Part shown: one piece after another, positions 1 through 64,000 of the stretch | How the letters are laid out: each line of letters begins with the position of its first letter | Position numbering within the stretch: position 1 is the stretch's first letter | Sequence record: MT150133.1 | Source of the DNA: Enterobacteria phage vB_EcoM_IME540 | Length of the DNA stretch: 64,000 nucleotides | Strand: one strand, 5' to 3' | The notes under the pieces: model-generated | Told to the model about the DNA's origin: nothing | Database searches by the model: none | Seen by the model: only the letters and a program-made list of their open reading frames with translations | Translations under genes and position numbers: made by a program

Positions 1-877
1 AGATTTTGATGTTATTTCTGAAGCTTTTATAACGTATATAAATTCTATACCGGCCAATAGAATAGTTTGTTTAGTATCTTCTGGTAGATTAAATGCTTCA
101 CAAAAACTTATCGATTGGTTCCGTGCAGCAGGAAGTACCGCATTCCCGACTAAATGGTTAATAGACCGGTTTGAGCCATCTTATTCTGCATTTTATGTTT
201 CAGGAAGGAATGCTATAGTAATGGAACATGTGCTTTATAATGATGGGGTGCTTGTCGAAGATGTTTCTACTCCATTAGAAGTGGTATTTGATGATATCAG
301 CGACGTCGGTGGTACAGGATATCCTGTCAGAATTGTTGAAGACGAAAGCACTTATCTAAGCAATGAGGGAGATGAAATTAAGCGATTTCCTACCGAATCT
401 CCTACCACCCCATTAACAGATTATAACATGAAGCCAGGTGAATTCTTTTACCTTAAGTTTCAATTAATGTGTGACCAAGCTTTAAAAGACGTCGGGACCT
501 CTCAGATGTCTGTTAGATTTTTTAATGCCTCAGGTGCTTTAACCGGGACAGTTAATATGGACGTTCCTTCCAACGTTCCTGCTGGTGCATGGATGACATT
601 TGAACGGGTAGTAATGGTTCCTGAAGGTACTACAGACTTTACCCTTTATGCCAGAAAAACAGCTTCGGCCGGACAAGGTGGAGTTCGAAATGTTATGTTC
701 GGTGAGATATCTGAATCAGAACCTCAGCCAAAACCCGCTGAATTTGGTGTTAACGGTATTCGTATGAACTTTGGTACGGAAACTAAAAATATGGGTACTA
801 CCATAGCCCAGCTATATGATAAAACAGGCACTAAACCCGGTCAGGTTTGGGTCGCTGAATTTAGAGAAAAATATTAA
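1..877 (+). CDS. 35: long tail fiber hinge protein gp35, C-terminal part (5' end lies outside window)
   Basis: Frame of track ORF 221..877 stays open back to position 2 with no stop; sits directly upstream of gp36-gp37-gp38 as in T4-like tail fiber operons; identity is by position only. Confidence 0.5.
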   Translation, partial: DFDVISEAFITYINSIPANRIVCLVSSGRLNASQKLIDWFRAAGSTAFPTKWLIDRFEPSYSAFYVSGRNAIVMEHVLYNDGVLVEDVSTPLEVVFDDISDVGGTGYPVRIVEDESTYLSNEGDEIKRFPTESPTTPLTDYNMKPGEFFYLKFQLMCDQALKDVGTSQMSVRFFNASGALTGTVNMDVPSNVPAGAWMTFERVVMVPEGTTDFTLYARKTASAGQGGVRNVMFGEISESEPQPKPAEFGVNGIRMNFGTETKNMGTTIAQLYDKTGTKPGQVWVAEFREKY

Positions 878-905
878 GGAACCTTCGGGTTCCTTTTTCG
901 TTTTT
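878..905 (+). terminator. intrinsic terminator (GGAACC-TTCG-GGTTCC hairpin plus T-run)
   Basis: Perfect 6-bp GC-rich stem with TTCG loop immediately after gp35 stop, followed by TTTTTCGTTTTT. Confidence 0.6.
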
Positions 906-951
906 ACGGCCATAAATATATAAAAGGCTATAACTCCCAAAGGAAACTCAA

Positions 952-1599
952 ATGGCAGATTTAAAATTAGGTTCTACAGCAGGAGGTTCGGTATTATGGC
1001 ACCAAGGTAATTTTCCCTTAACGCCTGTATCAAACGACCTTCTTTACAAAACATATAAAGTTTACACTGAATATAATAAACCACAAGCCGCTGATAACGA
1101 CTTTGTTTCAAAAGCAAACGGCGGCAATTATAAGAATAACGTGTATTTTGAAAAAGGTTTGACCTTTAATGATACCAATGGATATGGTATTAAATTAGGA
1201 GCAAGAACTGGCGGAGCCCCGTTCACAGCTTCTTTCCGTATTAAAGGTGCTTTTGGATATGAAACGGAAGATGGTACACCGTTCGTTATATTTGACCCAA
1301 GTACAGTAGTGGGTGCTAAACGCCTCACAGTAATGGGTGATTCATTATTCCGCCAAGTATATGACGAATCAGGTCGTGTATTCAGCCCAGGCAACACCCC
1401 TACTAAAGCCCAAGTAGGATTATCGTTAGTAGATAACGCAAAACAGGTCCAAATAAATAATACTAACATGCAAACAATGACCGGAGTACTTGCTGCTCCT
1501 AACTTTATTTCGCTGAATCCGGCCTCTGACGCAGGACACGTTCCTCGTTTTGACCAGATTGTTATTAAAGATTCTATTCAAGATTTTGGTTATTATTAA
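952..1599 (+). CDS. 36: long tail fiber distal subunit gp36
   Basis: N-terminus MADLK.GST.GGSV.WHQGNFPL and C-terminus HVPRFDQIVIKDS.QDFGYY match recalled T4 gp36; 215 aa; gene order 36-37. Confidence 0.9.
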   Translation: MADLKLGSTAGGSVLWHQGNFPLTPVSNDLLYKTYKVYTEYNKPQAADNDFVSKANGGNYKNNVYFEKGLTFNDTNGYGIKLGARTGGAPFTASFRIKGAFGYETEDGTPFVIFDPSTVVGAKRLTVMGDSLFRQVYDESGRVFSPGNTPTKAQVGLSLVDNAKQVQINNTNMQTMTGVLAAPNFISLNPASDAGHVPRFDQIVIKDSIQDFGYY

Positions 1600-1607
1600 G
1601 AGGCATT

Positions 1608-4600
1608 ATGGCTACTTTAAAGCAAATCCAATTTAAAAGAAGTAAAGTAGCCGGTGTACGTCCGACACCGGCCCAGTTGGCTGAAGGCGAACTGGCTATT
1701 AACTTAAAGGACCGATTACTTTTTACTAAAGACGATACCGGAGCGATTATCGACCTTGGCTTTGCTAAAGGTGGTAATATTGACGGCAATGTTATTCATA
1801 CCGGTAACTACAATCAAACCGGTGATTATACCCTAAATGGTACCTTTACCCAAACAGGTGATTTTAATTTAACCGGTATTGCTCGCGTAACTCGTGATAT
1901 TATTGCTGCAGGTCAGATAATGACTGAAGGCGGAGAACTTATTTCTAAGAGTGCTTCAACTTCTCATTTGAGATTCTTTGACGGTGCATCACGTGAACGT
2001 GGTATTATCTTTTCTCCTAATAATGCAGGGTTGACAACTCAGGTAGTTAATATCCGTGTTCAAGATTATGCCGCTGGTAGCGAAAGCACTTATGCATTTT
2101 CAGGCAATGGTCAATTTACTTCACCTGAAGTATCGGCATGGAAATCTATTTCATCCCCACAAATTCTGACCGATAAAGTTATTACAAATGGTAAGAAAGC
2201 TGGCGATTATGATATATCTTCATTAGCAAATAATAATTCTGCCACGGATAAAAACTATTTGCGCGTTGTACGTACCGACCCGGCGTCTGCAATGCTCCAT
2301 GAAATTTGTGAAAATAACGGTATCAGTTGGTATTCTGGTTCAACCCCTACTGATTATATGTTGTCTTTTGCTTATTCTGGCGGTTTTCAAGCTGGACATT
2401 CGATTGCAGTAGGTATGGAATCAGGGCCTATGACATATTCAGCCTTAGGTAAAGGTTCTATTGCTTTGGGTGATAATGATACCGGATTAAAATGGCATCA
2501 AGATGGATATTATTTCAGCGTTAATAACGGCACAAGAACTTTACTGTACGGCCCTGCAGAAACAACTAGCCTAAGAAAATTTGTGGCCGGTTATTCTGTA
2601 AACGGTACCGATTTAACCACTCCTCCGTCGGAAAACTATGCATTAGCCACTGTTGTTACTTACCATGATAATAACGCGTATGGTGATGGCCAAACTCTTT
2701 TAGGTTATTATCAAGGTGGTAATTATCACCACTATTTCCGTGGTAAGGGTACTACAAACGTTAACACTGCAGGTGGTCTGTTAGTTACTCCTGGTAATAT
2801 TGATGTTGTTGGTGGTTCGGTTAATATTGACGGCCGCAACAATGCTTCTACTCTGTTTTTCAGAGGAAATACTACAGGAAATAGTTCAGTTGATAACATG
2901 TCTATCAACGTTTGGGGTAACACCTTTAGTACAGTAGATGGCTTTCGTAAAAACGTGATGGAAATATCTGATGATATTAGTTGGATGCATTATATCCAGC
3001 GCAATAAAGATAATACCATTGAGGCTGTATTAAATGGGCAACAAACTATTAACGAAAATCTTGTTGTTAAAAAAGATATTTTGGTTGATAGAGCGGTCCA
3101 CACCGCTGGTGAAATTACTACAAATGCTGTTAACGGGCTCCGCATCTGGAACAACGATTACGGGGTCATTTTTAGACGTTCAGAAGGAAGTCTTCACATT
3201 ATTCCTACTGCATTTGGTGAAGGTAAAAATGGTGATATCGGACCACTTCGTCCATTTAGTTTGGCTTTAGATACCGGTAAGGTTGTTATTCCTGACTTGG
3301 ATTTGAGTTATGCTTCTTTTGCAGCAAACGGCTATATTAAATTCGGTGGACATGGTGCAGGTGCAGGCGGTTACGATATTCAATATGCACAAGCAGCTCC
3401 TGTTTTCCAAGAAATTGATGATGATGCTATAAACAAATATTATCCTATTGTTAAACAGAAGTTTTTAAACAGCAAAGCTGTTTGGTCTTTAGGTACTGAA
3501 ATTAATTCAGGTACATTTGTTTTACACCATATCAAAGAAGATGGTTCACAAGGCCATACATCAAGATTTAACGCTGATGGTACAGTTAACTTTCCGGATA
3601 ACGTTCTGGTCGATGGTGGTATTAACATGAAAGGCGTGATGACTTTTGACGCCGGACATTTAGGATCACAAGATTATTTTAAATTTAACCATTTGGGTGA
3701 TAGTAATAATGCTCGTGATAACATCATCCAGTTAGAAGATAGTCAAGGCGCTCATTTTTCCACTGAACGTACTTTAGCGACAGGTGCAATTAAAACTCGT
3801 TTCTTTGGCGAAACATCCACTGATGGTACATTATACCTAAATCAGATGAATAATAGCTCTGAACGATTCTCTATTAATAATTGGGGAAATTCAGAAGTTG
3901 GTCGCGCGGCAGTGATGGAAGTCAAAGATTCCAAAGGTTATCACTTCTATACTGAACGCAGGACAGATAACAGTTTGAATTTTGATGTTGGTGGCAATTT
4001 TACTGCGCATGGACCTTCCGGAATAACCATCAAAAACTCTGCTGGCGCTCGCCACATCTGGTTTAAAGATGATAGCGAATCGGAAAAGGCTGTTATCTGG
4101 GCTACAGATGAGGGTATTTTACATATACGAAATAATTATGGGGGTTCATTTAGTCATCACTTCCGGGGTGCAATGATTCTAGCGGAAGAGCGTGTTCCAT
4201 ATAATAGTGAATACGCTCTTATCCGTGGTAATATTTCCGGTGGTGCATGGGTAGACTGGCGAGATCGTCCGGCTGGATTGTTGGTAGACTGTCAGGACTC
4301 ACGAAATCAAGCATATAACATTTGGAAAGCTACTCATTGGGGCGAACAGCACATTGCGGCGATGGGTGTTCATGCCGGCGGTGGTAATCCTCATGTTGTA
4401 TTGCATGTGGGTGGGAGTGATTACGCATTTGGATTTAACGGTGATTTTACTGCTGGTGCTGCTGTATATTGTAACGACGTTTATATTCGTTCTGACCGTC
4501 GTCTGAAAATTAATGTTGAAGACTACGAAGAGAATGCGGTGGATAAGGTAAATAAACTCAAAGTTAAAACCTATGATAAAGTTAAATCTCTTTCTGACCG

Positions 4601-4844
4601 CGAAGTTATCGGCCATGAGATTGGTATTATCGCACAGGATTTGCAAGAAGTATTACCGGAAGCTGTTAGCACTTCTAGTGTCGGATCTCAGGATAACCCA
4701 GAAGAAATTTTAACAATTTCTAACTCCGCTGTGAATGCTCTTTTAATTAGGGCCATTCAGGAAATGAGTGAAGAAATTAAAGAATTGAAAACGCCTTTCT
4801 TCACTAAAATTGCTCGCAAAATTGGTAAATACTTTAAATTCTAA
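1608..4844 (+). CDS. 37: long tail fiber distal subunit gp37 with C-terminal intramolecular chaperone-like domain
   Basis: N-terminus MATLKQIQFKRSK.AG.RP...AEGELAINLKDR matches T4 gp37; 1078 aa; C-terminal ~120 aa (DRRLKINVEDY...IGHEIGIIAQDLQEVLPEAV) resembles the self-cleaving chaperone domain of fibers and endosialidases; SD AAGAGG. Confidence 0.93.
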   Translation: MATLKQIQFKRSKVAGVRPTPAQLAEGELAINLKDRLLFTKDDTGAIIDLGFAKGGNIDGNVIHTGNYNQTGDYTLNGTFTQTGDFNLTGIARVTRDIIAAGQIMTEGGELISKSASTSHLRFFDGASRERGIIFSPNNAGLTTQVVNIRVQDYAAGSESTYAFSGNGQFTSPEVSAWKSISSPQILTDKVITNGKKAGDYDISSLANNNSATDKNYLRVVRTDPASAMLHEICENNGISWYSGSTPTDYMLSFAYSGGFQAGHSIAVGMESGPMTYSALGKGSIALGDNDTGLKWHQDGYYFSVNNGTRTLLYGPAETTSLRKFVAGYSVNGTDLTTPPSENYALATVVTYHDNNAYGDGQTLLGYYQGGNYHHYFRGKGTTNVNTAGGLLVTPGNIDVVGGSVNIDGRNNASTLFFRGNTTGNSSVDNMSINVWGNTFSTVDGFRKNVMEISDDISWMHYIQRNKDNTIEAVLNGQQTINENLVVKKDILVDRAVHTAGEITTNAVNGLRIWNNDYGVIFRRSEGSLHIIPTAFGEGKNGDIGPLRPFSLALDTGKVVIPDLDLSYASFAANGYIKFGGHGAGAGGYDIQYAQAAPVFQEIDDDAINKYYPIVKQKFLNSKAVWSLGTEINSGTFVLHHIKEDGSQGHTSRFNADGTVNFPDNVLVDGGINMKGVMTFDAGHLGSQDYFKFNHLGDSNNARDNIIQLEDSQGAHFSTERTLATGAIKTRFFGETSTDGTLYLNQMNNSSERFSINNWGNSEVGRAAVMEVKDSKGYHFYTERRTDNSLNFDVGGNFTAHGPSGITIKNSAGARHIWFKDDSESEKAVIWATDEGILHIRNNYGGSFSHHFRGAMILAEERVPYNSEYALIRGNISGGAWVDWRDRPAGLLVDCQDSRNQAYNIWKATHWGEQHIAAMGVHAGGGNPHVVLHVGGSDYAFGFNGDFTAGAAVYCNDVYIRSDRRLKINVEDYEENAVDKVNKLKVKTYDKVKSLSDREVIGHEIGIIAQDLQEVLPEAVSTSSVGSQDNPEEILTISNSAVNALLIRAIQEMSEEIKELKTPFFTKIARKIGKYFKF

Positions 4845-4877
4845 TAACAAGGGGCAATGCCCCTTTGGAGATAAATT

Positions 4878-5681
4878 ATGGCAGTAGTTGGTGTTCCTGG
4901 TTGGATTGGAAGTTCAGCCGTAAATGAAACGGGCCAGCGCTGGATGAGTCAAGCGGCTGGTCAATTAAGATTAGGTGTTCCTTGCTGGATGAGTCAATTT
5001 GCAGGTCGCTCAAGAGAAATTATTCATACACTTGGAGCGGACCACAACTTTAACGGACAATGGTTTAGAGACCGTTGTTTTGAAGCCGGTGCTGCACCTA
5101 TTGTGTTTAATATTGTAGGCGATATAGTATCTTACGACCGTAACGTTCCGCTGTTCTTTATGAATGGTGATACTCCTAATGAATATGTTACTTTGAATAT
5201 TCATGGTGGGGTTCATATGTGGGGACGTGGTGGTCATGGCGGTTGGACCCACTCAGGTGGAGACGGTAACGGTCAATGGGGTGGCGATTGTATAGTCAAC
5301 CATATAGGTCATAGACTACGTATTTGGAACTATGGGGTTATCTGTGGCGGTGGCGGTGGTGGTGGTGGCATTGCGTATCGTCCTCACTCAGGTGCTAACT
5401 GGCAAGATATCGGTGGTGGTGGTGGACGTCCATTTGGTCCTGGTGGCGGTGGTGGATACTCCGGTGGTGGTGCTTCTTATGAAAGCCCTGGTGGTGGATA
5501 CGATTATGGTAATGCCCACTCAGGTCGTGGCGGTGATGCTGGCGGCGCTGGCGGCAACGCATGGAATGATGGTGGTAAAGTTCTTAAAGTTGGGGCTGGG
5601 GGCGGTTCTGGAGCTGCTGTTGCCATTTCTGCTCCTGCATGGGGCGCGACAGGTACGATTTACGGTCCTTGGCTTAGTTAA
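4878..5681 (+). CDS. 38: tail fiber tip adhesin gp38 (T2/T6-type, glycine-rich motifs)
   Basis: 267 aa directly after gp37; several poly-Gly stretches (GGGGGGGG, GGGGG) separated by short variable segments, as in T2-type receptor-binding gp38; SD GGAG. Confidence 0.8.
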
Positions 5682-5686
5682 GAAAT

Positions 5687-5694
5687 TATAAATA
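5687..5694 (+). promoter_or_regulatory. T4-type late promoter core TATAAATA
   Basis: Exact TATAAATA about 19 nt upstream of holin start, followed by SD AAGGAG. Confidence 0.55.
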
Positions 5695-5712
5695 TCTTTA
5701 AAGGAGAAAAGT

Positions 5713-6366
5713 ATGGAACCAAAAGTAGGAATATCATTATCAGACCTACTTTTTGGACTTCTTGATAGAATTTTTAAAGATACTTCTTCCGGGAAAGTAG
5801 TTTTTTCCCGGGTCCTAGTCGTGATATTATTGTTCTTTATGGCATTGGTTTGGTATAAAGGCGAGTATATTCTAAACTTTTATAAAGAGACAACTTATGC
5901 CTCTTATACTGAAATGATTAGACAAGACCAGGACAATAGATTTAAAATTGCGGCTATCGAGCAGCTCCGAATAGTGCATTCTTCTTCAGGCGCAGACTTC
6001 ACAGCAATATATTCTTTTAGACCAACCAACATGAATTATTTTGTGGATATGGTGGCTTACGAGGGTAAATTACCGGAAACGGTAGACGCAAAAAATACGG
6101 GAGGGTTTCCAATTGACAAAACGTCAGTAGAATATATGGTGGGAGTTAACGGGAACTATTTTGAATCAAGTACCGAAACTGTATTCCTTCCTACAAAGAA
6201 GAAAACACAATTCACGTATATGTTTTCGTGCCCGTTTTTTAATTTGGATAACGTCTACGCCGGCTCGATATCGTTGTACTGGTATGATATCAAACCGGAT
6301 TTAGGATTTCCTAGACTTTCGTCTATGTGCGGTCAGGCTGGGAGGACATTAGGTCGAACACGTTAG
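5713..6366 (+). CDS. t: holin T
   Basis: 217 aa; strong match to recalled T4 holin (LFG.LDR.FKD...GKV..SRV.VVILLF.MA.VWY, YSFRP.N.NYFVD..AYEGKLP, FLPTKK, YMFSCPFFNLDN.YAG). Confidence 0.95.
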   Translation: MEPKVGISLSDLLFGLLDRIFKDTSSGKVVFSRVLVVILLFFMALVWYKGEYILNFYKETTYASYTEMIRQDQDNRFKIAAIEQLRIVHSSSGADFTAIYSFRPTNMNYFVDMVAYEGKLPETVDAKNTGGFPIDKTSVEYMVGVNGNYFESSTETVFLPTKKKTQFTYMFSCPFFNLDNVYAGSISLYWYDIKPDLGFPRLSSMCGQAGRTLGRTR

Positions 6367-6638
6367 AAATTGGAGGTATACATCATTAAGTAACGGTGTA
6401 TATCTTCATACCCTTCATTAAATTGCTCAATAAGAGTGTCACGTTCATCTTCAGTTAATGACTTAAATAATTTGTTATAAGACAAACCATTAAGTTCCTT
6501 TCCATGTTCATTACGAATACCCAACTCATTCAAAAAGGCAATAAACTCATCACGACGTTGCATGATGTCTTCACAATCCGTTTTAATCAAAATGGAAACA
6601 ATAGTAGCAATTTCGGAAACAATTTCAATTTTAGTCAT
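6363..6638 (-). CDS. asiA: anti-sigma70 factor AsiA
   Basis: 91 aa; matches recalled T4 AsiA (ASILIK, FIAFLNE.G, LI.EFNEG.E...RYL.MYT); SD GAAGAGAA. Confidence 0.93.
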   Translation of the reverse strand: MTKIEIVSEIATIVSILIKTDCEDIMQRRDEFIAFLNELGIRNEHGKELNGLSYNKLFKSLTEDERDTLIEQFNEGYEDIHRYLMMYTSNF

Positions 6639-6681
6639 AATATTCTCTTCAATTCAGTACGTGTCATTATCTGATAGGGCT

Positions 6682-6710
6682 ATACTAACATATCCTTAGG
6701 GATTGTAAAC
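6682..6710 (-). promoter_or_regulatory. early sigma70-type promoter (-35 GTTTAC, 17-nt spacer, TGn-extended -10 TAGTAT)
   Basis: GTTTAC at 6705..6710 and TAGTAT at 6682..6687 on minus strand, 43 nt upstream of asiA ATG; leader starts AGCCCTATCA. Confidence 0.5.
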
Positions 6711-6854
6711 ATGTCCTTCGTTCTTTTTAACATATTCCTGATACATCTCTTCTATTGGTTCCTGGAACTTAAAATCAGCTCCCAGGAATTCCTCAAAGCA
6801 CTCCTGATCACGCGTACGCATGCCTGTTACGGTATTCTCTAAGTTATGACTCAT
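6696..6854 (-). CDS. hypothetical small protein (52 aa)
   Basis: Sub-threshold ORF MSHNLENTVTGMRTRDQECFEEFLGADFKFQEPIEEMYQEYVKKNEGHVYNP filling the gap between arn-region gene and asiA; SD-like AAGGGTAAAGG; speculative. Confidence 0.3.
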   Translation of the reverse strand: MSHNLENTVTGMRTRDQECFEEFLGADFKFQEPIEEMYQEYVKKNEGHVYNP

Positions 6855-6943
6855 AGCCTTTACCCTTATGTTTCTGTTTACGTTTAGACTCTTTAAAGTT
6901 TTTCTTCTTATCCTTATGGACAGAAGCCTTATTGAAATCGTGC

Positions 6944-7225
6944 TTAGCTACCAGATTGTTCACGTAATTTCCTTAATTGATATTCAAGAGAGCTGATAAT
7001 TTCTTTATTAGTTGCAATATACATATCACGTAGGAACGGCTTCAACCCTTCCATATTCCCATGGATTGTCTTGGAACTAATATTCTTTATATATTCATGG
7101 TCCAATGCATCCCAAGCTGGTTGGTTGACATAAGTTCCCCAGTTGTCTTCCACCATAACATTAAGACGTTTAATATGGTTAATATGGGCTTCGATTGCAT
7201 CAATCTGGAGTTGTTTAAGATTCAT
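6944..7225 (-). CDS. hypothetical protein (arn-region position)
   Basis: 93-aa ORF in gene string; start overlaps upstream stop (TAATG); T4 Arn is similar in size and position but sequence identity not verified. Confidence 0.6.
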   Translation of the reverse strand: MNLKQLQIDAIEAHINHIKRLNVMVEDNWGTYVNQPAWDALDHEYIKNISSKTIHGNMEGLKPFLRDMYIATNKEIISSLEYQLRKLREQSGS

Positions 7226-7713
7226 TAGTAAAGGTCCTCAGAGTAAAGTTCTTTTTCACTACCACCACGTTCAATACGTACTTGTCCGGCGTAAGTTGCA
7301 ATAATCATTGCTTCTTCACGGGTCCAATAGTTTGAATATTGGTCAATAAAGCCTTGGTCATCACCACAAACATGGTCTGATACAAGTTTATCACTTACCT
7401 GGTCAAGAACTTCAGCCATATCTTTAGAATAATGACGAGCGCCAGGAATAACCAGAGTCCCACCATCTTTTAACTTAAAGCGGTTGGCTGCACACACAAT
7501 TCGACGTTGATATTTTTCATTATTGTTCCAATAGGCAATCTGCCAACAGATTTCAGGAACCTCTTCTAAAACATCCTCTTCCGTATATTTGGTGTAGTCG
7601 CCATAGGCCTGTAATTTAGCTGCTAGACTTTCGGGCGTCTCACGAGAAAGAGCTTTATCTAATAAGGCCATTCGGTCTTTAAAGGATAATTCTTTACCTT
7701 TTAATGGATTCAT
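7225..7713 (-). CDS. hypothetical protein
   Basis: Track ORF begins at TTG; likely ATG start MNPLKGK at 7713 overlapping upstream stop (ATGA). Confidence 0.65.
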
Positions 7714-8039
7714 TTGAACCAACCTTTAACACGTTGCCACAGACTTTTCTGTTGAGCTTTATTAACACCAATTGAACGAATGACAGGTTGTGATTCCTGG
7801 TATTCTTTATAGTCTGCTTTATAAACTTCGTAAGCTGCGTCAACAAAGGAAGAAATAGCTGCCATATAATTTTTACGAATACCGAGTGGTGCTTTTCCAT
7901 CGTCACGATGAATAAAGTATGAACCGGCTTTAATCTTCACAATACTTCCGAGATAAGCACCATGATACCAAATGTCCCAACCTTCTTGAGTAGGTTCTGC
8001 ACAACGACGAAGTTCATTAACAATATTCAGCTTGTTCAT
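7710..8039 (-). CDS. hypothetical protein
   Basis: 109 aa; SD GAGGAAATT before ATG; co-directional in motA-asiA early cluster. Confidence 0.65.
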
Positions 8040-8049
8040 AATAATTTCC

Positions 8050-8682
8050 TCAGATTGCGTTAGTTACGGTTTTGATAACTTCAGATGATACATTTTGGAA
8101 GTCGATATAAGTATTCTTACCACCAGTCTTAATCTTAACATCAAGATTCAAGGAAGTAAACACTTGTTTTTCTTTATCAGTCATATTATAACCGAAGATA
8201 CGCATCATTCCGTCGCGACGGACTTCGATTTGACGAATACCATTGGTGCGTTTAGCGAATCGAACTTCAAGGTTGCTACGGTTTTCAGCAATTTCACGAA
8301 TCTCGATACGGTCTTCTAATAAAGCTTTAACTTCATCAGCCAGAGTTACCATTTCAGGAGTAACACCACGTGAACTGCGTGTTTTACGTTTTTCCAACAT
8401 CTCTGGAGCATTTTCAGAAGCGAACAGGTCGGCAGCTTTTTGAACTAGGTCCATTGCTTCACCTGTAGCCACTAAACCATCACCAGATTTTTCGATGAAT
8501 CCTTTCTTAATCAATACACCGATGTTAGAGTTAACTACCGCAGCACTAAATTGCTCACTCAGGGCTTCACGGACTTCGCCTGAAGTGATGAAGTTATGCT
8601 TGATGATATGTACTAAGATCGAAGCAGTTTTTTCATTCAGGACGTCTTCAGAAGCTTTGATGATATAAGTAATTTTAGACAT
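8050..8682 (-). CDS. motA: middle-transcription activator MotA
   Basis: Matches recalled T4 MotA (MSK.TYIIKAS.DVLNEKTA, VNSNIGVLIKKG..EKSGDGL..TGEA, KRTNGIR, MRIFGY.M); track start is GTG, true start ATG MSKITY with SD GGAGA. Confidence 0.93.
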   Translation of the reverse strand: MSKITYIIKASEDVLNEKTASILVHIIKHNFITSGEVREALSEQFSAAVVNSNIGVLIKKGFIEKSGDGLVATGEAMDLVQKAADLFASENAPEMLEKRKTRSSRGVTPEMVTLADEVKALLEDRIEIREIAENRSNLEVRFAKRTNGIRQIEVRRDGMMRIFGYNMTDKEKQVFTSLNLDVKIKTGGKNTYIDFQNVSSEVIKTVTNAI

Positions 8683-8720
8683 TTTGTATCTCCATTTCAC
8701 TCTATTGTTTTGATAGGTCT

Positions 8721-8749
8721 ATAGTATCATGTTTAAAGCAGAAGTAAAC
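8721..8749 (-). promoter_or_regulatory. early promoter (-35 GTTTAC, TGa-extended -10 TACTAT)
   Basis: Minus strand GTTTAC-TTCTGCTTTAAACATGA-TACTAT, then conserved leader AGACCTATCAA, 38 nt upstream of motA ATG. Confidence 0.6.
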
Positions 8750-8767
8750 ACTTTTTTCACTAAACCC

Positions 8768-8788
8768 AAAAAAGAACCCGAAGGTTCC
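8768..8788 (-). terminator. intrinsic terminator (GGAACC-TTCG-GGTTC hairpin plus TTTTTT)
   Basis: GC stem with TTCG loop and T-run on minus strand right after the micro-ORF that follows gene 52. Confidence 0.6.
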
Positions 8789-8893
8789 TTACTTTTTAAA
8801 GTGGGCCGCTATTAAACCTATAGCTAAGCCTGTCGCCAGGCCTAGAATAACAGCAAAGATACAGAGTAACAAGAACTCGACTCCAAGGCTCAT
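8789..8893 (-). CDS. small hydrophobic peptide (34 aa), translationally coupled to gp52
   Basis: ATG overlaps gp52 TGA stop (ATGA); sequence MSLGVEFLLLCIFAVILGLATGLAIGLIAAHFKK is a single predicted transmembrane helix; sub-threshold ORF. Confidence 0.45.
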   Translation of the reverse strand: MSLGVEFLLLCIFAVILGLATGLAIGLIAAHFKK

Positions 8894-10218
8894 AGAGCCT
8901 CCAAATCTTTAACATACTCAGTTACCACATCAGTGGTTTTCCAGTATTGATGCTCTTCTTTCTTAGCCTTGGCTTCGAGGGCCAGTTTCTTGGCTTCATC
9001 GGATGTGATATGGAAAATGTTCATGGCCACTAGTTTATCGGCATATTCGCCATAGACTTTATTACCAGCCAATTCCTCAGTTAAAACCTTACGGGTCTTA
9101 CCTTGGATAACTACAGTCCCATCAATAACATCTTTGATAAATGTAGCTTTAGCCAATGCTAGTTTAAAAGCTTCTTCGGTTTCGATGATTTTACCATCAA
9201 TACGTTTTTGTACAAAGGTCTTACGGACCTCAACGAAATCACGAATCAGTTCAACTGCATCTTCGTAAACCTTAAGCTTACCTTTTTCATTAATGACGGT
9301 CAGGTTTTGTGAACGACGTTCGATTAACCCGAAGTCCTTCATGAGTTTTTCGTGTTTCTTATCTTCATCAGTAGGCAATTCGTATTCTTTACGAATCTTA
9401 ACCTTGAAGCCAAAACCGTTCTCATCACAGTCATCATCATATGTGATATACCCTTTGTCTTCCAGAGGGTCTAATATCTTAGCCACATATGTTTCACGGT
9501 CATATTTGTACGGGATTTCCGTGATATGCATTTGGGTTCGGGATGTGAACTTATACGTTCCACGAATCTCATAACTACCAGGTTCAATCTCAACAACATC
9601 ACCGCGGAATTCAGGATAAGCCACTTTGGGTTTGGTTACTCGTTTTTCCTGAAGAATTTGCAGTACAGCTTTCTTAACAGAATCAAAACTATGAGGAAGA
9701 ATATTAGTTGCATAACCAGTTGCAATACCGGAAACGCCATTAAGAAGAACAGTAGGAATAATAGGCAGATAAAAAGCCGGTGGCTTATGTTCAACATCCG
9801 CATGAACCGGAGCATATTCTGTGTCCTTATAAACTTTTGCAAAGTTACTTCCAATACGAGCAAAAATATAACGAGAGGCTGCAGCTTTTTGAACCAATCG
9901 GGAACCAAAGTTACCTTGACCGTCTAACAATGGATAGTTGTTGTTCCATGTGTTAGCCATCAAAGCCCCTGCTTCCTGAGCAGAACCTTCACCGTGGTGA
10001 TATCCGAGGTCGGCTACACCACCAGCGATAGAAGCCAGTTTGTGGAATTTTTCTTTATTACCACGAGCCATATCAAGACAACGAGCCACTACAAAACGTT
10101 GTACAGGTTTAAAGCCATCAATCATATTTGGAATGGCTCGGTTTTCGACAGTATACATTGCATAAGCCAATGCTTCGTTGTCGATAATACTTTTTAAACC
10201 ACGAGATGTTAATTCCAT
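8890..10218 (-). CDS. 52: DNA topoisomerase II medium subunit gp52 (GyrA-like)
   Basis: 442 aa; near-identical over long stretches to recalled T4 gp52 (LKSIIDNEALAYAMYTVENRAIPNMIDGFKPVQRF, GNFGSR.VQKAAASRYIFAR). Confidence 0.97.
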   Translation of the reverse strand: MELTSRGLKSIIDNEALAYAMYTVENRAIPNMIDGFKPVQRFVVARCLDMARGNKEKFHKLASIAGGVADLGYHHGEGSAQEAGALMANTWNNNYPLLDGQGNFGSRLVQKAAASRYIFARIGSNFAKVYKDTEYAPVHADVEHKPPAFYLPIIPTVLLNGVSGIATGYATNILPHSFDSVKKAVLQILQEKRVTKPKVAYPEFRGDVVEIEPGSYEIRGTYKFTSRTQMHITEIPYKYDRETYVAKILDPLEDKGYITYDDDCDENGFGFKVKIRKEYELPTDEDKKHEKLMKDFGLIERRSQNLTVINEKGKLKVYEDAVELIRDFVEVRKTFVQKRIDGKIIETEEAFKLALAKATFIKDVIDGTVVIQGKTRKVLTEELAGNKVYGEYADKLVAMNIFHITSDEAKKLALEAKAKKEEHQYWKTTDVVTEYVKDLEAL

Positions 10219-10222
10219 AATT

Positions 10223-10363
10223 TTACCATACTAGTGAATGAATAGCCATAATAACATCGGAAATAAAAAGCACAACTTGGATAAGTCCGAACATTACTCC
10301 GTAATACAGCGCTACTAATAAAGCAGCAAGGGCTAACGAGTAGCCCAGGATTTTATTAATCAT
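10223..10363 (-). CDS. small membrane protein (46 aa)
   Basis: Track ORF starts at TTG; internal ATG gives MINKILGYSLALAALLVALYYGVMFGLIQVVLFISDVIMAIHSLVW, strongly hydrophobic; occupies the T4 ac/stp-like slot between 52 and ndd. Confidence 0.5.
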   Translation of the reverse strand: MINKILGYSLALAALLVALYYGVMFGLIQVVLFISDVIMAIHSLVW

Positions 10364-10517
10364 TTTTAATCGTCTTAAGTAAACCGACAAAAGTAGAAAG
10401 AACCCAACCAATAAGCAGAAAACTTAAGAATATCGGACCAGGGGTCCACACACCTAAAAAGAAGCAAACCGAACAGACTATAGCCGTAATAAGTTCAATA
10501 AAAACTACGATAATCAT
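10356..10517 (-). CDS. small membrane protein (53 aa)
   Basis: Sub-threshold ORF MIIVVFIELITAIVCSVCFFLGVWTPGPIFLSFLLIGWVLSTFVGLLKTIKND with SD GAGGAAAAT; stop overlaps next start (ATGATTAA); a GCGTC-TTCG-GACGC hairpin lies just upstream of its SD. Confidence 0.45.
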   Translation of the reverse strand: MIIVVFIELITAIVCSVCFFLGVWTPGPIFLSFLLIGWVLSTFVGLLKTIKND

Positions 10518-10604
10518 ATTTTCCTCATTAGCGTCCGAAGACGCCTTTAGTTTTAAGATTGTTACGATAGAACTGCATCACATGTTCGTTATGGAAATTA
10601 CTCA

Positions 10605-11054
10605 TTAGTAAGCCTGAAGGATGAATTTAAAGTTATCAGCCAACATACGGTTCATTTCTTCCAGTGTCTGGAGGTCGGAACTATGATTGCGAGTGAAAGC
10701 CATTGCAATTTGACCCTTACCAAAACCAGTAGTCAGAGGTTTCATCTTAGAAGCCGGTACATAAAGAACTTCATACACAACACCGTTCACTGCCATAGTG
10801 CGAGCTGATTGAGAACGTTTCTTACGAATGTTAGCCACGATACCATCGAGACCTTGAGCAGAACGTTGATTACCGACATAAAAACGAGCAGCTACGACAC
10901 GAGAATCAGCACCACCTTTAACAAAGAAGTAGAAGCCTGGTTGAGCAGAGATTTCTTTAGAAGGTTTACCATTTTGGTATTCACCGTTCTTAACATAAGC
11001 AACAGTAGTAGCACCAGCAGACAGAACGTTACGGCGAGTCATATAAGTATTCAT
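10605..11054 (-). CDS. ndd: nucleoid disruption protein Ndd
   Basis: 149 aa; matches recalled T4 Ndd ([52 protein letters not shown]); SD GAGGAAATT. Confidence 0.9.
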
Positions 11055-11103
11055 ATCAATTTCCTCAGTAGATTAATGTTTTGTTATCCGGTCAACGAGA
11101 ACC

Positions 11104-11132
11104 ATTATAACATGATTCTCGAGGTTGTAAAC
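11104..11132 (-). promoter_or_regulatory. early promoter (-35 GTTTAC, 17 nt, -10 TATAAT)
   Basis: Consensus hexamers on minus strand 49 nt upstream of ndd ATG; inverted repeat CGAGAA / TTCTCG brackets the -10. Confidence 0.65.
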
Positions 11133-11476
11133 TATTTTTGTAGCTGTTCTAAAATAAATCCGCTGGTGTAAAGGCTTGCATTATACAGGCGGTCAAGAGA
11201 TAACGAATCCAATCCATAAGCTTCACGAATTGCATTGATAGCACTCTCATAACTTGTATAATAAACATCGCGATAATCGCGGTCCATAGTCATGCGGAAC
11301 TTAATAAATTTGTAGAAACCAGTTTCAGGGTCCTGATAGAATGCAAATTCTGCAGACGCTAAATTTTTAAGGTTAACAGCTTTTGTGTCGCCTGAATAAC
11401 TTAAATCAAATGTTTCTGACATGCTAATCTGTTTAAAGAACATAATGTTGCGATTACCAAAAAATAATTTAGACAT
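11132..11476 (-). CDS. hypothetical protein
   Basis: Track ORF trimmed to ATG MSKLFFG with SD AAGGAAAAT. Confidence 0.6.
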   Translation of the reverse strand: MSKLFFGNRNIMFFKQISMSETFDLSYSGDTKAVNLKNLASAEFAFYQDPETGFYKFIKFRMTMDRDYRDVYYTSYESAINAIREAYGLDSLSLDRLYNASLYTSGFILEQLQK

Positions 11477-11486
11477 AATATTTTCC

Positions 11487-11699
11487 TTATTCAGCGTCAA
11501 CAGAAATAGCCATCAGTTCATCAACAGTAAGGCATTGCACACTAGGGCCTACACAAAAACGCTTAGTTGAATCATAAAGGTCTGTAGCATTAACAGGTTG
11601 TAATTCAGTCCCAACTTGCAAAGGAGAAATGCGAATCAGTTGTTGGCCATTATGCAATACAAAGCTCTCGCCGACTACCACATCTTTAAAAAGTTTCAT
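11487..11699 (-). CDS. hypothetical protein (70 aa)
   Basis: Track ORF starts at TTG; ATG MKLFKDVVV preceded by SD GAGGAAAAT. Confidence 0.55.
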   Translation of the reverse strand: MKLFKDVVVGESFVLHNGQQLIRISPLQVGTELQPVNATDLYDSTKRFCVGPSVQCLTVDELMAISVDAE

Positions 11700-11709
11700 A
11701 ATATTTTCC

Positions 11710-11820
11710 TCAGAAGTTAAAGAATACACGTACATGGTCAATCATAAAAACGATTGGGAAAATGCTCAATACCATTAACAACACAAACATGTTCCAAATT
11801 GCTTTAAGTAAGTTTTTCAT
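11710..11820 (-). CDS. small hydrophobic peptide (36 aa)
   Basis: Sub-threshold ORF MKNLLKAIWNMFVLLMVLSIFPIVFMIDHVRVFFNF directly downstream of an early promoter; SD GGAGA; its stop TGA forms part of the next gene's SD. Confidence 0.4.
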   Translation of the reverse strand: MKNLLKAIWNMFVLLMVLSIFPIVFMIDHVRVFFNF

Positions 11821-11846
11821 AATCATCTCCATTAGTTGATAGGTCT

Positions 11847-11875
11847 ATAATATCATGATTAATGGAGATGTATAC
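11847..11875 (-). promoter_or_regulatory. early promoter-like element (-35 GTATAC, -10 TATTAT with TGa)
   Basis: Same module and leader (AGACCTATCAACTAATGGAG) as other early promoters; spacer ATCTCCATTA is complementary to leader TAATGGAGAT. Confidence 0.5.
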
Positions 11876-11965
11876 TGATTTATGCCAATTTCCACAACAA
11901 TAAACTAAAACATACGCAAATCACTGGGATACAGGCCATCCAAATAAGGCACCACATTTTGCTAC

Positions 11966-12232
11966 TCAAAACACCACCTCTTTTATCTCAATTAATCCCC
12001 TGTGCAATGCAGTACGAAGGTCATAAAGAATATCTATGCCGTCAACATTATCCAGTTTTCCATCAATAAGCTTTTCTAAATCTTCCTTGGATGCGATTAA
12101 GGGGCGGAGAAATTTACATTCAGAAAGAGATAACTCTGTAGTAACATCATCACCTTCACCTGATGCATCATACATAGCGGCAACAACCATACCTGTAACT
12201 TTGTGTTTAGCGTAATATAATTTGATATCCAT
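11966..12232 (-). CDS. hypothetical protein (88 aa)
   Basis: Track ORF begins at GTG inside the promoter; ATG MDIKLYYAK follows SD GAGGAG in conserved leader. Confidence 0.6.
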   Translation of the reverse strand: MDIKLYYAKHKVTGMVVAAMYDASGEGDDVTTELSLSECKFLRPLIASKEDLEKLIDGKLDNVDGIDILYDLRTALHRGLIEIKEVVF

Positions 12233-12260
12233 TTTGTTCTCCTCATTAGTTGATAGGAAG

Positions 12261-12290
12261 ATAGTAACACCATCCATGGCGTATGTAAAC
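12261..12290 (-). promoter_or_regulatory. early promoter (-35 GTTTAC, 18 nt, -10 TACTAT)
   Basis: GTTTAC-ATACGCCATGGATGGTGT-TACTAT then leader CTTCCTATCAACTAATGAGGAG on minus strand. Confidence 0.55.
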
Positions 12291-12306
12291 ACCTATTTTA
12301 AAAAAA

Positions 12307-12864
12307 TTATAAGGCGAGATACCAGCCGTTGTAATTGCTCTTACGGACTAGCTTTGTGATGGCTTCTCTGTCACCAGAGAACTTAGGAGTGAACAGGACA
12401 TCGCCTGCCTCATTTACCGAAGTGTCGAATATAATTATACAATCTGCAACTTTATGATTCAAGAGCGGGCCCAGGTTAATCCCTGTTCCATAAGGGAAGT
12501 CACCGGAGTATCCTGTAGTGCAGGAAATCCACTTAGAATCCGACTGATGGGTCTTGACCTCTACGCGTAGTCCACAGTACATAGGATGAGCTAAAACATC
12601 CCATGCATAGGTATAAGGGTCGTCATGGTCTTCCAGACCACTGTTAACATATCCTTTCAACCAATCGGCAACCATGTACTCGGCGTACGTTGCAATGACA
12701 CACCGAGTCAATACTTCTTTCTTATCTTGGGACGGGTCTTGACTTAAGGAATACAATACGGTATCCTTAATCTTGACCTTCATTTCGCCTGTTAAATCAG
12801 ATGTCTTCAGGGTAAATGTCGGCATCGCTGCCAATCGGAGTAGTCCCGGGTTCGTCTTCACCAT
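12307..12864 (-). CDS. denB: putative endonuclease IV (DenB-like) by position and size
   Basis: From ATG with SD GAGG the product is 185 aa, the size of T4 DenB, and it lies between ndd and rIIB; sequence identity not recalled; start could also be 12825 or 12888. Confidence 0.5.
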   Translation of the reverse strand: MVKTNPGLLRLAAMPTFTLKTSDLTGEMKVKIKDTVLYSLSQDPSQDKKEVLTRCVIATYAEYMVADWLKGYVNSGLEDHDDPYTYAWDVLAHPMYCGLRVEVKTHQSDSKWISCTTGYSGDFPYGTGINLGPLLNHKVADCIIIFDTSVNEAGDVLFTPKFSGDREAITKLVRKSNYNGWYLAL

Positions 12865-13096
12865 AAATGCCTCGAATATGAAGTTCACCGTAATAAATTC
12901 GGTCGTCGGGTTCTAAAGTATCAGAATCTGCTAAAGGAAATTCGCCTTCGACCACCTCATCGCATTCTAGAAAAGCGTAATGAACATCACCCGGGTGTTT
13001 AACGAGCTTAGCACAATAAACAGTACCTGCTTTATGGAATCCACGCAAATTAGAAATCTTGATATCACGTTCACCGACATTCAGGTAATTAATCAT
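12797..13096 (-). CDS. hypothetical protein (99 aa)
   Basis: Track ORF starts at GTG; ATG MINYLNVG with SD GGTGAG; 3' end overlaps denB-like start. Confidence 0.5.
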   Translation of the reverse strand: MINYLNVGERDIKISNLRGFHKAGTVYCAKLVKHPGDVHYAFLECDEVVEGEFPLADSDTLEPDDRIYYGELHIRGIYGEDEPGTTPIGSDADIYPEDI

Positions 13097-13097
13097 T

Positions 13098-13295
13098 TTA
13101 CTCACCGAAATAAGAAATACGAACCTCTAAACAATGAGCATAAGCGCCCATCGCATCCAGTTGTGCAATCAGTAACCCTTGTTGACGGATATCAAGAGTT
13201 TCAAAAACACCACCTTCAATAAAGGTTTCTAGTGCGTTAATTTTAAGAACCAACTGGTCGTATTCTTCAACTACACGTGCTTGGTAACCTAACAT
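13098..13295 (-). CDS. hypothetical protein (65 aa)
   Basis: SD GAGGAATT before ATG; immediately downstream of rIIB. Confidence 0.5.
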   Translation of the reverse strand: MLGYQARVVEEYDQLVLKINALETFIEGGVFETLDIRQQGLLIAQLDAMGAYAHCLEVRISYFGE

Positions 13296-13307
13296 AATTC
13301 CTCATTA

Positions 13308-13323
13308 GGAGGCCGAAGCCTCC
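13308..13323 (-). other. RNA stem-loop (GGAGGC-TTCG-GCCTCC) abutting the next SD
   Basis: 6-bp GC stem with TTCG tetraloop between rIIB stop and downstream SD; no T-run, so more likely a processing or stability element than a terminator. Confidence 0.45.
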
Positions 13324-13332
13324 GTTATTGAT

Positions 13333-14301
13333 TTAGTATTTGTATTCGTTTGCGAACTGTTCGGTGACGTCTTCTAGAACTTCATAATAACATACACGCA
13401 TTTTAGCATCACCGTAATCGACCGGAATACTAACAACATCACGTGGGTTAACTTTACATGAAACCACTTTACAGCTTGAGTTACCAAAATGACCGATATA
13501 ACTACGAGAGCAAACGTGCAGACCACTTGAACAGGTTACTTCATCATCGTCATTTACACGAGAACGAGGCATTTTAACCGGTTTGCCTGGTGAGTTATCA
13601 AACGTACCGGTACGGCAGTCGGTGTAATCGGAGTTAACCACCTTCCACGTAATAAAGTGACCATCTTCAGTAATTTTGATGTCGTTTGCCACCAAGAAGT
13701 CGAACAAACGTTGTACAGCTTTTTCGCTTGGGTTTTCTAACAGGTTCTCAAGGAACGGCAGGTAGAATTCGAAGTCTTCACCGTTTTCCATTGAAGTGAT
13801 AATACGGTCAATCAACCCTGAACGCAATTCAATGCCTTGGTAAACCAGACGTCCACCTTCAATACGAACGTTGCCTTTAACAAAGGCCTTAACGGCTTCT
13901 TTAATGGAAATCAGTTTAATCGCGTCATCGAAACGAGATTCTTTAAGAGCCTGTACGATGGCATCAAAATGTTTGTTCTTATTAGTGGTGTTCCATACTG
14001 TACGACCTTCAGTGATGGATACGAATTTAGAACTCGCGTTCCAGATAATTTCAGGGCGAGAGCCGCCAATAGTAACTTCAACGGGAACTTCACGAGGCTC
14101 GTTAGGAACTGTTACTTTGATATTTCCGGTAATAACTACCTGGGCCTGTCCAGCTCCTTTAGCATTTTTCAGGACTTTACGGATTGTATCAACTGATACA
14201 CCGTACCAGTCAGCCAACTCATTCTGAGTATAATTACCAGAAATATATAACTTAACGATTTCAACTTGCTCAGCGGAGGTCAAACACTTAATATTGTACA
14301 T
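13333..14301 (-). CDS. rIIB: rIIB protein
   Basis: 322 aa; matches recalled T4 rIIB (MYNIKCLT..EQ.EIVKLY.SGNYTQ.ELADW.GVSVDTIR.VLKNA, SRLFDFLVANDI.ITEDG, CS.GLHVCS.SYI.HFG). Confidence 0.95.
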   Translation of the reverse strand: MYNIKCLTSAEQVEIVKLYISGNYTQNELADWYGVSVDTIRKVLKNAKGAGQAQVVITGNIKVTVPNEPREVPVEVTIGGSRPEIIWNASSKFVSITEGRTVWNTTNKNKHFDAIVQALKESRFDDAIKLISIKEAVKAFVKGNVRIEGGRLVYQGIELRSGLIDRIITSMENGEDFEFYLPFLENLLENPSEKAVQRLFDFLVANDIKITEDGHFITWKVVNSDYTDCRTGTFDNSPGKPVKMPRSRVNDDDEVTCSSGLHVCSRSYIGHFGNSSCKVVSCKVNPRDVVSIPVDYGDAKMRVCYYEVLEDVTEQFANEYKY

Positions 14302-14315
14302 AATATTTCCTTAGA

Positions 14316-16526
14316 TTAAGCCGCTTCCACGGCTTTCATGAATTTAACAATTTGAGCTACAGAAGCCTCGGTAATGGATGTTCCACGACGATACATGTAG
14401 TCCGAAACTAAATGGTAATCAGATTCAAACTGTACAGTCATTTTATCATTGTTGCTTGAAGCATTATCAGTCAACTTAAAAAAAGTATTGTTACAAATTT
14501 TCTTGATAACGGAAAGCTTATCATCAGTGATATAACCATGGAAATTCATATAACGGAATATATCATAGAAATTACTCAGACGAGTATATGCTTCAGTTAC
14601 CGGCTTATCACTGAAATACTTGGTCATGAAATTAAGCTGAGGGAACTTAGCAATGATTTCAAGGTAATACCTAGCTCGAGTATTGCTACCAAGGTAGTCA
14701 TCAACATCTACCGCGTCTAAGGCTTCAGCATAAGCTTCTAATGTAGCTTCCATCAAGCATTCGCATTGGCCTAACTTTTTAATCTTTTTGGCAATCTGAG
14801 GGCGAATGATATGGAATTCGGTAGAACCAATCAAATTAGCCATACGACACATGGTAGTGGTATTGATGTCAAAGATACCATAAGCTTCATCCATTCCCAT
14901 AATATCAGAACGACTGCCAAACAGAACATAACCTGTAATTTCTTCTGCTTCGGCAGCAGTCAAATACATGGTCTCTTGTTGCCAGCGCCCGTCTTTAATG
15001 AACCAACGATAAGCACTCGGTGTTTTAGGACGCGGTTCTGATGAACGGACAGTAACCGGAATCCATGGCTTAACAATTTTATTCAGTTCAGAGACTTTAT
15101 AAAAATGAATTGTGTCACCTTTAAAAAGTTCTTTAACCTTTTCAAGTTGTTGCATTTGCAACATTGAATTTGGGTCGACAAAAATAAGGTCAGTTCCGTA
15201 TTTAGGAATATTGTTCTCTTTAACAATTTTCTTAGCCGAAGCACTGTTGTCCATTGCCAGAGCCCAAAGACCTCGAACTAATGGCACACGACCTTTTTCA
15301 TCATCATAAACAACATGGATTTCTTTCTTATTAATGCCTAATAAATTACTAAGTCCTGCTACCGAAGAAGTATTACCACTTGACTTAATTCGTTTCAAAC
15401 GTGGGTCTGAAACGACTTCGTAAACCACACCTAAATTAATAAGGTCGTTTTGAAGGGTATAACGCTGGTATAATTTCTCATATGTCAATTTTTCTGTAGT
15501 AAACAGGCTAGTTCCACCTTTTTTGGTAAGATAGTCACGAGCACTGTAACCAAGGTTAGAAAGGTCACGATAAACATGGCGTGGATTATCAGATTCAACC
15601 CATTCCTGTGTATCGTTTTTAAAGACCACTGCATCCAGTGCTTCGATACGGGTTGCAATATTTTCCATCGTACGTTTATCAAGAGACAACACTTCACGAG
15701 AAGGAGCAATATCCAGTGAACCCATAGGGAACTTAATATAAACTACATCATGGCGAGTACGCATCCACGTGCCTTTATTATAGGCGGAATCCAATGGATA
15801 AACAATACCACCATAAACTGCATAAAGTCCTGAACGTTCGAAGCTGCCATAATTTGTAGTGGTTACAGGATGGTAATCGTCAAATTCAGGGAAATAATCA
15901 ACTTCAACACCGTCTACATCACCAAGACCAATGAAAGGCCGCATGATATAACGAACTTCAGTTTCAAACTTACGGAAATCTTCTTCATCAACAGGAACCG
16001 TGATTTCGATACCTGTTTTATCACCTGGCTGCATAGGTTCTACGAAAGTAGGTTTAATCTGCGGGCCATCACCATCCATATAAGCTACATAACCACGAAC
16101 TTCACCGTTATGCCATGAGGTGATATTAAACGTTTCGGTATAACTGAACGGAGATTTTGAACCAAGGCCAAAGCCACCGATGAAATCGTTAGAAGCCGTT
16201 TTGGATGATGCGAAATAAGAGTTGTACAAACCTGTTTCGTTTTCATCACCACGAATTTGGAAATCACTCATACCCGGACCGAAATCACGACATACAAAGC
16301 GAGGGTCTAGTTTACCAGGAACCTGTACTTTCCAACGTTCTTTATTACCATTTAGAATATGGGCATCAATCATGTTGGTAATTAGTTCACGAACTACGGC
16401 ACGTACTTTATTACTATAAAGGTCTGATGACAAAATTTTAAAGACCTTAGGCGATGCCTGAATAGTAAAGCCTGTGGACTTAGCACCATTACCAATGATT
16501 TGTTCTTTTTCGGTTTCAATAATCAT
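14316..16526 (-). CDS. rIIA: rIIA protein
   Basis: 736 aa immediately upstream of rIIB; GHKL-like N-terminus (VVRELITNMIDAH); conserved rIIA-rIIB arrangement. Confidence 0.93.
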   Translation of the reverse strand: MIIETEKEQIIGNGAKSTGFTIQASPKVFKILSSDLYSNKVRAVVRELITNMIDAHILNGNKERWKVQVPGKLDPRFVCRDFGPGMSDFQIRGDENETGLYNSYFASSKTASNDFIGGFGLGSKSPFSYTETFNITSWHNGEVRGYVAYMDGDGPQIKPTFVEPMQPGDKTGIEITVPVDEEDFRKFETEVRYIMRPFIGLGDVDGVEVDYFPEFDDYHPVTTTNYGSFERSGLYAVYGGIVYPLDSAYNKGTWMRTRHDVVYIKFPMGSLDIAPSREVLSLDKRTMENIATRIEALDAVVFKNDTQEWVESDNPRHVYRDLSNLGYSARDYLTKKGGTSLFTTEKLTYEKLYQRYTLQNDLINLGVVYEVVSDPRLKRIKSSGNTSSVAGLSNLLGINKKEIHVVYDDEKGRVPLVRGLWALAMDNSASAKKIVKENNIPKYGTDLIFVDPNSMLQMQQLEKVKELFKGDTIHFYKVSELNKIVKPWIPVTVRSSEPRPKTPSAYRWFIKDGRWQQETMYLTAAEAEEITGYVLFGSRSDIMGMDEAYGIFDINTTTMCRMANLIGSTEFHIIRPQIAKKIKKLGQCECLMEATLEAYAEALDAVDVDDYLGSNTRARYYLEIIAKFPQLNFMTKYFSDKPVTEAYTRLSNFYDIFRYMNFHGYITDDKLSVIKKICNNTFFKLTDNASSNNDKMTVQFESDYHLVSDYMYRRGTSITEASVAQIVKFMKAVEAA

Positions 16527-16533
16527 ATTTTTC

Positions 16534-16737
16534 TCAATTCAGGTTACGTTTAAAAATGTCTGCCACTTCAAGGAGCTCGTCCTTAGTAGCGATGTCGTTG
16601 AGTATTTTATATCTGATTTCTTTAAAGCGTTCTTTAAAATCCTCAGCCGCATTGATATCAAAAAATCGTTGGATTAACCGGAATTCTTTATGGACGGCTT
16701 TATCGAACAAATCAATATTCACTTTAAAGTTTGTCAT
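16534..16737 (-). CDS. hypothetical protein (rIIA.1-like position)
   Basis: 67 aa, SD GAGGTAG, directly upstream of rIIA. Confidence 0.55.
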   Translation of the reverse strand: MTNFKVNIDLFDKAVHKEFRLIQRFFDINAAEDFKERFKEIRYKILNDIATKDELLEVADIFKRNLN

Positions 16738-17047
16738 TTTTAACTACCTCATGTTGAACATATTCTCTGGTAGAACCTAGTTCAGCCAGAATTCTTCTCA
16801 TAGAACCCATTGTACTCTTGTGATCCCGATGGCGATACATTATCTCTAAAACCTTTTCCTGGACCACAGGAGAGAGCGCCTGGTTATCTTTAATCTTTAA
16901 GGCAATAGATTTTACAGCCTTAAGGTATTCAAGTCCCTTACCGCTTGTAGTCACTATTCCTTCGTCCTTACAATTTCGTATGGCTGTTTCCATAAAGGAT
17001 AGAGCCAGGTTGTCAGTGTTCACTATACTGTTATCTTGCATAATCAT
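16724..17047 (-). CDS. hypothetical protein (107 aa)
   Basis: Track ORF trimmed to ATG MIMQDNSIV after SD AGAGGTGAG. Confidence 0.55.
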   Translation of the reverse strand: MIMQDNSIVNTDNLALSFMETAIRNCKDEGIVTTSGKGLEYLKAVKSIALKIKDNQALSPVVQEKVLEIMYRHRDHKSTMGSMRRILAELGSTREYVQHEVVKNDKL

Positions 17048-17097
17048 ATTCTCACCTCTAGATAATCCTATCATAACCACGGGTCTTTGTAAACCCC

Positions 17098-17118
17098 GAA
17101 AAGGGCCCGAAGGCCCTT
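17098..17118 (-). terminator. intrinsic terminator (GGGCC-TTCG-GGCCC hairpin plus TTTT)
   Basis: GC-rich hairpin with TTCG loop just after the stop at 17125; a -35-like GTTTAC (17089..17094) follows. Confidence 0.6.
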
Positions 17119-17124
17119 ATTAGT

Positions 17125-17286
17125 TTAGTTACTTGAATCGACCTTATAGACTTGTCCGCGGGTTTGGTAAACTTCGCCGTCCCATGTCTCGACTGTAATA
17201 GTCACGTATTCTGCAAACTGAGGTCTAGTATCAGTCCAGATATAACCGTATTCACCGGTGACGAGCGTAACCCAGTACTTTCTCAT
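17125..17286 (-). CDS. hypothetical protein (53 aa)
   Basis: Track ORF trimmed to ATG MRKYWVTLV with SD AAGGAGA; directly downstream of gene 39. Confidence 0.5.
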   Translation of the reverse strand: MRKYWVTLVTGEYGYIWTDTRPQFAEYVTITVETWDGEVYQTRGQVYKVDSSN

Positions 17287-17330
17287 AAAGTCTCCTTTTG
17301 TATGGCACCAATTAGTACCATACATATTTA

Positions 17331-19148
17331 TTACGACATCCAGGCCTTACGGAGTTGAGGGTCATTACCAAGGAGCATTTCGAACTGTTCTTTCCAATCT
17401 TCAGGTAATTGAACAACATCAAATTTAGGGTCTTGAATCATTCGGCGGTATTCAGCTTTCTCAAGAGAACCTAGTCCTTTGATATACCGAATAGAATGTT
17501 TTGGTAGAGAGTCCTTAGCTTTGGTATAACTAGGAACATCATAGAACCATTCCTGTTCTTTACCGACCTGGGCAATAATTACCGGAGTTTTACAGAAACG
17601 TACTCGGCCTTGTTCGAACAATTCAGGCCATTGACTAAAGAAGGCTAGCAATGATGGATAAATCGAACCAGTACCATCCACATCGGCATCGGTCATAATA
17701 GCAATATTACGATAGTTGGTTTTCTCTGCGGGTTCACCAATAACCAATCCAGTGATTGCACAGATATCAAATAGTTCCTTGTTCTTCATGATATCTGTTG
17801 CTGTCATTCCCCAGGTATTCATAACCTTACCACGTAATGGATAGCCACCTTGAAGGTCTTTATTACGGACTTCAATGAAAGGACCCATAGCGGAATCACC
17901 TTCGGTTAGGAACAGGGTTGTATCAGCATCTTTGCCGTATAAGTTAGCTTTAATATGCTTATGGACCTTGGCTTTAGAAGCTTTCTTAGCGGCTTTAGTT
18001 TCAGCGGCCTTTTCAGCTGCTAATTTACGTGCTAAAGCAGCTTCAACGATAGGCATAATCAACCCATCGACCTTAAGAATAGCTGTGGCAATTTTCTTAG
18101 CATCAATTTGGATATGATTGCGAATCTCACCAAAAGGAGAGGTCAAACGTTCTTTAGTCTGTGAATCAAAACGCATGTTGCTCATATCACGAATGAACAT
18201 CACCATCGTAAGGCATTCTTTAACACGAGCTTTAGTTACTTCAATTCCACGGTATTTCTTTTTAATGCCTGGCAGAAGGTGTTCACAAATATCATCGAAT
18301 ACACATTCAACGTGGTGGCCACCATTCTTGGTGTGGATATTGTTTACATAAGTCAGTTGACGGAATCCATCCGGAGAAGGAGTGAACGCCATCGAAACAT
18401 TATCGGTTTCTTGGATTACAAAGTCTTCACCAAATTGCTTAGCATACTTTTTAAAGTTGCCATCTACTTTTTTACCATTAAAAGTAAATTGAATATCAGG
18501 ATAAACTACGGCCAGAGTTTGCAATCGGTCTAATGTAATATCCAGATAAATTTGTGACAGGCTATTTTCTTCGAAATGATTAAAGTCTGGGGTGAATATA
18601 ACCGAAGTACCCTTACCTTTAGATTTCTTAGTAGACCAACCTTTGTTTTCCATTCCGTTTGAACAGTTAACAGTAATCTCATTCTCACCATCAGAGGTGA
18701 TGCCTGTGAACAAAACAGAGAAGATATTAGTTAAACTACTACCGACACCATTCATGCCGCCTGTCTTACGCTCAGCGTCATCTCCAAAGTTACCACCTGC
18801 CTTTGGAATAGTCCATGCAGCTACAGGACCTGGAATCTGTTCACCATTTTGGTCGGTGACCATTGCTTGTGGAATACCACGACCATTATCAGAAACTGAA
18901 ACCTGGTTATTCTTAATTTGAACATCAATTTTATTTGCGAATTTAAAATTGGTACGAATAGCTTCATCGACAGAGTTATCAATGATTTCATCAATTAATT
19001 TAACCAGTCCAGGAACATAGTTTACCTGTGTAAAATTACCAAACAGGAATCGACCGTGAGCTTCATTAGCACTTGAGCCAATATACATCCCACTACGTTT
19101 TTTGATATGTTCAATGTCGGACAGTACTTTAATTTCATTCTTAATCAT
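17331..19148 (-). CDS. 39: DNA topoisomerase II large subunit, uninterrupted gp39+gp60 equivalent (GyrB-like)
   Basis: 605 aa with GHKL ATPase (NSVDEAI, DNGRGIP, GGMNGVGSS) and TOPRIM (LFLTEGDSA, IMTDADVDG) in one frame; SD GAGGAAATAAC. Confidence 0.95.
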   Translation of the reverse strand: MIKNEIKVLSDIEHIKKRSGMYIGSSANEAHGRFLFGNFTQVNYVPGLVKLIDEIIDNSVDEAIRTNFKFANKIDVQIKNNQVSVSDNGRGIPQAMVTDQNGEQIPGPVAAWTIPKAGGNFGDDAERKTGGMNGVGSSLTNIFSVLFTGITSDGENEITVNCSNGMENKGWSTKKSKGKGTSVIFTPDFNHFEENSLSQIYLDITLDRLQTLAVVYPDIQFTFNGKKVDGNFKKYAKQFGEDFVIQETDNVSMAFTPSPDGFRQLTYVNNIHTKNGGHHVECVFDDICEHLLPGIKKKYRGIEVTKARVKECLTMVMFIRDMSNMRFDSQTKERLTSPFGEIRNHIQIDAKKIATAILKVDGLIMPIVEAALARKLAAEKAAETKAAKKASKAKVHKHIKANLYGKDADTTLFLTEGDSAMGPFIEVRNKDLQGGYPLRGKVMNTWGMTATDIMKNKELFDICAITGLVIGEPAEKTNYRNIAIMTDADVDGTGSIYPSLLAFFSQWPELFEQGRVRFCKTPVIIAQVGKEQEWFYDVPSYTKAKDSLPKHSIRYIKGLGSLEKAEYRRMIQDPKFDVVQLPEDWKEQFEMLLGNDPQLRKAWMS

Positions 19149-19172
19149 GTTATTTCCTCATGTAGTAGGAGA

Positions 19173-19199
19173 ATATTATCCCATTTCACTTAAAGCATA
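19173..19199 (-). promoter_or_regulatory. MotA-dependent middle promoter (MotA box TATGCTTTA, 12 nt, -10 TAATAT)
   Basis: MotA-box consensus (a/t)(a/t)TGCTT(t/c)A at the expected distance from a TAnnnT -10, 24 nt upstream of gene 39 ATG. Confidence 0.55.
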
Positions 19200-19216
19200 A
19201 AAGGGCCGAAGCCCTT
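19199..19216 (-). terminator. intrinsic terminator (GGGC-TTCG-GCCC hairpin plus TTTT)
   Basis: Hairpin overlaps stop of lipoprotein gene; T-run merges into the MotA box. Confidence 0.5.
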
Positions 19217-19475
19217 AATCAAATCGAATGGTCGACTTTTTAAAGAATAAACCAGAACAAACAGTCCCTTCAACCCTTTTACCTGTCGGACCCACAGCAA
19301 TAAAGCCTGTACGTTGGAAATCATCTTCAGAACAGCCAAATAGGTTGTATCCTGTGATTTGGATTTGTTCGTAGCCATTTGCATCCAATACACGGGTAGC
19401 ATTATCGCCATCAGTACATCCAACCAACGAAACCGCTAATACGAGAGCTGCAATAGAACGATTAATATATTTCAT
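19215..19475 (-). CDS. predicted lipoprotein (86 aa)
   Basis: N-terminal signal MKYINRSIAALVLAVSLVGC with lipobox LVGC. Confidence 0.6.
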   Translation of the reverse strand: MKYINRSIAALVLAVSLVGCTDGDNATRVLDANGYEQIQITGYNLFGCSEDDFQRTGFIAVGPTGKRVEGTVCSGLFFKKSTIRFD

Positions 19476-19481
19476 AATTTC

Positions 19482-19658
19482 TCACTTAGTCAGCAGGTCG
19501 TAAAAACCGCCATTAACATGTTTAGGAGCCGAGACTAACCGAACAGCCAGCCGATGGCAATCAGGACAAACATCATTATCTCTTTCAGAGATTTTCTTGA
19601 TTTTTTCGTATTCTTTTGCACAGTCTTCAGATTGGCATTTGTAATCATAAAGTGGCAT
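19482..19658 (-). CDS. zinc-ribbon protein, FmdB-like (58 aa)
   Basis: Begins MPLYDYKCQSEDC ... CPDC, the FmdB-type MPxYxYxCxxC...CPxC signature; track ORF has an upstream alternative start. Confidence 0.55.
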   Translation of the reverse strand: MPLYDYKCQSEDCAKEYEKIKKISERDNDVCPDCHRLAVRLVSAPKHVNGGFYDLLTK

Positions 19659-19869
19659 TATAAGTTTCCTTCCAGAAGTCGGTGCCTTCAGCAGTGATTT
19701 CACGGAACACCGCATAGATAGGGTTTTTATCACCTTGATTTTCGTATACATAAACCGATGATAAATGAGAAAACATATCAGAATGTTCCTTTTGGACCAC
19801 GATTAAATCAGGGTTGAACAGAACATCTTCAAATTCTTCACGAGTCGAGTTCATAGTAACTTTAGCCAT
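19645..19869 (-). CDS. hypothetical protein (74 aa)
   Basis: ATG MAKVTMNST with SD GAGAGGAAAAT; downstream of an early promoter-like element. Confidence 0.6.
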   Translation of the reverse strand: MAKVTMNSTREEFEDVLFNPDLIVVQKEHSDMFSHLSSVYVYENQGDKNPIYAVFREITAEGTDFWKETYNATL

Positions 19870-19899
19870 TTTATTTTCCTCTCATTTGTTGATAGGGTA

Positions 19900-19929
19900 A
19901 TCTTATCACTACCCTACCATATTGTATAC
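19900..19929 (-). promoter_or_regulatory. early promoter-like element (-35 GTATAC, -10 TAAGAT, TGa)
   Basis: Weaker hexamers; inverted repeat GGTAGGGTA / TACCCTATC brackets the -10. Confidence 0.4.
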
Positions 19930-19942
19930 TGTTTTTTAAACT

Positions 19943-20509
19943 TTATGCAAAATGAATATCAGCATACTCAACGATAAAGCTCTCAGGAACAACCTTAAAG
20001 GTTCCAAGGAATACGATGTTATAGAGCTTAACGCCTTCTTCAACCCATTGGTCTGTGATGTAACCGGACATACTAGTGGTTTCATAAGTCGGACCATACT
20101 TGCAATTGTATTCAAACGGTTTAGGTGAAACGAAAAAGACACCTTTACCCAATTTCCATTTGAAATCAACACCAACATGAGATTGGTCAATAGTTTCAAC
20201 GTCTTGAGCTACTACGCCACGGATATCATTGCTTTCACATACATACCTATCATGGGATTCAACTTCTTCAACTACAGGAGCGATGTATCCGGTAAATTCA
20301 GTCGATTCCAAGAATTTAGCACGCACATAAGCGAATTGAGTTTCAGTCTGGCCATTTTTAGGAATGATACGCACTTTTACTTCAGAATTTTCTACACTGA
20401 CACCTTCTTTAAGTTGGATGCTAACAACTTCAACTAAACGGCCTGCAGCTTTTGAACGAGACTTTTTGGATACACGAACGATACCGCCGATATCGGAAAT
20501 AGTAATCAT
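19943..20509 (-). CDS. hypothetical protein, paralog of 20583..21338 (shared C-terminal domain)
   Basis: 188 aa; C-terminus GYITDQWVEEGVKLYNIVFLGTFKVVPESFIVEYADI aligns with CGWVTDQWVEDGVELLNVVHAGDFSVVPRSAVVNVLN of the upstream gene. Confidence 0.65.
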   Translation of the reverse strand: MITISDIGGIVRVSKKSRSKAAGRLVEVVSIQLKEGVSVENSEVKVRIIPKNGQTETQFAYVRAKFLESTEFTGYIAPVVEEVESHDRYVCESNDIRGVVAQDVETIDQSHVGVDFKWKLGKGVFFVSPKPFEYNCKYGPTYETTSMSGYITDQWVEEGVKLYNIVFLGTFKVVPESFIVEYADIHFA

Positions 20510-20551
20510 AATTTTTCTCTCTTGGTTAAAGGTTTATAATCCATGAGAGCC

Positions 20552-20580
20552 ATTATAACATGGCTCTCGATAAAGTAAAC
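20552..20580 (-). promoter_or_regulatory. early promoter (-35 GTTTAC, 17 nt, -10 TATAAT)
   Basis: Consensus hexamers; 7-bp inverted repeat GAGAGCC / GGCTCTC flanks the -10. Confidence 0.65.
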
Positions 20581-20582
20581 TA

Positions 20583-21338
20583 TTAATTCAATACATTAAC
20601 CACTGCACTACGAGGTACTACACTAAAATCACCAGCATGGACAACGTTCAGGAGCTCAACACCATCTTCAACCCACTGGTCTGTTACCCAACCACAGATA
20701 GGATTATCAAAAGGACGACGGATAGACACAGCAGCACACAACAGGTCGGTAGGGTCTTGTTCTTCAACTTCTTGGAACAGGATTAACTCTGCTTCATAAA
20801 CCAGGTTTTTCTCTACTTTGTTATTATCTAACCGGCGACCGTGGATGACATAAGATTTGGCAAACCAGTCACTTTTGGCAAATTCTTCAACAATAAATTC
20901 GCCTTCGCCAAAAACAGCAGTCAGAGTTTTATAACCAGAAATCAAGGCCTTAGTTTTAATTTCAGGTTCAACCAGTTTGTAGGTTTTGCCGATTTCGATA
21001 GTCTGAGTAGTCATAGGTGATTCCTTAATTTCCAGTGGTTTAACAGGGCATACATAAGTGCTTAAAACATCAAAATCAATTAGCTGGCTTGCCATTGGGG
21101 CCAAACGAATAAATGAATCAATTTCCCGTTGTGACAAGCGAATGGTGTGGATTTCCGGGACACCGCATTCTTGAACTGTTACAGATTTAATATTATCAAA
21201 CTCATCAGGTTCAATAGAAAGAATACGGAACTCGGTACCTTTAGTCATCTTTTTAAGGATGTCATAAGCTTGGTTGTGGAGCTTAAGGGCTGAAAACGGC
21301 GTAACAATATATTTGGCATTCGGATCAAAAGTGTTCAT
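20583..21338 (-). CDS. hypothetical protein, paralog of 19943..20509
   Basis: 251 aa; start overlaps upstream stop (ATGA); shared C-terminal motif TDQWVE.GV.L.N.V..G.F.VVP. Confidence 0.7.
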   Translation of the reverse strand: MNTFDPNAKYIVTPFSALKLHNQAYDILKKMTKGTEFRILSIEPDEFDNIKSVTVQECGVPEIHTIRLSQREIDSFIRLAPMASQLIDFDVLSTYVCPVKPLEIKESPMTTQTIEIGKTYKLVEPEIKTKALISGYKTLTAVFGEGEFIVEEFAKSDWFAKSYVIHGRRLDNNKVEKNLVYEAELILFQEVEEQDPTDLLCAAVSIRRPFDNPICGWVTDQWVEDGVELLNVVHAGDFSVVPRSAVVNVLN

Positions 21339-21844
21339 AATTTTCTCATTTCAATAAAATCTACAAGTTCGGCATGGGATTTGCGGAACATTACTTGGCG
21401 GCCGCCGATGACAACCTCATCTTCTGGTATTTCGTAAACAGCGAGGTAAAATCCTTTAGAAGATAATTCTTCACGCTCTTCACGAGTGAACCAGCGCATC
21501 ATATCATACTCGCTGGCAAAAGCAAAATGGTAGAGGTTAACAAACCAACCTGGAATATAATCATCAGAGCCTTCATAATCAGACCGTTTCCACTTGGTTC
21601 TAATGGCTTTATTAGAATTTTCTACCAACAACTTATCTTGACCTGGTAGCGGAATATTTTTATTAATGCTATGATGATGCCTAAAATTAGGTCTGTTGAA
21701 ACCTACTTCCAATAACCAACCTTCACTCCACGGGTCCATTGTACTTCTATATGGAGTCATTTGGATACAGAGGTCTCGACGTATTGTTACAGCATCTTCA
21801 TAATCTAGGATACTGAACGATGACTCCACTCGATAAATTTTCAT
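21335..21844 (-). CDS. hypothetical protein (169 aa)
   Basis: ATG MKIYRVESS after SD GAGGAG in conserved leader. Confidence 0.7.
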   Translation of the reverse strand: MKIYRVESSFSILDYEDAVTIRRDLCIQMTPYRSTMDPWSEGWLLEVGFNRPNFRHHHSINKNIPLPGQDKLLVENSNKAIRTKWKRSDYEGSDDYIPGWFVNLYHFAFASEYDMMRWFTREEREELSSKGFYLAVYEIPEDEVVIGGRQVMFRKSHAELVDFIEMRKL

Positions 21845-21871
21845 TTTGTTCTCCTCATGTTGATAGGGTAG

Positions 21872-21900
21872 ATAATATCATGTCATGAGGAGAAGTAAAC
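21872..21900 (-). promoter_or_regulatory. early promoter (-35 GTTTAC, TGa-extended -10 TATTAT)
   Basis: Spacer TTCTCCTCATG is the reverse complement of leader CATGAGGAGAA, which contains the SD. Confidence 0.6.
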
Positions 21901-21904
21901 ATTT

Positions 21905-22579
21905 TTATCGATTTTTTATACTTAATGGGTCAGGATTCTCAGGGACATCTTCCAGGCCCAAAGCGTATCGTTGGGCATATTTAAGCATCAGGATATCCTT
22001 AGCACAGTCATGGATGGAGTCATGGGCAACAAAGCCATTCAATGTTCCGTTAGGCAGAGGACACATGCTCAATCCACGAGTTAGTGAATATGCTTCAATA
22101 GCCGTACGGATATCGCGTTGGTTCCAGAATTTAACCGGTTCTAATTTACTGGTATCAATTTCATTCTCGGGAACACCTTCAGAACGATAAGCATCACGAA
22201 TAAGGTCGACTAAGATAGGAAAGTCAAATGACATTCCACGGCACCACATCTGTGATTTCCATTGGTCTACTTCGTTTTTACGGCAGTATTCCAGGAAATT
22301 GCCAAGGCCGATAGAAGTGGACACATCAATTTCGGATGGCGCCAGGTTTTTACGTGCTTCAGGCCCTTGCTCTTTCCACCACTGCAACGTGCTTTTAGAA
22401 AACAGTCGTCTATCACGTTGAGAAGCGAGGTCAAATTTAATACGAAGGCCTCGTTGAGTAAGCTCTTCAAACGTTTCTACAACCTCTGGATTAGGGTCAT
22501 AAGCAATTACCGCGAGGTCAATAACCGCCGCATTTTGGGTTGTGGCAAAGGTTTCGAAGTCGATAATTATATCTTTCAT
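21905..22579 (-). CDS. dexA: exonuclease A (DexA), DEDDh 3'-5' exonuclease
   Basis: Matches recalled T4 DexA (IIIDFET, AVIDLAVIA.DPNPEVVETF.EL, WCRGMSFDFPILVDLIRD, FVAHDSIHDCAKDILM.KYA). Confidence 0.9.
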   Translation of the reverse strand: MKDIIIDFETFATTQNAAVIDLAVIAYDPNPEVVETFEELTQRGLRIKFDLASQRDRRLFSKSTLQWWKEQGPEARKNLAPSEIDVSTSIGLGNFLEYCRKNEVDQWKSQMWCRGMSFDFPILVDLIRDAYRSEGVPENEIDTSKLEPVKFWNQRDIRTAIEAYSLTRGLSMCPLPNGTLNGFVAHDSIHDCAKDILMLKYAQRYALGLEDVPENPDPLSIKNR

Positions 22580-22815
22580 TTAACATACCTCATAAGGTCA
22601 CGGATTTGACCGACGGTGTAGTCTTCAATATAAACCGAAGAGATATTGTCGTCCATCAGTTTTTGTACAGCAATAAAATCACTTTCAATCTCTTTAAGAG
22701 AATGCAAGACCTTATGAGCCTTGCCACGAATATTTGTATCGTCTTGGTTGACCTTAATAATATATTCGGTTTCAAATTTCAACTTATAAAATTGGTCTTT
22801 AGTTACTTTAATCAT
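22576..22815 (-). CDS. hypothetical protein (79 aa, dda.1-like position)
   Basis: Track ORF trimmed to ATG MIKVTKDQ after SD GAGGAAAAT; stop overlaps dexA start (ATGA). Confidence 0.6.
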   Translation of the reverse strand: MIKVTKDQFYKLKFETEYIIKVNQDDTNIRGKAHKVLHSLKEIESDFIAVQKLMDDNISSVYIEDYTVGQIRDLMRYVK

Positions 22816-22822
22816 ATTTTCC

Positions 22823-24154
22823 TCAAACGTAATAAGCGTCAGTACGAGCACGAGTAATACTAACATAAGCCAGCTGTGAAGCTAAATTCACATCAGCCAT
22901 GTGCATACACGGGGTATAGATGAAACTGTTCTGGACTGTGAGGCCTTGTGATTTATGGACCGTGCTTACAGGAAGAGCTCGAACCTTAGTAAACATTCTC
23001 TTAGCTTTCCAAAAATCAGCCCACTTAGGTTTCTTACCCGTTCCACGCATGGCTTTGTACTCAGTAGCAACCTTAGCCAAGAAATAATGAAACTTCTCAA
23101 CTGAAGCCTCATCGATAACCTTTAAATGCTCTACGTAATACTCATCATCTTCATCGACGGATTCTACTTGAAGGTCCCAGTAATTAATCATTTGACGGGT
23201 GCCTACATCCTTAGCAGACAAGAACAATGAGGTGTGGTTCACATCCAGAATACGAACCATTTGTCCGTTATTAAAAATGGTTTCAGAGAATTTCTTACCG
23301 TCGTATTCAAGTTCCTTCATAAAAGGCTCTTGCATCACTAGGATTTCGCCCTTGATATAAGGCGCATCGGTTTCATAAAGCTTTTTACGAATAATACTAT
23401 TCAGCTTTTCAACCGATTTATTTGTATAAGCAAACATCCTATTTTCAAATAAGGCATCCGCGTCTTTTACGATGGAAAAATAATTCATCATAAAATCTTT
23501 TAAAGCAGTTTGAGATTTAAAGCCATGGACACCATGTCCTTCGAATACACAATCTCTAAACCATCCGCCATTACGGATTTCGGTAGCCACCTCAATGATA
23601 GGAGCATTACTACGCATTACTTCAGTCAAATGCAATTGCTTGATTTTTGGATGAGTAAAGAACGGAGACAACTGTGGACTACCATCACTTCCAGGTTCCA
23701 CTGGCTGTAGCTGAGCTCTGTCGCCAATCCCTAATACAGTACACCATGGCGGCACAGAAGATTCGATAATCTTAAACAGCTTACCGTCAATCATCGAGCC
23801 TTCATCAACGACCAGCACATTACATTTGCTCAAGTCAGGAGCTTCGCGTTGTTCAAAGATGTCCTGGTCTTCGTATGTGGTAGGGTTAATCTTTAAGATT
23901 CTATGGATTGTTGATGCTTCTTGACCTGCGAGTTTCGACAACACCTTTTTGGCCGCATGAGTAGGTGCAGTCAAAATAACTCCGAGTTCACCATTCTTGA
24001 CTAGATGGTCAAGAATAAATTTGGTAAGGGTTGTTTTACCCGTACCGGCAGGGCCATTCAATGTAATCCATTCGCCCTTACGTCGTTTAATGGCTTCAAT
24101 GATTTCTTTAAAAGCCGTCCTCTGGCCGATATTCAAGTCTTCAAATGTAATCAT
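22823..24154 (-). CDS. dda: Dda DNA helicase (SF1B)
   Basis: 443 aa; matches recalled T4 Dda (INGPAGTGKTTLTKFI, ILAAPTHAAKK.LSKL.G.EASTIH, NGQ.VRI, ALP.ST.HK.QG); Walker A present. Confidence 0.95.
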   Translation of the reverse strand: MITFEDLNIGQRTAFKEIIEAIKRRKGEWITLNGPAGTGKTTLTKFILDHLVKNGELGVILTAPTHAAKKVLSKLAGQEASTIHRILKINPTTYEDQDIFEQREAPDLSKCNVLVVDEGSMIDGKLFKIIESSVPPWCTVLGIGDRAQLQPVEPGSDGSPQLSPFFTHPKIKQLHLTEVMRSNAPIIEVATEIRNGGWFRDCVFEGHGVHGFKSQTALKDFMMNYFSIVKDADALFENRMFAYTNKSVEKLNSIIRKKLYETDAPYIKGEILVMQEPFMKELEYDGKKFSETIFNNGQMVRILDVNHTSLFLSAKDVGTRQMINYWDLQVESVDEDDEYYVEHLKVIDEASVEKFHYFLAKVATEYKAMRGTGKKPKWADFWKAKRMFTKVRALPVSTVHKSQGLTVQNSFIYTPCMHMADVNLASQLAYVSITRARTDAYYV

Positions 24155-24450
24155 GCCAATTTTACTCGCTTAACATATAAAGTGTCTAAAACTAATTTAA
24201 GTTCTCGGGCCCGTTCTTCAGTAGGATATACGGTTTTAGTTTCCCGCTTATCAAACCACCATTTTCTAGGTGTGTACACTGTTTCAATGCGTCCCTTACT
24301 TAAATATAGTTTTGTAGTGTATGAATACCCAGCGCATTCTAAATCAGCAGCGGCTTTTGTGGAATATAAGGTCACCTTTCCTTCATATTCCAATGGAATT
24401 TCGTACCCATCTTTGTCCTTGTGAACTAATACGTATGCATAGTACATCAC
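24151..24450 (-). CDS. hypothetical protein (99 aa)
   Basis: SD GAGGT before ATG; stop overlaps dda start (ATGA). Confidence 0.65.
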   Translation of the reverse strand: MMYYAYVLVHKDKDGYEIPLEYEGKVTLYSTKAAADLECAGYSYTTKLYLSKGRIETVYTPRKWWFDKRETKTVYPTEERARELKLVLDTLYVKRVKLA

Positions 24451-24451
24451 G

Positions 24452-25186
24452 TTAACCTCTAATCAGTGAAAAAATTGAAGCATTCAGCGGAAGACCTTTT
24501 TTCAACTTCATTTTGTCAATAAAAGAAAGGTGTTCTAAACGCTCCAGACCTTGAATAATTTTATCATACATATCGTAACGCGTTTCTGCTTCAGACAATT
24601 TAAACTTGACACGCCAATCAGGCCCACCAATTAAAGATTTAAGACCCTTTTCCATAGTACCTATTGAAGCGTTAGAACCGTGGATACGAGCTTTAACCGC
24701 GATAACAGAAGGGGTCTTATCAGTAGCTCCTGATTTAATAAGGTCTTTAAGACGTTTTTCACGCTTTTTAAGACCTCTTTGGGTATCTTTAATATTTTTA
24801 ACGATTTTACGAATTTTATAATAATTATCGGGGGTAACTTTAAAACTATTAGGCATTTTAGAACTACCTGAAATACGGACCGCTAAACGGGTCTGGGCTC
24901 GTTTCAATTCATCTAGAGACAAATCGGCACGTAAACTGTTGTACTTAACTTTAACTGGGATTACATTACCTTCAATATAACCAATATCGTTATTAAAACG
25001 TTCAAATGAAATCTTATCATTAACTGAATTCTCATCAAAGCACTCGCCTGAATAAGCACACACTTTTTGTTCGAGAAGTCTACGAACATACTTACTAGAT
25101 AGGTTGAAGTCCTTACCGCGTTTATAAGCAGAAGCTTTGGTGTGTTTGCGGCGGTTGTAAACCTTTAACTCAAATTCAGTAGTCAT
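24452..25186 (-). CDS. hypothetical protein (Srd-like position, 244-248 aa)
   Basis: Basic, K/R-rich protein downstream of an early promoter; T4 has srd between dda and modA but sequence identity not verified; start 25186 or 25198. Confidence 0.6.
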   Translation of the reverse strand: MTTEFELKVYNRRKHTKASAYKRGKDFNLSSKYVRRLLEQKVCAYSGECFDENSVNDKISFERFNNDIGYIEGNVIPVKVKYNSLRADLSLDELKRAQTRLAVRISGSSKMPNSFKVTPDNYYKIRKIVKNIKDTQRGLKKREKRLKDLIKSGATDKTPSVIAVKARIHGSNASIGTMEKGLKSLIGGPDWRVKFKLSEAETRYDMYDKIIQGLERLEHLSFIDKMKLKKGLPLNASIFSLIRG

Positions 25187-25224
25187 GATTTTTCTCATCT
25201 TACGGACGATTAGTTGATAGGTCT

Positions 25225-25253
25225 ATAGTATCATGTTGCTAGGTAAAGTAAAC
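25225..25253 (-). promoter_or_regulatory. early promoter (-35 GTTTAC, TGa-extended -10 TACTAT)
   Basis: Same module and leader AGACCTATCAACTAA as other early promoters. Confidence 0.6.
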
Positions 25254-25322
25254 ACTTTTTTGCTTTAAATTTTCGACGGTATAATGAATCAAGGACTTTG
25301 CCTTTCAATTAAACCGGGTGGT

Positions 25323-25937
25323 TCAGTAAGAAAGAACGGAAAGATTCCAAATGGTGTAATTATTCCATTTAGGATTTCTCTCAATAGAGTCTATGCGCAG
25401 CGTAGTTCCCGCAGGGAACATCATCTCATCTTCATCATTGATTAATTGTAAGTTTGCTACACGGGTAGATTCAGGAAATGCACCTGGGAACTCTTCAGGG
25501 GGCGCGGCACATAACATTTTAAAGATTTCTTCCTGATAATTGTACACAAATGGTGCATCATTAATACAAAAGATATTAAATGTGCCGTAGAAGTTATAAG
25601 ATGCGAAGTTACGAGCTACATTGAAATCTTTTGAGAAGCTCATTACTCGGTCGAATTCAATTACGGCACCTACACACATAGTAGATTCAAGATATGCCAT
25701 AGTCTTCTTAGAAATCCCACGGTACAACTTGTCAGGCACTGCAGAAGTCAGGTTCTTACGAATAATTTTGTTCAGAGTTTCCTGGATATTATCTGGTTTA
25801 TTTTCCATGCACTGCCAGAGGGTACTCTGTTCTAAATCAGAATACACCTCATCAATTTCTATCTGAGTATTCTCACGGAAATCATCGCATTTGGCATTGT
25901 TGATAAATTCTGCTAATTTATGGCTTGGATATAACAT
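25323..25937 (-). CDS. modA: ADP-ribosyltransferase, ModA-like
   Basis: 204 aa with R-S-E ART signature in order (LYRGIS ... MSFSKD ... YQEEIF); tandem with a second ART as in T4 modA-modB. Confidence 0.7.
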   Translation of the reverse strand: MLYPSHKLAEFINNAKCDDFRENTQIEIDEVYSDLEQSTLWQCMENKPDNIQETLNKIIRKNLTSAVPDKLYRGISKKTMAYLESTMCVGAVIEFDRVMSFSKDFNVARNFASYNFYGTFNIFCINDAPFVYNYQEEIFKMLCAAPPEEFPGAFPESTRVANLQLINDEDEMMFPAGTTLRIDSIERNPKWNNYTIWNLSVLSY

Positions 25938-25962
25938 ATTATTCTCCTCAGTTGGTAGAAAG

Positions 25963-25992
25963 ATAGTACCACAAGCTTCCTTGCCTGTAAAC
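25963..25992 (-). promoter_or_regulatory. early promoter (-35 GTTTAC, 18 nt, -10 TACTAT)
   Basis: Hexamers on minus strand 25 nt upstream of the modA-like ATG; SD GAGGAG. Confidence 0.55.
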
Positions 25993-26561
25993 TAAAAATC
26001 CAACATTTTTAAATGAATTGTTTTATACTCGATTTCGTACGGGTCTCTTTTGACGGTTTCGATTGCAACAATCTCAAATCGCGATTGGCTGGAGACCATG
26101 AACTCACATTCAGTTTCAACCATATCATAGAGGTCAATACGAGTTTCATCAATTTCAAGGTCGTCTACATTCCCTGCAAGAACAAGGTCGATAGCATGGT
26201 TGTAGTAGTCGAAAATGAACGGTGCATTCCTGAGACTTAAAATGGTTTTGGTTCCGTATTCCCATGCCCCTGCAAACTGACGAGCCTGAGAGTATTGTGT
26301 ACTAAAAGAAGTAACGCGACCAGGAGACCATTGACACCCAACAGAAAGAACTTCAAGTTGCTCAAGTTCTCTGGTGGTAATCCCACGATAAAGCTCTACC
26401 GGAACCGCTGAAGTAACATGCTTACGAACTAGCTTATCAAGGTCGTAATGTAAGTTAGGGTCTTTTTTGGCATCTAGACATTTTTCTAAAAGATTCTGTT
26501 CGTGTTTTGAGAATTTGGAATTGATTCGGTCTTGATAAAGACATTTTTGTTCGATGTTCAT
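25992..26561 (-). CDS. modB: ADP-ribosyltransferase, ModB-like
   Basis: 189 aa with R-S-E signature (LYRGIT ... TSFSTQ ... ETECEF); paralog of the downstream ART. Confidence 0.7.
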   Translation of the reverse strand: MNIEQKCLYQDRINSKFSKHEQNLLEKCLDAKKDPNLHYDLDKLVRKHVTSAVPVELYRGITTRELEQLEVLSVGCQWSPGRVTSFSTQYSQARQFAGAWEYGTKTILSLRNAPFIFDYYNHAIDLVLAGNVDDLEIDETRIDLYDMVETECEFMVSSQSRFEIVAIETVKRDPYEIEYKTIHLKMLDF

Positions 26562-26585
26562 ATGACCTCCAGTGATTTAGAGGTC

Positions 26586-26614
26586 ATTATAACATGAAGG
26601 GAGGAGGTGTAAAA
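26586..26614 (-). promoter_or_regulatory. early promoter-like element (-35 TTTTAC, -10 TATAAT)
   Basis: Spacer ACCTCC is complementary to the SD GGAGGT of the downstream gene. Confidence 0.5.
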
Positions 26615-26616
26615 CT

Positions 26617-26805
26617 TTATTTTACCCAAGGAGCCCAGGGTGGAGGGTCTAAGTAATAAGAAGCTAGGTCACTAAGAACATCTTTAGGCAACTTAAAACC
26701 ATGCTTCTGTATAATCATATCAAGTTCGTTGACGAGGTCAACAGGCGGCTCCTGAGTTGTTTCAGGCTCAGGGTCCGGAATGACAAACATATCAAATAAG
26801 TCCAT
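26617..26805 (-). CDS. hypothetical acidic protein (62 aa)
   Basis: ORF in gene string, start abuts upstream stop. Confidence 0.5.
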   Translation of the reverse strand: MDLFDMFVIPDPEPETTQEPPVDLVNELDMIIQKHGFKLPKDVLSDLASYYLDPPPWAPWVK

Positions 26806-27296
26806 TAGTAACCACCGATAGGACCGTAGCCATACATACGAGCTCGCGCCTTAGCATCGCAAATAGCGTCTTCAGTCATGGTAAAGCGCAATCCAATATC
26901 AAAGTGTTTCCAAATCTGACGTTCGACTTCAGTAAGGTCTTCGGTGGTGGAAATCAAATATGTATGACCTTTAAGACGCTCATTTGCCATTTTATCTCTA
27001 TCTTTATAGAAAATGTCCATTGTTCCTTCAGCATAAGGGTCTGCCGGATAACGATAACCCTTGATATGTAATGCTTCGGCCAGGCTAAAAGGACAACCTT
27101 CAGCAACATCAACATTTTTATTATGATACGCCTTCATTAGAATATTTTCTGGCGGCTTAATATCTTTTAATCGTGTTTCTAACTGGGTTATAGAATTCGT
27201 GCCATTATCGACAAGGATAAGACATGCCGTAGCATCATAAGGTCGCGTTTGTCCGGCAGAATCACGTACATGGAATTCGAGTTCATAGACTTTCAT
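26805..27296 (-). CDS. hypothetical protein (163 aa)
   Basis: Co-directional ORF between modB and soc; no motif recognised. Confidence 0.65.
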
Positions 27297-27449
27297 TATA
27301 TTTTCCTCTTTTTAGTTTACCTACTAAAGGACCATCCGGAATTTTATTTTCTTGGATGTATTTCTCGTTTTCTTCCATCATTTTACTACCAATTTTAAGA
27401 AGCAAATCCAGTGCCTCTTTAGCTTGTTTTTCGGCCTCTTCAGTAGTCA
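27291..27449 (-). CDS. hypothetical small protein (about 52 aa)
   Basis: Sub-threshold [39 protein letters not shown]... whose ATG overlaps the upstream stop (ATGA); fills an otherwise non-coding gap; coordinates approximate. Confidence 0.35.
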
Positions 27450-27650
27450 TGATTTATCCCCATAGATGTCACGCATAATTCTAAGAGCTTCGCGTTCTAA
27501 TTTCTTTTCGCGTTCTTCACGGATACCTTTAAGAATCCATTCTTCGGACTCGCGTTTCATTTCTGCATTAGCTTGGTCCAACCACCCGTCATCAAGATAA
27601 TCACCAGGACGGTCTAGCCAATCTTTAAGCCATGATAAAGGTTTCATCAA
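27447..27650 (-). CDS. hypothetical protein (67 aa)
   Basis: ATGA overlap with upstream gene. Confidence 0.55.
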
Positions 27651-27964
27651 TCACACGAGCCGGACGATGAGCCACAGCTTCCTGAGTCAGAATAAGACGA
27701 ATCGCCGGTCCATGAACTAACAGCAGCCGCAACCATAATAGGAGTACTATCAATATGGCTTGTGCGACGAGCTTCTAAATGTTCTTTAAACTTTTTAGAA
27801 TTCAAAGGAAGGGCACCCAGGCCCACATTACCTGCTTTTTCAGGTTGCCGTATAACTTCTTCCATCATACCATCGCCCACATAAACATATTCCTTCAGAC
27901 CTGAGATAGGAACCACCCCTTCACCAGGTTTGGTCTTGAAAAAATTCTTAAGCCAACGAATCAT
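27647..27964 (-). CDS. hypothetical protein (105 aa)
   Basis: ATGA overlap with upstream gene; Ser/Gly/Cys-rich C-terminus. Confidence 0.6.
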   Translation of the reverse strand: MIRWLKNFFKTKPGEGVVPISGLKEYVYVGDGMMEEVIRQPEKAGNVGLGALPLNSKKFKEHLEARRTSHIDSTPIMVAAAVSSWTGDSSYSDSGSCGSSSGSCD

Positions 27965-28170
27965 AGGAAACCTCGTTTAAATTCAACTTTATCAATATCA
28001 TCAGTCTCGTGACGGATTTCGGCATTAAATTCGATAGAACCGTCTTCATGCATCATAAATGAATGGACAATAACTTCGGTATACCAAGGCGTATAGAAGT
28101 ACTTTTTCAATACATGATTAGCGATAATTTCATCTAAAGTTTTATTTGGTTTAATCCAACGATTTAACAT
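27961..28170 (-). CDS. hypothetical protein (69 aa)
   Basis: Track ORF start lies inside the promoter; ATG MLNRWIKPN follows SD GAGGAG. Confidence 0.55.
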   Translation of the reverse strand: MLNRWIKPNKTLDEIIANHVLKKYFYTPWYTEVIVHSFMMHEDGSIEFNAEIRHETDDIDKVEFKRGFL

Positions 28171-28196
28171 AGCATTCTCCTCTATAAGATAAGACC

Positions 28197-28226
28197 ATCT
28201 TAACATAACCTTCTTAGAAAGTAAAC
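28197..28226 (-). promoter_or_regulatory. early promoter-like element (-35 GTTTAC, 18 nt, -10 TAAGAT)
   Basis: Immediately downstream of the soc terminator. Confidence 0.5.
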
Positions 28227-28236
28227 CCTTAAAACC

Positions 28237-28258
28237 AAAAAAGGAACCCGAAGGTTCC
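28237..28258 (-). terminator. intrinsic terminator (GGAACC-TTCG-GGTTCC plus TTTTTT)
   Basis: Same hairpin sequence as at 878 and 62683; directly after soc stop. Confidence 0.65.
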
Positions 28259-28264
28259 TTATAA

Positions 28265-28498
28265 TTAAACTACTGGGGTAGGCGTAAACATCGCCGCGTT
28301 CTTAGTTCGCCAATCGGCTGCATCAGTTACTACAGTAGTGTATGCCGCCTTTTCAGAAGGAAATGTCTGATAGTGTGCATTCGCAATACGATGCTCGTTT
28401 GAATAGATTTCAAACGGAACAGATACTTCAACACCTTTAACTTCTTTACCTTCACCAGCCGGATGCGTAAAGGTTTTGATATTAACGAAACCACCCAT
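28265..28498 (-). CDS. soc: small outer capsid protein Soc
   Basis: 77 aa; matches recalled T4 Soc (G.VNIKTF, AHYQTFPSEKAAY.TV); SD AAGGAG. Confidence 0.9.
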   Translation of the reverse strand: MGGFVNIKTFTHPAGEGKEVKGVEVSVPFEIYSNEHRIANAHYQTFPSEKAAYTTVVTDAADWRTKNAAMFTPTPVV

Positions 28499-28529
28499 AA
28501 TTAACTCCTTTGTTGTTTAATTACAGGTG

Positions 28530-28537
28530 TATTTATA
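28530..28537 (-). promoter_or_regulatory. late promoter core TATAAATA
   Basis: Exact TATAAATA on minus strand 31 nt upstream of soc ATG; soc is a late gene in T4. Confidence 0.6.
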
Positions 28538-28539
28538 AC

Positions 28540-29058
28540 TTAATAACCTCGGTCCTGGCGAGCAAAGTTCTCGGCATTTTTCAGATAATACAGTTTAAAG
28601 ATTTCTTCAGCAGTCAGACCAAGACCTTGGAACATATTCAGAACGAAATGGAGAATATCGATCATTTCAAATTTAATTTCGAGCTGGTCTTCAGGAGACA
28701 AATCGTTAATCAAGGTTTCACGACGTTCAGCATGCTGAGCTTTCCAAGGCTTCCATACTGCTGATGCATCTTTTTCACCATTGCTCATACCACCAAGAGA
28801 AGTCAGAAGTTCACGGAATTCATCATCAATATAATCTTTCTGATTACGCAGCCAATCAACAACTTCACCTGCAGTAGCCAAATCATCAGGATGACGGTTG
28901 TATTCAGGTTTATCTTTAGATAAACGGACCTGTAATGATTTCTGCATATCAAGCATAACCTGCAGAGGGTCTTTATCTTCATGAATCAGAGCATTAAAAT
29001 AAGCTTCCTCAGCTTTATCAACACCAGCAATTAGGTTTGCGCATTCGTTAAAGTGTGC
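28540..29058 (-). CDS. 56: dCTPase/dUTPase gp56 (MazG-like)
   Basis: Matches recalled T4 gp56 (MAHFNECA.LI.GVDKA, DPLQVMLDMQ, CIDDEFRELLTSLG, EEIFKLYYLKN.ENFARQDRGY); track ORF has an upstream alternative start. Confidence 0.92.
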   Translation of the reverse strand, partial: AHFNECANLIAGVDKAEEAYFNALIHEDKDPLQVMLDMQKSLQVRLSKDKPEYNRHPDDLATAGEVVDWLRNQKDYIDDEFRELLTSLGGMSNGEKDASAVWKPWKAQHAERRETLINDLSPEDQLEIKFEMIDILHFVLNMFQGLGLTAEEIFKLYYLKNAENFARQDRGY

Positions 29059-29151
29059 CATTATATTTTTCCTTTTCAATTCATTAGTAAGTTAGATAAT
29101 TATAAACTGTTAGATTAAAGCGAATAAATATTAATTTAACAGGAGGATAAC

Positions 29152-29352
29152 ATGGGCAGTATTTTTTACCAAATCTGGAAATTGGCCGAAAAGAAAGACA
29201 AGAAAATGATGTTAGGTTTTCTTGCGCTAGACGTATTCCTTTGGAATCTTTTAGTAGTCCCTGTAGCCGCTAGCCAAGGGATAATTTTACCAGCGGTTAC
29301 AATGGAACACGTATTAAGCATAATTGGATTCTTTAGCGGAATTCCTGCCTAA
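29152..29352 (+). CDS. small membrane protein (66 aa) on the opposite strand
   Basis: Strong SD AGGAGG 5 nt before ATG; hydrophobic segments (MMLGFLALDVFLWNLLVVPVAA, VLSIIGFFSGIPA); late-promoter-like AATAAATA about 22 nt upstream; 3' end converges on the primase stop. Confidence 0.5.
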   Translation: MGSIFYQIWKLAEKKDKKMMLGFLALDVFLWNLLVVPVAASQGIILPAVTMEHVLSIIGFFSGIPA

Positions 29353-30377
29353 ATTTTGGAATATTTCGAAAGTCTCATTTTAGCCATTAGACCTTGGGCT
29401 ATATTAGCTTTCATATATGCCAGTACATCATTTATATCAGCTTTATCTTTCATAATCATATCATTTATATCTTTAGAAGGCCATGGAGCCTTGTCCCAGA
29501 ATAGAACCCTTTCGCCGGCATCAACTAATCGTTGCATACGCTTAATTGTGTCAGGATGGCGGGGTTCATTGTCCATTACCCAGGCACGAGTTTCTTTACA
29601 TGGAACCATAGCCAAGTCCAACGACCCGCCAGTAATTGCTATTGCATTCGGTACGAATAATGAATCGATAGGACCTTCCATTACCCACACCAACTGACGT
29701 TCGTCGACAGTATCCATTCCATATATTTTTGTAGCTTGGTCATGAGCTTTTATTGTAATATATTTTTGTGGAGCATCTTTACGTAAGGCTCGACCCTGAA
29801 AACTTTCTATTTGTTTATCCTTATTGAAAATAGGAATAACCAAACGAGGCTCAGGCATTTCTTTAGAATAGGTCCCTGGATTGACAGAGTTCACCAATGC
29901 CGGCCATTCTTTAGTAAACCATAAGCGATTCCATTTGTTTTCAGGAATGCAACGTAGTGTTACATATTTGATAATAGGATGGTCCTTCGGCATTCTATCT
30001 AATCGTTCGCAGAAATTAAGCTTTTCGATAACGGGCATCTTAGCTTTAATTTTTTCAGATATCTCCACCTTAGGTGCAGCTTGTCTCCCGAACGATTGCT
30101 CTTTATGTTTCTCAAGAATATATTCTCGATATAAATCCGGCTCGTATTCGTATAGATACTTCTTAATTCCTGCCGAATAGTCGCAGTTAAAACAGTGCAG
30201 CATTACGGAGCCATCATTAGCCGGATAGGCCCAAAAACGAGCTTTGTTCTCATCTTTTTGGGAGTCGCCACATACACGACAACGACAGTTTAATTTAAAA
30301 TCACTACCAGTTACTTGTCTGAATTTAGGTTGGTAATTCAAGGCACGTACAGCAAATTCTCTATCGACATATGACAT
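29349..30377 (-). CDS. 61: DNA primase gp61
   Basis: 342 aa; matches recalled T4 gp61 (zinc ribbon CRVCGDS...NK.R.W, EPRLVIPI.N, FQGRALKKDAPQKYITI, LDNEPRHPDTIKRM.KLVDAGERV.FWDK, NIAQGLMAKMRLSKY.KI). Confidence 0.95.
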   Translation of the reverse strand: MSYVDREFAVRALNYQPKFRQVTGSDFKLNCRCRVCGDSQKDENKARFWAYPANDGSVMLHCFNCDYSAGIKKYLYEYEPDLYREYILEKHKEQSFGRQAAPKVEISEKIKAKMPVIEKLNFCERLDRMPKDHPIIKYVTLRCIPENKWNRLWFTKEWPALVNSVNPGTYSKEMPEPRLVIPIFNKDKQIESFQGRALRKDAPQKYITIKAHDQATKIYGMDTVDERQLVWVMEGPIDSLFVPNAIAITGGSLDLAMVPCKETRAWVMDNEPRHPDTIKRMQRLVDAGERVLFWDKAPWPSKDINDMIMKDKADINDVLAYMKANIAQGLMAKMRLSKYSKI

Positions 30378-30389
30378 TATTTTTCCTTG

Positions 30390-30415
30390 GGCTCTAAATT
30401 AATAGAGCCATTATA
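30390..30415 (-). promoter_or_regulatory. TGa-extended -10 TATAAT followed by 7-bp hairpin in primase leader
   Basis: TATAAT 32 nt upstream of gene 61 ATG, then GGCTCTA-TTAATT-TAGAGCC and SD AAGGAAAAA; no good -35. Confidence 0.4.
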
Positions 30416-30577
30416 TCATTCGTTTTCGGATTTTTCTTTACGCTTTTTAGATGGGATTTGTTCAGGCCCTTTGTTGACGACCGCGCCTGAGGTAGTTCCG
30501 GAGGCAATATTAGATGGGTTACCACCTGCATCGCCTGCGACCATATCTTCGTTCATAACTTCTTTAAAAGATTTCAT
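30416..30577 (-). CDS. hypothetical small hydrophilic protein (53 aa)
   Basis: Sub-threshold ORF MKSFKEVMNEDMVAGDAGGNPSNIASGTTSGAVVNKGPEQIPSKKRKEKSENE with SD AGGAG and a late promoter TATAAATA just upstream; a TTG-initiated plus-strand track ORF overlaps antisense. Confidence 0.4.
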   Translation of the reverse strand: MKSFKEVMNEDMVAGDAGGNPSNIASGTTSGAVVNKGPEQIPSKKRKEKSENE

Positions 30578-30590
30578 AGGCTCCTGGCCT

Positions 30591-30598
30591 TATTTATA
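30591..30598 (-). promoter_or_regulatory. late promoter core TATAAATA
   Basis: Exact TATAAATA on minus strand overlapping the stop of ORF 30594..30785. Confidence 0.4.
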
Positions 30599-30785
30599 TT
30601 ACGAAAATAGCTTTATCACCATTCGCATCAGTGACTTCATAGGTATCTTCATGATACAGTGGGATAATCCAAGTCACACCATCACCGGCAATAATATGGA
30701 TAGCTTCTTGGTCCTTTGATACGATTTCATACTCTTCGAATAATTCGAATACAGAAATCTTAGAGCCCGTACACATTGCACTCAT
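30594..30785 (-). CDS. hypothetical protein (63 aa)
   Basis: Co-directional ORF in gene string. Confidence 0.5.
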   Translation of the reverse strand: MSAMCTGSKISVFELFEEYEIVSKDQEAIHIIAGDGVTWIIPLYHEDTYEVTDANGDKAIFVI

Positions 30786-30981
30786 ATTGTTCCCTTCTTT
30801 TAATCAGTTTACGATGAGCCTTTTTAAGTTTACGAAGCTGGCGTTTAGTTGGTCGCGCAACATAAGCTTGAGTAGTTACTCGTCCAAAAACACCGTACTT
30901 AGGTGAAGGAGAATCGATAAAGACTTCCCACTGACAAGAGTAACTATACACTGCTTTAGAGAATTGGGTTAAGACAAACAT
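30760..30981 (-). CDS. small basic protein, PTKRQ-motif paralog family (copy A)
   Basis: 73 aa; C-terminal motif ARPTKRQLRKLKK shared with ORFs at 31769, 55872 and 62703. Confidence 0.55.
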   Translation of the reverse strand: MFVLTQFSKAVYSYSCQWEVFIDSPSPKYGVFGRVTTQAYVARPTKRQLRKLKKAHRKLIKRREQYECNVYGL

Positions 30982-30982
30982 A

Positions 30983-31423
30983 TTAACCTCGATTCATAAA
31001 AGCATTAAAAATTTGGTCATCAATTGAATAAACCGGGGCTTCCAGAATTTTCAACAGACTATTTTTGATATACTTGCTAGGGATATCCATGTTAATGCCG
31101 TCATTCAATTCATTGTCCGGGAGGATATCTTTAAATTCAAACCCATCAAACTCAACCCTATCAGGAATACCATCAGCGAAAAAATAAACCAATTGGTGCA
31201 TTGCATTGCACGAAAATAATTTAGACTTGACCGCAATAAGTTCTTGCCAATGGTTTAATTCTCTGTTAAGGAGTTTACGAGCAAATATAATTCTATCATC
31301 ACTATCAACAAGAAAATAACCTAGGTATTGGTGGTCGTCGCTCCAATACATCCTGTATGCTTGCGCATTTGGATTTTTACAACGAAGTTTTTTGATAACT
31401 AAATTTCTGTTAATCTTATTCAC
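30983..31423 (-). CDS. hypothetical protein (146 aa)
   Basis: ORF in 61-to-41 intergenic gene set. Confidence 0.65.
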   Translation of the reverse strand: MNKINRNLVIKKLRCKNPNAQAYRMYWSDDHQYLGYFLVDSDDRIIFARKLLNRELNHWQELIAVKSKLFSCNAMHQLVYFFADGIPDRVEFDGFEFKDILPDNELNDGINMDIPSKYIKNSLLKILEAPVYSIDDQIFNAFMNRG

Positions 31424-31709
31424 CTGTCACCTCTTTAACGATATTTTTGTTATCGAAATTGGCATCGCAATACAAAACATAGTTATATTGCATAACACCG
31501 CCTGAAGCTAATTGGTCTGACACTTCTTTAGCCATATCAGGGCGGTCGCGTTTAGTGATGTTCATTATATCAGCATAAATCTGATGTTCGACTGATTCTT
31601 GGTCTGCAGTCATAGACCATTCACAAAGGTCTTTATCCAATCCAGCCGTAACTGGAGCGGTGCCACATGATGCTACTGTAAGGATTGCTGCGATTAATAA
31701 CTTTTTCAT
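31416..31709 (-). CDS. sp: spackle periplasmic protein Sp (superinfection exclusion, lysozyme inhibitor)
   Basis: Track ORF trimmed to ATG MKKLLIAAILTVASC; matches recalled T4 Sp (DKDLCEWSMTADQ, IMNI.KRDRP.M, GGVMQYNYVLYCD.NF.NKNI); 97 aa. Confidence 0.85.
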   Translation of the reverse strand: MKKLLIAAILTVASCGTAPVTAGLDKDLCEWSMTADQESVEHQIYADIMNITKRDRPDMAKEVSDQLASGGVMQYNYVLYCDANFDNKNIVKEVTGE

Positions 31710-31737
31710 TTTTAACTCCTCGTTAGTTGATAGGTCT

Positions 31738-31767
31738 ATAGTATCACTACCATAGACCGTTGTAAAC
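31738..31767 (-). promoter_or_regulatory. early promoter (-35 GTTTAC, 18 nt, TGa-extended -10 TACTAT)
   Basis: Followed by leader AGACCTATCAACTAACGAGGAG; spacer GGTCTAT is complementary to leader ATAGACC. Confidence 0.6.
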
Positions 31768-31768
31768 A

Positions 31769-32008
31769 CTATTTCAACGAATCTTCCAAATAAATTTTAC
31801 GGAATTTACGTTTTGTCTGACGAATCTGACGCTTAGTAGGTTTCACAGGAAAATCGAAGAACTCTACGTATTCTTGTTCATAATCGTTGTGACCGACTGA
31901 AAGAACCAGTTCCCAGTTGCTTACGGTACGTTGGATAAACATGTTATGCTTACCAAAAGATTTATTCCAAAAAGAACTAGGAGTTGGTTTCATTAAGGTA
32001 ATATTCAT
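31769..32008 (-). CDS. small basic protein, PTKRQ-motif paralog family (copy B)
   Basis: 79 aa; motif VKPTKRQIRQTKRKFRK. Confidence 0.6.
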   Translation of the reverse strand: MNITLMKPTPSSFWNKSFGKHNMFIQRTVSNWELVLSVGHNDYEQEYVEFFDFPVKPTKRQIRQTKRKFRKIYLEDSLK

Positions 32009-32149
32009 TTATTCCTCACCTTCATGTTTATGAGCAATTTCTTCGAATTCGCTGTCACAGTCTAAACAGGTTGCGTTATCCCAAGCATCAAATACCGCTT
32101 GGTCTTCATAGACTGAACAACCACATACTACACATTCAAATTCTTCCAT
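32009..32149 (-). CDS. hypothetical zinc-ribbon micro-protein (46 aa)
   Basis: Sub-threshold ORF MEEFECVVCGCSVYEDQAVFDAWDNATCLDCDSEFEEIAHKHEGEE with two CxxC pairs; ATG directly after dmd stop, using SD GAGGAAAT at the dmd 3' end. Confidence 0.4.
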   Translation of the reverse strand: MEEFECVVCGCSVYEDQAVFDAWDNATCLDCDSEFEEIAHKHEGEE

Positions 32150-32344
32150 TTAGATTTCCTCAATGCGAGCATCATGTTCATAAACTTCTACGTCGTCGAC
32201 ATAGGCCTTGACTAGAATACTATTGACTTCAGCGAATTGGGTAGCCACCCACACAATATCGTTTTCACGCACTGAAGCTTCTTTGGTAGCGGTATCACCG
32301 TTGGCGAAATGGCCGACAAATTTTACTTTAATTGATTCAGACAT
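32150..32344 (-). CDS. dmd: Dmd antitoxin (inhibitor of host RnlA/LsoA RNase toxins)
   Basis: 64 aa; matches recalled T4 Dmd (VWVATQFAEVN..LVKA..DD..V versus T4 VQWATTQYAEVNKALVKAFIDDKKV); located between 61 and 41. Confidence 0.8.
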   Translation of the reverse strand: MSESIKVKFVGHFANGDTATKEASVRENDIVWVATQFAEVNSILVKAYVDDVEVYEHDARIEEI

Positions 32345-32662
32345 TTAGATTTCCTCGCAGAAGGCCCATTCAGCATGATAAACCGTAGCGCCTTTAGTAT
32401 CATTTAAACAAACCACATCCACCGGAGCAATTACACGATAAAGACGGGGTTCTCCTCCCACTGAACGAGCTGCACGTCCAGCATAAATCTTAGCCAAACC
32501 GATATCTTCAGTAAAGAACACACGATTTAGGTTTTTCTTACGACCGGTTTCAGACAGAACTCCTGTTTCCTCAGGAGGACAAAGCATATTACCGATATTA
32601 GCGACACTACAACTTCCATGGTAATACACTTTATATTCTGCTTTACAGTCGATGGTTTTCAT
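32345..32662 (-). CDS. hypothetical protein (105 aa)
   Basis: Track ORF begins at TTG; ATG MKTIDCK after SD GGAGAA; contains YYHGS and RLYRV motifs of unknown significance. Confidence 0.6.
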   Translation of the reverse strand: MKTIDCKAEYKVYYHGSCSVANIGNMLCPPEETGVLSETGRKKNLNRVFFTEDIGLAKIYAGRAARSVGGEPRLYRVIAPVDVVCLNDTKGATVYHAEWAFCEEI

Positions 32663-32686
32663 TTTGTTCTCCAAGTTGATAGGTCT

Positions 32687-32715
32687 ATAGTATCACGCCT
32701 ACAGGAGATGTAAAC
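32687..32715 (-). promoter_or_regulatory. early promoter (-35 GTTTAC, TGa-extended -10 TACTAT)
   Basis: Immediately downstream of the gene 41 terminator; leader AGACCTATCAACTTGGAG. Confidence 0.6.
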
Positions 32716-32719
32716 CCTT

Positions 32720-32745
32720 AAAAACAAAAAAGGAGCCGAAGCTCC
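32720..32745 (-). terminator. intrinsic terminator (GGAGC-TTCG-GCTCC plus TTTTTTGTTTTT)
   Basis: Hairpin begins at the gene 41 stop codon and is followed by a long T-run. Confidence 0.65.
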
Positions 32746-34185
32746 TTAAAATTTGATAGATGCTGCTAAATCGTCCAAATCACTTCTATTAACACGCGTC
32801 TGTCGATTGACCTCGGCCTGGCGATTCATCTCACCTGTAGCCTCACGAACAGTGTTCACTGGGCCTGGGTTGGAATCATCTTCAACTTCGTACCAACGTT
32901 GATTTCCTTTCTTAACGCCAATCTTAAATTTGTTGTAGTAGCTCTTATCGCCATAACGAGATTTAAGCTGCTTAACCATCTGCATACCCATCTGAGCGAA
33001 CTCTTCTGTCTCGACCACACCCAACATGAAGTCTGCAGTATGTGCAATACCAAAGGATTCAGCAATATCGGCCATATCGATTTCGGCTGCAACGTTCGCA
33101 CCACGAGTAGTCTGGGCTGCAGTCCACAACAGTAATTTCTTCTCTACTGCAAGTCCACGTAGTTCTTCAGCAACCATCTTAATCAATCCGTAACTGTTTT
33201 CAGAGAAAACTTTCGTACGAGACGATGCACAGATAGCCAAGTAGTCAACGATAACGACCTGTGGGACAAAGTTTTGTTTGAGCTTGTATTCGTTTAATAA
33301 TGCACGGAATGTATCGGCATTAGCACCGCCAGTAGGATACTGTTTAATCTTTAAACGACCCAAGGTAGCAGTTGAACGCCATTTATCCATCTTAGCTTTA
33401 TATTCAGGCCAAGAGACGTGACCATCGTCAATATCGTCTAGTGATACATCCAGAAGGTTGGCATCGATACGCTTAGCACATACTTCCTCTGCCATCTCCA
33501 TGGAGATATAAAGAACATCGTAACCCGATTGAAGATAATCAGCAGCCAATGAACACAGACCCAGAGACTTACCTACGTTTGTTCCTGCCAACAATACGTT
33601 TTCAGTACCAAACTCAGCACCACCCTTGGTAATCTTATTCAGAATATTAAGACGGAATGGAACCTTACGTGCTTTATCAGAATAACTTTTGAATCGTTCT
33701 TCATAGTCATCCATCCAGTCATGACCTAATTCAGAATCGAAACAAATCGATAATGCATCACGCATGATATCTGGAATAGCACCAATACCTGGAAGTTTTC
33801 TATTTTGTTGCTCAACTGGAAGGTCGGCATTAGTTTGGATTTCAATGATTTTTGAAGTTGCATTATACATCGCTGCTTTCTGAACGTATTTCTCCGTCTC
33901 TTTAACCAACCATTCTTGGTCTTCAGGCCCGGAGTTCAGCGAACTTAAAAGCTCTTTAGCGCCTTGATGTTCAACTTCTGAAAGCGTACTGTTATCTAAT
34001 GCAATGCTCAATGCGTTCTTAGAAGGCACTGCATTATATTCATTGACGTGTTTTTTAATTTCTTTGAAAAGGGTCTTTGCAGGACCCTGGTCAAAATAAG
34101 AATCATTCATATAAGGCCAGACCTTAGTGAAATAATCACTATTGCCTAGCAGTTGAGCCAAAATAGTTTCTACCACTTCCACCAC
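32746..34185 (-). CDS. 41: replicative DNA helicase gp41 (DnaB-like)
   Basis: 479 aa; matches recalled T4 gp41 over long stretches (WLVKETEKYVQ, NATSKIIEIQTNA, KARKVPF.L.ILNKITKGGAE.GT, NVGKSLGLCSLAADYLQ, YISMEMAEEVCAKRIDAN). Confidence 0.97.
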   Translation of the reverse strand: MVEVVETILAQLLGNSDYFTKVWPYMNDSYFDQGPAKTLFKEIKKHVNEYNAVPSKNALSIALDNSTLSEVEHQGAKELLSSLNSGPEDQEWLVKETEKYVQKAAMYNATSKIIEIQTNADLPVEQQNRKLPGIGAIPDIMRDALSICFDSELGHDWMDDYEERFKSYSDKARKVPFRLNILNKITKGGAEFGTENVLLAGTNVGKSLGLCSLAADYLQSGYDVLYISMEMAEEVCAKRIDANLLDVSLDDIDDGHVSWPEYKAKMDKWRSTATLGRLKIKQYPTGGANADTFRALLNEYKLKQNFVPQVVIVDYLAICASSRTKVFSENSYGLIKMVAEELRGLAVEKKLLLWTAAQTTRGANVAAEIDMADIAESFGIAHTADFMLGVVETEEFAQMGMQMVKQLKSRYGDKSYYNKFKIGVKKGNQRWYEVEDDSNPGPVNTVREATGEMNRQAEVNRQTRVNRSDLDDLAASIKF

Positions 34186-34499
34186 CTCTTAGATTTAATT
34201 TTATCCAGTTCTTCTTGTATTTGCATTGTAACACATTTTTCTACATGAAGCGCTAGCTCTTCTTTTCGGTCTTCGGAAGGTGTTCCGAAATCAACCGACA
34301 CTTTTCCATCTTTCTCAATAACAATATTCATCACATAAACGATGTGAGCAGTGCCATCGGGTAAAGTAAGCATAATTTCCTGCTTAACCGATCCCATTGA
34401 CTTACGGATTATATCTAATGATTTCTCATAATAACGAGGGTCACTAGGACCCTCTTCGGTATCTTTAACGAAATTATCTAAATCAGATAAATCAGTCAT
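34170..34499 (-). CDS. 40: hypothetical protein in the gene 40 position
   Basis: 109 aa between uvsX and 41, the T4 uvsX-40-41 arrangement; sequence identity to T4 gp40 not verified. Confidence 0.55.
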   Translation of the reverse strand: MTDLSDLDNFVKDTEEGPSDPRYYEKSLDIIRKSMGSVKQEIMLTLPDGTAHIVYVMNIVIEKDGKVSVDFGTPSEDRKEELALHVEKCVTMQIQEELDKIKSKRWWKW

Positions 34500-35664
34500 C
34501 TAAATCCATCTCTTCCAAATCGTTTTCGATATCAGCGGCGCTTTGGGCATTACCACCTAATTTAACAGCAACGTTCTTAGAGACACGAGAGTTAATAAGG
34601 TCGTTCACTGCATCGTCAACTTCTTTAATAGAATTAATTGCACCGAGCTTATACTTATTCTCGATTGCTTCACGGAACGGGGCATGTTTAAACAGCGGTC
34701 CCCAGAACTCGACACAATCGGTAGCTTTAGCACGCCATGCTTTTTCTTCTTGAACCATTTCGCCTGTGGTTTCGTCAAGGAATGCACGATTATACCAGCC
34801 AGCTTTAGGTTTCACGACAAAGCCAATATCAGTAGCCATTTCAAGCAATCCACTGAATGGGTCGATACCACCTTCGAAGTTAACGGTGATAGGGAACGTT
34901 GATTTCTCTTTAACCGTACGAGATTTCTCAGCCTTCAGTGTGAAGTCATAACCAGTGAGCTCGGTACCATCTTTAACCTGACGTTTAGAGATAAAGAACA
35001 CGGTAGAAGCAGAGTACAGAATACCAGTACCACCACCCATAATCTCTTTAGGATACATTCCACCAATTTCCATAGCCGTGTGGTTGATTGCTACACAAGG
35101 GATATCTTTGATAGTCAGATAAGGTGTTACGATACGGAACAGAGATTTCAGTGACTTAGCACGGGTCATATCACCTACAACTTTCTCGTTCAAAGCATCT
35201 TCGGTTTCTTTCTTAGAAGCAGTGTTACCAATGGAGTCGATAAAGATAATAACCTTTTCGCCACGAGTAATTTCTTCTAACTGGTTGGTCATATCAACTT
35301 TAAGCTGTTCGACTGACTGGATTGGTGTATGAACCACACGTTCCAAATCAACACCCATCGAACGGAAATAAGATTCTGAAGCACCAAACTCAGAGTCATA
35401 GAACAAACAAATTGCGTCTGGATATTTCTTCATATATGCCGCAACCATGGTAAGTCCAAACAACGTTTTAAAGTGTTTAGATGGAGCAGCAAAGATTGTC
35501 AAACCTGATTGTAAGCCTGCATTCAACGCACCGCCTAATGCAATATTCAGCATAGGGATACGAGTAGGAACTTCGTCACGACCATTAAACAATTTAGATT
35601 TGGTCAGGTCGGCGGTCATTTTAGAAGTAGAAGCTTTAATCAAACGGGATTTTAAATCAGACAT
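34492..35664 (-). CDS. uvsX: UvsX recombinase (RecA-like)
   Basis: 390 aa; near-identical N-terminus to recalled T4 UvsX (MSDLKSRLIKASTSK), Walker A region, NEKVV.DMTRAK..KSLFRIVTPY. Confidence 0.97.
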   Translation of the reverse strand: MSDLKSRLIKASTSKMTADLTKSKLFNGRDEVPTRIPMLNIALGGALNAGLQSGLTIFAAPSKHFKTLFGLTMVAAYMKKYPDAICLFYDSEFGASESYFRSMGVDLERVVHTPIQSVEQLKVDMTNQLEEITRGEKVIIFIDSIGNTASKKETEDALNEKVVGDMTRAKSLKSLFRIVTPYLTIKDIPCVAINHTAMEIGGMYPKEIMGGGTGILYSASTVFFISKRQVKDGTELTGYDFTLKAEKSRTVKEKSTFPITVNFEGGIDPFSGLLEMATDIGFVVKPKAGWYNRAFLDETTGEMVQEEKAWRAKATDCVEFWGPLFKHAPFREAIENKYKLGAINSIKEVDDAVNDLINSRVSKNVAVKLGGNAQSAADIENDLEEMDLDD

Positions 35665-35741
35665 TATATTTTTCCATAGGCATCATTATATTTTACTCAC
35701 GTTTTAAGATAGGGTAATTATATCACTTCACATTTACAGCG

Positions 35742-36635
35742 TTAAAGGACCACGTCCTCATAACTTGGCATTTCGTGCTCAGAATGGATGTGGGCACCGA
35801 AATAAATGAATTCAGCCAGACCAGGATGGAATACTAAACTGGGATTCTCATGATAAATGATATGAGGTCTTGATTTCAGAATCTGATAATATTCAACCTT
35901 ACTCGGTTTGAATTTAATAATCTCTACATCAGGACGATGGTCTTCACGCTTAAATGAATCATTCGGATCGGTGATATAAAGGCGAGAACCTTCAGCCGCA
36001 GCTTGGTCTACAACTCTTTCGAATTGATAGCATTTATCTGAGATACGGAATGGATGGAAAATACCATCAATTTTAATAGGCGCTAGACCTTCAGAGTAAC
36101 GCTCAATTACTGCGGGATTAATTACCTTTTGGTCTACAAAAATCTTATCAGAGGACGCACCTCGTGACACCAGGACGTCTTTCTGACATTGATTCAAGAC
36201 TGTAGTATAAATCGAACGTTCAACTGAGGACACGTCGGTATCAATAAACTCGTCGATATAATAACGAGGAACTTCAGGGTCCATTGTAATGTTAAAGTTG
36301 AATTGTACAGTCTGAGTGCCATCATAACCTGTGATATCGGTTACCAATCCTGAGCAGTCATAGTATTCGATTAACGAATCAACAACGAACTCGTTTTCAG
36401 ACCAAAAATGTTTACGAGTTTCATAAGCATTTTCTTTATACCAAAGCGGTACAAAATTCAGTTCAGGAAATAATTCAATGCATTCTTTGATATCGCTCGA
36501 ATTTCTAGGATAAGCCAGATAATCACCTGGGCAAGCACGGTTTAAATGGAGTTGAAAATTACCGTCCTTAAGGACGGCATATTCACCTGTTTCGTAACTA
36601 CGCATACTGAAAATAGGAACGATAAACAAACTCAT
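35742..36635 (-). CDS. hypothetical protein in the beta-glucosyltransferase slot; candidate DNA-sugar transferase
   Basis: 297 aa between uvsX and 42 where T4 has bgt; no similarity to recalled T4 beta-GT; ATG overlaps gp42 stop (ATGA); function inferred from context only. Confidence 0.4.
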   Translation of the reverse strand: MSLFIVPIFSMRSYETGEYAVLKDGNFQLHLNRACPGDYLAYPRNSSDIKECIELFPELNFVPLWYKENAYETRKHFWSENEFVVDSLIEYYDCSGLVTDITGYDGTQTVQFNFNITMDPEVPRYYIDEFIDTDVSSVERSIYTTVLNQCQKDVLVSRGASSDKIFVDQKVINPAVIERYSEGLAPIKIDGIFHPFRISDKCYQFERVVDQAAAEGSRLYITDPNDSFKREDHRPDVEIIKFKPSKVEYYQILKSRPHIIYHENPSLVFHPGLAEFIYFGAHIHSEHEMPSYEDVVL

Positions 36636-37330
36636 TTCAGGAATCCTCGAACGTAGTCAAAATCACGTTCAAATACGTGTGCACTAACCATAGTATGGGA
36701 ATACGTACCCAGACCAACACCACACTGTTCAGCAATAAAGGCCATCAGTTTACCCTGCAGATAGAAATCCAGCTGCATAACAATAGCACAGTTCTGTGAA
36801 CGCATATGGGTATGTGCATAAAGACGTCCATCACGAATATAATATGTCACTGAATCAGTACATGGATATTCTAAGGATTCGTCAGAATCAAGGAGGGCTT
36901 GGTCTTGTTCTTGGAGAATTTGGAACACAACTCGTCTTGAGTTAGGCTTCTCTTTAAGCTCTTTAAGTAAGGCTGGGAGTTGGGCCACAATTCTAGGTCC
37001 ATAGAAAGTGTTGAAGTTTGCAGGCAATACGTCACTTTTCGGCTTATCAATGAACTTAGCAACATTAGGGTATTCCTTAAATGCTTCGGCGGCGTCAGTA
37101 CCACCAGAAATCATAAACTTCCAGAAAGATTCGGCATAATCATAGTTGATACGATTAATACGAGGGTCGGTGAATTTATAGGTGCTTGCATCCAGTACTT
37201 CTACCGAAGCAGAACCAATTTCATAACAACAGCCGATACGAGAATCAACTGCAAACTGTGGAGCTTCCAGGATTTCTTCGTTCATTTGCTTAAACGCGTT
37301 TTCAAAACTAACAGCGGTAATGTGTTTCAT
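36632..37330 (-). CDS. 42: dCMP hydroxymethylase gp42 (thymidylate-synthase fold)
   Basis: 232 aa; TS-family core PCTDSVTYYIRDGRLYAHTHMRSQNCAIVMQLDF parallels T4 gp42 MCTNTVQYLIRDKKINAVVNMRSNDVVFGFRND; SD AAGGTGA. Confidence 0.8.
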   Translation of the reverse strand: MKHITAVSFENAFKQMNEEILEAPQFAVDSRIGCCYEIGSASVEVLDASTYKFTDPRINRINYDYAESFWKFMISGGTDAAEAFKEYPNVAKFIDKPKSDVLPANFNTFYGPRIVAQLPALLKELKEKPNSRRVVFQILQEQDQALLDSDESLEYPCTDSVTYYIRDGRLYAHTHMRSQNCAIVMQLDFYLQGKLMAFIAEQCGVGLGTYSHTMVSAHVFERDFDYVRGFLK

Positions 37331-37863
37331 TTATTCACCTTATTTTCAATATATTCATTCAGACGTTTTAATTCTACCATATCGACGTTAAGCAAGTTAT
37401 TATGGCCGTCGTGATTTAAGATTTTAAACACGTTTTCAAAACATGTTTCATATTGCCGGATAGTTAGGTTGAACTCATCTTTGGTTAATTTAATAAGGTC
37501 ATCTTCAAAGTCTTTATCCAGTGGATTACGGGTTAAAATAACCTCAATAATATTGAATTCAGATTTAAACCCTTTCCAATCTTCCAGTTCTACATAAGGG
37601 TCCATTTCACCACGAAGGAATCCAGAGTAAACAATATTACTAGGATACCCACGGTCTAAGATGTAGACAAAATTAGGGTCTAAAAACTTATACAACGTCT
37701 CGACTAAAGCCTTGTCATTATCAGTCCCTAATGAAATGCATTTGCCATTAATCTTTTTAGGGAAATCAATAAGACGATATTTCTTATCAGATAAAAGTGA
37801 TTCAATTAAAGTAGACTTCCCGGAATTATCCGGGCCGTCGATAACAATGATTTTTGGTTTCAC
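37327..37863 (-). CDS. P-loop kinase, thymidylate-kinase-like
   Basis: 178 aa; Walker A IVIDGPDNSGKST and TMPK-like LDRGYPSNIVYSG; GTG start overlapping the upstream stop (GTGA); no early in-frame ATG. Confidence 0.65.
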   Translation of the reverse strand: MKPKIIVIDGPDNSGKSTLIESLLSDKKYRLIDFPKKINGKCISLGTDNDKALVETLYKFLDPNFVYILDRGYPSNIVYSGFLRGEMDPYVELEDWKGFKSEFNIIEVILTRNPLDKDFEDDLIKLTKDEFNLTIRQYETCFENVFKILNHDGHNNLLNVDMVELKRLNEYIENKVNK

Positions 37864-38219
37864 GGATGATATGCCTTATAGGTTTCAAGAGTTCCTTCAC
37901 GAACCATTTCTTTAAAGTGGTCAGGACGGATTGCTCGGTCATCGATGATAAAAGTATAACTCGGCTTATGTGTAAGCAGATTGTGATATTTCAATCCAAT
38001 CTTTTCAAGGTTCTTAACTAATGCAGGAACTACTTCAACCAAGATTCGACCTGGGCCGCATGAAGTCATACCACGGGCAGTGAACAAGGTAATCTCGTAC
38101 CCTTCATCATAAAGCTTATTAATCACGGACACCATTTCGGTGTCCGGTTTAAAGTTTTCGTAATCACGGTCATCTTGCCAGTGAGTAATGGTATTATCGA
38201 TATCAAAACACAGATGCAT
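37860..38219 (-). CDS. HAD-superfamily phosphatase
   Basis: 119 aa; HAD motif I FDIDNTIT near N-terminus; ATG overlaps upstream stop (TAATG). Confidence 0.65.
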   Translation of the reverse strand: MHLCFDIDNTITHWQDDRDYENFKPDTEMVSVINKLYDEGYEITLFTARGMTSCGPGRILVEVVPALVKNLEKIGLKYHNLLTHKPSYTFIIDDRAIRPDHFKEMVREGTLETYKAYHP

Positions 38220-39892
38220 TAAATTTTCTTCCATTGTTTGTGGAGTTCGGTAGAACCTGTAGGTTTATATTTTACACCAGTTTCCTGGTCAAGCAAAACC
38301 CACTTATCAGGACAACGAGTGATAATTTGAGCCGTGATAGGGTCGCGAACTTCATCAACGAATTCACCTGTGATAAGCTTACGCTTACGAGGATGCCGCT
38401 TCAGCAGCACACTCAGTTGATATAGCCCATTGTAATAAGCGCCCAGAGCTTTCAGAGGGTTATTTTTAAAGTAACCTGCCAATGCCATCCAGATAACAGC
38501 AATCCAGAGCTTGTGCTTAAATGTACACATCGGAATATCATCTAAAGGCATAACCTTTTCAATATCAACGAATACACGAGTTCCGTTACGAGTTAAGCCA
38601 CCCCATAGAGGGTCAGAGTTAAATTTGTCATAACCATCGATAGAATAAAGCACCTTAGCTTCATCATAAATCGCAGGGCCTTTAGAACTATTACCAAAAT
38701 AACCACGTGGGTCGATGATTTTAATATTACCTTCGTCCGACAACATAATATTACTGTAGTGCGGGTCGCCATGAATAAGTTGGTACGGTTCTTTATGTTC
38801 AGACAGAATTTCTAAGGCGTGACGAAGAAGTTTTTCTGGGTCGCCTACCTTGAAGTCGTTAACATGGGTAATACCCTGTGGAGCAAAGCCTTCAATCAAT
38901 CCGGCAATAGAAGCATTACGAATAAGGACCTTGTCCAATACTTCTTTCTTAACATCAGAATACCATTGCTCATCGGATGGATTATCGATAGTTCCACCGA
39001 ATGAACGTAATGCACTAATGACCTTATAAACCATGAGGACTTTAGTTTCTTTAGACATAAACCGATAGGCGTCTGCCATGGTGCGACCAAAGATACGTTC
39101 CATTTTAATGAATTCACCTGGAGCAAAGTCTACAATGCTAGGAACGAATTCAGAATCAATAGAATTGTACCAATTGATTTCTTTAGATTGGATTTCTTTA
39201 CCTAATTCGTTTGTAGGTACTTTAATAGCTAGATTCTCAGTGAACTCTAATTTATTAAATTCACGGTTAATTTCAGAATCTTCATGGGCCTTAGCCAGTT
39301 TCAGTTTGTCACCAACATCAACTACAAAGTCTAACTTACGTTCAGTCAAATGGACCATTGAATCCAGGTTGTCAGCAAGGTCTTCACCATAATTAGAACG
39401 GTCGAAACCTGTCCAATTAGCCACCTGATACAAGCCAACTACGCCACCACCGGTACCAATTTCACGCAAGTACGGTTCTTCAAATGTAAAACGACAGTCA
39501 GTCCCATAGGTATAACAGTAGTCGTTATCCCACTCAACTTTATGACCTTCAGGAATAATATCACACCAGTTAAACAAGACATTGTGCCCAATGATATCTT
39601 CGGCAATGCAATCGATAGCATGAGCCGAACCATTGGCAACATCAACGTTACGAATAGTGAATTTAGGCTTATCACTATTAATCATGTTAATGGATTTAAT
39701 ATAGCCTTTAACGAGGTCGTTAAATTTGCTGTGAATAACCAGAATAATTTCATCTGATTGATTACTATACAAATCATACAAATGTTTTAATACAGTATGT
39801 TGTTTGTAGTTAACCAGTACCTTCGGGATTTCGTTGGTAATTGGATACAACCGTGAGCCAAGACCCGCGCCTAAAATAACAACCTTTTTCAT
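38219..39892 (-). CDS. bifunctional protein: N-terminal sugar-phosphate nucleotidyltransferase, C-terminal APH/choline-kinase-like kinase
   Basis: N-terminus VVILGAGLGSRLYPITNEIPKVLV fits the G-x-G-x-R-x-P...PK signature; C-terminus LIHGDPHYSNIML ... IKIIDPRG fits a protein-kinase-like fold; start at ATG MKKVVIL after SD GAGGAA. Confidence 0.7.
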   Translation of the reverse strand: MKKVVILGAGLGSRLYPITNEIPKVLVNYKQHTVLKHLYDLYSNQSDEIILVIHSKFNDLVKGYIKSINMINSDKPKFTIRNVDVANGSAHAIDCIAEDIIGHNVLFNWCDIIPEGHKVEWDNDYCYTYGTDCRFTFEEPYLREIGTGGGVVGLYQVANWTGFDRSNYGEDLADNLDSMVHLTERKLDFVVDVGDKLKLAKAHEDSEINREFNKLEFTENLAIKVPTNELGKEIQSKEINWYNSIDSEFVPSIVDFAPGEFIKMERIFGRTMADAYRFMSKETKVLMVYKVISALRSFGGTIDNPSDEQWYSDVKKEVLDKVLIRNASIAGLIEGFAPQGITHVNDFKVGDPEKLLRHALEILSEHKEPYQLIHGDPHYSNIMLSDEGNIKIIDPRGYFGNSSKGPAIYDEAKVLYSIDGYDKFNSDPLWGGLTRNGTRVFVDIEKVMPLDDIPMCTFKHKLWIAVIWMALAGYFKNNPLKALGAYYNGLYQLSVLLKRHPRKRKLITGEFVDEVRDPITAQIITRCPDKWVLLDQETGVKYKPTGSTELHKQWKKI

Positions 39893-39952
39893 TATCTGTT
39901 CCTCAAGTGAATGTAGGTACATTATACACTATTTTTAATAAATTGGTATTGC

Positions 39953-40453
39953 TTAAATCTTATCTTTACCGATTTCAATACACTGTTCTATTGCCGCCGG
40001 TGCTTTGGTCTTGAGCTTATCGATTTGTTTCTTATAATCACGAGCTTTACCGAAGCTCTCGGTTTCGAGCATTTCGTAATAACGAGCCTCGTGGATGGAA
40101 ATCTGTAGATTGATATGGTTTACGCACATCGCATACAGTTTCTGCTTTTTGTACAAATCATCTTGACGCTTCATTTCTGCCTGGTGTTTGGCTAGTACCG
40201 CTTCACGCTTGGACTCTTGTTCACGTTGGAATTCGATTTCTTGTTGAGCATATTTTGCACAGTTATTACCGCATTGATTATTAGCTCGGGTGTACACAAG
40301 TCCAGAACCTGCACGGAATTTCATTTCGCCATCGAATTGTTTCTGTTCAGCTGCGATACGAGCTTTACCAACTTCATCGGCCGAAACTGTATCACCATAT
40401 TGGACCGCGCAACCTGATAGGAGCATACTCATTGCGATAATTAACTTTTTCAT
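39953..40453 (-). CDS. predicted lipoprotein (166 aa), coiled-coil rich
   Basis: Signal MKKLIIAMSMLLSGC with lipobox LLSGC; lies two genes downstream of imm; SD GAGGA. Confidence 0.65.
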   Translation of the reverse strand: MKKLIIAMSMLLSGCAVQYGDTVSADEVGKARIAAEQKQFDGEMKFRAGSGLVYTRANNQCGNNCAKYAQQEIEFQREQESKREAVLAKHQAEMKRQDDLYKKQKLYAMCVNHINLQISIHEARYYEMLETESFGKARDYKKQIDKLKTKAPAAIEQCIEIGKDKI

Positions 40454-40460
40454 AATATCC

Positions 40461-40598
40461 TCAATTAAAACAGTTATACTTAATTTGTGCTATAAGAATA
40501 ATCCATCCAATGATGAGTGTCGGAATCATTGGGGGAATTGCCACTGCCCAATAAATGGTAAAGGCAGTCATTATAAGAAATAAAATAATTATTTTCAT
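40461..40598 (-). CDS. small hydrophobic peptide (45 aa), translationally coupled to imm
   Basis: ATG overlaps imm TGA stop (ATGA); MKIIILFLIMTAFTIYWAVAIPPMIPTLIIGWIILIAQIKYNCFN; its stop sits within the lipoprotein SD. Confidence 0.45.
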   Translation of the reverse strand: MKIIILFLIMTAFTIYWAVAIPPMIPTLIIGWIILIAQIKYNCFN

Positions 40599-40831
40599 TG
40601 CTTAACAATAATGATTTGTGCGTTTGATTTACGTTCAGCGACGATAGCCCAGATTAAAGCCACTACCCAACCAATCATCGTCCAGCCTAACAGGAGATTA
40701 AGGAAGAAAATTCCGACATTACTACGAGTGCCTCGCAGAAGAGCCAGAATCCATGGTAAAAAGTAACCGATGAACATAATAACCAGAGAACCGAATCCTA
40801 AAACACCAGCACTAACGATTAAAGCTTCCAT
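40595..40831 (-). CDS. imm: superinfection immunity protein Imm-like membrane protein
   Basis: 78 aa, two predicted TM helices, motif LLGWTMIGWVVALIWA; located between 42 cluster and 43 as T4 imm; call rests on motif memory and position. Confidence 0.65.
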   Translation of the reverse strand: MEALIVSAGVLGFGSLVIMFIGYFLPWILALLRGTRSNVGIFFLNLLLGWTMIGWVVALIWAIVAERKSNAQIIIVKQ

Positions 40832-40861
40832 TGTAATTTCCTCATGTAGTTGATAGGAAGG

Positions 40862-40891
40862 ATACTACCACGTTCCTTGTGGTATGTAAAC
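40862..40891 (-). promoter_or_regulatory. early promoter (-35 GTTTAC, 18 nt, -10 TAGTAT)
   Basis: Overlaps the 3' end of gene 43; leader CCTTCCTATCAACTACATGAGGAAATT. Confidence 0.55.
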
Positions 40892-40893
40892 AC

Positions 40894-43605
40894 TTAAAAG
40901 TCGAACATATCAAATAATGTTGCTTTTTTCTCGTAGTCGATTTTAGCAGACTCAGTAAAACCGGTCAGAGGTTTGATAAAGGTCTTTTGGAACAGTACGT
41001 TGTAGTCCATCCAACGGAGGACTTGGTCACGAATCTGAACCGGAAGTTCAATACCTGACGGCCATGCCATACAAGCTTCACCAAACGGGTTGCCTTCTTT
41101 AAGTGGCAGTACATATACCTTTTCACCATCAACGATACGAGGCATAGTCAAATCACCTGCAGAAGCACGCATGTAAGCTAAGCAACCTTTGATGTGGTAT
41201 GGACATTTAGAACCCGGGAATCCACCTTCATTATATTTCTCGATGTTGTTAGCACTGGATACTGCTGCAATGCTTACATAATCGAGTTCGTTAAATTCCT
41301 TATTAAACTGTTTGAAATATTCTTGCAAAGATGCCTCGCCTTCCTGAAGCATACGACGGATACATTCCTTCAGAGCTTTCTGAACTGCTTTAGGTGTACT
41401 TGATTTCTGAGTTTCGAGACCCATGATTTTCAAGTGTGGTTCAGCATAACGAGTACCTTCCATGTCCCAAACGTTAAGTGCATAACGTTTCTTGCCTGTC
41501 CAGAATCCACCAAGGCCTTTAGAACCAAGTGGAGGACCTGCGATAGCTTCTCGGTCCATGAACATCAAGTGTTGTTTGTTGTTCATGTATTCGCACATCT
41601 CACGGAAGCCTGCATCAATAGCTGGTTCCATACGTTCACGTGCAAATTTATCTAAGAAGTCTACCCAGTGGTTAGTATCACGGAATTTATCTTCGCCTAC
41701 TTTATTGATGATTGCATCTGCCTTAACATAAATGGAGTCAGTATCACCGTAGAGCACGAACTTCTGGTTTTCAGTCTTACACACGCTATTCAGATATTCG
41801 TTAACCTTACGTTCAATCCATTGGAGGGCCATTTGACCAAACAATGTGATTGCAGTTGCGTTCCTGAGGTCATAGTAACGGAACCATACGTTACCAAGTG
41901 CACCATAAAGGGAGTTGATAAGCAACTTACGGTTAATCTGAGCAGTGTTACCTGCAACTTCAGTGAGCTCGGCTTTCTTCAACATTTCTCTTAAAGAAGG
42001 CGCTGACAGTGCTTTAATCTGGGCTTTTATTTCGTCAGAGAAGTCAAAACGATAATCGATATCCAGTGGACTATCAACTGAGAGATTAGGATTTTCCAAT
42101 GCTTCTTTAATTAACTCACCATTACGTTGAGCTGCAAGCATGTAACCTTTATGTTCTTTACGCTGCAAGAATACCTTGGTGATTTCTGTCGGAATCACAC
42201 CTTCACGGTCTTTATAGTACATCATGCCGTTAGGAGAGCAACTGTAGGTGTCGCTAGGACGCTGAGCAGTTCCGGCAATATATTCATGTATCGGTGCGTT
42301 AGCGAATGTCCCTGCGATGGTCTCTGGGCTTATATTCACTTGTCGAATGATACTCGGATACAGAGATGTAAGGTCGAAACTCATTACATATTTGTAAGCG
42401 TTAGGAATCGGTTCCTTAACGAAAGCACCAGGATAAGGTTGGACCACGTGCGAACGAGCTTGTGGAATTACCTTGCCTTGTTCTTTAAGGCTATTAAAGA
42501 TAATAGCGTCCCAAGTCTTAATTGGGCTGAACACCGACTGAATCTGCATCTTGGCATAATAACCCATGTCCAAACTCAGAAGAATGAACTGACGCTTCAT
42601 ATCAATCTGCACTACACGATATACGTCGATAATGTTATAGGAAATATATCGTTGGTGGTTCGTCTCACGTAACTTGGAGATTGGGCCATCATATTTCAAC
42701 TTACCTACTTTCAATTCATATTCAGAAACATAATCCAGAGAATAAGAAGGCTGGTTGGTGAAGCTGAATTTTTTATAGAGGTCGATATAATCCAGAACAG
42801 AGATACCGAACAATGTAATGATTTCACGAGCACCGTACATGTTCTCAATAACTTTAACACGAGTTTTACGATGTGGGCTTAATCGCTTAGCAGTGTTCTC
42901 ACCGAACAGATTTTTCAGACGGTTATAAACGTACGGTACGTCAAACGACTCAACGTTCCATCCAGTCAAAATCACAGGAGTTTTCTGTTGCCAGAAATTC
43001 AAGTACTCAAGCATCATTTCTTCTTCAGAATTAAACGGAAGATAAACGATTTTGTCAATGATTTCCTGTGGAACTTCGTCACCACCTTCGTCTTGGAGTT
43101 TCTCAGCGATTTTAATCGACCACTCTTCAACAGTACCATAAGGCGAAACTAAAAGGTCGAATACATAGAATTTATCGTCAATCGAGTCGTAGTGGGTAAT
43201 GGCATCGATAGGATGTTTAGCCTGAGCTGGTTCAGGGAATCCATCAGGAGATGTTACCTCGATGTCGAAGTTAGCAATACGAATCTTAGAAGAATCATAT
43301 TTGATTTCTTTACGATAGGTATCAGACAAATAGGCTAATTTATAGTCGTCCATACCCAGGGCTTCGAGACCCATATCATCCATACGTTTCATCCATTGGG
43401 ATGCATCACGCATAGAATCGAATTCTTTCTTAACACAACCCTTACCATAGATATCAATGTATTTTACGGCTTGCTCTGGATTAGCATGCATAAACATTGT
43501 AGGCTTGTATGGAACTTCACGACTACGTTCGTTACCATTTTTATCGATGTAACGTTCGAGAATATTATCACCGATTTGTTCGACTGTCAAATAGAATTCT
43601 TGCAT
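40894..43605 (-). CDS. 43: DNA polymerase gp43 (family B)
   Basis: From ATG MQEFYLTVEQIGDNILERY; long near-identical stretches to recalled RB69/T4 gp43 (FDIEVT exo motif, SLYPSIIRQVNISPETI, YGDTDS, KKRYALNVWDMEG); track ORF extends 20 codons further upstream. Confidence 0.97.
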   Translation of the reverse strand: MQEFYLTVEQIGDNILERYIDKNGNERSREVPYKPTMFMHANPEQAVKYIDIYGKGCVKKEFDSMRDASQWMKRMDDMGLEALGMDDYKLAYLSDTYRKEIKYDSSKIRIANFDIEVTSPDGFPEPAQAKHPIDAITHYDSIDDKFYVFDLLVSPYGTVEEWSIKIAEKLQDEGGDEVPQEIIDKIVYLPFNSEEEMMLEYLNFWQQKTPVILTGWNVESFDVPYVYNRLKNLFGENTAKRLSPHRKTRVKVIENMYGAREIITLFGISVLDYIDLYKKFSFTNQPSYSLDYVSEYELKVGKLKYDGPISKLRETNHQRYISYNIIDVYRVVQIDMKRQFILLSLDMGYYAKMQIQSVFSPIKTWDAIIFNSLKEQGKVIPQARSHVVQPYPGAFVKEPIPNAYKYVMSFDLTSLYPSIIRQVNISPETIAGTFANAPIHEYIAGTAQRPSDTYSCSPNGMMYYKDREGVIPTEITKVFLQRKEHKGYMLAAQRNGELIKEALENPNLSVDSPLDIDYRFDFSDEIKAQIKALSAPSLREMLKKAELTEVAGNTAQINRKLLINSLYGALGNVWFRYYDLRNATAITLFGQMALQWIERKVNEYLNSVCKTENQKFVLYGDTDSIYVKADAIINKVGEDKFRDTNHWVDFLDKFARERMEPAIDAGFREMCEYMNNKQHLMFMDREAIAGPPLGSKGLGGFWTGKKRYALNVWDMEGTRYAEPHLKIMGLETQKSSTPKAVQKALKECIRRMLQEGEASLQEYFKQFNKEFNELDYVSIAAVSSANNIEKYNEGGFPGSKCPYHIKGCLAYMRASAGDLTMPRIVDGEKVYVLPLKEGNPFGEACMAWPSGIELPVQIRDQVLRWMDYNVLFQKTFIKPLTGFTESAKIDYEKKATLFDMFDF

Positions 43606-43663
43606 TTCATTTCCTTTATAGACGAGTGATTGTCTTTTGTTTGTTGATGAATCATTATACTCC

Positions 43664-43681
43664 AAAAGGGACCGAAGTCCC
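43664..43681 (-). terminator. intrinsic terminator (GGGAC-TTCG-GTCCC plus TTTT)
   Basis: Hairpin after the small ORF downstream of regA; a TATAAT at 43654..43659 and a 48-nt leader precede the gene 43 ATG. Confidence 0.6.
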
Positions 43682-43686
43682 TTTGC

Positions 43687-43902
43687 TTAAATTTCTATTG
43701 TCTGACGTTTAATAGTTGAATTACCATCTTCGTCTTTAGTTTTAATCATAGCCTGGAAGACTTGCTGGCCAGGATGTAGTAACTTTTGGAGGTCCTTTTG
43801 AAATTCTATTTGGAGCTCTTCGGAAAGGTCAAAAATCGTTTGAGTTGGAGAAAGTCCGTATACCTCTTTAAGACGTTCACACGTTTCAATTTCAAGAATC
43901 AT
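43687..43902 (-). CDS. hypothetical protein (about 71 aa) between regA and 43
   Basis: Track ORF trimmed to ATG overlapping regA stop; no recalled T4 counterpart at this position. Confidence 0.4.
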   Translation of the reverse strand: MILEIETCERLKEVYGLSPTQTIFDLSEELQIEFQKDLQKLLHPGQQVFQAMIKTKDEDGNSTIKRQTIEI

Positions 43903-43903
43903 A

Positions 43904-44266
43904 TTAATTACCAATGGTATACTTAGACAGTAGTTCCCAGTCATTTTTCTGCTTAAAGGAAATGACACGGAAATTATTAGTGATTTCGAACAGCTCAGAG
44001 TCGTCTACTATATCAATCAGTCCCCACTCCTTAAGAAGCTGGGCAATTGAATCACGACGTTGGTAGTCTTCACCATCGATATCAACTTGGCGGCCATCCA
44101 TACGTAACATCTCTTTAAAGTGGACGATATAATATAGCCCTTGCTTTTGCAGAATGTGGCAGGATTGATATAGTTTCTTTTCTTTATTATTAGCGATACC
44201 CATACGAGTTAGGGTCTCTTTCACTTTCAAGAAGTCTTCAGGTTGTTTCAGAGTAATTTCAATCAT
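43904..44266 (-). CDS. regA: translational repressor RegA
   Basis: 120 aa; near-identical to recalled T4 RegA (MIEITLK.PEDFLKVKETLTRMGIANNK, LYQSCHILQK.GLYYIVHFKEMLRMDGRQV, NNFRVISFKQK). Confidence 0.95.
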   Translation of the reverse strand: MIEITLKQPEDFLKVKETLTRMGIANNKEKKLYQSCHILQKQGLYYIVHFKEMLRMDGRQVDIDGEDYQRRDSIAQLLKEWGLIDIVDDSELFEITNNFRVISFKQKNDWELLSKYTIGN

Positions 44267-44272
44267 TTTAAT

Positions 44273-44845
44273 TTACCATTCCAATGCTTTCTTTTTCAAG
44301 TCTTTTTGTTCTTTAACATTTTTGGTTACGGATTTCAGGAACTCGTCCGTAACCAACCCTTTCATCTTCTTAAGCATCGCCGGAAGATGGCCTTTAATTT
44401 TATAAGTCTCGAGATAACGATAAGCGTCATCATTATTAATTGAATGGTATTTCATCAATAAACGAGTAATAAAAACTACACTAACTTCATCATCATGGGC
44501 CTTAGCCCATTTACCAAATCTCTTACCCTTAGGAACCGCGTGTAAAAGATAGTTAAAATGACTTTGGTCATCAAGTTTCAAACAGTTAACCATTGCAGCT
44601 TGCATAATGCAATCCACATGTTGGCTCAAACTATTATCGAGCCAAAATTGATTGTAGTTTTCCGACTGAGCCAAGTTACGTTGGTTCTTACCATATGTGA
44701 TATCGTTCATAATGGCAAACAATTCGTTTTCAGCCTTTTCTTTAAATGAATCGGCCAAGGCTTGAATAGCGGCATCGTTACGTTGTTTCCAAGCAACTTC
44801 ATGTTCGTTCAGTTCGACGTCATCATCAAAAAGACTTATAGCCAT
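44273..44845 (-). CDS. 62: clamp loader small subunit gp62
   Basis: 190 aa; matches recalled T4 gp62 (LNEH.VAW, ADSFKEKAENE.F, GKR.GKWAK, LKGLVTD.FLK.VTKNVKEQK.LKK.ALEW). Confidence 0.93.
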   Translation of the reverse strand: MAISLFDDDVELNEHEVAWKQRNDAAIQALADSFKEKAENELFAIMNDITYGKNQRNLAQSENYNQFWLDNSLSQHVDCIMQAAMVNCLKLDDQSHFNYLLHAVPKGKRFGKWAKAHDDEVSVVFITRLLMKYHSINNDDAYRYLETYKIKGHLPAMLKKMKGLVTDEFLKSVTKNVKEQKDLKKKALEW

Positions 44846-45795
44846 TGGAGCTCCAGAGCAAGTTGGATGAACAGATAAGTCATGTGAATTTCTGGGTTAG
44901 CCGCAATACCGTGGTATTGGTTATTTTCACCGACAATTTCATACATTCTAACAATGCTTGGCCCAGGCAATTTACCATAGAGTTCGTTAGCCAGCGCCAT
45001 AATAAAGTTGGAATAGTCATTGACATGGCGTGGAGCTAATGCACGGAGTTCTTTAAAGTTTTTATCTTTAAGTGCAGCCACTACTTCATCAATAGGCGAA
45101 TTGGTATTCATTACAATACTCAAAATGCCTGTATCGATTTTACCACTGGATGAGTAACGGTCTAGTTGGTTAACTGTTTTACGGAAGTCAGGAAAGTTTT
45201 GTTTAACTAAGGCAGCAATAACTTTAAGGTCTTCGACTTCGATATTTTCGTTTTTACAGATTGCTACAGCACGATGAATCATTTCTTTCATCATGGATGT
45301 TTGGTCGGCCGGAGTGGCTTCACCAAATTTAATAACACGACAACGGGATTGAAGTGGACCGATAATACCATCAATATTGTTTGCTGTAATAATTACAGAA
45401 CAGTTTGAGGAATAGGCTTCTAAGAACGAACGAAGGTGACGTTGAGCTTCAGCAACACCGGCGCGGTCGAATTCGTCGATAACAATTACCTTACGCTTAC
45501 CTTCGATAGATTTGGAAGATGCAAAACGAGTAAGTTCATTACGAACGAAATCAATACGGCAGTCAGAACCGTTAACAAACAACATGTCTGAATTTGTATC
45601 AGCACACAATGCTTTAGCTACGGTAGTTTTACCTGTGCCTGGTGAAGCAGAGACTAGGATAATGTTAGGGATTAGGCCCTTATTAACAATGGCTTGGAGG
45701 GTTTCTTTATCATGCGCAGGCAGAATACACTCAGATAAAGTACCTGGACGATATTTCTGTTCGAACATGAATTCATTATTGTTTACTGTAAGCAT
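44836..45795 (-). CDS. 44: clamp loader large subunit gp44 (AAA+)
   Basis: 319 aa; matches recalled T4 gp44 (EQKYRP, SPGTGKTTVAKALC, KVIVIDEFDR, RSFMEAYSSNCS.IITANNIDGII.PLQSRCRVI, MYEIVGENNQYHGIAAN). Confidence 0.97.
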   Translation of the reverse strand: MLTVNNNEFMFEQKYRPGTLSECILPAHDKETLQAIVNKGLIPNIILVSASPGTGKTTVAKALCADTNSDMLFVNGSDCRIDFVRNELTRFASSKSIEGKRKVIVIDEFDRAGVAEAQRHLRSFLEAYSSNCSVIITANNIDGIIGPLQSRCRVIKFGEATPADQTSMMKEMIHRAVAICKNENIEVEDLKVIAALVKQNFPDFRKTVNQLDRYSSSGKIDTGILSIVMNTNSPIDEVVAALKDKNFKELRALAPRHVNDYSNFIMALANELYGKLPGPSIVRMYEIVGENNQYHGIAANPEIHMTYLFIQLALELQWL

Positions 45796-45857
45796 ATTAA
45801 TTTCCTCAGGTTTGTTTTTACATTATACTCCAAGGGAGGAATATTCCTCCCTATGCT

Positions 45858-46556
45858 TTAGAACGAGTGGCTTGAGCCTGCTTCCATAGCCAATACATAA
45901 GAAGCTTGTGAACCTTCAAACTTGGCTGCGAAACGAGCGTCCTGGCCTTCACCACGGGCCCATAACAATACATGGTAATCGGCAGGCATCATTTTCATAT
46001 TAGTTTTGTTGATAATGAATTTGAATTCAGGGCCATCATGGTCTGCAACCACTAAGGAATACAATGGACGGGCCAGGTCCTTATCATCAACTTGTTTGTA
46101 GCCATTGATTACAATTTTACCATTGTCTACAGTAATAGCAAATGTATCAATACTCAGTCCAGAGGACACACGCATCAACTGTTGGTAATCTTCGGCTTTA
46201 AGGTCAAAAATAACTTCAGCCACCGGGAACGGAATAGCTTTGCTTGGGAATGCAATTGTACTTGGGTCGGCAATAGGCCACTTAATAGTTGAACGTTGGT
46301 CTTTAATAATTAGAGTGGTTTGGTCTTCACTTACCGAAACTTCAGCACTATCAGATACCAATGACAGAATACTTAAGAAGCCGTTCAAATCATAGATTGC
46401 GGCTTCGATATCAAAGGTATCACTTACAGTAGCTTCACCATAACTTGCACCCGTTACTGAACGAGTTAGAATAGTGTTACCAGGCTTAAGCATGATACCT
46501 GGGTTAATACTGGAGAAGTTTTTCAGAATGTTCAGAGTTTCTTTAGAGAATTTCAT
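45858..46556 (-). CDS. 45: sliding clamp gp45
   Basis: 232 aa; matches recalled T4 gp45 (AIYDLNGFL.ILSLV.D.AE.S, ST..WP.ADPST, LRVS.GL.IDT.AITV, FKF.INK.NMKM.P..Y.LLLWA). Confidence 0.95.
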   Translation of the reverse strand: MKFSKETLNILKNFSSINPGIMLKPGNTILTRSVTGASYGEATVSDTFDIEAAIYDLNGFLSILSLVSDSAEVSVSEDQTTLIIKDQRSTIKWPIADPSTIAFPSKAIPFPVAEVIFDLKAEDYQQLMRVSSGLSIDTFAITVDNGKIVINGYKQVDDKDLARPLYSLVVADHDGPEFKFIINKTNMKMMPADYHVLLWARGEGQDARFAAKFEGSQASYVLAMEAGSSHSF

Positions 46557-46580
46557 AATGTTTCCTTATCAAGTCAAAAA

Positions 46581-46994
46581 TTAAGCAATAACGATCATTT
46601 GTTTACGAATGGATTCAGGCAGAGATTCAATATACTCTGGAATCTGGGAAGCAACAATAGCACCAGCTTCAAGCAGTTGTTCGTCAAAATCTACACAATA
46701 ATCATCTTCGAGACGTTCAGAACCATCACGGTCGATAACCAGTTTAGCACCTGCGGCCAGTGAATCATTATAGTGGCGACGCATAATTTCTACCCACTTA
46801 TCGGATACGTCGTTATCAATGATACCGTAGAGCATGAACTTAGTTTCTTGTGGAAGAGACTGCAGACGACGTGCAGAGTCGGTATCAATATTCAGTACCC
46901 ATGATTTACGGATACGGTTTTGATTATGTGGGTTGGAATCAGTACGAATGGTTTTAACTTGGATATCTTTAACAGTAATAGCGTTAGCAAACAT
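46581..46994 (-). CDS. rpbA: hypothetical protein in the rpbA position (RNA polymerase binding protein A-like)
   Basis: Located between 45 and 46 as T4 rpbA; trimmed to ATG MFANAITVKD with SD-like AGAGA; sequence identity not verified. Confidence 0.5.
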   Translation of the reverse strand: MFANAITVKDIQVKTIRTDSNPHNQNRIRKSWVLNIDTDSARRLQSLPQETKFMLYGIIDNDVSDKWVEIMRRHYNDSLAAGAKLVIDRDGSERLEDDYCVDFDEQLLEAGAIVASQIPEYIESLPESIRKQMIVIA

Positions 46995-47024
46995 AATATT
47001 TTCTCTCATTTGGTTGGTAGATGT

Positions 47025-47050
47025 ATTATAAATCAATATTTTAAAGCACT
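47025..47050 (-). promoter_or_regulatory. candidate MotA-dependent middle promoter (MotA box AGTGCTTTA, 11 nt, -10 TATAAT)
   Basis: MotA-box-like 9-mer at the expected spacing from a consensus -10, 30 nt upstream of the rpbA-like ATG. Confidence 0.45.
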
Positions 47051-47054
47051 TAAT

Positions 47055-47246
47055 TTAATCAAAGTATTCATAAACGAACCAGGCAGGATTCCTGTTCGAC
47101 ATGATTCTATCATACTCTGACTTAAAAGCATTTCGGAGATAATCTTCAGTAACAAGATGTTCGTCTCCAGAGAAGTTATTAACTAAAACATACCGCTTTA
47201 GTTCAGGAACGGCCAACAAATGCTGGCCTGTTATAAAATCACTCAT
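47055..47246 (-). CDS. hypothetical protein (63 aa)
   Basis: ORF between 46 and rpbA-like gene. Confidence 0.55.
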   Translation of the reverse strand: MSDFITGQHLLAVPELKRYVLVNNFSGDEHLVTEDYLRNAFKSEYDRIMSNRNPAWFVYEYFD

Positions 47247-48925
47247 TCCAACACCGTGAATCGTCCAACTTTCTTCATTTGAAGATGTTGGCCATAAGCT
47301 TGTGGGTCATGGTCTCGGTGAGAGATAATGAACACGTTCGTATCCTCAAGGCTATTCAAGATGGTTGCAATGGTCTTAACGCCTTCAGCGTCAGTAGCAC
47401 TGTCAAATACCTCATCAAGAATTAACGTGCTGATATTAACACCTGATACCTTAGAAGCAATATCGCGCCATGTAAAAAGTAGTGCGATATCAATACGTGC
47501 TTTCTCACCCTGTGAAAATGAAGCATAACTAAAGTCTTCACGTCCACGTGATTTAATCGTCTCATTGAACTCTTCGTCTAGTGTAAAGACGTAGTCAGCT
47601 TCCATAATCTTCAAATAAGAATTTATCTGCTTATTAAAGATAGGAATGTATTTCTTAATAATGGAACCTTTAATACCAGTATCCTTCAACATTTCTGTCA
47701 GAATTCCACGATGATATTTTTCCATTACTAAGGACGATTTGGTAGAGACGATTTTATCAAGCTCTGCTTGAAGCGCGGCAATCTCTTCGGCATTACTTAC
47801 GAACTCAGCAGCTGCTTGGTCAATTAATACCTTAACTTTTTTGGCTTTCTCTACAGCAGTAATAGCTTGTTGCTTATGAGTAGCTATCTGAGATTTAATA
47901 GCCAGCGCTTTATTACGTTGTTCGGTTACTTGGTCCTTAATGAGCTTGAGTTCTTGGTACTGCTCATTAATCTTATCCAAAGATTTTTGAAGCTCAAAAT
48001 TCTTATCCTTAATTTTAGTAAGGATATTTCCATGCTCTTCCAATCCTTGCATACATGTAGGACAACTACCACCGGTTTCGTATAACTTAACAACCTTAGT
48101 AAAGGTCGCCATATCATTCTTGATTGCAAATCCTTTATTGCTCAGGTCACTCATAGAGTCGCTAGGGTCATCATCGACGATGACATTGAGTAATTCATCA
48201 GTTAGTTTTTCTATATTGCCCTTCGCAGTCCTGGCTTCTTTAACGAGCTCGTCATACATTACTTGTAGACGTGCTGCGTTCTCGCCGGATAATTTACGCT
48301 GTCGTTCTTCGTTATCATTATAAATTTTAATTTGCTGGGTAATAGAATCCTGTTTAACATCGATTACTTGGATTTGGCTATTAGTCTCACGAATCAAAGA
48401 TTTGTTCAACTTATCCATATCCGCTAATACAGAAACCTCTAAGAGGTCTTCGACGAGTTTTCTTCTTGCAGGAGTGGATAGGCCCATAAAAGGGGTATAT
48501 CCAGCTGTGCCGAGTACGACAATCTGTTTGAAGCTTGTGTAGGACATTCCGATAAGCTGTTCAAATTCCGCTTGGAAGTCTTTACTGCTGGCAGATTCAT
48601 CAAGACGTTCACCGTCACAAGAGATTTCAAAAACGTTGGGTTTTTGCCCGCGTTTGATGTAGTATTCTTTGCCATCATATTCCATCCACAGTTCGACCAA
48701 AAGGTCTTTCTTATTACTTGAGTTAATCAACTGCCCTTTCTTAACATCACGAAAAGGCTTACCGAACAGAGCAAATGTAACGGCTTCAAGGAACGTAGAT
48801 TTCCCTGCGCCGTTTTTACCCGTGACTAAGGTCTTTTGGACCTTATCAAGTTGGATTGTAATAGGTTGCTGGCCTACCGACATAATATTTTTATATGTTA
48901 CTTTCTTTAACTTAAAAGTCTTCAT
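47243..48925 (-). CDS. 46: recombination endonuclease subunit gp46 (Rad50/SbcC-like ATPase)
   Basis: Walker A TGKNGAGKST near N-terminus; matches recalled T4 gp46 (KYKNIMSVGQ, IQLDKVQKTL); start at ATG MKTFKLKK with SD AAGGA. Confidence 0.93.
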   Translation of the reverse strand: MKTFKLKKVTYKNIMSVGQQPITIQLDKVQKTLVTGKNGAGKSTFLEAVTFALFGKPFRDVKKGQLINSSNKKDLLVELWMEYDGKEYYIKRGQKPNVFEISCDGERLDESASSKDFQAEFEQLIGMSYTSFKQIVVLGTAGYTPFMGLSTPARRKLVEDLLEVSVLADMDKLNKSLIRETNSQIQVIDVKQDSITQQIKIYNDNEERQRKLSGENAARLQVMYDELVKEARTAKGNIEKLTDELLNVIVDDDPSDSMSDLSNKGFAIKNDMATFTKVVKLYETGGSCPTCMQGLEEHGNILTKIKDKNFELQKSLDKINEQYQELKLIKDQVTEQRNKALAIKSQIATHKQQAITAVEKAKKVKVLIDQAAAEFVSNAEEIAALQAELDKIVSTKSSLVMEKYHRGILTEMLKDTGIKGSIIKKYIPIFNKQINSYLKIMEADYVFTLDEEFNETIKSRGREDFSYASFSQGEKARIDIALLFTWRDIASKVSGVNISTLILDEVFDSATDAEGVKTIATILNSLEDTNVFIISHRDHDPQAYGQHLQMKKVGRFTVLE

Positions 48926-49175
48926 CGTTATAAGCATCCTTGATGCATGATTCAGCCATATGAATTAATGTTTCTGGAGTATCATCTACCATTACATTAA
49001 AGCTAAATTCCACAGCCCAATCGGTAGCAACATAGACTTTAATAAGCTCGTTGGTATCGCGAGTGCTCACGGCTTCAAACCAGAACTTGATTGTACTAGG
49101 CTGTCCATCGTCATCAATAACGATACAGTCGTGTTCTAGTTCGAGGCCTGATTTTTTGAATTCATCTAAAGTCAT
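48912..49175 (-). CDS. hypothetical protein (87 aa)
   Basis: ORF between 47 and 46. Confidence 0.6.
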   Translation of the reverse strand: MTLDEFKKSGLELEHDCIVIDDDGQPSTIKFWFEAVSTRDTNELIKVYVATDWAVEFSFNVMVDDTPETLIHMAESCIKDAYNDEDF

Positions 49176-50194
49176 CGTGTAACCTCATTATAAAGTTGTG
49201 CAGCCATGGTCTTAAGGGCTTTAACATCGTCTTCAGTGTGGCCGTCAGGAAGGGCATCGATATAATCATACATCATATCCAAGAGGGACTTGACTTCATC
49301 TTCCTCTTCAGAATCATCGATATCAACACTGTTATCTACCTTAGACACAATACGTAAAGAATGGACGACCTTTTCAAGCTCTGATTCGAACTTGGTAAGC
49401 CCGTCATCAATTTTATCGACTATAACACGAACCGCAATATTTGTAAAATCTTTGTAATCGATAGTCGCATTCGGATAATGAATCTTACGATGCCAACAAG
49501 TTTCATTGATGATGAAATCCATTTTATGGGTTTCTGTATCGAAAATCCAGAAGCCACGAGGGTCGTTCTCATCACCTGCAGTCAGGGTCCATGGCGTACC
49601 AATATACTTAACGTTTGCTGCATCAGAAATAGTGTGGAAGTGCCCAGACCATACCTGCTTATACTTCTTAAGGAAATCAGGTTCTAAACCATGAGATTTC
49701 ATTCCTTTATAGAAATAGAAACCATTTAATTCCCAGTGACCTATACAGAAATCTGCTGTGGTATTTTTGATATGGTCCATGATATCGGTCGTGTTTTCTT
49801 CACACATCCATGGAATCAAATCAATTTCGGTGCCATCAAAGTTAACCGTAGTGGGTTTCTCAATAACCTTGATATGGTCATATTTACCCAGAACTTCAGA
49901 AGCAGCGTTCGGTGTCAAGGTATTTTTGTAGTGGGCATCGTGGTTGCCTACGACAGTATACATGGTAATGCCGTTGGTTTTAAGCAAATCTGAAATATGT
50001 CTAGCAAATTCCATGCACTTATGAGTAATTGCTTTACGAACATCAAATATATCACCGTACTGAATCCATACAGTAATGCCATTTGCTTTAGAATAATTGA
50101 TGGCATCTTTGATGCCGGCCAATTGGATGTTTTGCACCCAAGGGTCGTCGTTCTTCACTCCAAGGTGCCAGTCACCCGTATTAAGAATTTTCAT
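49172..50194 (-). CDS. 47: recombination endonuclease subunit gp47 (Mre11/SbcD-like)
   Basis: Calcineurin-like phosphoesterase motifs (ILNTGDWHLG, GDIFD, VVGNHD, GHWE); track ORF extends 24 codons upstream of the likely ATG MKILNTGD. Confidence 0.92.
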   Translation of the reverse strand: MKILNTGDWHLGVKNDDPWVQNIQLAGIKDAINYSKANGITVWIQYGDIFDVRKAITHKCMEFARHISDLLKTNGITMYTVVGNHDAHYKNTLTPNAASEVLGKYDHIKVIEKPTTVNFDGTEIDLIPWMCEENTTDIMDHIKNTTADFCIGHWELNGFYFYKGMKSHGLEPDFLKKYKQVWSGHFHTISDAANVKYIGTPWTLTAGDENDPRGFWIFDTETHKMDFIINETCWHRKIHYPNATIDYKDFTNIAVRVIVDKIDDGLTKFESELEKVVHSLRIVSKVDNSVDIDDSEEEDEVKSLLDMMYDYIDALPDGHTEDDVKALKTMAAQLYNEVTR

Positions 50195-50798
50195 TACGTA
50201 TTCGTTCCCACATTTTGGAGGCTGCTTTAGAAGCAGAGCCAGGAAGTTTACCTTTGACCCACCCATCAGGAATATTAGATGGGTTAATCAGTTTATGTTC
50301 TATTCCGTTATTATACCACTTCCTGCCCTTATTATGACTAGATGCTTTATAATTAGGTGAACGACCTTCTACGTATCCTTCCGGGACTGTAGGTGCAAAG
50401 GTTTGTTCCAATGTAACAGGATTATAGGAATGAATATACCCTTTAGCATTATGAGAGCCGTAAAGAGGGTGTTGCTCTTTAGGTAGCGAAAGCCCAAAGA
50501 ATCCTTTAGGAGCTGCGACAGCCCTATTAAAGAATAGAGGATTTTGGGCCGCATCGGTTCTTAACTGGTACATTCTTTCAGCTTCTAAAGCCTCTTCTCT
50601 TGTAGGGTGTTCACTTACAATACACGAGTCAAATAATTCTGGATGCTCTAAAAGCTCATTTTTATAGATTTCTTTATATGCTTTAGAAAGGACACTCCCG
50701 TGATATCCTTTTAAATGCTTCTCTAAAGTGGTAGACCCTATATAAAACGGTGGAAGCTTAGTCCCGGAATATATTGTCAGGTATGTGATGTATTTCAT
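50181..50798 (-). CDS. GIY-YIG family homing endonuclease (Seg-like)
   Basis: N-terminal YITYLTIYSG...PFYIGST with downstream conserved R/E and N; C-terminal NUMOD3-like NKGRKWYNNGIEHKLINPSNIPDGWVKG. Confidence 0.65.
   Translation of the reverse strand: MKYITYLTIYSGTKLPPFYIGSTTLEKHLKGYHGSVLSKAYKEIYKNELLEHPELFDSCIVSEHPTREEALEAERMYQLRTDAAQNPLFFNRAVAAPKGFFGLSLPKEQHPLYGSHNAKGYIHSYNPVTLEQTFAPTVPEGYVEGRSPNYKASSHNKGRKWYNNGIEHKLINPSNIPDGWVKGKLPGSASKAASKMWERIRNENS
50181..50798 (-). mobile_element. free-standing homing endonuclease gene inserted between genes 47 and 55
   Basis: Seg-type endonuclease ORF at a locus that in T4 carries a-gt and mob/seg elements; bounded upstream by a terminator. Confidence 0.5.
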
Positions 50799-50826
50799 AG
50801 ATTTATTTTATCATCCATTCAGAAAG

Positions 50827-50847
50827 CAAAAAAGGAGCCTAAGCTCC
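50827..50847 (-). terminator. intrinsic terminator (GGAGC-TTAG-GCTCC plus TTTTTT)
   Basis: Hairpin with T-run upstream of the homing endonuclease gene; overlaps stop of a small ORF. Confidence 0.55.
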
Positions 50848-51012
50848 TTTACCAACTAATACACCATACAGAGGTTCATGAGAAGACCTGAACTTAATAG
50901 GCTTATATGTAATAGTACCTTCATTTTCTGCTTTAATACGAGCGGCTTCAAATTGAAGAATCATCTCGTTTTTGTCAGATTTAATCTTATCAAAATCCAT
51001 CGAATTCGTCAT
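50839..51012 (-). CDS. hypothetical small protein (57 aa)
   Basis: Sub-threshold ORF MTNSMDFDKIKSDKNEMILQFEAARIKAENEGTITYKPIKF... with SD AAGAGG; stop lies in terminator loop; coordinates approximate. Confidence 0.35.
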   Translation of the reverse strand: MTNSMDFDKIKSDKNEMILQFEAARIKAENEGTITYKPIKFRSSHEPLYGVLVGKGA

Positions 51013-51070
51013 TCATACAACCTCTTAAACTTTTTCGTATTCGTCTTTCATTAGCCGCCTGTCCACGTTA

Positions 51071-51271
51071 TCATCGTTGCCACCATTTCTTAAGTTGATG
51101 AGAATCTACCCAAACCTTGGCTACGGGCTCAATCCGAAAAATTCCATCGGAATACTGGCCGACCATTTTATATTCGGTTTCGGACTGCTTAATACAGATA
51201 TTACCGTATGAGCGAAGTCTAAAGGCGGCTCCAATAAGAAGCCGTTTAAAGGGTTTATTTACTAGGGCCAT
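51071..51271 (-). CDS. hypothetical protein (66 aa)
   Basis: Track ORF in gene string, overlaps 3' end of upstream ORF; weak support. Confidence 0.35.
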   Translation of the reverse strand: MALVNKPFKRLLIGAAFRLRSYGNICIKQSETEYKMVGQYSDGIFRIEPVAKVWVDSHQLKKWWQR

Positions 51272-51566
51272 TGACGATTTCCCAAATTTGTTTGCGGGTA
51301 GATTCCCACATCAATTGAACAAGTTCATCAGTAACAGGTTGACGGTAAATACCACGTAATTTAATTAAAGCGTACTTATATGCTTCAAAGTTGTTTTCAA
51401 GTACAGCGCCTTGGGCATGGAGATTTAAACGACGGATTTCACGAGCATTCTTCTTAAGAATCTTGGCCGCTTGAGAATTAGCTTCTTTAATATTGTGCTC
51501 TTCTAAACGTTGCTGGGCTTCTTCAATTTGCTCATCAGTCAATTGAGAAATGTCATGGCTTTGCAT
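51255..51566 (-). CDS. hypothetical protein (103 aa)
   Basis: ORF downstream of gene 55. Confidence 0.6.
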   Translation of the reverse strand: MQSHDISQLTDEQIEEAQQRLEEHNIKEANSQAAKILKKNAREIRRLNLHAQGAVLENNFEAYKYALIKLRGIYRQPVTDELVQLMWESTRKQIWEIVNGPSK

Positions 51567-51567
51567 A

Positions 51568-51798
51568 TTAATCCTTTGGAGTCAATTCAATAGTGAAGTA
51601 GAAATTAGCGTTCTCAACATGATAACGGTAATCTACGTTATTGTCAGGAGAAGTGAATTCAATATTCCTGACGTTAAGTGGGTCAATATCAATAGGAAGA
51701 CCTTTAACATCCCGTAATATCAATTTAATAAAATAAGGGAGTGCTTCAAAGTCTTCCATTCCATCTAAAAGTGGAGTGATATTAATCTGATGTTCCAT
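51568..51798 (-). CDS. hypothetical protein (76 aa)
   Basis: Track ORF trimmed to [11 protein letters not shown], which overlaps the gp55 3' end. Confidence 0.55.
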
Positions 51799-52339
51799 AT
51801 AAAAAATCCAGTTCACCAACTTTAGGTTCGGCACTCTTATCAGACCCTGGCGCTTTAGTTAAAGAGGTTTCATACTGTGTCATTTTATCGTAGATATCTT
51901 GGATAAAGGTTTCATCTGCAATACCTACCATATCGTCATCATTACTGTCATAGACATTATGGACGAAGTAGCTATATTTCTTTGCCATTTCTTTACGTTC
52001 TTTTTTGATACGCTGAACGAAGGCATTAAAACAAGCCATAGTGATATATGCATGCGGGTTGTCGTATTTTGTTTCGTCGAAGTTGTGAAGACCTTTAATC
52101 GAAGCTTCGATTCCATCAGCAATCATTTCTTGCTTCCAAGATTGGGTATATCCTGAGAAGTTGAAACGTTTACTTAGTCCTTCAGCAATGAGCATAATAG
52201 CCAAGCCGATAACGTCGTTCTGGCGAACTATTTTATTAGGATCGGTATTTTCTCTAAGCTCTGTTTTCCATTGGGTAATAGCTTTCAGAAGCTCCTTATT
52301 ATTTACATAGTTATTTTTAGTCAGTTTAATTTCGGTCAT
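51782..52339 (-). CDS. 55: late-transcription sigma factor gp55
   Basis: 185 aa; near-identical to recalled T4 gp55 ([81 protein letters not shown]); SD GAGGT. Confidence 0.95.
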
Positions 52340-52370
52340 TGTTACCTCAGATAACTCAAATCATAGGTCT

Positions 52371-52379
52371 ATTATATCA
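52371..52379 (-). promoter_or_regulatory. TGa-extended -10 TATAAT upstream of gene 55
   Basis: TGATATAAT followed by AGACCTATGA leader; no convincing -35 or correctly spaced MotA box. Confidence 0.35.
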
Positions 52380-52405
52380 TAGTATTTGAAGACCCTTTTA
52401 AAGCA

Positions 52406-52669
52406 TCAACGGAGTAAGCAATAAGCCTGAAATACGGTTTCAAGGATTTGTGTGAACTCGGAATAAGAAATTGTATCAGTACATCCATGTTCAGACATAT
52501 ATCCACAAAATTCTTTAAAAAGACCTGGATATTCGCGATGGTTGTATTTGGAAATATGAGACTTCCATACTAAAGAAGTCTCACCACAAACAAACTCAAC
52601 ATCCATACAGTTATCTATTAAGAAAAATCCGAGACCTTCGTAGGCGAGGGTGGTGGATATGGGTTTCAT
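52406..52669 (-). CDS. hypothetical protein (87 aa)
   Basis: ORF in small-gene array upstream of 55. Confidence 0.55.
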   Translation of the reverse strand: MKPISTTLAYEGLGFFLIDNCMDVEFVCGETSLVWKSHISKYNHREYPGLFKEFCGYMSEHGCTDTISYSEFTQILETVFQAYCLLR

Positions 52670-52932
52670 TGTAGGAATCGAGCTCCTTCCAAGGCATCAT
52701 CTAGGTTATCGAACTCGTCGACGTAATCAACACCGCCAACCTCATCTTTTGCATACAGCCAATACTGTTTAAACTCGTATTCAATAATAAAGTGGTCGCC
52801 TTCAATTTGAAGAACCCCATCACCATTAAATTGAACTGCATAACCTGTAAAGCGGACATCATTCAAGAGTTCTTCTTTCATAGCAATCATTTCCAAGTTT
52901 TTATCGTAATTAGAGAGTTTTATTTTAATCAT
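52666..52932 (-). CDS. hypothetical protein (88 aa)
   Basis: ATGA overlap with neighbours. Confidence 0.55.
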   Translation of the reverse strand: MIKIKLSNYDKNLEMIAMKEELLNDVRFTGYAVQFNGDGVLQIEGDHFIIEYEFKQYWLYAKDEVGGVDYVDEFDNLDDALEGARFLQ

Positions 52933-53258
52933 TTCGCTGCCTTAACAATTTTCAGGTCAACGAATTTTTTCTTACGTTGGTTTTTCATACGACGGATAGT
53001 TTTATCAGAGATTTCACCAGGGGCCCAAGCTTTAGATTCTACACCAAAGGCAGCGACATCGAATTCATCGAGGATATATTGAACCAGAATTTCACGAATA
53101 CCGTTCTTACCAATTTTCTGGTCTTTAGAGTGCATGATAGGTAACAGTTCAGCAACCCATTGGTCAAGAACCTGAGGAGTTACAAAACCAGTTTTCATCA
53201 GTTCGTTTACTTTATCGAAAGCGAAAGAGTTCAGTACGTTTTTAATAGCTTGTGACAT
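52929..53258 (-). CDS. hypothetical protein (109 aa)
   Basis: Track ORF start lies in the promoter -10; ATG MSQAIKNV follows SD GAGGAAATT. Confidence 0.6.
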   Translation of the reverse strand: MSQAIKNVLNSFAFDKVNELMKTGFVTPQVLDQWVAELLPIMHSKDQKIGKNGIREILVQYILDEFDVAAFGVESKAWAPGEISDKTIRRMKNQRKKKFVDLKIVKAAK

Positions 53259-53297
53259 AATAATTTCCTCAGTTTTAAATTTATAATCCGTAGGACC

Positions 53298-53327
53298 ATT
53301 ATACTCTGGTCCCAAGAGTTTGTAAAC
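53298..53327 (-). promoter_or_regulatory. early promoter (-35 GTTTAC, 18 nt, -10 TATAAT)
   Basis: Consensus hexamers; -35 overlaps upstream stop codon; inverted repeat GGACCA / TGGTCC brackets the -10. Confidence 0.65.
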
Positions 53328-53527
53328 TATTTTTGTGTTTTGGCGCCTTTCCAACCTTCATACATCATTGCTGCGGAAATTAACAAAGCACCTGAGCAAC
53401 TTGAATATTTGTGATTCCAAAACCAGTTCAGAAAAACTTCATCATCAATACCTTGGGCCATCATATTTTCAAAGAACTGACGACGGGCTTCAGCAATTCG
53501 CTGTGATAATTTAGATTCAGGATTCAT
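53327..53527 (-). CDS. hypothetical protein (66 aa)
   Basis: ORF in gene string. Confidence 0.5.
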   Translation of the reverse strand: MNPESKLSQRIAEARRQFFENMMAQGIDDEVFLNWFWNHKYSSCSGALLISAAMMYEGWKGAKTQK

Positions 53528-53659
53528 TTAAATTTTCCAATTGCCATTTTCATCAATGAATTTAACCCAGTCATTTACTGACCACTTGGTTGTATCGCCT
53601 TTTGGAGCAGAATTTAAAGTATATAGTCCTTGCTTAAAAAGCATTCGTTTGATATTCAT
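53528..53659 (-). CDS. hypothetical protein (43 aa)
   Basis: Track ORF trimmed to ATG MNIKRMLF after SD GAGGAAAAT. Confidence 0.45.
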   Translation of the reverse strand: MNIKRMLFKQGLYTLNSAPKGDTTKWSVNDWVKFIDENGNWKI

Positions 53660-53666
53660 ATTTTCC

Positions 53667-53960
53667 TCAGCTGTAACGATAGCACTCGTTTGATTTACGT
53701 TTTGCAACTCGATGAGAAGTATTGTAATCAGGTTCATCATCGTTGTAAACATCTTTTTTCAGCTTTCTTACTTCTTTACGAAGCTGTCGATTCATTTCAT
53801 TCTTAACTTCAGAATCAACGCCTCTCATACGTTTCCACTTGTCAGAACGGAAGATATTTTCTTCAACCAAATCCTGACTTACGCCGTCTGGTGCTTTACG
53901 ACGTCCGGAATAATAAAAATCTTTTACAGACAATTCTTTACGACGGATAGTTTTACCCAT
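53667..53960 (-). CDS. hypothetical basic protein (97 aa)
   Basis: K/R-rich ORF in gene string. Confidence 0.55.
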   Translation of the reverse strand: MGKTIRRKELSVKDFYYSGRRKAPDGVSQDLVEENIFRSDKWKRMRGVDSEVKNEMNRQLRKEVRKLKKDVYNDDEPDYNTSHRVAKRKSNECYRYS

Positions 53961-53962
53961 AG

Positions 53963-54217
53963 TTACCTCAGCAGTTTGTATCCAATAAGATTTTTAATGT
54001 ATTGGACATCTTTGACATCCAAATCCAACTTAATATCTTTCAGGCGTTCAGCCAGAGTAAGAAATGTTACACGTTTCCAATTCTTAACAGGACAGCAATA
54101 AGTTTTTGGGCCGTTAGCGATTTCAATATTTTTATCAGTGATGGTGAGAAAAATCAGGCGCTCATCATCCAGATTAAGGGTGACGATATTTTTCATTGAA
54201 TGTAATTTCAGGCTCAT
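53963..54217 (-). CDS. hypothetical protein (84 aa)
   Basis: SD AAGGAAAT; ATG overlaps upstream stop. Confidence 0.55.
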   Translation of the reverse strand: MSLKLHSMKNIVTLNLDDERLIFLTITDKNIEIANGPKTYCCPVKNWKRVTFLTLAERLKDIKLDLDVKDVQYIKNLIGYKLLR

Positions 54218-54390
54218 AATTTGATTTCCTTAGCTATCGAACAAAATACACCACGGTCACAAATCATTTTAATATTAAGATCAATTATGATATACCACAC
54301 ATCCAGGCTAGATATTTCAGTTACTAGAACAGCTTTGCCGTTGATTGAATAATACTGGTCGACTTTAATTTCTTTATCTTGGATAGTCAT
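54214..54390 (-). CDS. hypothetical small protein (58 aa)
   Basis: Sub-threshold ORF MTIQDKEIKVDQYYSINGKAVLVTEISSLDVWYIIIDLNIKM... after SD GAGGAG in conserved leader; stop overlaps next ATG (ATGA). Confidence 0.4.
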   Translation of the reverse strand: MTIQDKEIKVDQYYSINGKAVLVTEISSLDVWYIIIDLNIKMICDRGVFCSIAKEIKL

Positions 54391-54419
54391 AATGTTCTCC
54401 TCATGTGTTGATAGGATAG

Positions 54420-54448
54420 ACTATAACACATGAGGAGAGGAAGTAAAC
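54420..54448 (-). promoter_or_regulatory. early promoter (-35 GTTTAC, TGt-extended -10 TATAGT)
   Basis: Spacer CTCCTCATGTG is complementary to leader CACATGAGGAG, which contains the SD. Confidence 0.55.
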
Positions 54449-54449
54449 A

Positions 54450-54815
54450 CTAATCTTCAATTAAATCTCGGTCATAACCAAGTTCAATCAAAAGTGACTT
54501 AAAGGCAGGAATATTTTCTATTTTCTTATTATCGACAAAGATGACAGGATAGCGTATCGCTAAGCTCTTGAAACCGGCGCGTTTGGCCAATGATACTATA
54601 AGAGGCTTGTCATATACTGCGCCTGACGGCGTCTGGTTAATCACAGGATAGAAAGTATGTGGGATAGAAAGGGAATTTAGGAGCGATAGAACTGCAATGC
54701 ACCCTGGACAGCGCATGACTGTCTCAGGGATGCCATAGATTTCGATTTTAGTTAACTTTTGGTCCACAGGAAATAACTCCTTGGTAGTCCCAAGTTTTGA
54801 TAACTTCGTCTTCAT
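54450..54815 (-). CDS. thioredoxin-fold redox protein with CPGC active site (NrdH/glutaredoxin-like)
   Basis: KIEIYGIPETVMRCPGCIAV resembles a glutaredoxin-type beta1-CxxC-alpha1 start; start uncertain (ATG at 54815 without SD, or GTG at about 54767 after SD AAGGAG). Confidence 0.55.
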   Translation of the reverse strand: MKTKLSKLGTTKELFPVDQKLTKIEIYGIPETVMRCPGCIAVLSLLNSLSIPHTFYPVINQTPSGAVYDKPLIVSLAKRAGFKSLAIRYPVIFVDNKKIENIPAFKSLLIELGYDRDLIED

Positions 54816-55044
54816 TAGTTCTGTATGGGACGTAAATCTGTACAAGGAAACCTGTGTCATCAAAAGAGAAGTAGACAGTAGGTTTAATACCATGAATCTC
54901 TGACAGAGCATAGATGTCTTTAAGGTCTTCTTCCTTACCTTTAAAGAATTCAGGGTTCAGGTCACAGTCATGGAAGTACCAGTCATCACCGAACTTTTCC
55001 CAAGTGGTCCAATTCAAAGCTACATACTCTTCAAAACGTTTCAT
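54748..55044 (-). CDS. hypothetical protein (98 aa)
   Basis: ORF in gene string; 3' end overlaps next gene. Confidence 0.5.
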   Translation of the reverse strand: MKRFEEYVALNWTTWEKFGDDWYFHDCDLNPEFFKGKEEDLKDIYALSEIHGIKPTVYFSFDDTGFLVQIYVPYRTNEDEVIKTWDYQGVISCGPKVN

Positions 55045-55268
55045 TCTTTCACCTTCATCATTTTTGCAATAACACTATGAACAGCCTGGATTCGTTTGTC
55101 GAACTCGGCCCCTTCAAGACCTTTTTCAGTACTCAGAGCACCAATAATCATGAACAGCAATCCAAACGGAATAGCCAGGATTAAAAGGCATACGATAAAC
55201 AGAACCAATGTTATATTAGCCAGGATATCAGAAACAGCATTACGAAATTTATTCATACGATAGTCCAT
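55041..55268 (-). CDS. hypothetical membrane protein (75 aa)
   Basis: Central hydrophobic stretch ITLVLFIVCLLILAIPFGLLFMIIGAL. Confidence 0.55.
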   Translation of the reverse strand: MDYRMNKFRNAVSDILANITLVLFIVCLLILAIPFGLLFMIIGALSTEKGLEGAEFDKRIQAVHSVIAKMMKVKE

Positions 55269-55362
55269 GTATTAGTTACAACAAATAACCATTGAGCAGG
55301 ATACTCAACACCCATGCGCCGGATAATATCATTCATAGATTCGGTTAAGCCATAAAAATTAA

Positions 55363-55836
55363 TCATTTAAGCGATTTCCTCAGTTGTTTTTTGAATGAAT
55401 CCACCATTTGTTTCTTAGTGTCAGATTCATTATAAGTCATTCCATGTGAAAGCATTTCAGCAATCATTTCTTCCTTACCCAACCTGCTGAACTCTTTGGT
55501 TTTATCAGGAACGAAATTAGGATGAATATTGTTTTCAGTATAATCAGCTTTCAGATAGACCAGCAAATTCTCTAACCATTCGAGGTAGTCAACGTTTTGA
55601 CCTTTAAGACCAGAACGGTTGAACTTATGCTTCATTTGTCCTTCTGCAGCATTGCACAGGTTACATAGTAAACCACGAACCTTACCGGCTTTTGGCCCGT
55701 TTAACTCGTGGTCGTGGTCAAGGTGGTTACTTTGAACATCAGGGTTTAATTCACGTTTACAAATCAAACACTTACCACATTGTGCATCATAAAGTTTTTG
55801 TTTTTCTTCTTTGTATAATTTGCCGGTCAACAACAT
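55363..55836 (-). CDS. 49: endonuclease VII gp49 (Holliday junction resolvase)
   Basis: 157 aa; near-identical to recalled T4 gp49 (MLLTGKLYKEEKQK.YDAQ.GKCLIC.RELNPDVQ.NHLDHDHELNGPKAGKVRGLLCNLCNAAEGQMKHKFNRSGLKGQ). Confidence 0.95.
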   Translation of the reverse strand: MLLTGKLYKEEKQKLYDAQCGKCLICKRELNPDVQSNHLDHDHELNGPKAGKVRGLLCNLCNAAEGQMKHKFNRSGLKGQNVDYLEWLENLLVYLKADYTENNIHPNFVPDKTKEFSRLGKEEMIAEMLSHGMTYNESDTKKQMVDSFKKQLRKSLK

Positions 55837-55841
55837 AATAA

Positions 55842-55873
55842 ACCCTTACCATTATTAGATAAGGGTATTTATT
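55842..55873 (-). promoter_or_regulatory. gene 49 leader: late-promoter-like AATAAATA abutting a hairpin that contains the SD
   Basis: Minus strand AATAAATA then ACCCTTA-(11 nt)-TAAGGGT; the 3' arm includes the SD; resembles the T4 gene 49 early-versus-late translational control. Confidence 0.4.
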
Positions 55874-56057
55874 ATTTTTCAAATGTACTATAAAACGAGC
55901 GATGCAACCGTTTAAATTGTCGAAGCATCTTTTTAGTAGGACGGGTGTATAATCCTACACAGGTGGCCATAAACTGGTCGGTAGGACTTCCTTTAATAAG
56001 AAGTTTCCAGACCTTACCACCGTTTAACTTTTCGGTATAAATCAATTCAGTTTTCAT
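55872..56057 (-). CDS. small basic protein, PTKRQ-motif paralog family (copy C)
   Basis: Track ORF begins at TTG; ATG MKTELIY; motif TRPTKKMLRQFKRLHR. Confidence 0.55.
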   Translation of the reverse strand: MKTELIYTEKLNGGKVWKLLIKGSPTDQFMATCVGLYTRPTKKMLRQFKRLHRSFYSTFEK

Positions 56058-56103
56058 AGTAAAACCCAAACTCCATATCAATTAAATCATTGTTTGAAGG
56101 TTC

Positions 56104-56133
56104 ATTATACTCTATTTCGGAATCGTTGTAAAC
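56104..56133 (-). promoter_or_regulatory. early promoter (-35 GTTTAC, 18 nt, -10 TATAAT)
   Basis: Consensus hexamers upstream of paralog copy C. Confidence 0.6.
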
Positions 56134-56179
56134 AGGTTCCTCTGGCTCGACAGTTTCCCATCGAGCGGTATACCATGGC

Positions 56180-56488
56180 TTAACGGTCACACCACCAACT
56201 ACTTACTTCAAAATCAGGTTCACCGTGTTCCCAGTACCAAGGGCCGACTGGATGCCAATCACCGTGTTCATCTTCTTCAAATTCTTCAGATTCAAGCCCA
56301 ACGTATTGCCATTGGACTTCATAAGCAGTACCACCGATTACAACGGTGTTCTCGCCATATGGATGGGCTACAACAAAGTCAATACCTTCTGCTTTGGCTA
56401 ACCAAACCATATATTCGTATAGTTTATATTCCAGGTCATCTTCGGTGCCATCACCTAGAAAAATGGTTTGTTCGTTTAATTCAATCAT
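56180..56488 (-). CDS. hypothetical acidic protein (102 aa)
   Basis: ATGA overlap with upstream ORF; Trp- and acid-rich. Confidence 0.55.
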   Translation of the reverse strand: MIELNEQTIFLGDGTEDDLEYKLYEYMVWLAKAEGIDFVVAHPYGENTVVIGGTAYEVQWQYVGLESEEFEEDEHGDWHPVGPWYWEHGEPDFEVSSWWCDR

Positions 56489-56673
56489 AACTCCACCATA
56501 AATTCAAATAGCTGGCCATGTACACAGGTATCAGTCCAACCCCATTCGTTGGCTTCTTCTTTTAACCAATCCGGGAGATTTGCCAATACGGTTTCTTTAC
56601 TAGGCGCAGGAGTATTAAACTCACTTGCAAACTCTCTTGCGCAGGTTTCATAAGCTGTATCAAATTCGGTCAT
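56485..56673 (-). CDS. hypothetical protein (62 aa)
   Basis: ATG overlaps stop of upstream micro-ORF (ATGA). Confidence 0.55.
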   Translation of the reverse strand: MTEFDTAYETCAREFASEFNTPAPSKETVLANLPDWLKEEANEWGWTDTCVHGQLFEFMVEL

Positions 56674-56831
56674 TTAAAGTTCCAGAATGAAGCACCAACC
56701 AGAAATAAAGGCCAACAAATCATAGACGTCAGCCACCAACAAAAATCACCGGAATCATCTAATTTAGCTAGGGTCTTAGCATAACCAATACCGATGATAA
56801 GATACAAAACAACCAACATTAATTCAATCAT
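56670..56831 (-). CDS. small membrane peptide (53 aa), translationally coupled to nrdC
   Basis: ATG overlaps nrdC TGA stop; MIELMLVVLYLIIGIGYAKTLAKLDDSGDFCWWLTSMICWPLFLVGASFWNFK with two hydrophobic segments; sub-threshold ORF. Confidence 0.45.
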   Translation of the reverse strand: MIELMLVVLYLIIGIGYAKTLAKLDDSGDFCWWLTSMICWPLFLVGASFWNFK

Positions 56832-57091
56832 TTGAAATAAGCTCGCAGTCGGTCAAAGCCACCAATAGAAGTTCCGTCCGGAGCAAATACCTGAGGCATA
56901 GTCAAACCTACCTGAGATTCGCGACCAAGAGCAGTCAAGAGTTCAGCAATCTTCTCATCATCAAATACACCTTTTTCCGGCATCACGTTAATGAATTCGT
57001 AAGGTTGTTTCTTAACATCAAGCAGACGTTTGGCATTATCACAGAAAACACAACGGTGGATATTTGAATCGTAACCATAAACTTTAAACAT
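56828..57091 (-). CDS. nrdC: glutaredoxin NrdC (T4 thioredoxin)
   Basis: 87 aa; near-identical to recalled T4 NrdC (MFKVYGYDSNIH.CV.CDNAKRLL.VKKQP.EFIN.MPEKGVFDDEKIAELLT.LGR, GLTMPQVFAPDG); CxxC = CVFC. Confidence 0.88.
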   Translation of the reverse strand: MFKVYGYDSNIHRCVFCDNAKRLLDVKKQPYEFINVMPEKGVFDDEKIAELLTALGRESQVGLTMPQVFAPDGTSIGGFDRLRAYFK

Positions 57092-57092
57092 T

Positions 57093-57332
57093 TTAAATTC
57101 CTAATATTTGTTTGAATGCTTCAGAACGGTCGAGTTCTGTTCCATATTTTTCCATGTGCTCATATTTTAAATTATACACATCAGATAGTATATTATTATA
57201 CGAGCGAGTTAAAGCAGATTTTAAAACTGAATAACTGTCTGGGAATTTACCATGCTCTTTATAATAAGCTAGGGTAAGTTCGCGGACCGCCTTATCGGCC
57301 GCCTCTACATATTCTTTGCGCTTTGCCATTTT
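57093..57332 (-). CDS. hypothetical protein (80 aa)
   Basis: Track ORF trimmed to ATG MAKRKEY; still overlaps the upstream ORF by about 40 nt, so one of the two boundaries is uncertain. Confidence 0.45.
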
Positions 57333-57627
57333 CGTCTCGCTCAAATCGGTGTTTACAATGACGGCATTTGTAACGAAGATTACTAGTCTGCCAATGGACC
57401 AATTGGACCTGTTCTGTACCGCACTCAGGACAGTTAGGAACATCCTTAGAAGCTTGTTCTCGTCGTGCGACCATAGCCATTACAGCATCCCAATTAACGG
57501 CATCACCATAATCATCACAACCATGAATTTTACCAACCAATTCAACTTCAACATCCTCGGCTTTAATAAATTTCAATAAACCAGTATTAGATGCTGAAGC
57601 AATATCTTCAGCTAAACGTTGTTTCAT
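57292..57627 (-). CDS. hypothetical zinc-ribbon protein (111 aa)
   Basis: C-terminal CPECG ... CRHC cysteine pairs; ATG overlaps upstream stop (ATGA). Confidence 0.5.
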
Positions 57628-58634
57628 TTCAGCAGCTCCAGAGCCTGTTCAAGACGGTCTAAACGATTGGTAGACTCTTCCCAAAGTTTCTTGGCGGCGG
57701 TATATTGGCCAGTCAGTTTTTTGTTGATAGCAAGGGCGTCTTTATACGCTTTTTCCAAGGCAACGACTTCCGGTAACTTGGATTTAGTAATTGGTGTAGG
57801 GGCCATGATAGGGCTGTTCAAGTCGTTAATCAAGTCTTCTAATGTAGCAGGCTCTTTATCAGTGTTCACAATTTCCTCACATTTTTCTTTGTAAATTTCA
57901 GCATCAGTTTTTGGAACGGTACATTTGATTTCACGGACTGTTACTAAGACCTCATATCCTTTCCAGCCTAAGTGGTGTTTAACTTCTTGGGTCTCATATT
58001 TCTCTACGGTATCCATCAGAGCTAAAGCTTGTTCGATAGTATTCAAGGTATCGTAAGCAATATCTTGATACTTTACAACTTCCGCATCATCTTTAGGTTT
58101 CCTATTAGGTGACCAAATAACAGAAATAATAGCTTTTCCTTTATAACTATTTGTTTTAATCATGCAATTAGCCATCGGGTGAATAGTACGACAATCACCG
58201 GAAACTATAGTTTTAGAGGCCGCTTTGAGAATTAATGCAGAGTTAGCCTTGAATTCGCTAACCCAACGTTGCGGAAATAAACTATTAGGGTCCATACCTT
58301 TAATTTTGATATAACCTTTTATGGTATCACCAAACCATTTGTAGCTAACAACACGGTTGGAACCTGGATATTTCTCTTTACCGAACTCAGAAAGGATGTC
58401 CTTATTGACCAGGCGCGAAAGCAGTCGAGAACCTTTAAATGTTTTAATGATATCATGAATGCACAAACGGCCTGCAATCTTTTCGATTTCAGCTTTGAAA
58501 CAGCGCGATAATGCATCATCAATTTGGTCGACCCATTTATTGATATTAGAAACTATTACCTCGTATGGGGTTAACGGAGGGGTGTTGGTAGTGATATACG
58601 TAGTAAAGGCATTGATGTATTCAGTACGAGTCAT
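57624..58634 (-). CDS. hypothetical protein (336 aa)
   Basis: Track ORF start lies in the promoter -10; ATG MTRTEYINAF follows SD GAGGAG; no motif recognised. Confidence 0.7.
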   Translation of the reverse strand: MTRTEYINAFTTYITTNTPPLTPYEVIVSNINKWVDQIDDALSRCFKAEIEKIAGRLCIHDIIKTFKGSRLLSRLVNKDILSEFGKEKYPGSNRVVSYKWFGDTIKGYIKIKGMDPNSLFPQRWVSEFKANSALILKAASKTIVSGDCRTIHPMANCMIKTNSYKGKAIISVIWSPNRKPKDDAEVVKYQDIAYDTLNTIEQALALMDTVEKYETQEVKHHLGWKGYEVLVTVREIKCTVPKTDAEIYKEKCEEIVNTDKEPATLEDLINDLNSPIMAPTPITKSKLPEVVALEKAYKDALAINKKLTGQYTAAKKLWEESTNRLDRLEQALELLK

Positions 58635-58661
58635 GATATTCTCCTCAGTAGATTTAAAAAG

Positions 58662-58691
58662 ATTATACTCCATCCGTCCTTGGATGTAAAC
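58662..58691 (-). promoter_or_regulatory. early promoter (-35 GTTTAC, 18 nt, -10 TATAAT)
   Basis: Consensus hexamers; leader CTTTTTAAATCTACTGAGGAG. Confidence 0.6.
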
Positions 58692-58692
58692 A

Positions 58693-59574
58693 TTATTTTA
58701 GAGCTAATACTGCCGCGCTAAGCTTGTCACGCTGGATTTCCATGTTCTTGATGCGAATCAATACGTCTTGAATACTCTTTTTCTCATCTTCGATCTGGCC
58801 GTTTAAACGGTGGATTGATTCCTGGAGGTGGTCCTCATGATACTTCTCGATAGGTTTCATCGTAGGGTTAGTAACAACCAAAGAATTATCAGGTTTAATT
58901 TTCCAATGATACGGTTCAGAATTGAATGGACTCGGTACAGCCGTGGTTTTGAATCTGTCATAGGCTGCATACTGGCCTACGCTGTCACATGATACTGCAG
59001 AGATACGTCGTTCCATTTCCGGTTCCTTTTGTTGGGATTGATAAGGGGCATAAGACAAAAGATATTCACGAGTTAGTTTAACATTAAAATACACTGCATC
59101 GGGCCGTCCGGAACAATCAGCATATTCATCTGTTGTAACCTTATATGATTCTACAGCCTTAATACGGGTCATTGCTTCCCTGAATAAGGTTTCAAATGCT
59201 TCACGAAGGGCCTTATTACCTTTTGAGGTAGGACGGAAACGAACTTGAATGCCGTCATTCAGAATATTAATGACTAGGTTACGAGCCGTAAAATTAATAT
59301 TCTTGATATTGACAGGAACCGTAGAAATACGTCCCGCGGTAGCCAAGAGGTCTTTGATATTAGCTCGCAATGTTACACCAAACAGGTGGGCTGGGCCACG
59401 GCAATAATCGTTCAAAGAACTAATATAAGTCCCTTTACGACCTACACCATAAGTATAATTACCATTACAAATATGGCCGAAGTCGGCCAGCCGATCGATA
59501 GCGATACGCTTGGTTACACCAAAATCATATCGGGAATATTCTTTACGTGTTTTAATGTTCATATTAAAGTCCAA
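58693..59574 (-). CDS. hypothetical protein (293 aa)
   Basis: Co-directional ORF with C-terminal coiled-coil-like region. Confidence 0.7.
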   Translation of the reverse strand: MDFNMNIKTRKEYSRYDFGVTKRIAIDRLADFGHICNGNYTYGVGRKGTYISSLNDYCRGPAHLFGVTLRANIKDLLATAGRISTVPVNIKNINFTARNLVINILNDGIQVRFRPTSKGNKALREAFETLFREAMTRIKAVESYKVTTDEYADCSGRPDAVYFNVKLTREYLLSYAPYQSQQKEPEMERRISAVSCDSVGQYAAYDRFKTTAVPSPFNSEPYHWKIKPDNSLVVTNPTMKPIEKYHEDHLQESIHRLNGQIEDEKKSIQDVLIRIKNMEIQRDKLSAAVLALK

Positions 59575-59779
59575 ATAATTTTTTATAGAATTTAGCCATA
59601 GGCCACACTATAGCCAGAACAATACCTGTAACCCAGAATATAGGCCAGGCGAGAGTAGTGAACACTGCATCATACTCATCACCTTTTTCAAAACAGCTGT
59701 CAAATTTGTGGATTAATACAGTAGTAATGAATCCTATCACAAGGTATCCAAAAATAGAACCAATAATTAAAGTAGCCAT
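59564..59779 (-). CDS. hypothetical membrane protein (71 aa)
   Basis: Two hydrophobic segments (LIIGSIFGYLVIGFITTVLI, AWPIFWVTGIVLAIVW). Confidence 0.6.
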   Translation of the reverse strand: MATLIIGSIFGYLVIGFITTVLIHKFDSCFEKGDEYDAVFTTLAWPIFWVTGIVLAIVWPMAKFYKKLFGL

Positions 59780-59780
59780 A

Positions 59781-60620
59781 TTAATCCTTAAGAAGATTTA
59801 GGATATCGATATATTTCTGGCGTTCAGCCTTGGCTTTAGCATTCAAACCAGAGAGTCGGAAAATCTCATCATCTTGTTGCTGAATTGTAACATTCAAGCA
59901 AGTAAGCAAATTGCTAAAATACTCGATTTGAGCTTGATGCTTCTCATTGCTGCGCACTGGTACAGGTTCCGGTTTAGGAGCTTCTGAATGACTCTTAACT
60001 TCATTACCTGGCTTAACAAGTTTAATACGCCAGCCTGTACTGGTATTAACATTATCGAAGGTAAGAATACCGCTACGTTCGAGTTCAGACAAAGCCAATC
60101 GAAGATGGAATTTCCAGTTGTCATATTGACAACCACTAAAAGTTGAAGTAAGATACTCGTTTTCGTTACCTGGTTGGTTGACAATATTAAAGATAATCCA
60201 ATCGCCTGAACCATTAGTCTTAAATGGCATTTGCTTATCTTTACCTAAAGCTAGACGAGCACCCAGTGCTAGTAAACGTCGTTGGTTAGTACGAAGGTCT
60301 TTAACAACTTCATCAAATGACATCGCCGGGATTAAACGACCATAGAGGTCATAGCCTTTGTTATAATTTCTAAGAATAATTCTGGCGTTAGCACGAGTCA
60401 ACATACCGGCCCTGTGAAGAGATTTCATGACTCGGTCTTCTAACGTAAACATCCTAGTCTTGTCAAAGATTTTAGTGAATTCATCTACAGAAATACAAAC
60501 TTCAAACTTTTCCCACATCATGGCCAAAACCTTTTCAACCACTTCTTTAGAACTCGGAATACGTCCGAATTTAACAACTTTTTTAACTTCAGAACGAATT
60601 TGATTAATTGCCTGTGACAT
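59781..60620 (-). CDS. hypothetical protein (279 aa)
   Basis: Co-directional ORF; no motif recognised. Confidence 0.7.
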   Translation of the reverse strand: MSQAINQIRSEVKKVVKFGRIPSSKEVVEKVLAMMWEKFEVCISVDEFTKIFDKTRMFTLEDRVMKSLHRAGMLTRANARIILRNYNKGYDLYGRLIPAMSFDEVVKDLRTNQRRLLALGARLALGKDKQMPFKTNGSGDWIIFNIVNQPGNENEYLTSTFSGCQYDNWKFHLRLALSELERSGILTFDNVNTSTGWRIKLVKPGNEVKSHSEAPKPEPVPVRSNEKHQAQIEYFSNLLTCLNVTIQQQDDEIFRLSGLNAKAKAERQKYIDILNLLKD

Positions 60621-60683
60621 AATAATTTCCTCAGTAAGTAATTAAGAACCTAGAACCATTATACCATCCTTGGTATAAAGCGT

Positions 60684-61208
60684 TTATGCGAGAACCGTCT
60701 TTAAACGCTCTTCAAATTTCTGAAGCAGAGCTTGGCGTTCAGCTCGTTGTGATTTGTACTGCTCGATACGACCTGAAGTGAGGGCGTACTGTTCGTTTAC
60801 TGATTCCCGCATGAATTCAGGAATCTCTTTACAAGCTTTGATTTCGTCAAACTTATCAATAACAGCTTGTTGTTCAGCAATCAGATTATCGAAATAAGCG
60901 ATATCAGATTTAACGTTTGCCAGGTCGGATTCGGTAGGCATTAAACGTTTGTTACGTTCAGCTTGATAAGCTTGATTGGTTTCACGGCTCCAGTGAAGAG
61001 TACGTTTTTTGTTGGTGTTTTTATAGAGCTCTACAATACCAACTGAATCGATGATAACAATCCAGTTCCAACGGCTTTTGTAAATCTCTCCTCCAGATAC
61101 AGTAATCTCATTACCACAAGCAACGTCGTTAAAGAACTTGCTTTGTTTTTCAGATTTGAAATTACCGTTGTTGAAATTAATCAGTGAAAAAATATCTTTA
61201 GCGTTCAT
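60684..61208 (-). CDS. hypothetical protein (174 aa)
   Basis: ATG after SD GGAGG in conserved leader. Confidence 0.7.
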   Translation of the reverse strand: MNAKDIFSLINFNNGNFKSEKQSKFFNDVACGNEITVSGGEIYKSRWNWIVIIDSVGIVELYKNTNKKRTLHWSRETNQAYQAERNKRLMPTESDLANVKSDIAYFDNLIAEQQAVIDKFDEIKACKEIPEFMRESVNEQYALTSGRIEQYKSQRAERQALLQKFEERLKTVLA

Positions 61209-61234
61209 GATAACCTCCAGTAGTTGATATGTCT

Positions 61235-61263
61235 ATAGTATCATTTCTACTGGAGATGTAAAC
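61235..61263 (-). promoter_or_regulatory. early promoter (-35 GTTTAC, TGa-extended -10 TACTAT)
   Basis: Spacer CTCCAGTAG is complementary to leader CTACTGGAG, which contains the SD. Confidence 0.6.
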
Positions 61264-61265
61264 AA

Positions 61266-61607
61266 CTAATAGAAACTTTTTTCACCTGCTTGTCCACTAA
61301 ACCACGCTGATTGGGTCACAGTTTTCCTTTGTTGAGCGATACGCTCTTGATAATCACTACGAATGGCGCGCTGCTTATCTCTGAAGTCGCCTGCCAACTT
61401 TACCTGCTTGCGGTCTAGATTTATTAAGGCCTGGGTCTTCGCGGCCAAGAGCAATCTCCTGTAGTCTCCTTCTTCGGATTCAGTTTTATAAACTCTATTA
61501 GTATATCCGTCGACAACTTCTTTATCATAGTCCTCGACGGACTGTTTCATGGCATCACGATGGGCCAAACCTGCGTTATAAAGATTGTAAATAAATTGTT
61601 CGAACAT
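61266..61607 (-). CDS. hypothetical protein (113 aa)
   Basis: Co-directional ORF. Confidence 0.65.
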   Translation of the reverse strand: MFEQFIYNLYNAGLAHRDAMKQSVEDYDKEVVDGYTNRVYKTESEEGDYRRLLLAAKTQALINLDRKQVKLAGDFRDKQRAIRSDYQERIAQQRKTVTQSAWFSGQAGEKSFY

Positions 61608-61616
61608 AATTTATCC

Positions 61617-62597
61617 TTATTTCAGAAGTGTAACTTCAGAGATTTCACCCCAGTCATTTTTATCGGTGGCAATGAAATCCGCCAGATAAAGAGCTGTACG
61701 TAATGATACGTTACGAAGACGAGATACATTAGCCTTCATCCATGCTAAAGCTTGGTAAGTCTCGGCGTCAGTCAGACCACGGTTTTGCATCATATCAGTG
61801 GACAGGATAACGTCTTCAACACGAACCATAATCTCTTCGTTCGAGTGAACTCCGAGGTCTAAGTAAACTGAACGCGATACTAAAGCCTGGAGGTGTGGAG
61901 CAAGTTTAGTTCCACGCTCTAATTCACGGTCGATATCAACGTTGGTGATGAACACGATGGTGCCTTCGTATTCGAATTCTTTATCGATGTTTTTATCATC
62001 GAGATAAGAACTTGAAGTGCTCCAGCACACCTTACGTTTTTCACCGGTATCCAATGCCGCTTTCAGAAGGTTCAGGATATCCATATCAGAGAATACATCA
62101 ACATCATCGATAAGAAGAACACTATTAGGGCCGCGGTTATTCCAAAGCTGCTCGTAAAGACCGATTCCACTAATCTTTCCGTTGATTGATTTATATTCGA
62201 TAGTTTCATTTTCGTGGGCATTCTGTAATGCTTTATCCAAAGAATACGTTTTACCAATACCTGCGGCACCAGAGATGATAAGGGAACGAATTTTACCATC
62301 GATGATTCCGTTGGTCATCATGTTCATTACTTTAAAACGTTTGTTGATGCGATGTTTCATTTCTTCAGCGGATTCAGTAACAACTGCAGGAGCTTCAGCA
62401 CCTTCGGTTTCGATATCACATTTGAACACCCATACACCACGTTCAACACCATCAATCTGTACGAATACCTTGCCATCACCGAGGTGAGCTTCGGATTCAT
62501 GAATTTTATTAGGGAACCAGGTTTTACCTGAACTCATGAACGTACCAGAGATTACATTACCGCGATAGATACCTTTGTTGATTTTGATAGTTAACAT
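61617..62597 (-). CDS. AAA+ family ATPase (327 aa)
   Basis: Walker A GAAGIGKT and Walker B LLIDDVD; track ORF extends upstream through the promoter, true start ATG MLTIKINKG after SD GGAGAA. Confidence 0.7.
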   Translation of the reverse strand: MLTIKINKGIYRGNVISGTFMSSGKTWFPNKIHESEAHLGDGKVFVQIDGVERGVWVFKCDIETEGAEAPAVVTESAEEMKHRINKRFKVMNMMTNGIIDGKIRSLIISGAAGIGKTYSLDKALQNAHENETIEYKSINGKISGIGLYEQLWNNRGPNSVLLIDDVDVFSDMDILNLLKAALDTGEKRKVCWSTSSSYLDDKNIDKEFEYEGTIVFITNVDIDRELERGTKLAPHLQALVSRSVYLDLGVHSNEEIMVRVEDVILSTDMMQNRGLTDAETYQALAWMKANVSRLRNVSLRTALYLADFIATDKNDWGEISEVTLLK

Positions 62598-62634
62598 TAT
62601 ATTCTCCATTTCACTCAGTAGATTTGATAGGTCC

Positions 62635-62663
62635 ATAATAACATGCTCTACGAGAGTGTAAAC
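62635..62663 (-). promoter_or_regulatory. early promoter (-35 GTTTAC, 17 nt, -10 TATTAT)
   Basis: Directly downstream of terminator at 62683; leader GGACCTATCAAATCTACTGAG. Confidence 0.6.
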
Positions 62664-62682
62664 TCTTTTTTGCACTAAACCC

Positions 62683-62703
62683 AAAAAGGAACCCGAAGGT
62701 TCC
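62683..62703 (-). terminator. intrinsic terminator (GGAACC-TTCG-GGTTCC plus TTTTT)
   Basis: Same hairpin sequence as at 878 and 28237; starts in the stop codon of the upstream gene. Confidence 0.65.
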
Positions 62704-62891
62704 TAAATTGCATTCCAATAATTATGGAAGCGGATATTATTAATGGCCCACTCAACAAATCGTCTTATCTGTTTAGGCGTTGGTTTACATACGTACTTGA
62801 TATTGCCGCGGCGTCCAGTTTCTTTACATACTGCTTCAAGATACCATCGGCGAGTTTTATGAGGCCTTCCATATGATAAAAAGACCTTCAT
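62703..62891 (-). CDS. small basic protein, PTKRQ-motif paralog family (copy D)
   Basis: Track ORF begins at TTG; ATG MKVFLSYGRPHK; motif CKPTPKQIRRF. Confidence 0.55.
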   Translation of the reverse strand: MKVFLSYGRPHKTRRWYLEAVCKETGRRGNIKYVCKPTPKQIRRFVEWAINNIRFHNYWNAI

Positions 62892-62898
62892 TTCTTCG

Positions 62899-63909
62899 TT
62901 ATCGATAATAAGCGTTGTGATTGTCAAGGTATACCTCTTCAACAAACTTGTCCCAGAACTTCATATCTACCTTCTCAGGCATACCGTTCTTAGCAGCCTG
63001 GATGGCTAGGACTTCAACCAAATCAACAGTATCTTCAAGAAGTTCTTGAACTTCTTTAAATGGTAATTCACCGGCTTTAATAAGCTTAATGATAGAGGCT
63101 TCGCGCAATGGGAACACCAGGTCGCCTGTTTGGTAGATTTCCAACAATTGATACCCTGCGCGATAAGCATGGCTCAGAGCTTTCCAGTCAATACCTTCGT
63201 TAGCTTCAGCTTTACGGGCCCGTTCACCATATTCCGCATCGAGCTTATTCAGAGATTGCTTGAGCTCGATTAAAGATAAAGTAGTTTGGTACTTACGTCC
63301 GAGAACAGTATAGAACGTTTGAGGGCCTGTTTTCTCATGGTTATGGAATACCCATTCACAGAACTCGTTTTCAGGGAGTCGATGTTTAATATCTTCTACA
63401 CGAGTACGACGTTGCTTAGTCGAACCATCTTCTTGATAATCGACCCACTGTTCAGGAATCTGGTTGACTATTGCCAATACACCACGCAGAGCAGCCAGAC
63501 GAGAACCCTTAACACCATATTTAGAAGCTTGCTTGCGGACGTACCCTAAATAGGCTTTCATGTTGGTTGTATAGAACCGTGAACGGTTGTCTTGGATAAA
63601 TTTCCATACATCAGGTAAATCAGATTTAACCACCATTTCGGGTGGAGTGTGGAGCATATCCAGAGCAACGGTTTCGCCATCAGCAGCCAGTTTAAAGAAA
63701 TATTTCAGGCTATAAAGCTCATGGTCAACATCATCTTTAGTGTTTTTGGAAGCAGTGTTATTCGTGTTCAGGTTGGTATGGTTCATAGCCGTACCTAACA
63801 GAATATCACGCGGATGCGGAACAAAGATTTCTTTAAAATCGACATCAGATTCCGGAGTACTTGTTCCATAAAGGTGGCTACCGAAGTAGCCCTTCATAAT
63901 TGTTCTCAT
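62899..63909 (-). CDS. Pol-beta-superfamily nucleotidyltransferase of unknown substrate
   Basis: N-terminal GS-x(10)-DVD motif (YFGSHLYGTSTPESDVDF) with a later acidic residue (VALDML); track ORF begins at GTG at 63939, likely ATG at 63909 or 63897. Confidence 0.65.
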   Translation of the reverse strand: MRTIMKGYFGSHLYGTSTPESDVDFKEIFVPHPRDILLGTAMNHTNLNTNNTASKNTKDDVDHELYSLKYFFKLAADGETVALDMLHTPPEMVVKSDLPDVWKFIQDNRSRFYTTNMKAYLGYVRKQASKYGVKGSRLAALRGVLAIVNQIPEQWVDYQEDGSTKQRRTRVEDIKHRLPENEFCEWVFHNHEKTGPQTFYTVLGRKYQTTLSLIELKQSLNKLDAEYGERARKAEANEGIDWKALSHAYRAGYQLLEIYQTGDLVFPLREASIIKLIKAGELPFKEVQELLEDTVDLVEVLAIQAAKNGMPEKVDMKFWDKFVEEVYLDNHNAYYR

Positions 63910-64000
63910 TCTTTGTTCTCGAAGTGGATTACAGGACACATCTTAGATTTACGAGCTTTAATGTATTGAATAACGATATTTTCTTTAATTTCCTTTCCTT

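Follow-up and report, generated by a model that had tools for sequence, protein, structure and literature searches.

The 64,000-nucleotide stretch of Enterobacteria phage vB_EcoM_IME540 analyzed here (record MT150133.1; the window) carries 21 predicted early promoter cassettes, all on the minus strand, that are very probably T4-type early promoters (Pe) arranged as PeSL, the composite promoter/stem-loop cassettes described previously (Arbiol 2010; Comeau 2014). The phage is a JS98-like T4-type coliphage (Dhakavirus), with 91–95% identity to JS98, IME08, and QL01. Each cassette, defined by GTTTAC with at most one mismatch, a 17–18 bp spacer, and a −10 of the form TAnnAT, begins with an A-rich UP element upstream of the −35, and TG directly precedes the −10 in 19 of the 21. 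On the 3′ side of the −10 follow (A)GACCT and ATCAAC, a short leader (usually 18–24 nt), and, some 6 nt ahead of the ATG, GGAG. The SD is GGAG in 13 cassettes and GAGGAG in seven, and the SD-ATG gap, 6 nt in 12 cassettes, ranges from 4 to 8. In a logo of the cassettes the UP element, GTTTAC, TGn, the −10, and CCT at −3 to −1 stand out, the CCT columns being the most informative of all. The early promoter motif and its “conserved leader” are real but already known.

A weight matrix trained on the UP, −35, TGn, and −10 columns only picks out 22 minus-strand sites in the window and none on the plus strand. Exact CCTATCAAC occurs nine times, always on the minus strand and 3–4 nt past a −10, against an expectation of ∼0.5 for a 9-mer in 128 kb, and GACCTATCAAC at no more than one mismatch gives seven matches against 0.95 expected, a count that 0 of 100 shuffles reach. 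The cassettes also form the top direct-repeat families within the window. The repeated element of the original prediction therefore exists, and its ten example coordinates (8721, 11847, 12261, 21872, 25225, 31738, 32687, 40862, 54420, and 61235) are each the low coordinate of a minus-strand −10 hexamer, its span running from the −10 of the first cassette (6682) to the −35 of the last (62663). Its estimate of at least 15 sites is exceeded by the promoter cassettes but is slightly too high for the full combination with the leader motif, which is present at no more than one mismatch in 12 cassettes and at no more than two in 14. Several mechanically called ORFs are overextended, as had been suspected, with starts inside or upstream of the promoters and SD-preceded ATGs further downstream.

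Table. Early promoter cassettes of the window (all features on the minus strand; ATG, SD-preceded start)
Gene	Cassette	−35	−10	Start-region motif	Predicted +1	ATG	Hairpin or terminator	Overextended ORF
asiA	6636..6724	6710-6705	TAGTAT 6687-6682	CCTATCAGA	6675	6638	short hairpin within spacer	
motA	8680..8791	8749	TACTAT 8726-8721	AGACCTATCAAA	8714	8682	terminator 8790-8771	8050-8700
ndd	11052..11146	11132	TATAAT 11109-11104	without CTATCAAC		11054	spacer pairs with −10/discriminator; outer CCUC/GAGG stem extends to SD	
ndd.4	11818..11889	GTATAC 11875	11852-11847	AGACCTATCAAC	11840	11820	spacer ATCTCCATTA pairs with SD-containing TAATGGAGAT; z −2.8	
88-aa ORF (JS98 orf262)	12230..12304	12290	12266-12261	CCTATCAAC	12254	12232	hairpin within spacer	11966-12292
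107-aa ORF (leader 11 nt; repeat family D4)	17045..17120	17094	TAGGAT 17070-17065			17047	terminator-like hairpin 17118-17101	16724-17080
cef	19867..19943	GTATAC 19929	TAAGAT 19905-19900	TACCCTATCAAC	19893	19869	spacer GGTAGGGTA pairs with TACCCTATC; z −5.4	
motB	20507..20594	20580	TATAAT 20557-20552			20509	9-bp palindrome GAGAGCCAT/ATGGCTCTC around −10; z −4.4	
motB.2	21842..21914	21900	21877-21872	CCTATCAAC	21864	21844	spacer TTCTCCTCATG pairs with SD-containing CATGAGGAGAA; z −5.9	
srd	25184..25267	25253	25230-25225	AGACCTATCAAC	25218	25186	no significant hairpin	
modA	25935..26006	25992	25968-25963	TCTACCAAC		25937	hairpin within spacer, loop AAGGAA	
modB	26559..26628	TTTTAC 26614	TATAAT 26591-26586			26561	discriminator GACCUC pairs with SD GGAGGUC; z −4.1	
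mrh.2	28168..28261	28226	TAAGAT 28202-28197			28170	terminator 28260-28241	
sp	31707..31781	31767	31743-31738	AGACCTATCAAC	31731	31709	spacer GGTCTATGGTA pairs with TACTATAGACC; z −4.0	31416-31769
105-aa ORF (JS98 orf34)	32660..32749	32715	32692-32687	AGACCTATCAAC	32680	32662	terminator 32747-32730	32345-32674
imm	40829..40905	40891	TAGTAT 40867-40862	CCTATCAAC	40854	40831	spacer hairpin CCACAAGGAACGTGG	
55.2	53256..53341	53327	TATAAT 53303-53298			53258	GGGACC/GGTCC around −10; z −2.1	
55.6	54388..54462	54448	TATAGT 54425-54420	CCTATCAAC	54412	54390	spacer pairs with SD, 14-bp stem TCTCCTCATGTG/CACATGAGGAGA; z −7.7	
nrdC.4	58632..58705	58691	TATAAT 58667-58662			58634	spacer hairpin ATCC-AAGGAC-GGAT	
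nrdC.8	61206..61277	61263	61240-61235	AGACATATCAAC	61228	61208	spacer ATCTCCAGTAG pairs with SD-containing CTACTGGAGGT; z −3.9	
nrdC.10	62595..62706	62663	TATTAT 62640-62635	GGACCTATCAAA	62628	62597	terminator 62704-62687	61617-62684

Promoter activity is predicted from T4. GTTTAC and an A-rich −40 to −44 region characterize early promoters (Nolan 2006), those of T4 have additional consensus regions (Hinton 2010), and the window sites fit this published T4-type consensus. The genes downstream are orthologs of T4 early genes, including asiA, motA, ndd, modA, modB, srd, motB, motB.2, imm, and sp, and ten cassettes are orthologous in position to T4 early promoters, so that the description as a reused early promoter is borne out; for the motB.2 cassette, the orthologous early promoter lies at 8.2 kb in T4. 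The identical scan of T4 yields 40 minus-strand and three plus-strand sites. T4 early promoters carry ACAACTATCAAC, TACCCTATCAAC, or AGACCTATCAAC after the −10, with the 12-mer word for word as in the window, and those of RB69 carry TATCAAC. Host sigma-70 RNA polymerase would use the cassettes directly after infection, contacting the A-rich UP element, the −35 GTTTAC, TGn, and the −10 TAnnAT.

Because mapped T4 middle-promoter starts fall on the seventh nucleotide after the −10 hexamer, and the promoter name Pe133295 in the T4 record gives exactly the predicted +1 of one early promoter, we place +1 of the window cassettes on the A of ATCAAC. It follows that (A)GACCT would be an untranscribed discriminator and that only ATCAAC would enter the RNA. 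AGACCT would thus occupy −6 to −1 and TCAAC +2 to +6, the 12-mer spanning the start site. Its distance from the −10 is rigid (3–4 nt), whereas anything from 2 to over 20 nt separates it from the SD. Rather than forming a folded leader, the block would act at initiation, through open-complex stability, start-site choice, or escape, and we consider such a start-site role somewhat probable. Early promoters of RB69, RB49, and 44RR likewise prefer C at −3 to −1 (Nolan 2006). The CTATCAAC motif is not essential to early promoters, since it is absent from 7–9 of the 21 cassettes and from the promoter of the T4 motB.2 ortholog.

The original prediction instead saw a conserved transcribed segment and, in its conservation, selection on the leader RNA itself; the segment might work at the mRNA level, perhaps through a 5′-terminal AUCAAC for stability, processing, or translation enhancement. 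ATCAAC is indeed predicted to be transcribed, T4 and RB69 promoters keep TCAAC or TCAAA even when their discriminator is different, and the fixed spacing is compatible with a 5′-terminal function, which would be tied to the −10 too. However, CCT, the best-conserved part, lies upstream of +1, the distance to the SD is variable, the leader has no match in Rfam, and the longest E. coli 16S rRNA complement of the leader motif is 5 nt, no better than in shuffles. According to Durand 2006, RegB/S1 recognition requires sequence 3′ of GGAG, not 5′. Only for ATCAAC would the description as transcribed stand, selection on the leader RNA as stated is not upheld, and a function of the segment in the mRNA appears improbable. 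Still less credible, and in our estimate very improbable, is that the −3 to +6 block is an operator by which a phage factor shuts early promoters off minutes after infection. Reviews (including Hinton 2010) describe the shut-off mechanism as unknown and attribute it to neither AsiA nor ModA, and the motif marks early promoters while being absent, as CTATCAAC, from 30 mapped T4 middle promoters with the same −10 and start geometry. Yet at least one third of early promoters lack it, no candidate binding protein was identified in this analysis, and it has no dyad symmetry beyond the 5-bp TGATA/TATCA.

Recent duplication of whole gene cassettes, the alternative raised with the original prediction, was rejected along with chance. 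The paralogs modA and modB each have their own cassette, but the 21 downstream proteins are otherwise unrelated: apart from this old pair, the other 19 have no mutual similarity. Outside the ∼55-bp core, pairwise identity is at background (0.27 upstream and 0.30 across the first 60 coding nucleotides, versus 0.54 in the core). Chance fails on the shuffles, which never reach the observed counts, and on all sites lying on the transcribed strand. It is more conceivable, though unlikely, that the uniformity of the sequence past the hexamers is chiefly due to recombination or gene conversion from cassette to cassette (PeSL shuffling) rather than to base function. Near-identical cassettes do turn up in different genera at positions that are not orthologous: the T4 motB promoter shares ∼38 identical nt with the 55.2 cassette (−35 at 53327), and the T4 denV promoter ∼42 nt at 95% identity with the cassette whose −35 is at 32715. 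In JS98, duplicate cassettes bracket an extra ORF at motA (orf253) and at nrdC.10, and within the window the cassettes at 8749 and 62663 are alike from terminator through ATG (repeat family D3). Against this, the spacers between the blocks vary without constraint from one another and show covariation with the leaders, so homogenization is not wholesale; the same −3 to +6 consensus recurs in three genera whose proteins are 35%–75% identical; and in JS98-type motB.2 orthologs −6 to −4 varies while CTATCAAC is constant. Gene conversion among cassettes, in place of selection on each base, could nevertheless maintain part of the −3 to +6 conservation.

A layer of spacer pairing in the cassettes adds to what the original prediction described. 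In roughly half of them the promoter spacer can pair with the −10/start region or with the SD, sequence ahead of +1 (spacer, −10, or discriminator) being complementary to sequence after it. The mean folding z score over 20 cassettes is −2.2, and nine have hairpins with z ≤ −2.8 or, for one of the nine, −2.1. The untranscribed part of the promoter is a better pairing partner for its own leader than for those of other cassettes, the observed value being reached by 15 of 20,000 permutations in the window and by 1 of 20,000 in T4. Covariation of the stems is seen from cassette to cassette and from genus to genus; for the motB.2 promoter, JS98-type phages, T4-type phages, and RB69 each have a different stem, and the T4 nrdC.4 ortholog has the spacer hairpin CCAC-AAGGA-TGTGG where the window has ATCC-AAGGAC-GGAT. 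Because of G-U pairs, folding is stronger on the sense than on the antisense strand (n = 52, p = 2e-4); for the window alone this asymmetry is not significant (p = 0.11). No cassette combines an upstream intrinsic terminator with a spacer hairpin, all five cassettes with a terminator just upstream being without the hairpin, compared with 9 of 15 non-terminator cassettes that have one (Fisher p = 0.038).

A hairpin joining sequence upstream of +1 to sequence downstream could form only in RNA begun at an upstream promoter. The SD is unpaired with probability 0.50 in own transcripts and 0.26 in read-through transcripts (p = 0.005), and it is covered by the hairpin in only 6–9 of the 21 cassettes, in which the read-through hairpin would bury it. 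GGAG, ∼6 A-rich nt, and the ATG would form a ribosome-binding site that also fits the published target of the phage nuclease RegB with ribosomal protein S1, a single-stranded GGA with an A-rich stretch after it. These features suggest that the hairpins may insulate each gene from read-through transcripts, in translation and in exposure to RegB, a proposal whose chances we judge to be evenly balanced. Translational insulation does not account for hairpins confined to the spacer or for those enclosing just the −10.

For one 55-nt cassette there are 970 matching sites across 369 phage records, with 10–13 per Dhakavirus genome. ORF-sized indels relative to JS98 are flanked by cassettes, and JS98 has a 234-bp insertion exactly at the modB −35; of ∼16 breakpoints between the window and JS98, only three coincide with cassettes. 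Because they are near-identical over ∼55–115 bp, the cassettes would also serve as homologous recombination sites, inserting or deleting single ORFs. With the proposed insulation, a gene's own promoter would supply the only transcript on which it is translated and is exposed to RegB.

A 14-kb stretch of the window is 91–95% identical to JS98, IME08, QL01, and further members of the T4-type coliphage genus Dhakavirus. Mapped onto the JS98 annotation, the window carries plus-strand late tail-fiber and holin genes from 1 to 6.3 kb, and from ∼6.4 kb to the end all genes lie on the minus strand, in the order asiA, motA, ndd, rIIB/rIIA, 39, motB, dexA, dda, srd, modA/B, 61, 41, uvsX, 43, 45, 46/47, 55, and the nrdC region. 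The window does not include regB, which JS98 has at 56.3 kb. Window segments 12852–13059, 21083–21334, 50194–50802, and 62678–62905 have no JS98 counterpart or are swapped for unrelated JS98 sequence; they represent small hyperplastic-region-type replacements.

The largest direct-repeat families in the window are minus-strand cassettes in which an early promoter is followed by a short leader, a Shine-Dalgarno sequence (SD), and an ATG. Our pattern scan returned 36 minus-strand and 13 plus-strand candidates, 21 of which are intergenic and combine an A-rich UP element, GTTTAC, a 17–18 bp spacer, and TAnnAT. In all 21, the −35 GTTTAC (≤1 mismatch) lies 17–18 bp, hexamer to hexamer, upstream of the −10 TAnnAT, and 19 have an extended −10 (TGn). 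Each of five columns upstream of the −35 is A in 11–17 cassettes, and after the −10 the fourth nucleotide is C in 15, the fifth is C in 16, and the sixth is T in 16. With the leader excluded, a weight matrix of only the promoter columns detects 22 sites on the minus strand of the window and none on the plus strand. Counts from a generic sigma-70 consensus scan were not above those of shuffles (67 versus 57, 55 versus 56.5, and 58 versus 52.5) and did not single out the cassettes, whereas the T4-specific pattern does. The exact string CCTATCAAC occurs nine times in the window, always on the minus strand and 3–4 nt after a −10, and GACCTATCAAC with ≤1 mismatch has seven matches against 0.95 expected.

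The feature is thus real, and the original prediction rightly saw it as an early promoter family: its ten example positions are the low ends of −10 hexamers in minus-strand cassettes, and the limits it set correspond to the first −10 and the last −35. Its count of at least 15 sites sharing the full layout is slightly too high, since the promoter is present in 21 cassettes but the leader motif in only 12 (≤1 mismatch) or 14 (≤2 mismatches). GGAG serves as the SD in 13 cassettes, and the SD–ATG gap is 6 nt in 12. It was also correct that mechanical ORF calls are over-extended, several of them beginning inside or upstream of cassette promoters. Within the motA coding sequence, a full-score early-promoter site (8161–8127, minus strand; AAGT GTTTAC, 18 bp, TGT TAAGAT) is followed by no SD or ATG, and could reflect either an internal promoter or chance within coding sequence. 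Upstream of uvsX (35745–35690, minus strand), an extended −10, TGA TATAAT, precedes TACCCTATC but has a poor −35 (TTTAAC) and no evident MotA box; T4 has a middle promoter at the same position.

The cassettes are of the already described T4-type early promoter (Pe) and promoter-early stem-loop (PeSL) kind, not a new one. The A-rich UP element, −35 GTTTAC, TGn, −10 TAnnAT, and C at −3 to −1 are common to the window and T4-like phages (PMC2988021, PMC1524935), and the consensus of T4 early promoters reaches beyond the polymerase elements (Hinton, 2010, PMC2988021). The T4 GenBank record has no annotated promoter features, and its promoters were re-derived by pattern search. The same scan gives 40 minus-strand and three plus-strand sites in T4, many followed by the identical string AGACCTATCAAC or its variants ACAACTATCAAC and TACCCTATCAAC; RB69 promoters carry TATCAAC, and RB49 has GTTGAC and, in places, CCAAC. 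The cassettes precede, in gene orientation, the same early genes as in T4, and ten share their position with T4 promoters (nrdC.8, nrdC.4, 55.6, mrh.2, modB, srd, motB.2, ndd.4, motA, and asiA), which together with the Pe consensus elements bears out the description as a reused early promoter. Promoters of the Pe class are used by unmodified host sigma-70 polymerase as soon as infection begins, with no need for phage protein synthesis, and the window cassettes would be expected to behave likewise. In contrast to T4, the window phage belongs to another genus, Dhakavirus, and its promoter activity is predicted from sequence; CCTATCAAC is found in 12–14 of 21 window promoters versus roughly a third in T4, and a hexamer spacing of 17 bp is as frequent as 18 bp, whereas T4 almost always has 18. 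Two cassettes are near-identical over 38–42 nt to T4 promoters at non-orthologous positions: that of 55.2 (53341–53290) to the motB promoter (T4 ∼7200), and that of orf34 (32722–32668) to the denV promoter (T4 65413). Transfer or conversion of promoter cores seems to occur across loci and genera.

The position of the start site bears on how the conserved leader is read. When the mapped starts of 30 T4 middle promoters (Hinton, 2010, Table 1, PMC2988021) are placed in the T4 sequence, they fall on the seventh nucleotide after the −10 hexamer, in most cases a purine preceded by a pyrimidine. The T4 record names an early promoter Pe133295, and the seventh nucleotide after the −10 of the T4 promoter with its −35 at 133331 is exactly 133295. 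By analogy, the predicted +1 in window cassettes of the form TACTAT-AGACCT-A is the A of ATCAAC. The CCT at −3 to −1 forms the most informative columns after the −10 in a sequence logo of the window cassettes (0.9–1.4 bits), consistent with the preference for C at −3 to −1 in RB69, RB49, and 44RR early promoters (Nolan et al., 2006, PMC1524935). The motif lies a fixed 3–4 nt from the −10 and a variable distance, 2 to >20 nt, from the SD. Of the proposed conserved transcribed leader, ATCAAC is therefore predicted to be transcribed, but about half is predicted untranscribed sequence anchored to the −10, and the "leader" is largely a start-site region. In nine of 13 motif-bearing cassettes, TGATA (made up of TGn and the two leading −10 bases; e.g., 8729–8711) is reverse-complementary to TATCA of this motif and could pair with it as a 5-bp mini-helix across the −10; T4 TGGTA pairs too, via G-U, and the pairing could be incidental.

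The cassettes also contain hairpins. When the segment between the end of the −35 and the ATG is folded, z averages −2.2 across 20 cassettes, with nine between −2.1 and −7.7, and every significant hairpin has its 5′ arm upstream of the predicted +1. The within-spacer hairpins share an AAGGA(A) loop on differing stems (window 58685–58672, 40883–40869, 25986–25971, and 6702–6691; T4 2458, 50973, and 167086); the nrdC.4 spacer stem, for example, is ATCC/GGAT in the window and CCAC/GTGG in T4.

Intrinsic terminators of the window, and predicted hairpins of the early promoter cassettes; cassettes are located by the start of the −35.
Feature	Position	Strand	Description
Intrinsic terminator	8762–8791	minus	AAGGnnCC-TTCG-GGnnCCTT, then T-run; near-identical in all six
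Intrinsic terminator	17091–17120	minus	as above
Intrinsic terminator	28232–28261	minus	as above
Intrinsic terminator	32720–32749	minus	as above
Intrinsic terminator	50822–50851	minus	as above
Intrinsic terminator	62677–62706	minus	as above
nrdC.8 cassette	61263	minus	spacer pairs with SD region (folding)
55.6 cassette	54448	minus	spacer pairs with SD region (folding)
motB.2 cassette	21900	minus	spacer pairs with SD region (folding)
ndd.4 cassette	11875	minus	spacer pairs with SD region (folding)
modB cassette	26614	minus	discriminator pairs with SD (folding)
55.2 cassette	53327	minus	spacer pairs with −10 and start region (folding)
sp cassette	31767	minus	spacer pairs with −10 and start region (folding)
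motB cassette	20580	minus	spacer pairs with −10 and start region (folding)
cef cassette	19929	minus	spacer pairs with −10 and start region (folding)
ndd cassette	11132	minus	spacer pairs with −10 and start region (folding)
nrdC.4 cassette	58691	minus	shorter hairpin within spacer, often AAGGA loop (folding)
imm cassette	40891	minus	shorter hairpin within spacer, often AAGGA loop (folding)
modA cassette	25992	minus	shorter hairpin within spacer, often AAGGA loop (folding)
JS98-orf262-like cassette	12290	minus	shorter hairpin within spacer, often AAGGA loop (folding)
asiA cassette	6710	minus	shorter hairpin within spacer, often AAGGA loop (folding)

Pairing of the untranscribed part of a cassette is better with that cassette's leader than with the leaders of other cassettes, a value reached in only 15 of 20,000 permutations in the window and one of 20,000 in T4. 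Stems at the motB.2 promoter are of three kinds: TTCTCCTCATG/CATGAGGAGAA in JS98-type phages, TTCCTCGGTTAG/CTACTGAGGA in T4-type phages, and TTCTCCTCTGGTT/AACCAGAGGAGAA in RB69. We give these lineage by lineage, the T4 stem being shifted by two columns, with no single consensus structure for the three lineages. An IMG/VR search for motB.2 relatives gave 11 loci with two promoter haplotypes, RB69 being a third; the nrdC.8 and ndd.4 stems likewise differ between the window and T4. G-U pairs make the sense strand fold better than its antisense (n = 52, p = 2 × 10−4; not significant for the window alone, p = 0.11), which points to RNA rather than a DNA cruciform. The predicted probability that the SD is unpaired is 0.50 in RNA begun at the cassette's own +1 versus 0.26 in read-through RNA begun at an upstream promoter (p = 0.005); for nrdC.8, nrdC.4, 55.6, modB, motB.2, and ndd.4 it is ≤0.01 in read-through RNA versus 0.26–0.81 in own RNA. 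Considered together, the permutations, lineage-specific stems, strand asymmetry, and SD accessibility suggest that promoter–leader pairing is under selection.

PeSLs, described in RB49/phi1, T4/PST, and KVP40/nt-1 (Arbiol et al., 2010, PMC2839356; Comeau et al., 2014, PMC4122927), are likewise dispersed, near-identical, intergenic units of early promoter, stem-loop, SD, and ATG. One 55-nt cassette has 970 matching places in 369 phage records, with 10–13 places per Dhakavirus genome. A stable stem-loop lies in or beside the promoter, nine of 20 cassettes folding at z ≤ −2.1 and five others having an upstream intrinsic terminator. PeSL stem-loops lie between −35 and −10, overlap the −10, or act upstream as terminators, and positions in the window fit these subclasses; however, the window stems are not of the G-run/C-run type of RB49, and many run from spacer to SD, an arrangement not described in these two papers, which take the stem-loops as terminators or attenuators. 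Arbiol et al. (2010) mention JS98 only in passing. Both kinds of unit are found at ORF-sized indels between close relatives. Against JS98, the one relative compared, the window shows ∼16 breakpoints, three of them at cassettes, and two of these three involve ORFs flanked by duplicate cassettes. JS98 orf253 sits between two near-identical cassettes, while the single window cassette carries the upstream leader and meets motA at the SD/ATG; the nrdC.10 gene is preceded in JS98 by two cassettes enclosing an extra ORF, and in the window by one. At modB, JS98 carries a 234-bp insertion right at the −35. Judging from these junctions, the recombination pattern of the window cassettes is that described for PeSLs. 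A further trait of the PeSL class is that cassettes recombine with one another to give mini-circles. An ORF of ∼75 amino acids between nrdC.10 and nrdC.11 of JS98 (∼49270–49496, minus strand), with its own cassette, SD, and ATG, is unannotated in NC_010105 and absent from the window.

Several explanations for the conservation have to be weighed. Duplication of whole gene cassettes, which the original prediction offered as the alternative to a regulatory element, is not borne out: modA and modB are the sole related pair, and beyond the core, sequence identity drops to background. Gene conversion may contribute to the similarity of the cores, but with spacers that differ and covary it cannot be the full explanation. 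A structured cis-regulatory leader RNA fares poorly as well; an Rfam search of the whole window returned no matches, the motif–SD distance varies, and the longest complement to E. coli 16S rRNA is 5 nt, which 1997 of 2000 shuffles equal. A role for the 5′-terminal AUCAAC in the RNA is possible.

An integration host factor site (consensus WATCAANNNNTTR) was considered and rejected: TATCAA fits the first half only, and the TTR half is missing. The −1 and +2 bases of the window cassettes likewise do not fit the consensus of NAD-capping promoters. The 30 mapped T4 middle promoters, which have the same −10 and start geometry, lack CTATCAAC, so the start-site block is specific to early promoters. 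Their lack of the −3 to +6 block (CCT|ATCAAC) also favors the speculation that this block is the cis target of the mechanism by which T4-type early promoters are silenced some minutes into infection, a reading we consider very improbable. The presence of predicted SD-burying hairpins at early genes is the better supported and less radical novelty, since the reviews consulted assign such an arrangement to late genes only.

Near-identical terminators with a UUCG loop lie directly upstream of the motA, 107-aa ORF, mrh.2, orf34, and nrdC.10 cassettes (−35 at 8749, 17094, 28226, 32715, and 62663); the sixth, at 50.8 kb, has no early promoter cassette behind it. None of these five cassettes has a significant spacer hairpin, versus nine of the 15 others tested (Fisher p = 0.038). 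We infer that terminator and hairpin could be two routes to making a gene depend on its own promoter. Such dependence through a ribosome-binding-site hairpin is already established for several T4 genes, among them e, soc, 49, and I-TevI. In those hairpins (also segB, and mobE of Aeh1), as predicted in the window, the 5′ arm precedes the proximal start and the 3′ arm covers the SD, so that only upstream-initiated transcripts can fold and proximal ones stay open. In contrast, the reviews give only late genes with a late promoter inside the hairpin, whereas the internal promoters and genes of the window are early.

The hairpin would also shield read-through RNA from RegB, because the target of RegB acting with S1 is single-stranded GGA with an A-rich stretch after it, and structure blocks cleavage (Durand et al., 2006, PMC1702504). 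As in the RegB/S1 sites of T4 early mRNAs, GGAG and an A-rich stretch stand right before the ATG in the window, although these are sequence-derived candidates and regB itself is outside the window. One such string, GGAGAACAAAATG, recurs in SD regions (e.g., 21858–21844, 12246–12232, and 32674–32662) and fits the published target. Overall, our data moderately favor a model in which, across JS98-type phages, T4, and RB69, about a third of early promoters are enclosed by a covarying hairpin that would hide the SD in read-through RNA alone.

Practically, the cassettes mark gene starts and transcription units reliably in JS98-like therapeutic phages, whereas mechanical ORF calls, like at least one public annotation, extend across cassette promoters. 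Public annotations appear to stretch genes into cassettes: JS98 srd is five codons longer than the T4-supported start (window 25198 versus 25186), the upstream ATG in T4 being followed by a stop codon, and in IME08 (HM071924, 19467–19521) the orf34 cassette lies under a CDS named "hypothetical protein." Biologically, the finding repeats the T4 early promoter and PeSL story in another genus, and the insulation layer is the part worth further work. If spacer-to-SD hairpins and upstream terminators are alternative insulators, this would explain why RegB attacks early transcripts and not longer ones with the same GGAG, and how individual ORFs can move from phage to phage without disturbance to adjacent genes.

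Follow-up and report, generated by a model that had tools for sequence, protein, structure and literature searches.

The gene 52 locus of T4-type phages raises the question of whether the very small hydrophobic reading frames on both sides of the gene are genuine genes, and whether they form a class with similar frames elsewhere in the genome. Such phages have dozens of very short early genes whose functions are unknown. We analyzed a stretch of 64,000 nucleotides, here called the window, from Enterobacteria phage vB_EcoM_IME540 (MT150133.1), a Dhakavirus and T4 relative of the JS98/Bp7/QL01 kind. An earlier note had listed six hydrophobic micro-ORFs and suggested that they represent one recurring class of small membrane effectors. 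On the evidence of the sequence, these are genuine, conserved genes for small hydrophobic, membrane-type peptides. Nearly all of the families are already catalogued (T4 52.1, ndd.4, ndd.6 and others), and the novelty is low.

All six were found exactly where the earlier note had placed them, on the minus strand, and the SD or the stop/start overlap that it had claimed for each is present in all of them. The maximum 19-residue Kyte-Doolittle hydropathy is 2.0-2.8 in six of six. Uncharged stretches cover 15-39 residues, have K/R at their flanks and are compatible with one or two helices. Membrane character and topology were judged by hydropathy alone, and by this measure the peptides have the span-length hydrophobic segment and flanking charges of generic small inner-membrane proteins. 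Each micro-ORF is annotated in some relative and assigned to a PHROG. A tblastn search with the 34-aa peptide gave no matches, since the BLAST low-complexity filter masks it, and relatives were instead gathered by synteny-based extraction (92 IMG/VR loci) and DNA searches.

The region around the end of gene 52 contains the following features.

8890..10218, minus strand: gene 52, topoisomerase II medium subunit, with micro-ORFs on both sides
8789..8893, minus strand: post-gene-52 micro-ORF, 34 aa, predicted single TM helix, C-terminal KK, phrog_16377
8866..8925, minus strand: RNA hairpin over the gene 52 stop and the micro-ORF start, pairing the GGAGG SD and the G of AUG
8771..8790, minus strand: terminator-like stem-loop from the post-52 ORF stop codon, 8-bp stem and T run
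8749..8744 (-35 GTTTAC) and 8726..8721 (-10 TACTAT), minus strand: early-type motA promoter after the stem-loop, as read from the sequence

The post-52 ORF starts in an ATGA overlap with the gene 52 stop, with GGAGG 6 nt upstream, and matches phrog_16377 with E = 2e-21. Both Dhakavirus and the VR5/VR25-type lineage have conserved it (54 phage records), with a pN/pS of 0.34, and its frame is the sole one open in nine of nine sequences. A frameshift fusion of gp52 with the downstream peptide was rejected, there being no slippery motif at GCTCTATGAGCC. The ORF is absent from the annotation of several Dhakavirus records.

The hairpin over the junction has a predicted energy of -20 kcal/mol (z = -3.8; none of 200 shuffles folds equally well) and is kept in eight of nine relatives, where only one-sided changes and no compensatory pairs were observed; the arms are also coding. 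It is absent at T4- and Karamvirus-type junctions, and the imm and nrdC junctions gave no significant RNA structure. The hairpin thus offers a plausible physical basis for translational coupling at gene 52, which is suggestive only.

Most lineages have a stop-overlapping hydrophobic ORF after gene 52, but the families differ. At least three unrelated hydrophobic families were identified in this slot (phrog_16377, phrog_3487 and phrog_13762), together with shorter unclassified ones, and several lineages lack any ORF after gene 52 (L015, L052, L025/26/28 and L038-42). One speculative and unlikely idea is that position and not sequence is conserved at gene 52, which has the highly constrained 52.1 at its start. 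The selected trait would then be a membrane peptide made in fixed ratio with the topoisomerase subunit, for example to anchor the topoisomerase or the replisome to the inner membrane, and the peptides in the stop-overlapping slot would have been captured or born de novo. If so, the post-52 slot would be a place where new membrane micro-genes naturally originate.

On the other side of gene 52, the interval up to ndd contains three ORFs.

10223..10363, minus strand: ortholog of T4 52.1, 46 aa, DUF7396 (PF24129), phrog_3595
10356..10517, minus strand: 53-aa ORF, predicted two helices, GVWxPGP loop, phrog_9347, GAGGA SD
10528..10605, minus strand: stp, 25 aa, hydrophilic and not a membrane peptide; host PrrC activator in T4

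The earlier note had two micro-ORFs filling this interval, and both are there, but stp was overlooked. The 52.1 ortholog matches PF24129 over residues 1-46 of 46 (78 bits, cut-off 27) and phrog_3595 with E = 1e-25. Its stop at 10223 lies 4 nt ahead of the gene 52 ATG (10218), as in T4 and 28 loci, and it overlaps the upstream ORF by 8 nt (ATGATTAA). It shares 44 of 46 residues with T4, while 12 codons differ by synonymous changes only; gp52 is about 81% identical. With a pN/pS of 0.44 and 729 phage records, it is nearly universal directly upstream of gene 52 where gp52 identity is at least 66%.

The 53-aa ORF matches phrog_9347 only (E = 2e-26), with a pN/pS of 0.56 and 79 records. It occupies the position of T4 Ac, but this identification was ruled out (phrog_9347 vs phrog_2501, hhalign probability 0.2%). 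The shared ...ND* end arises because the last codons of both overlap the 52.1 start ATGATTAA, and in JS98 the phrog_9347 and Ac families are adjacent in one genome. Furthermore, no Ac homolog was detected within the window by phmmer with T4 Ac and the JS98 Ac-like ORF. T4 Ac is the one neighbor-type protein for which experiments exist. Loss of Ac yields acriflavine-resistant phage, a phenotype known for T4/T2 Ac only, and T4 Ac expressed alone sensitizes E. coli to acriflavine and ampicillin; a 2025 preprint proposes that it acts on AcrAB-TolC. Since the 53-aa ORF is unrelated to Ac and the window has no Ac homolog, the acriflavine phenotype is not implied, and we caution against naming this ORF “Ac.” The prediction is that this phage, in the absence of an Ac homolog, should be acriflavine-resistant, unless phrog_9347 substitutes for Ac.

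Two further hydrophobic ORFs are located in the ndd region.

11710..11820, minus strand: ortholog of T4 ndd.4, 36 aa, predicted single TM helix, N-terminal lysines, phrog_3098, GGAG SD
11847..11874, minus strand: promoter-like site TATACA-16-TATTAT, TG-extended, between the ndd.6-like and ndd.4-like ORFs
11880..11969, minus strand: seventh hydrophobic micro-ORF, 29 aa, ortholog of T4 ndd.6, phrog_8851, TTG start, GAGGTG SD

The ndd.4-like ORF matches phrog_3098 with E = 5e-21, aligns with T4 ndd.4 and is annotated in relatives as ndd.4 (KIT01, QL01) or inner membrane protein; its pN/pS is 0.37 (17 distinct sequences). The frame is likewise open from 11832, which would give 40 aa, and the phrog_3098 profile starts at residue 5 of this longer form. 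The early promoter that it was said to follow has a counterpart in the promoter-like site at 11874..11847, just upstream. The ndd.6-like ORF matches phrog_8851 (E = 3e-12) and T4 ndd.6 (phmmer, 3e-5), and in its relatives the corresponding codon is likewise the start and reads ATG or TTG; the earlier list, which missed it, was thus not complete. No counterparts of T4 ndd.2, ndd.2a/3 and ndd.5 were found within the window.

The two remaining micro-ORFs follow imm and nrdC.

40595..40831, minus strand: imm, superinfection immunity, PF14373, with a promoter-like site at 40890..40862
40461..40598, minus strand: post-imm micro-ORF, 45 aa, phrog_3610, ATGA overlap with imm
56670..56831, minus strand: post-nrdC micro-ORF, 53 aa, predicted two helices and charged loop, phrog_6756
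56819..56831 and 56476..56488, minus strand: two copies of a 13-nt junction repeat, ATGATTGAATTAA, which start the micro-ORF and a 102-aa ORF

The post-imm ORF shares a transcript with imm, to which it is coupled, and the GAGGA of the next gene overlaps its stop. It matches phrog_3610 with E = 1e-21 (pN/pS 0.46), and an alignment with T4 and three other lineages gave the conserved motif P(P/H)MIPTLI..W...Q.(K/R)Y.CFN. The family was recovered from 159 records and is annotated in some only. T4 contains an unannotated homolog of 49 aa that overlaps the imm stop by ATGA (NC_000866, 26227..26376), and the ORF is annotated neither in the two T4 records examined nor in QL01. RB69ORF054c belongs to the same family but is not adjacent to imm in RB69, and phrog_3610 is therefore not an obligate partner of Imm. 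PF14373 matches imm only, and no micro-ORF matches it or any defined functional family.

The post-nrdC ORF, annotated as QL01_81, overlaps nrdC by ATGA, and again the next ORF downstream. It matches phrog_6756 with E = 8e-30 and has a pN/pS of 0.16 (81 records), and orthologs differ by a 2-codon indel in the loop.

The suggestion of a single recurring class was not borne out. The peptides fall into six families (phrog_16377, 52.1/DUF7396, phrog_9347, ndd.4, phrog_3610 and phrog_6756), with the ndd.6-like ORF as a seventh, and no relationship was detectable among these six or seven (different PHROGs; hhalign probabilities below 1%). Pfam and NCBIfam matches to Renin_r, Glycophorin_A, Peptidase_S26, DUF5504, LacI-type bacteriocin immunity and Bac51 were far under the cut-off and compositional.

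Evidence that the frames are coding comes from comparisons with relatives. The annotated frame is the only one open in all orthologs, the other frames carrying stops, and in all families it has the lowest pN/pS (0.16-0.56 vs 0.7-1.9 in the others, the mirrored antisense frame excepted), although the values of 0.4-0.6 in some families are only moderately low and p-distances are saturated. Indels among orthologs are multiples of three. Furthermore, TM-like products are encoded by 8 of 26 small ATG ORFs in coding-strand gaps between large genes, whereas for those embedded in other frames or strands the figure is 15 of 235 (Fisher p = 6e-4). The micro-ORFs are conserved across hundreds of genomes and several genera. 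The comparison across related phages that the earlier note had recommended thus showed every ORF to be conserved, with purifying selection.

Translational coupling to conserved genes had also been emphasized. The close coupling is real, but it is not special to the micro-ORFs: 34 of 108 gene junctions in the window overlap, 17 of them by ATGA, and stop/start coupling is the default gene organization of the early region.

Unrelated families are found at the same site both after gene 52 and in the interval between stp and 52.1, and profile-profile tests revealed no link between families sharing one slot. Loss in a close relative with the flanking genes kept, which the earlier note had named as evidence against its reading, is literally seen in vB_EcoM_005 for the post-imm and post-nrdC ORFs, but as precise cassette deletions that join the neighbors and not as frame decay; 52.1 also seems lost there, but since that junction is unaligned and gp52 looks truncated, the evidence for loss is confined to the two clean junctions. 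These losses argue for dispensability rather than non-coding status. On the nrdC side, the deletion runs exactly between the copies of ATGATTGAATTAA, which occurs twice in comparison to 0.02 expected occurrences. Modular shuffling mediated by PeSLs (promoter-early stem-loops) has been described in T4-type phages, and one published case of cassette exchange concerns the ndd.4/.5 region (PMC2839356, PMC4122927).

Information about expression comes from T4, where motA.1, 52.1, ac, stp and ndd.2-6 belong to the transcript class “early”; in the window, promoter-like sites precede the ndd.4-like ORF and imm. A proteome study by LC-MS/MS did not detect T4 52.1, motA.1, ac and ndd.2-6, which is expected for tiny hydrophobic peptides but is still a negative result, and a literature search found no ribosome-profiling data for T4-type phages. 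In CRISPRi-ART experiments, T4 motA.1, 52.1, ac and ndd.1-6 were “Not Fit” and gene 52 was “Fit,” and the authors report no polar effects. Since no laboratory fitness effect was seen, an effector function is something that we infer.

Taken together, we consider it probable that the seven ORFs are separate, genuine early genes, that is, dispensable accessory cassettes from unrelated families whose products reside in the inner membrane and modulate host envelope functions. According to this hypothesis, the genes would be transcribed soon after infection on polycistronic early mRNAs from sigma-70-type early promoters and translated by the same stop/start coupling as most genes nearby, to which the RBS-sequestering hairpin may add in the case of the post-52 ORF. 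The products, of 29-53 residues with one or two hydrophobic helices, would insert into the host inner membrane. Each peptide might then work in trans, attaching to one of the machines of the host envelope and modulating it (efflux, transport, DNA entry, cell-wall or defense-sensor systems), with a conditional benefit, by analogy with the proposed block of AcrAB-TolC by Ac and the block of superinfecting DNA by Imm. Acquisition, loss and replacement of the cassettes would take place at fixed sites, namely behind gene 52, in the interval from ndd to 52, behind imm and behind nrdC, by recombination that uses either short repeats at the junctions or stem-loop/promoter elements. The roles in the host membrane, exclusion or lysis timing that the earlier note mentioned are guesses.

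One alternative is that the peptides damage the membrane, depolarizing or permeabilizing it for host shut-off or lysis timing in the manner of type-I toxins, holins or antiholins. Their size, hydrophobicity and charged termini resemble those of small pore-forming or depolarizing peptides, the expression of T4 Ac raises drug sensitivity, and expression of certain early T4-type proteins on their own is toxic. We nevertheless find this unlikely, since the genes are early and early depolarization would hurt an energy-dependent infection, and since the phage has other, known genes for the holin (t) and for lysis inhibition. Furthermore, only 6 of 45 early proteins tested from Mosigvirus AV110, a set that may or may not have included the present families, were growth-inhibitory, and among those of the six that are discussed there is no micro-peptide.

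Another possibility is that the ORFs act only in cis, as translated spacers that keep ribosomes on the early mRNA and pass them to the next gene, thereby preventing Rho-dependent polarity or RNase attack, the peptide itself being irrelevant. This would agree with the overlaps or very short spacers at both ends, the RBS-sequestering hairpin at the gene 52 junction, the unrelated sequences in one slot and the dispensability in the laboratory. However, purifying selection acts at the amino-acid level in every family, and 52.1 has retained 44 of 46 residues between genera despite the 12 synonymous changes. Blocking the RBS of T4 52.1 or motA.1 was neutral although gene 52 itself is “Fit,” with no polar effects reported; relatives without a cassette simply join the neighboring genes, and the post-52 ORF feeds no downstream gene, being followed by the terminator. 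We therefore think it distinctly improbable that these ORFs serve as spacers only.

We also considered the possibility that 52.1 and the post-52 peptide are made in fixed ratio with gp52 and serve to tether or control the phage topoisomerase, or else the replication complex, at the inner membrane. The near-universal position of 52.1 directly upstream of gene 52, its higher conservation than that of gp52 and the stop-overlapping hydrophobic ORF after gene 52 in most lineages would all be in line with such a role. There are also old reports of membrane-associated T4 DNA-delay proteins. However, knock-down of T4 52.1 or motA.1 was neutral whereas gene 52 is required, several lineages have no post-52 ORF, and similar peptides also follow imm and nrdC, all of which makes a tether very unlikely. 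Finally, that these are chance ORFs mistaken for genes, hydrophobic owing to T-rich sequence, as might be imagined for a genome of 39% G+C in which 6-7% of random embedded small ORFs are TM-like too and annotation varies between records, is almost certainly wrong, being already contradicted by the open frames with the lowest pN/pS, the indels in threes, the 52.1-T4 codon data, the conservation over hundreds of genomes and several genera, and the four-fold TM-like enrichment in coding-strand gaps.

We therefore favor the hypothesis of dispensable membrane cassettes. About one-third of the conserved genes of at most 65 aa in the window encode membrane peptides, and such genes are systematically under-annotated and invisible to standard proteomics. 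Should every one of the peptides act on a host envelope machine, in the way now proposed for Ac and AcrAB-TolC, the set would offer natural inhibitors of efflux, transport, DNA uptake or defense sensors in compact form. The practical value is modest and consists of annotation fixes for the seventh ORF, stp and the T4 ORF between 42 and imm, of the caution about the name “Ac” and of the acriflavine prediction.

Among the closest known systems is T4 gp52.1 (UniProt P18922), which agrees with its ortholog in the window in length (46 aa), in position and in the overlap of 8 nt with the ORF upstream, and nothing material differs. T4 MotA.1 (49 aa, phrog_3487) shares with the post-52 ORF the slot, the ATGA at the gene 52 stop, the hydrophobic character and the motA promoter region that follows, but the sequences are unrelated (phrog_16377 vs phrog_3487, hhalign probability 0.5%, which rules out an identification as motA.1), and the window ORF is shorter, at 34 aa, with an RBS hairpin that is missing in T4. 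Likewise, T4 Ac (51 aa, phrog_2501) resembles the 53-aa ORF in its slot between stp and 52.1, similar size, two-helix layout and overlap with the 52.1 start. The orthologs of Ndd.4 and Ndd.6 are both located in the same ndd-denB hyperplastic region as in T4, with the difference that the Ndd.6 version in the window begins with TTG. The stem-loop at 8771..8790 and the early promoter after the post-52 ORF resemble the layout of a PeSL (PMC4122927) and thus the elements of PeSL-mediated shuffling, whereas the nrdC-side deletion used a direct repeat of 13-19 nt that consists of the stop/start overlap plus codons 1-4 (MIEL). At a more general level, the micro-ORF products are similar to T4 Imm and other envelope-acting early proteins in being small, early, probably inner-membrane and non-essential. 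In bacteria, E. coli AcrZ is a small membrane regulator of 49 aa that binds AcrB. The phage peptides are comparable to regulators of the AcrZ type in their size, their one or two helices and the proposed binding of a large membrane complex, as the preprint proposes for Ac.

The six hydrophobic micro-ORFs are real, conserved coding genes, and the best-supported reading is that each would be an independent accessory gene encoding a small inner-membrane protein, membrane insertion being judged from hydropathy. The 3.3-kb stretch around them is 96-98% identical to the Dhakavirus phages LQ5, QL01, Bp7, WG01 and KIT01, and gene order is as in T4 (asiA-...-motA-52-...-ndd-...-denB-rIIB, then rIIA onward). 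All six were found where the earlier note had placed them, on the minus strand, which here carries all early genes:

8789..8893, minus strand, post-52 ORF (directly after gene 52), 34 aa; ATGA overlap with the gene 52 stop, GGAGG upstream; phrog_16377
10223..10363, minus strand, 52.1 orthologue, 46 aa; 8-nt overlap ATGATTAA with the upstream ORF; phrog_3595
10356..10517, minus strand, 53-aa ORF; GAGGA SD; phrog_9347
10528..10605, minus strand, stp, 25 aa, hydrophilic; in the 52-ndd interval, between ndd and the 53-aa ORF
11710..11820, minus strand, orthologue of T4 ndd.4, 36 aa; GGAG SD; phrog_3098
11874..11847, minus strand, TG-extended promoter-like site just upstream of the ndd.4-like ORF
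11880..11969, minus strand, ndd.6 orthologue, a seventh hydrophobic ORF; TTG start, strong GAGGTG SD; phrog_8851
40461..40598, minus strand, post-imm ORF, 45 aa; ATGA overlap with imm; phrog_3610
40890..40862, minus strand, promoter-like site upstream of imm
56670..56831, minus strand, post-nrdC ORF, 53 aa; ATGA overlaps with nrdC and the next downstream ORF; phrog_6756

The description of one- or two-helix peptides agrees with hydropathy, the 19-residue maximum reaching 2.0-2.8 in all six, and the uncharged runs of 15-39 residues edged by K/R/D/E fit a predicted single helix or helical hairpin. The 52.1 orthologue, whose stop lies 4 nt ahead of the gene 52 ATG, matches Pfam DUF7396 (78 bits vs a cut-off of 27). 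The ndd.4-like ORF does follow a promoter-like site, as had been claimed of an early promoter there; a 40-aa form from 11832 is likewise open, and the family profile starts at the 36-aa start. The earlier list left out the seventh ORF, orthologues of which begin at the identical codon (ATG or TTG) and which is unannotated in QL01 and KIT01, and its account of the 52-ndd interval, correct for two ORFs, overlooked stp. Each of the six has an SD or an overlap with the upstream stop, but such coupling is no distinguishing mark of micro-ORFs, because overlap is the rule among the 108 same-strand junctions (17 ATGA overlaps, 34 overlaps in total, 23 further junctions within 15 nt).

The micro-ORFs are coding and constrained at the amino-acid level. 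TM-like ORFs make up 8 of the 26 small ATG ORFs in coding-strand gaps between large genes, compared with 15 of 235 embedded in other frames or strands (Fisher p = 6e-4). Syntenic ORFs were extracted from 92 loci around gp52, nrdC and imm in viral contigs. In every family the annotated frame was the sole one of six open in all distinct sequences, and it had the lowest pN/pS (post-52 0.34, 52.1 0.44, 53-aa ORF 0.56, ndd.4-like 0.37, post-imm 0.46, post-nrdC 0.16; other frames 0.7-1.9, the mirrored antisense frame excepted), which bears out the conservation that the earlier note had proposed as a check. Lengths vary among orthologues by whole codons. Window and T4 52.1 differ at 2 of 46 residues and synonymously at 12 codons, with gp52 at about 81% identity to T4-type loci; it is therefore the protein that is constrained and not the RNA. 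The phage collection holds 729 records for 52.1, 159 for post-imm, 81 for post-nrdC, 79 for phrog_9347 and 54 for post-52; the 749 for the ndd.4/ndd.6 region include matches to the shared promoter region.

T4 carries a member of the post-imm family, a hydrophobic 49-aa ORF (NC_000866 26227..26376, minus strand; locus L005) whose ATG overlaps the imm stop (ATGA) and which ends just ahead of gene 42. It fills the "42-imm intercistronic region" and has homologues in window 40461..40598 and RB69 ORF054c, the latter noted as "similar to T4 42-imm intercistronic region". The ORF lacks annotation in T4 NC_000866.4, T4 MT984581.1 and QL01 and is annotated in Bp7 and others. ORF054c is not adjacent to imm; the family is therefore not an obligate Imm partner. 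In place of T4 gene 42, the window has two genes at 38219..40453 (minus strand), downstream of the post-imm ORF. One encodes a predicted lipoprotein of 166 aa (MKKLIIAMSMLLSGC...), the other a protein of 567 aa whose N-terminal region resembles nucleotidyltransferases and whose C-terminal region resembles kinases. The corresponding position in RB69 is occupied by sugar-nucleotide genes, and the two window genes may be linked to DNA sugar modification.

The earlier note would have counted loss in close relatives, with the flanking genes kept, as evidence against its reading. Such loss occurs in vB_EcoM_005 for both the post-imm ORF, which is precisely absent, and the post-nrdC ORF, deleted between copies of TTCAAATGATTGAATTAA; these are clean deletions and the coding status stands. 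A 13-nt core repeat is involved on the nrdC side:

56476..56488 and 56819..56831, minus strand, 13-nt repeat ATGATTGAATTAA, start codon plus MIEL

There are exactly two copies in the window (0.02 expected), beginning two different genes 343 nt apart. These genes are adjacent in QL01 and separated by an extra 62-aa ORF in the window, and the interval between the repeats is missing from vB_EcoM_005, which suggests that gene-start repeats serve as recombination joints.

Published experiments cover T4 orthologues or slot-mates only, a slot being a fixed position between conserved genes where differing families sit. Time-resolved omics placed T4 motA.1, 52.1, ac, stp and ndd.2-ndd.6 in the transcript class "early"; their proteins went undetected (class NA; PMC9697503, Table S2). 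CRISPRi-ART scored motA.1, 52.1, ac, stp and ndd.1-ndd.6 "Not Fit" and gene 52 "Fit", polar effects being absent by the authors' report (PMC11879866). E. coli expressing Ac alone becomes more sensitive to acriflavine and ampicillin; a block of AcrAB-TolC by Ac is the authors' proposal (bioRxiv 10.1101/2025.06.30.662393), restated as an assumption in a 2026 PNAS paper. Our literature search found no ribosome-profiling study of T4-type infection. A passage of that preprint, citing Miller et al., notes that predicted membrane proteins cluster in T4, so the recurrence is already described there. Each micro-ORF falls in a separate existing PHROG; the genes are already annotated or catalogued, hence known, and the hydrophobic peptides are neither new nor the single class that the earlier note proposed. 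The earlier note's interpretation holds in part. Our small additions are the seventh ORF, the post-imm ORF that lacks annotation in T4, the repeat at the junctions of the nrdC-side deletion, the distinction of phrog_9347 from Ac, and the pattern of slot replacement at gene 52.

We favor the hypothesis that the accessory genes would be expressed early via ordinary coupling and exchanged as cassettes, each peptide probably acting in trans on a host envelope component, with a benefit probably confined to particular hosts or conditions. That the peptides tether gp52 is an idea suggested by the bracketing of gene 52 with micro-ORFs and weakened because knock-downs are neutral and some lineages lack a post-52 ORF. 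A role as toxin or holin, or in the timing of lysis, is conceivable and found no support. A purely cis role as "translated spacer" is contradicted by amino-acid constraint, by the neutrality of RBS knock-downs beside a required gene and by clean natural deletions. Chance ORFs are excluded.

The window Stp is T4 Stp minus the final Q and otherwise identical; the T4 peptide is an activator of PrrC, an anticodon nuclease of the host. In JS98-type relatives a diverged stp (…QWHRHNLKLTGVFGRP) lies elsewhere in the interval. A 57-aa two-helix family, phrog_5941 (…FERLCK.CG..K), follows ndd in L010, L011, L012-14, L020, L029-31, L036 and other relatives and is missing from the window, where stp adjoins ndd instead. 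T4 ndd.3 and ndd.2a (locus L004, 166432..166628) look like one membrane ORF of 65 aa that a 1-nt deletion at codon 3 has broken in two, to judge from ATGAA-CGT in the T4 reference vs ATGAAGCGT in L016/L017; the ORF is unbroken in close T4 relatives, and ndd.3 is a PHROGs singleton. At 7710..8039 (minus strand), adjoining motA, there is a 109-aa ORF of the arn.4 family (>1000 phage records). Its size, its position and the distribution reported make it the probable homologue of Gp94 ("Emp") of Mosigvirus AV110, a protein recently described as inhibiting MreBCD-dependent cell-wall synthesis.

Loci with gp52 show, in the slot after gene 52, three or more unrelated hydrophobic families and some very short ones, all overlapping the gene 52 stop; several lineages have nothing there. 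One to four membrane micro-ORFs from a few families are always present in the ndd-52 interval, where 52.1 is nearly constant. Karamvirus-type loci (L012-L014, L047) have two consecutive hydrophobic micro-ORFs after gene 52, a 49-aa motA.1-like ORF and a 25-26-aa ORF (MMTFYGLFVGMIFFLWIIYLVIEYFF), with a 4-nt overlap. A hairpin at the gene 52/post-52 junction pairs the SD and the G of AUG (-20 kcal/mol, z = -3.8); kept in 8 of 9 relatives, inside coding sequence and free of compensatory changes, and absent at T4-type junctions, it is plausible as a putative coupling device. A further element closes the post-52 ORF:

8790..8771, minus strand, terminator-like stem-loop at the end of the post-52 ORF

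Sequence reading as an early promoter for motA follows (GTTTAC-17-TACTAT), and together they match the PeSL arrangement, through which cassettes, ndd.4/.5 among them, are reported to be exchanged (PMC4122927).

The window shares the T4 architecture motA.1-52-52.1-ac-stp-ndd, with two slots filled by other families. Homologues of Ac, motA.1, ndd.2, ndd.5 and "family D" are found nowhere in the window, and JS98 has both an Ac-like and a phrog_9347 ORF. Ac and the 53-aa ORF both end in "ND" because each overlaps the 52.1 start (AAT GAT TAA over ATG ATT AA). Profile-profile comparison of slot-sharing families gave a probability <1% for every pair tested, and we rejected the 53-aa ORF as Ac and the post-52 ORF as motA.1 on this ground and on their different PHROGs. 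The ac slot holds Ac (phrog_2501) in T4 and the unrelated phrog_9347 in the window, and the slot after gene 52 holds motA.1 (phrog_3487) in T4 and the unrelated phrog_16377 in the window.

Follow-up and report, generated by a model that had tools for sequence, protein, structure and literature searches.

An undivided gene 39 for the topoisomerase II large subunit in a Dhakavirus of the JS98/QL01 group

Introduction

In phage T4, the large subunit of DNA topoisomerase II is divided between genes 39 and 60, and gene 60 itself is read with a 50-nt translational hop. Enterobacteria phage vB_EcoM_IME540 (sequence record MT150133.1) raises the question of how the same subunit is encoded when one long reading frame stands where T4 has two genes. 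We analysed a 64,000-nt stretch of its DNA, referred to here as the window, and asked whether the frame at 17331..19148 encodes the entire subunit, whether it ever carried the MobA element found in the T4 gene, and from which promoter it is likely to be transcribed. The unsplit gene has been described as the parental state, into which an element of ~1.1 kb encoding MobA was inserted independently and rarely, in a few clades (Manning & Atkins, bioRxiv 10.1101/2022.08.31.505936). Our reading, to which we assign a probability of about 0.96, is that 17331..19148 is gene 39 of the Dhakavirus (JS98/QL01-group) type, an undivided GyrB/ParE-like type IIA subunit that was never invaded by MobA and is likely to be transcribed from a MotA/AsiA-dependent middle promoter.

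Results

Gene 39 and its product

An uninterrupted open reading frame occupies exactly 17331..19148 on the minus strand, beginning with ATG and encoding 605 amino acids with zero internal stops in the open-reading-frame listing. A Shine-Dalgarno sequence, GAGGA (19155..19159, minus strand), is found 6 nt 5' of the ATG. The strand is an addition to the first-pass annotation, which did not give it. We assign this frame as gene 39, an undivided gene whose product, the DNA topoisomerase II large subunit, corresponds to T4 gp39 and gp60 together. At the DNA level, the gene shares 99.6% identity with gene 39 of Escherichia phage QL01 (Dhakavirus, JS98 group), the two being separated by about eight synonymous substitutions (dS 0.02, dN 0), and its product has zero amino acid differences from QL01 gp39 (YP_009202736.1), which is annotated as 'DNA topoisomerase II large subunit'. 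The gp39 of phage PSD9 differs at one amino acid. For the gene, dN/dS rises from 0.02 in the comparison with PSD9 to 0.06 with phage 04086 and 0.11 with T6, a range that indicates strong purifying selection and excludes a chance reading frame.

Pfam places a GHKL ATPase domain at residues 47-189 (18582..19010, minus strand; HATPase_c PF02518, E 2.4e-10), a transducer domain at residues 250-385 (17994..18401, minus; DNA_gyraseB PF00204, E 4.9e-13), a TOPRIM domain at residues 411-519 (17592..17918, minus; Toprim PF01751, E 0.0031, below the gathering score) and a C-terminal TOPRIM-associated region, TOPRIM_C, at residues 521-583 (17400..17588, minus; PF16898, E 2.7e-4, also below the gathering score), the last of which aligns to T4 gp60. 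The GHKL ATP-binding motifs are all present: the N-box with E54, N58 and D61 (E54-IIDN58-SVD61), the G1 motif D87NGRG and the G2 motif G130GMNGVG. A QTK loop with its lysine (Q330-T-K332) lies in the transducer, and the acidic residues of TOPRIM occur in E416-GDSA and in D487-A-D489-V-D491-G492. Of these, D487 aligns to D486 of T6 gp39, a named metal-binding residue (PMC11461880).

When solved structures were searched with phmmer, residues 1-605 matched residues 1-604 of chain 8ylu_C (1087 bits, E reported as 0), and the protein also aligned with 8yo3_C; the former is T6 gp39 and the latter an artificial T4 gp39-gp60 fusion (PMC11461880). This full-length, structure-backed match to T6 gp39, together with the motifs, offsets the sub-threshold Toprim and TOPRIM_C scores, and the solved T6 and T4 structures combined with the identical deposited protein settle the identity of the gene. 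That a single 605-aa frame holds both the GHKL ATPase and TOPRIM, as the first-pass annotation had proposed, is borne out by the list of reading frames, by Pfam and by the T6 match.

The T6 protein is 78% identical to the window gp39 at the amino acid level and collinear with it from end to end, and the catalytic motifs are common to both. Their alignment has two gap columns, an internal one at column 301, where the window protein has one extra residue (position 301), and one at the C terminus, where the terminal Gln of T6 is missing. The succession of GHKL, transducer and TOPRIM is also shared with bacterial GyrB/ParE and with the N-terminal half of eukaryotic Topo II, and matches in the PDB reach human Topo II alpha (E 1.9e-58) and ParE (E 1.7e-42). 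The window protein is, however, shorter than bacterial GyrB/ParE, having neither the GyrB-specific insert nor the C-terminal tail. The T-even topoisomerase relaxes DNA and is not known to supercoil it.

The partner subunit is encoded in the same window. Gene 52 (8890..10218, minus strand) specifies a topoisomerase II medium (DNA-cleavage) subunit of 442 aa (Pfam PF00521, E 3.2e-76) that matches the T4 gp52 chains 8yo3_A and 8ylu_A over their full length and keeps, in AAASRY117IFAR, the Tyr117 named as catalytic in gp52 (PMC11461880). The T2 and T6 enzymes are likewise of the two-subunit type (PMC11461880), with a gp52 partner carrying Y117. With a GHKL domain, a transducer, TOPRIM and a partner subunit, gp39 has the sequence features expected of a type IIA topoisomerase ATPase/TOPRIM subunit of the GyrB/ParE/gp39 class.

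Homology with the solved T6 structure suggests a heterotetramer of two 605-aa gp39 chains and two gp52 chains. The GHKL domains, dimerizing on ATP binding, would make up the N-gate and carry out ATP hydrolysis, and the QTK loop of the transducer would sense the gamma-phosphate. In TOPRIM, residues E416, D487, D489 and D491 would hold Mg2+ next to Tyr117 of gp52, and the metal would assist this tyrosine in cutting and resealing one duplex, the G-segment, while a second, the T-segment, goes through. We infer this activity from what is established about type IIA topoisomerases and from the T6 structures; ATP-dependent strand passage has been demonstrated for both the T6 and the T4 enzymes (PMC11461880). 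The sequence itself hints at no departure from the type IIA scheme.

The T4 split and bypass sites

We retrieved the T4 region and built T4 gp39 and the joined gp60 for BLASTP. Residues 1-474 of the window protein correspond to T4 gp39 1-473 and residues 478-605 to T4 gp60 32-159, each at 77% identity, with only three residues (EKT) between the two alignments. These BLASTP boundaries and the codon listing locate the unoccupied T4 MobA split site at codons 474-478 (A-E-K-T-N; 17715..17729, minus strand), where A474-EKT-N478 aligns without a gap to A-ENL-N of T6. In T4 the split cuts through TOPRIM: gp39 retains the half with E-GDSA, and gp60 carries the half with DxDxD. The first-pass annotation was correct that T4 divides the subunit between genes 39 and 60 with a 50-nt hop, but its assignment of the ATPase to one gene and TOPRIM to the other does not stand.

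The bypass site is equally recognizable. The T4 take-off glycine, gp60 G46 (GGA, after which come TAG and the 50-nt gap; annotated bypass region, T4 2803-2852), corresponds to G492 of the window protein, and codon comparison shows codons 492-493 (GGT ACT; 17670..17675, minus strand) to be homologous to the Gly46 codon and the one after it. Here, codons 487-494 are contiguous, reading GAT GCC GAT GTG GAT GGT ACT GGT and then TCG, with no 50-nt coding gap. Whereas T4 has a 43-aa insert-encoded C-terminal extension on gp39, a 31-aa insert-encoded N terminus on gp60, a MobA element of ~1.1 kb within the gene, and a stop codon and 50-nt gap after the DxDxDG glycine, the window has no counterpart to any of these. 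The homology to gp60 is located inside the gene 39 frame, and no separate gene 60 follows downstream; between gene 39 and rIIA there are only a 66-aa reading frame with no Pfam match, a DUF7367 reading frame and rIIA.1. Alignment to both T4 proteins and the codon listing thus agree with the original description of the frame as T4 gp39 plus gp60 without split or bypass, and the unsplit T6 gp39 is collinear with it across both T4 sites.

Searches for a MobA cassette

A MobA cassette would be recognized by an HNH endonuclease of ~270 aa, or its pseudogene, at Topo2L codons ~466-473, by insert-encoded extensions and by a gap of ~50 nt; a bypass gap would come after the DxDxDG glycine and be accompanied by a stop codon, a stem-loop and matching codons for take-off and landing. 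None of these features of a T4 gene 60-type cassette was found in the window. With the intact 272-aa MobA of phage G50 as the tblastn query, the best match in the window had an E value of 0.39 and lay at an unrelated location. The whole T4 insert (T4 2803-3777) matched the window in blastn only at 17674-17717, where 44 nt (75%) reflect homology to the parental gene, and the T4 bypass DNA had no match in the window. From rIIA to motB, the list of reading frames and Pfam left no frame unaccounted for and none large enough for an endonuclease. The earlier remark that no mobA-like endonuclease is present accordingly holds under both tblastn and blastn. Cassettes of the T4 type are rare in general: at a coverage of at least 80%, they occur in 41 of 50,697 records of the phage collection.

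Relatives and genome context

Gene 39 is in one piece in all 44 listed records with at least 91.6% nucleotide identity, among them JS98, JS10, IME08, WG01 and MX01. The match covers the full 1818 nt in 41 of the 44; two records of vB_EcoM_005 match only query positions 1-1799. In phage 04086 the match is in two pieces spanning 2006 nt, which we considered as a possible insert and rejected, as a single coding sequence of 1818 nt is annotated and the additional match is located upstream. In the AnYang record, two reading frames are annotated under the gene 39 match.

The surroundings are also those of the genus. The gene order in the window is of the T4 type: rIIB (13333-14301), rIIA (14316-16526), rIIA.1 (16534-16737), the DUF7367 reading frame (16724-17080), the small 66-aa frame (17125-17325), 39, 39.1 (19215-19475), 39.2, cef and motB. 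Gene 39 is 1818 nt long in the Dhakavirus genomes JS98, JS10, IME08, WG01, MX01, PSD9 and QL01, as it is here, and Dhakavirus neighbours are the same from rIIA to 39.2. A terminator scan also returned a GC-rich hairpin at 17101..17118, 3' of gene 39 and the small frame; it has a UUCG loop on the minus-strand reading and a weak T-tract on either strand. Over 25 kb, no deposited genome exceeds PSD9, which reaches 95.2% identity at a coverage of 93%; the window thus belongs, as a further mosaic member, to the well-sampled genus Dhakavirus.

An undivided gene could also arise in ways other than by never having been split. One is a hit-and-run history, in which the gene was once split by MobA and became whole again through a precise deletion of endonuclease and bypass cassette. 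Such re-fusions have been reported in a clade of Aeromonas phages, where the re-fused gene is a full-length reading frame that still includes both extensions, C- and N-terminal, encoded by the insert (bioRxiv 10.1101/2022.08.31.505936). Here, the T4 insert-encoded extensions (C-terminal on gp39, N-terminal on gp60) gave tblastn matches in the window with best E values of only about 0.1-0.9, all elsewhere, the junction is gap-free against T6, and the protein has the length of T6 gp39 (605 aa). A re-fused gene would be expected to hold an additional stretch of ~70 aa resembling the extensions around residues ~474-478, and the window protein has no such stretch. With no remnant of insert-encoded termini and no difference in length from T6, we reject re-fusion, the chance of which appears negligible. 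Alternatively, a gene that is in reality split or frameshifted might have been smoothed over during sequencing or assembly. The two-frame annotation in AnYang does suggest sequencing frameshifts in gene 39 of some records, but the 44 listed relatives were deposited independently and are uninterrupted, and the purely synonymous divergence from QL01, with an unchanged protein, points to an independent intact copy; an artefact is thus very improbable. In the reading we prefer, with which none of the observations conflicts, the MobA homing-endonuclease and bypass cassette never entered gene 39, and for this reason the phage has neither a gene 60 nor a 50-nt hop.

A predicted middle promoter

A MotA-dependent middle promoter is predicted at 19173..19197 on the minus strand, with the MotA box TGCTTTA at 19197-19191, a 12-nt spacer and the -10 element TAATAT at 19178-19173. 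Transcription is predicted to start near 19166, about 18 nt 5' of the gene 39 ATG. The minus strand 5' of the gene reads AAGGGCTTCGGCCCTT-TTA-TGCTTTA-AGTGAAATGGGA-TAATAT-TCTCCTACTACAT-GAGGA-AATAAC-ATG. Middle promoters have the consensus (a/t)(a/t)(a/t)TGCTTtA, centred near -30 and 12 +/- 1 bp from TAtaaT (Hinton review, PMC2988021), and the extended box ttaTGCTTTA (19200-19191, minus) agrees with the MotA-box consensus. The -10 element is a good one; it reads TAATAT and not TATAAT.

The layout is common to T4, where gene 39 is preceded by a hairpin, AGCTTTA, 12 nt and TATAAT, with the mapped start 7 nt past the -10; the start of this T4 promoter, P39, has been mapped at 5349 (PMC2988021 Table 1). 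Alignment shows the window element to be positionally homologous to T4 P39, and the element is identical in the window, QL01, PSD9 and 04086, four Dhakavirus genomes. Directly upstream of the MotA box and 3' of gene 39.1, the terminator scan found a GC-rich, terminator-like hairpin that has UUCG as its loop and TTTT after it (19201..19216, minus strand); this arrangement of UUCG hairpin and MotA box is present in T4 as well. A scan for sigma-70 promoters gave fewer matches than in shuffled sequence and none of relevance in front of gene 39, which is consistent with a MotA-dependent promoter that has no -35 element.

Both regulators of middle transcription are encoded in the window. The activator gene motA is at 8050..8700 on the minus strand (Pfam MotA_activ E 4.2e-39, MotCF E 9.8e-14; also by the PSD9 annotation), and asiA, for the anti-sigma co-activator of middle promoters, is at 6363..6638 on the same strand (PF09010, E 9.8e-22). 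As listed, the motA frame starts with GTG, and the true start is probably slightly downstream.

The MotA-box pattern by itself is only moderately specific: a scan of the window gave 11 matches against 3.5 expected, an enrichment of about 3-fold, and 1 of 100 shuffles reached 11. We therefore base the promoter call on positional homology to P39 and on the presence of motA and asiA in the window. This modest enrichment also leaves room for the view that the match upstream of gene 39 is coincidental and that the gene owes most of its expression to transcripts reading through from early promoters upstream, and in T4 the extension of early transcripts does reach prereplicative genes (PMC2988021). 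The element, however, stands exactly where T4 P39 was mapped, immediately behind the conserved UUCG hairpin, and keeps both the 12-nt spacing and the distances to the Shine-Dalgarno sequence and ATG; it is invariant in the four Dhakavirus genomes, and the terminator-like hairpin directly upstream would limit early transcripts. We consider read-through unlikely as the main source of gene 39 expression, but the two modes are not mutually exclusive and could coexist. The most likely origin of gene 39 transcripts is a middle promoter that depends on MotA/AsiA and is homologous to T4 P39. A MotA-box middle promoter was already proposed in the first-pass annotation, and the upstream sequence, the T4 homology and the encoded MotA and AsiA all favour it, the dependence on MotA being probable on these sequence grounds.

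Discussion

The first-pass annotation took the absence of the split as a mark of this phage. The phage does lack the MobA-associated arrangement, but this does not set it apart, because an undivided gene is the default in the whole genus. The 44 listed relatives, together with the parental state described in the literature, make the undivided gene the rule and not a phage-specific mark. Undivided gene 39 is already known and correctly annotated in public genomes, and in this sense the locus is ordinary.

Whether such a gene is open to MobA is a more tentative matter. Gene 39 of the window may be a naive, unoccupied homing site, with the nick near codon ~485 (an approximate position, from Manning & Atkins, bioRxiv 10.1101/2022.08.31.505936), or it may be naturally resistant to MobA; we regard this proposal as speculative and somewhat doubtful. 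If the site is susceptible, co-infection with a phage carrying active MobA might lead to nicking of gene 39 and to its conversion into a split form that carries the bypass cassette. The window shares 71% nucleotide identity over 132 nt with the T6 target region, and if this level of identity confers resistance, it would explain why the cassette is absent from Dhakavirus in the collection.

Two practical points follow for the group. Gene 39 of the window provides an additional 'parental' reference allele for studies of invasion by the MobA/bypass cassette, and labels of the form 'gp39 ... N-terminal region', transferred from T4 to genomes of the JS98 group, are misleading. The split T4 gene with its ribosome hop is the rare exception, and an undivided gene 39 is the standard in T4-like phages.

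Gene content flanking gene 39

The undivided gene 39, which encodes the 605-aa topoisomerase II large subunit, is inconsistently named among deposited relatives. In several genomes the full-length gene carries the label 'gp39 topoisomerase II large subunit, N-terminal region' (JS98, EF469154; JS10, EU863409; QL01, in the note field; PEi20), which is inherited from the split gene of T4 and is wrong for an undivided gene 39. Elsewhere it is named 'parE' (UGJNEcP3/4 and UP19) or, in the ESCO10 record, 'DNA primase-helicase subunit'.

On one side of the gene, between gene 39 and rIIA.1, the window has two small ORFs on the minus strand (16724-17325); T4 and T6 have no ORFs there. One, of 66 aa, is without a Pfam match, and its counterpart in QL01 is annotated as 53 aa; the second encodes a 118-aa DUF7367 protein. 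Between the two lie a UUCG hairpin (17101-17118) and a sigma-70-like promoter match (17093-17065).

On the other side, QL01, PSD9, WG01 and IME08 carry goF/comC-alpha, a gene of about 395 bp, between 39.2 and cef. Comparison with the genomes of these relatives found it precisely missing from the 39.2-cef interval of the window (junction at ~19655, within 19482-19869), so that cef adjoins 39.2. Because MX01, Bp7, ABTNLsp5 and 04086 have the same junction without goF, the presence or absence of this gene is an already known polymorphism inside the genus Dhakavirus. Farther along, the ORF at the motB.1 position (20583-21338, minus strand) encodes 251 aa, compared with 183 aa in both QL01 and PSD9, and about 250 nt within it (21083-21334) are unmatched in PSD9. 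Its C-terminus weakly matches the motB family (PF17613, E 1.3e-8), as does the motB gene next door.

Regions distant from gene 39

The slot between gene 47 and a-gt.2, filled in T4 by mobB, is here occupied by a free-standing 205-aa ORF (50181-50798, minus strand). A weak GIY-YIG match (PF01541, E 0.0078, under the gathering score) and an 'FYIGST' motif are present in this ORF, which is probably a seg-like homing endonuclease; the 'HNH endonuclease' annotation of its QL01 homologue looks like a mislabel. The ORF is unrelated to MobA, the HNH homing endonuclease whose cassette splits the T4 gene, and lies 31 kb from gene 39.

The first part of the window (1-13300) keeps the T4 gene order, and contains the long-tail-fibre genes 35-37, the receptor-recognition protein, holin t, asiA, motA, gene 52, ndd and denB. 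It is in the tail-fibre region that identity to the best-matching genomes is broken into several segments, a pattern suggestive of host-range mosaicism.
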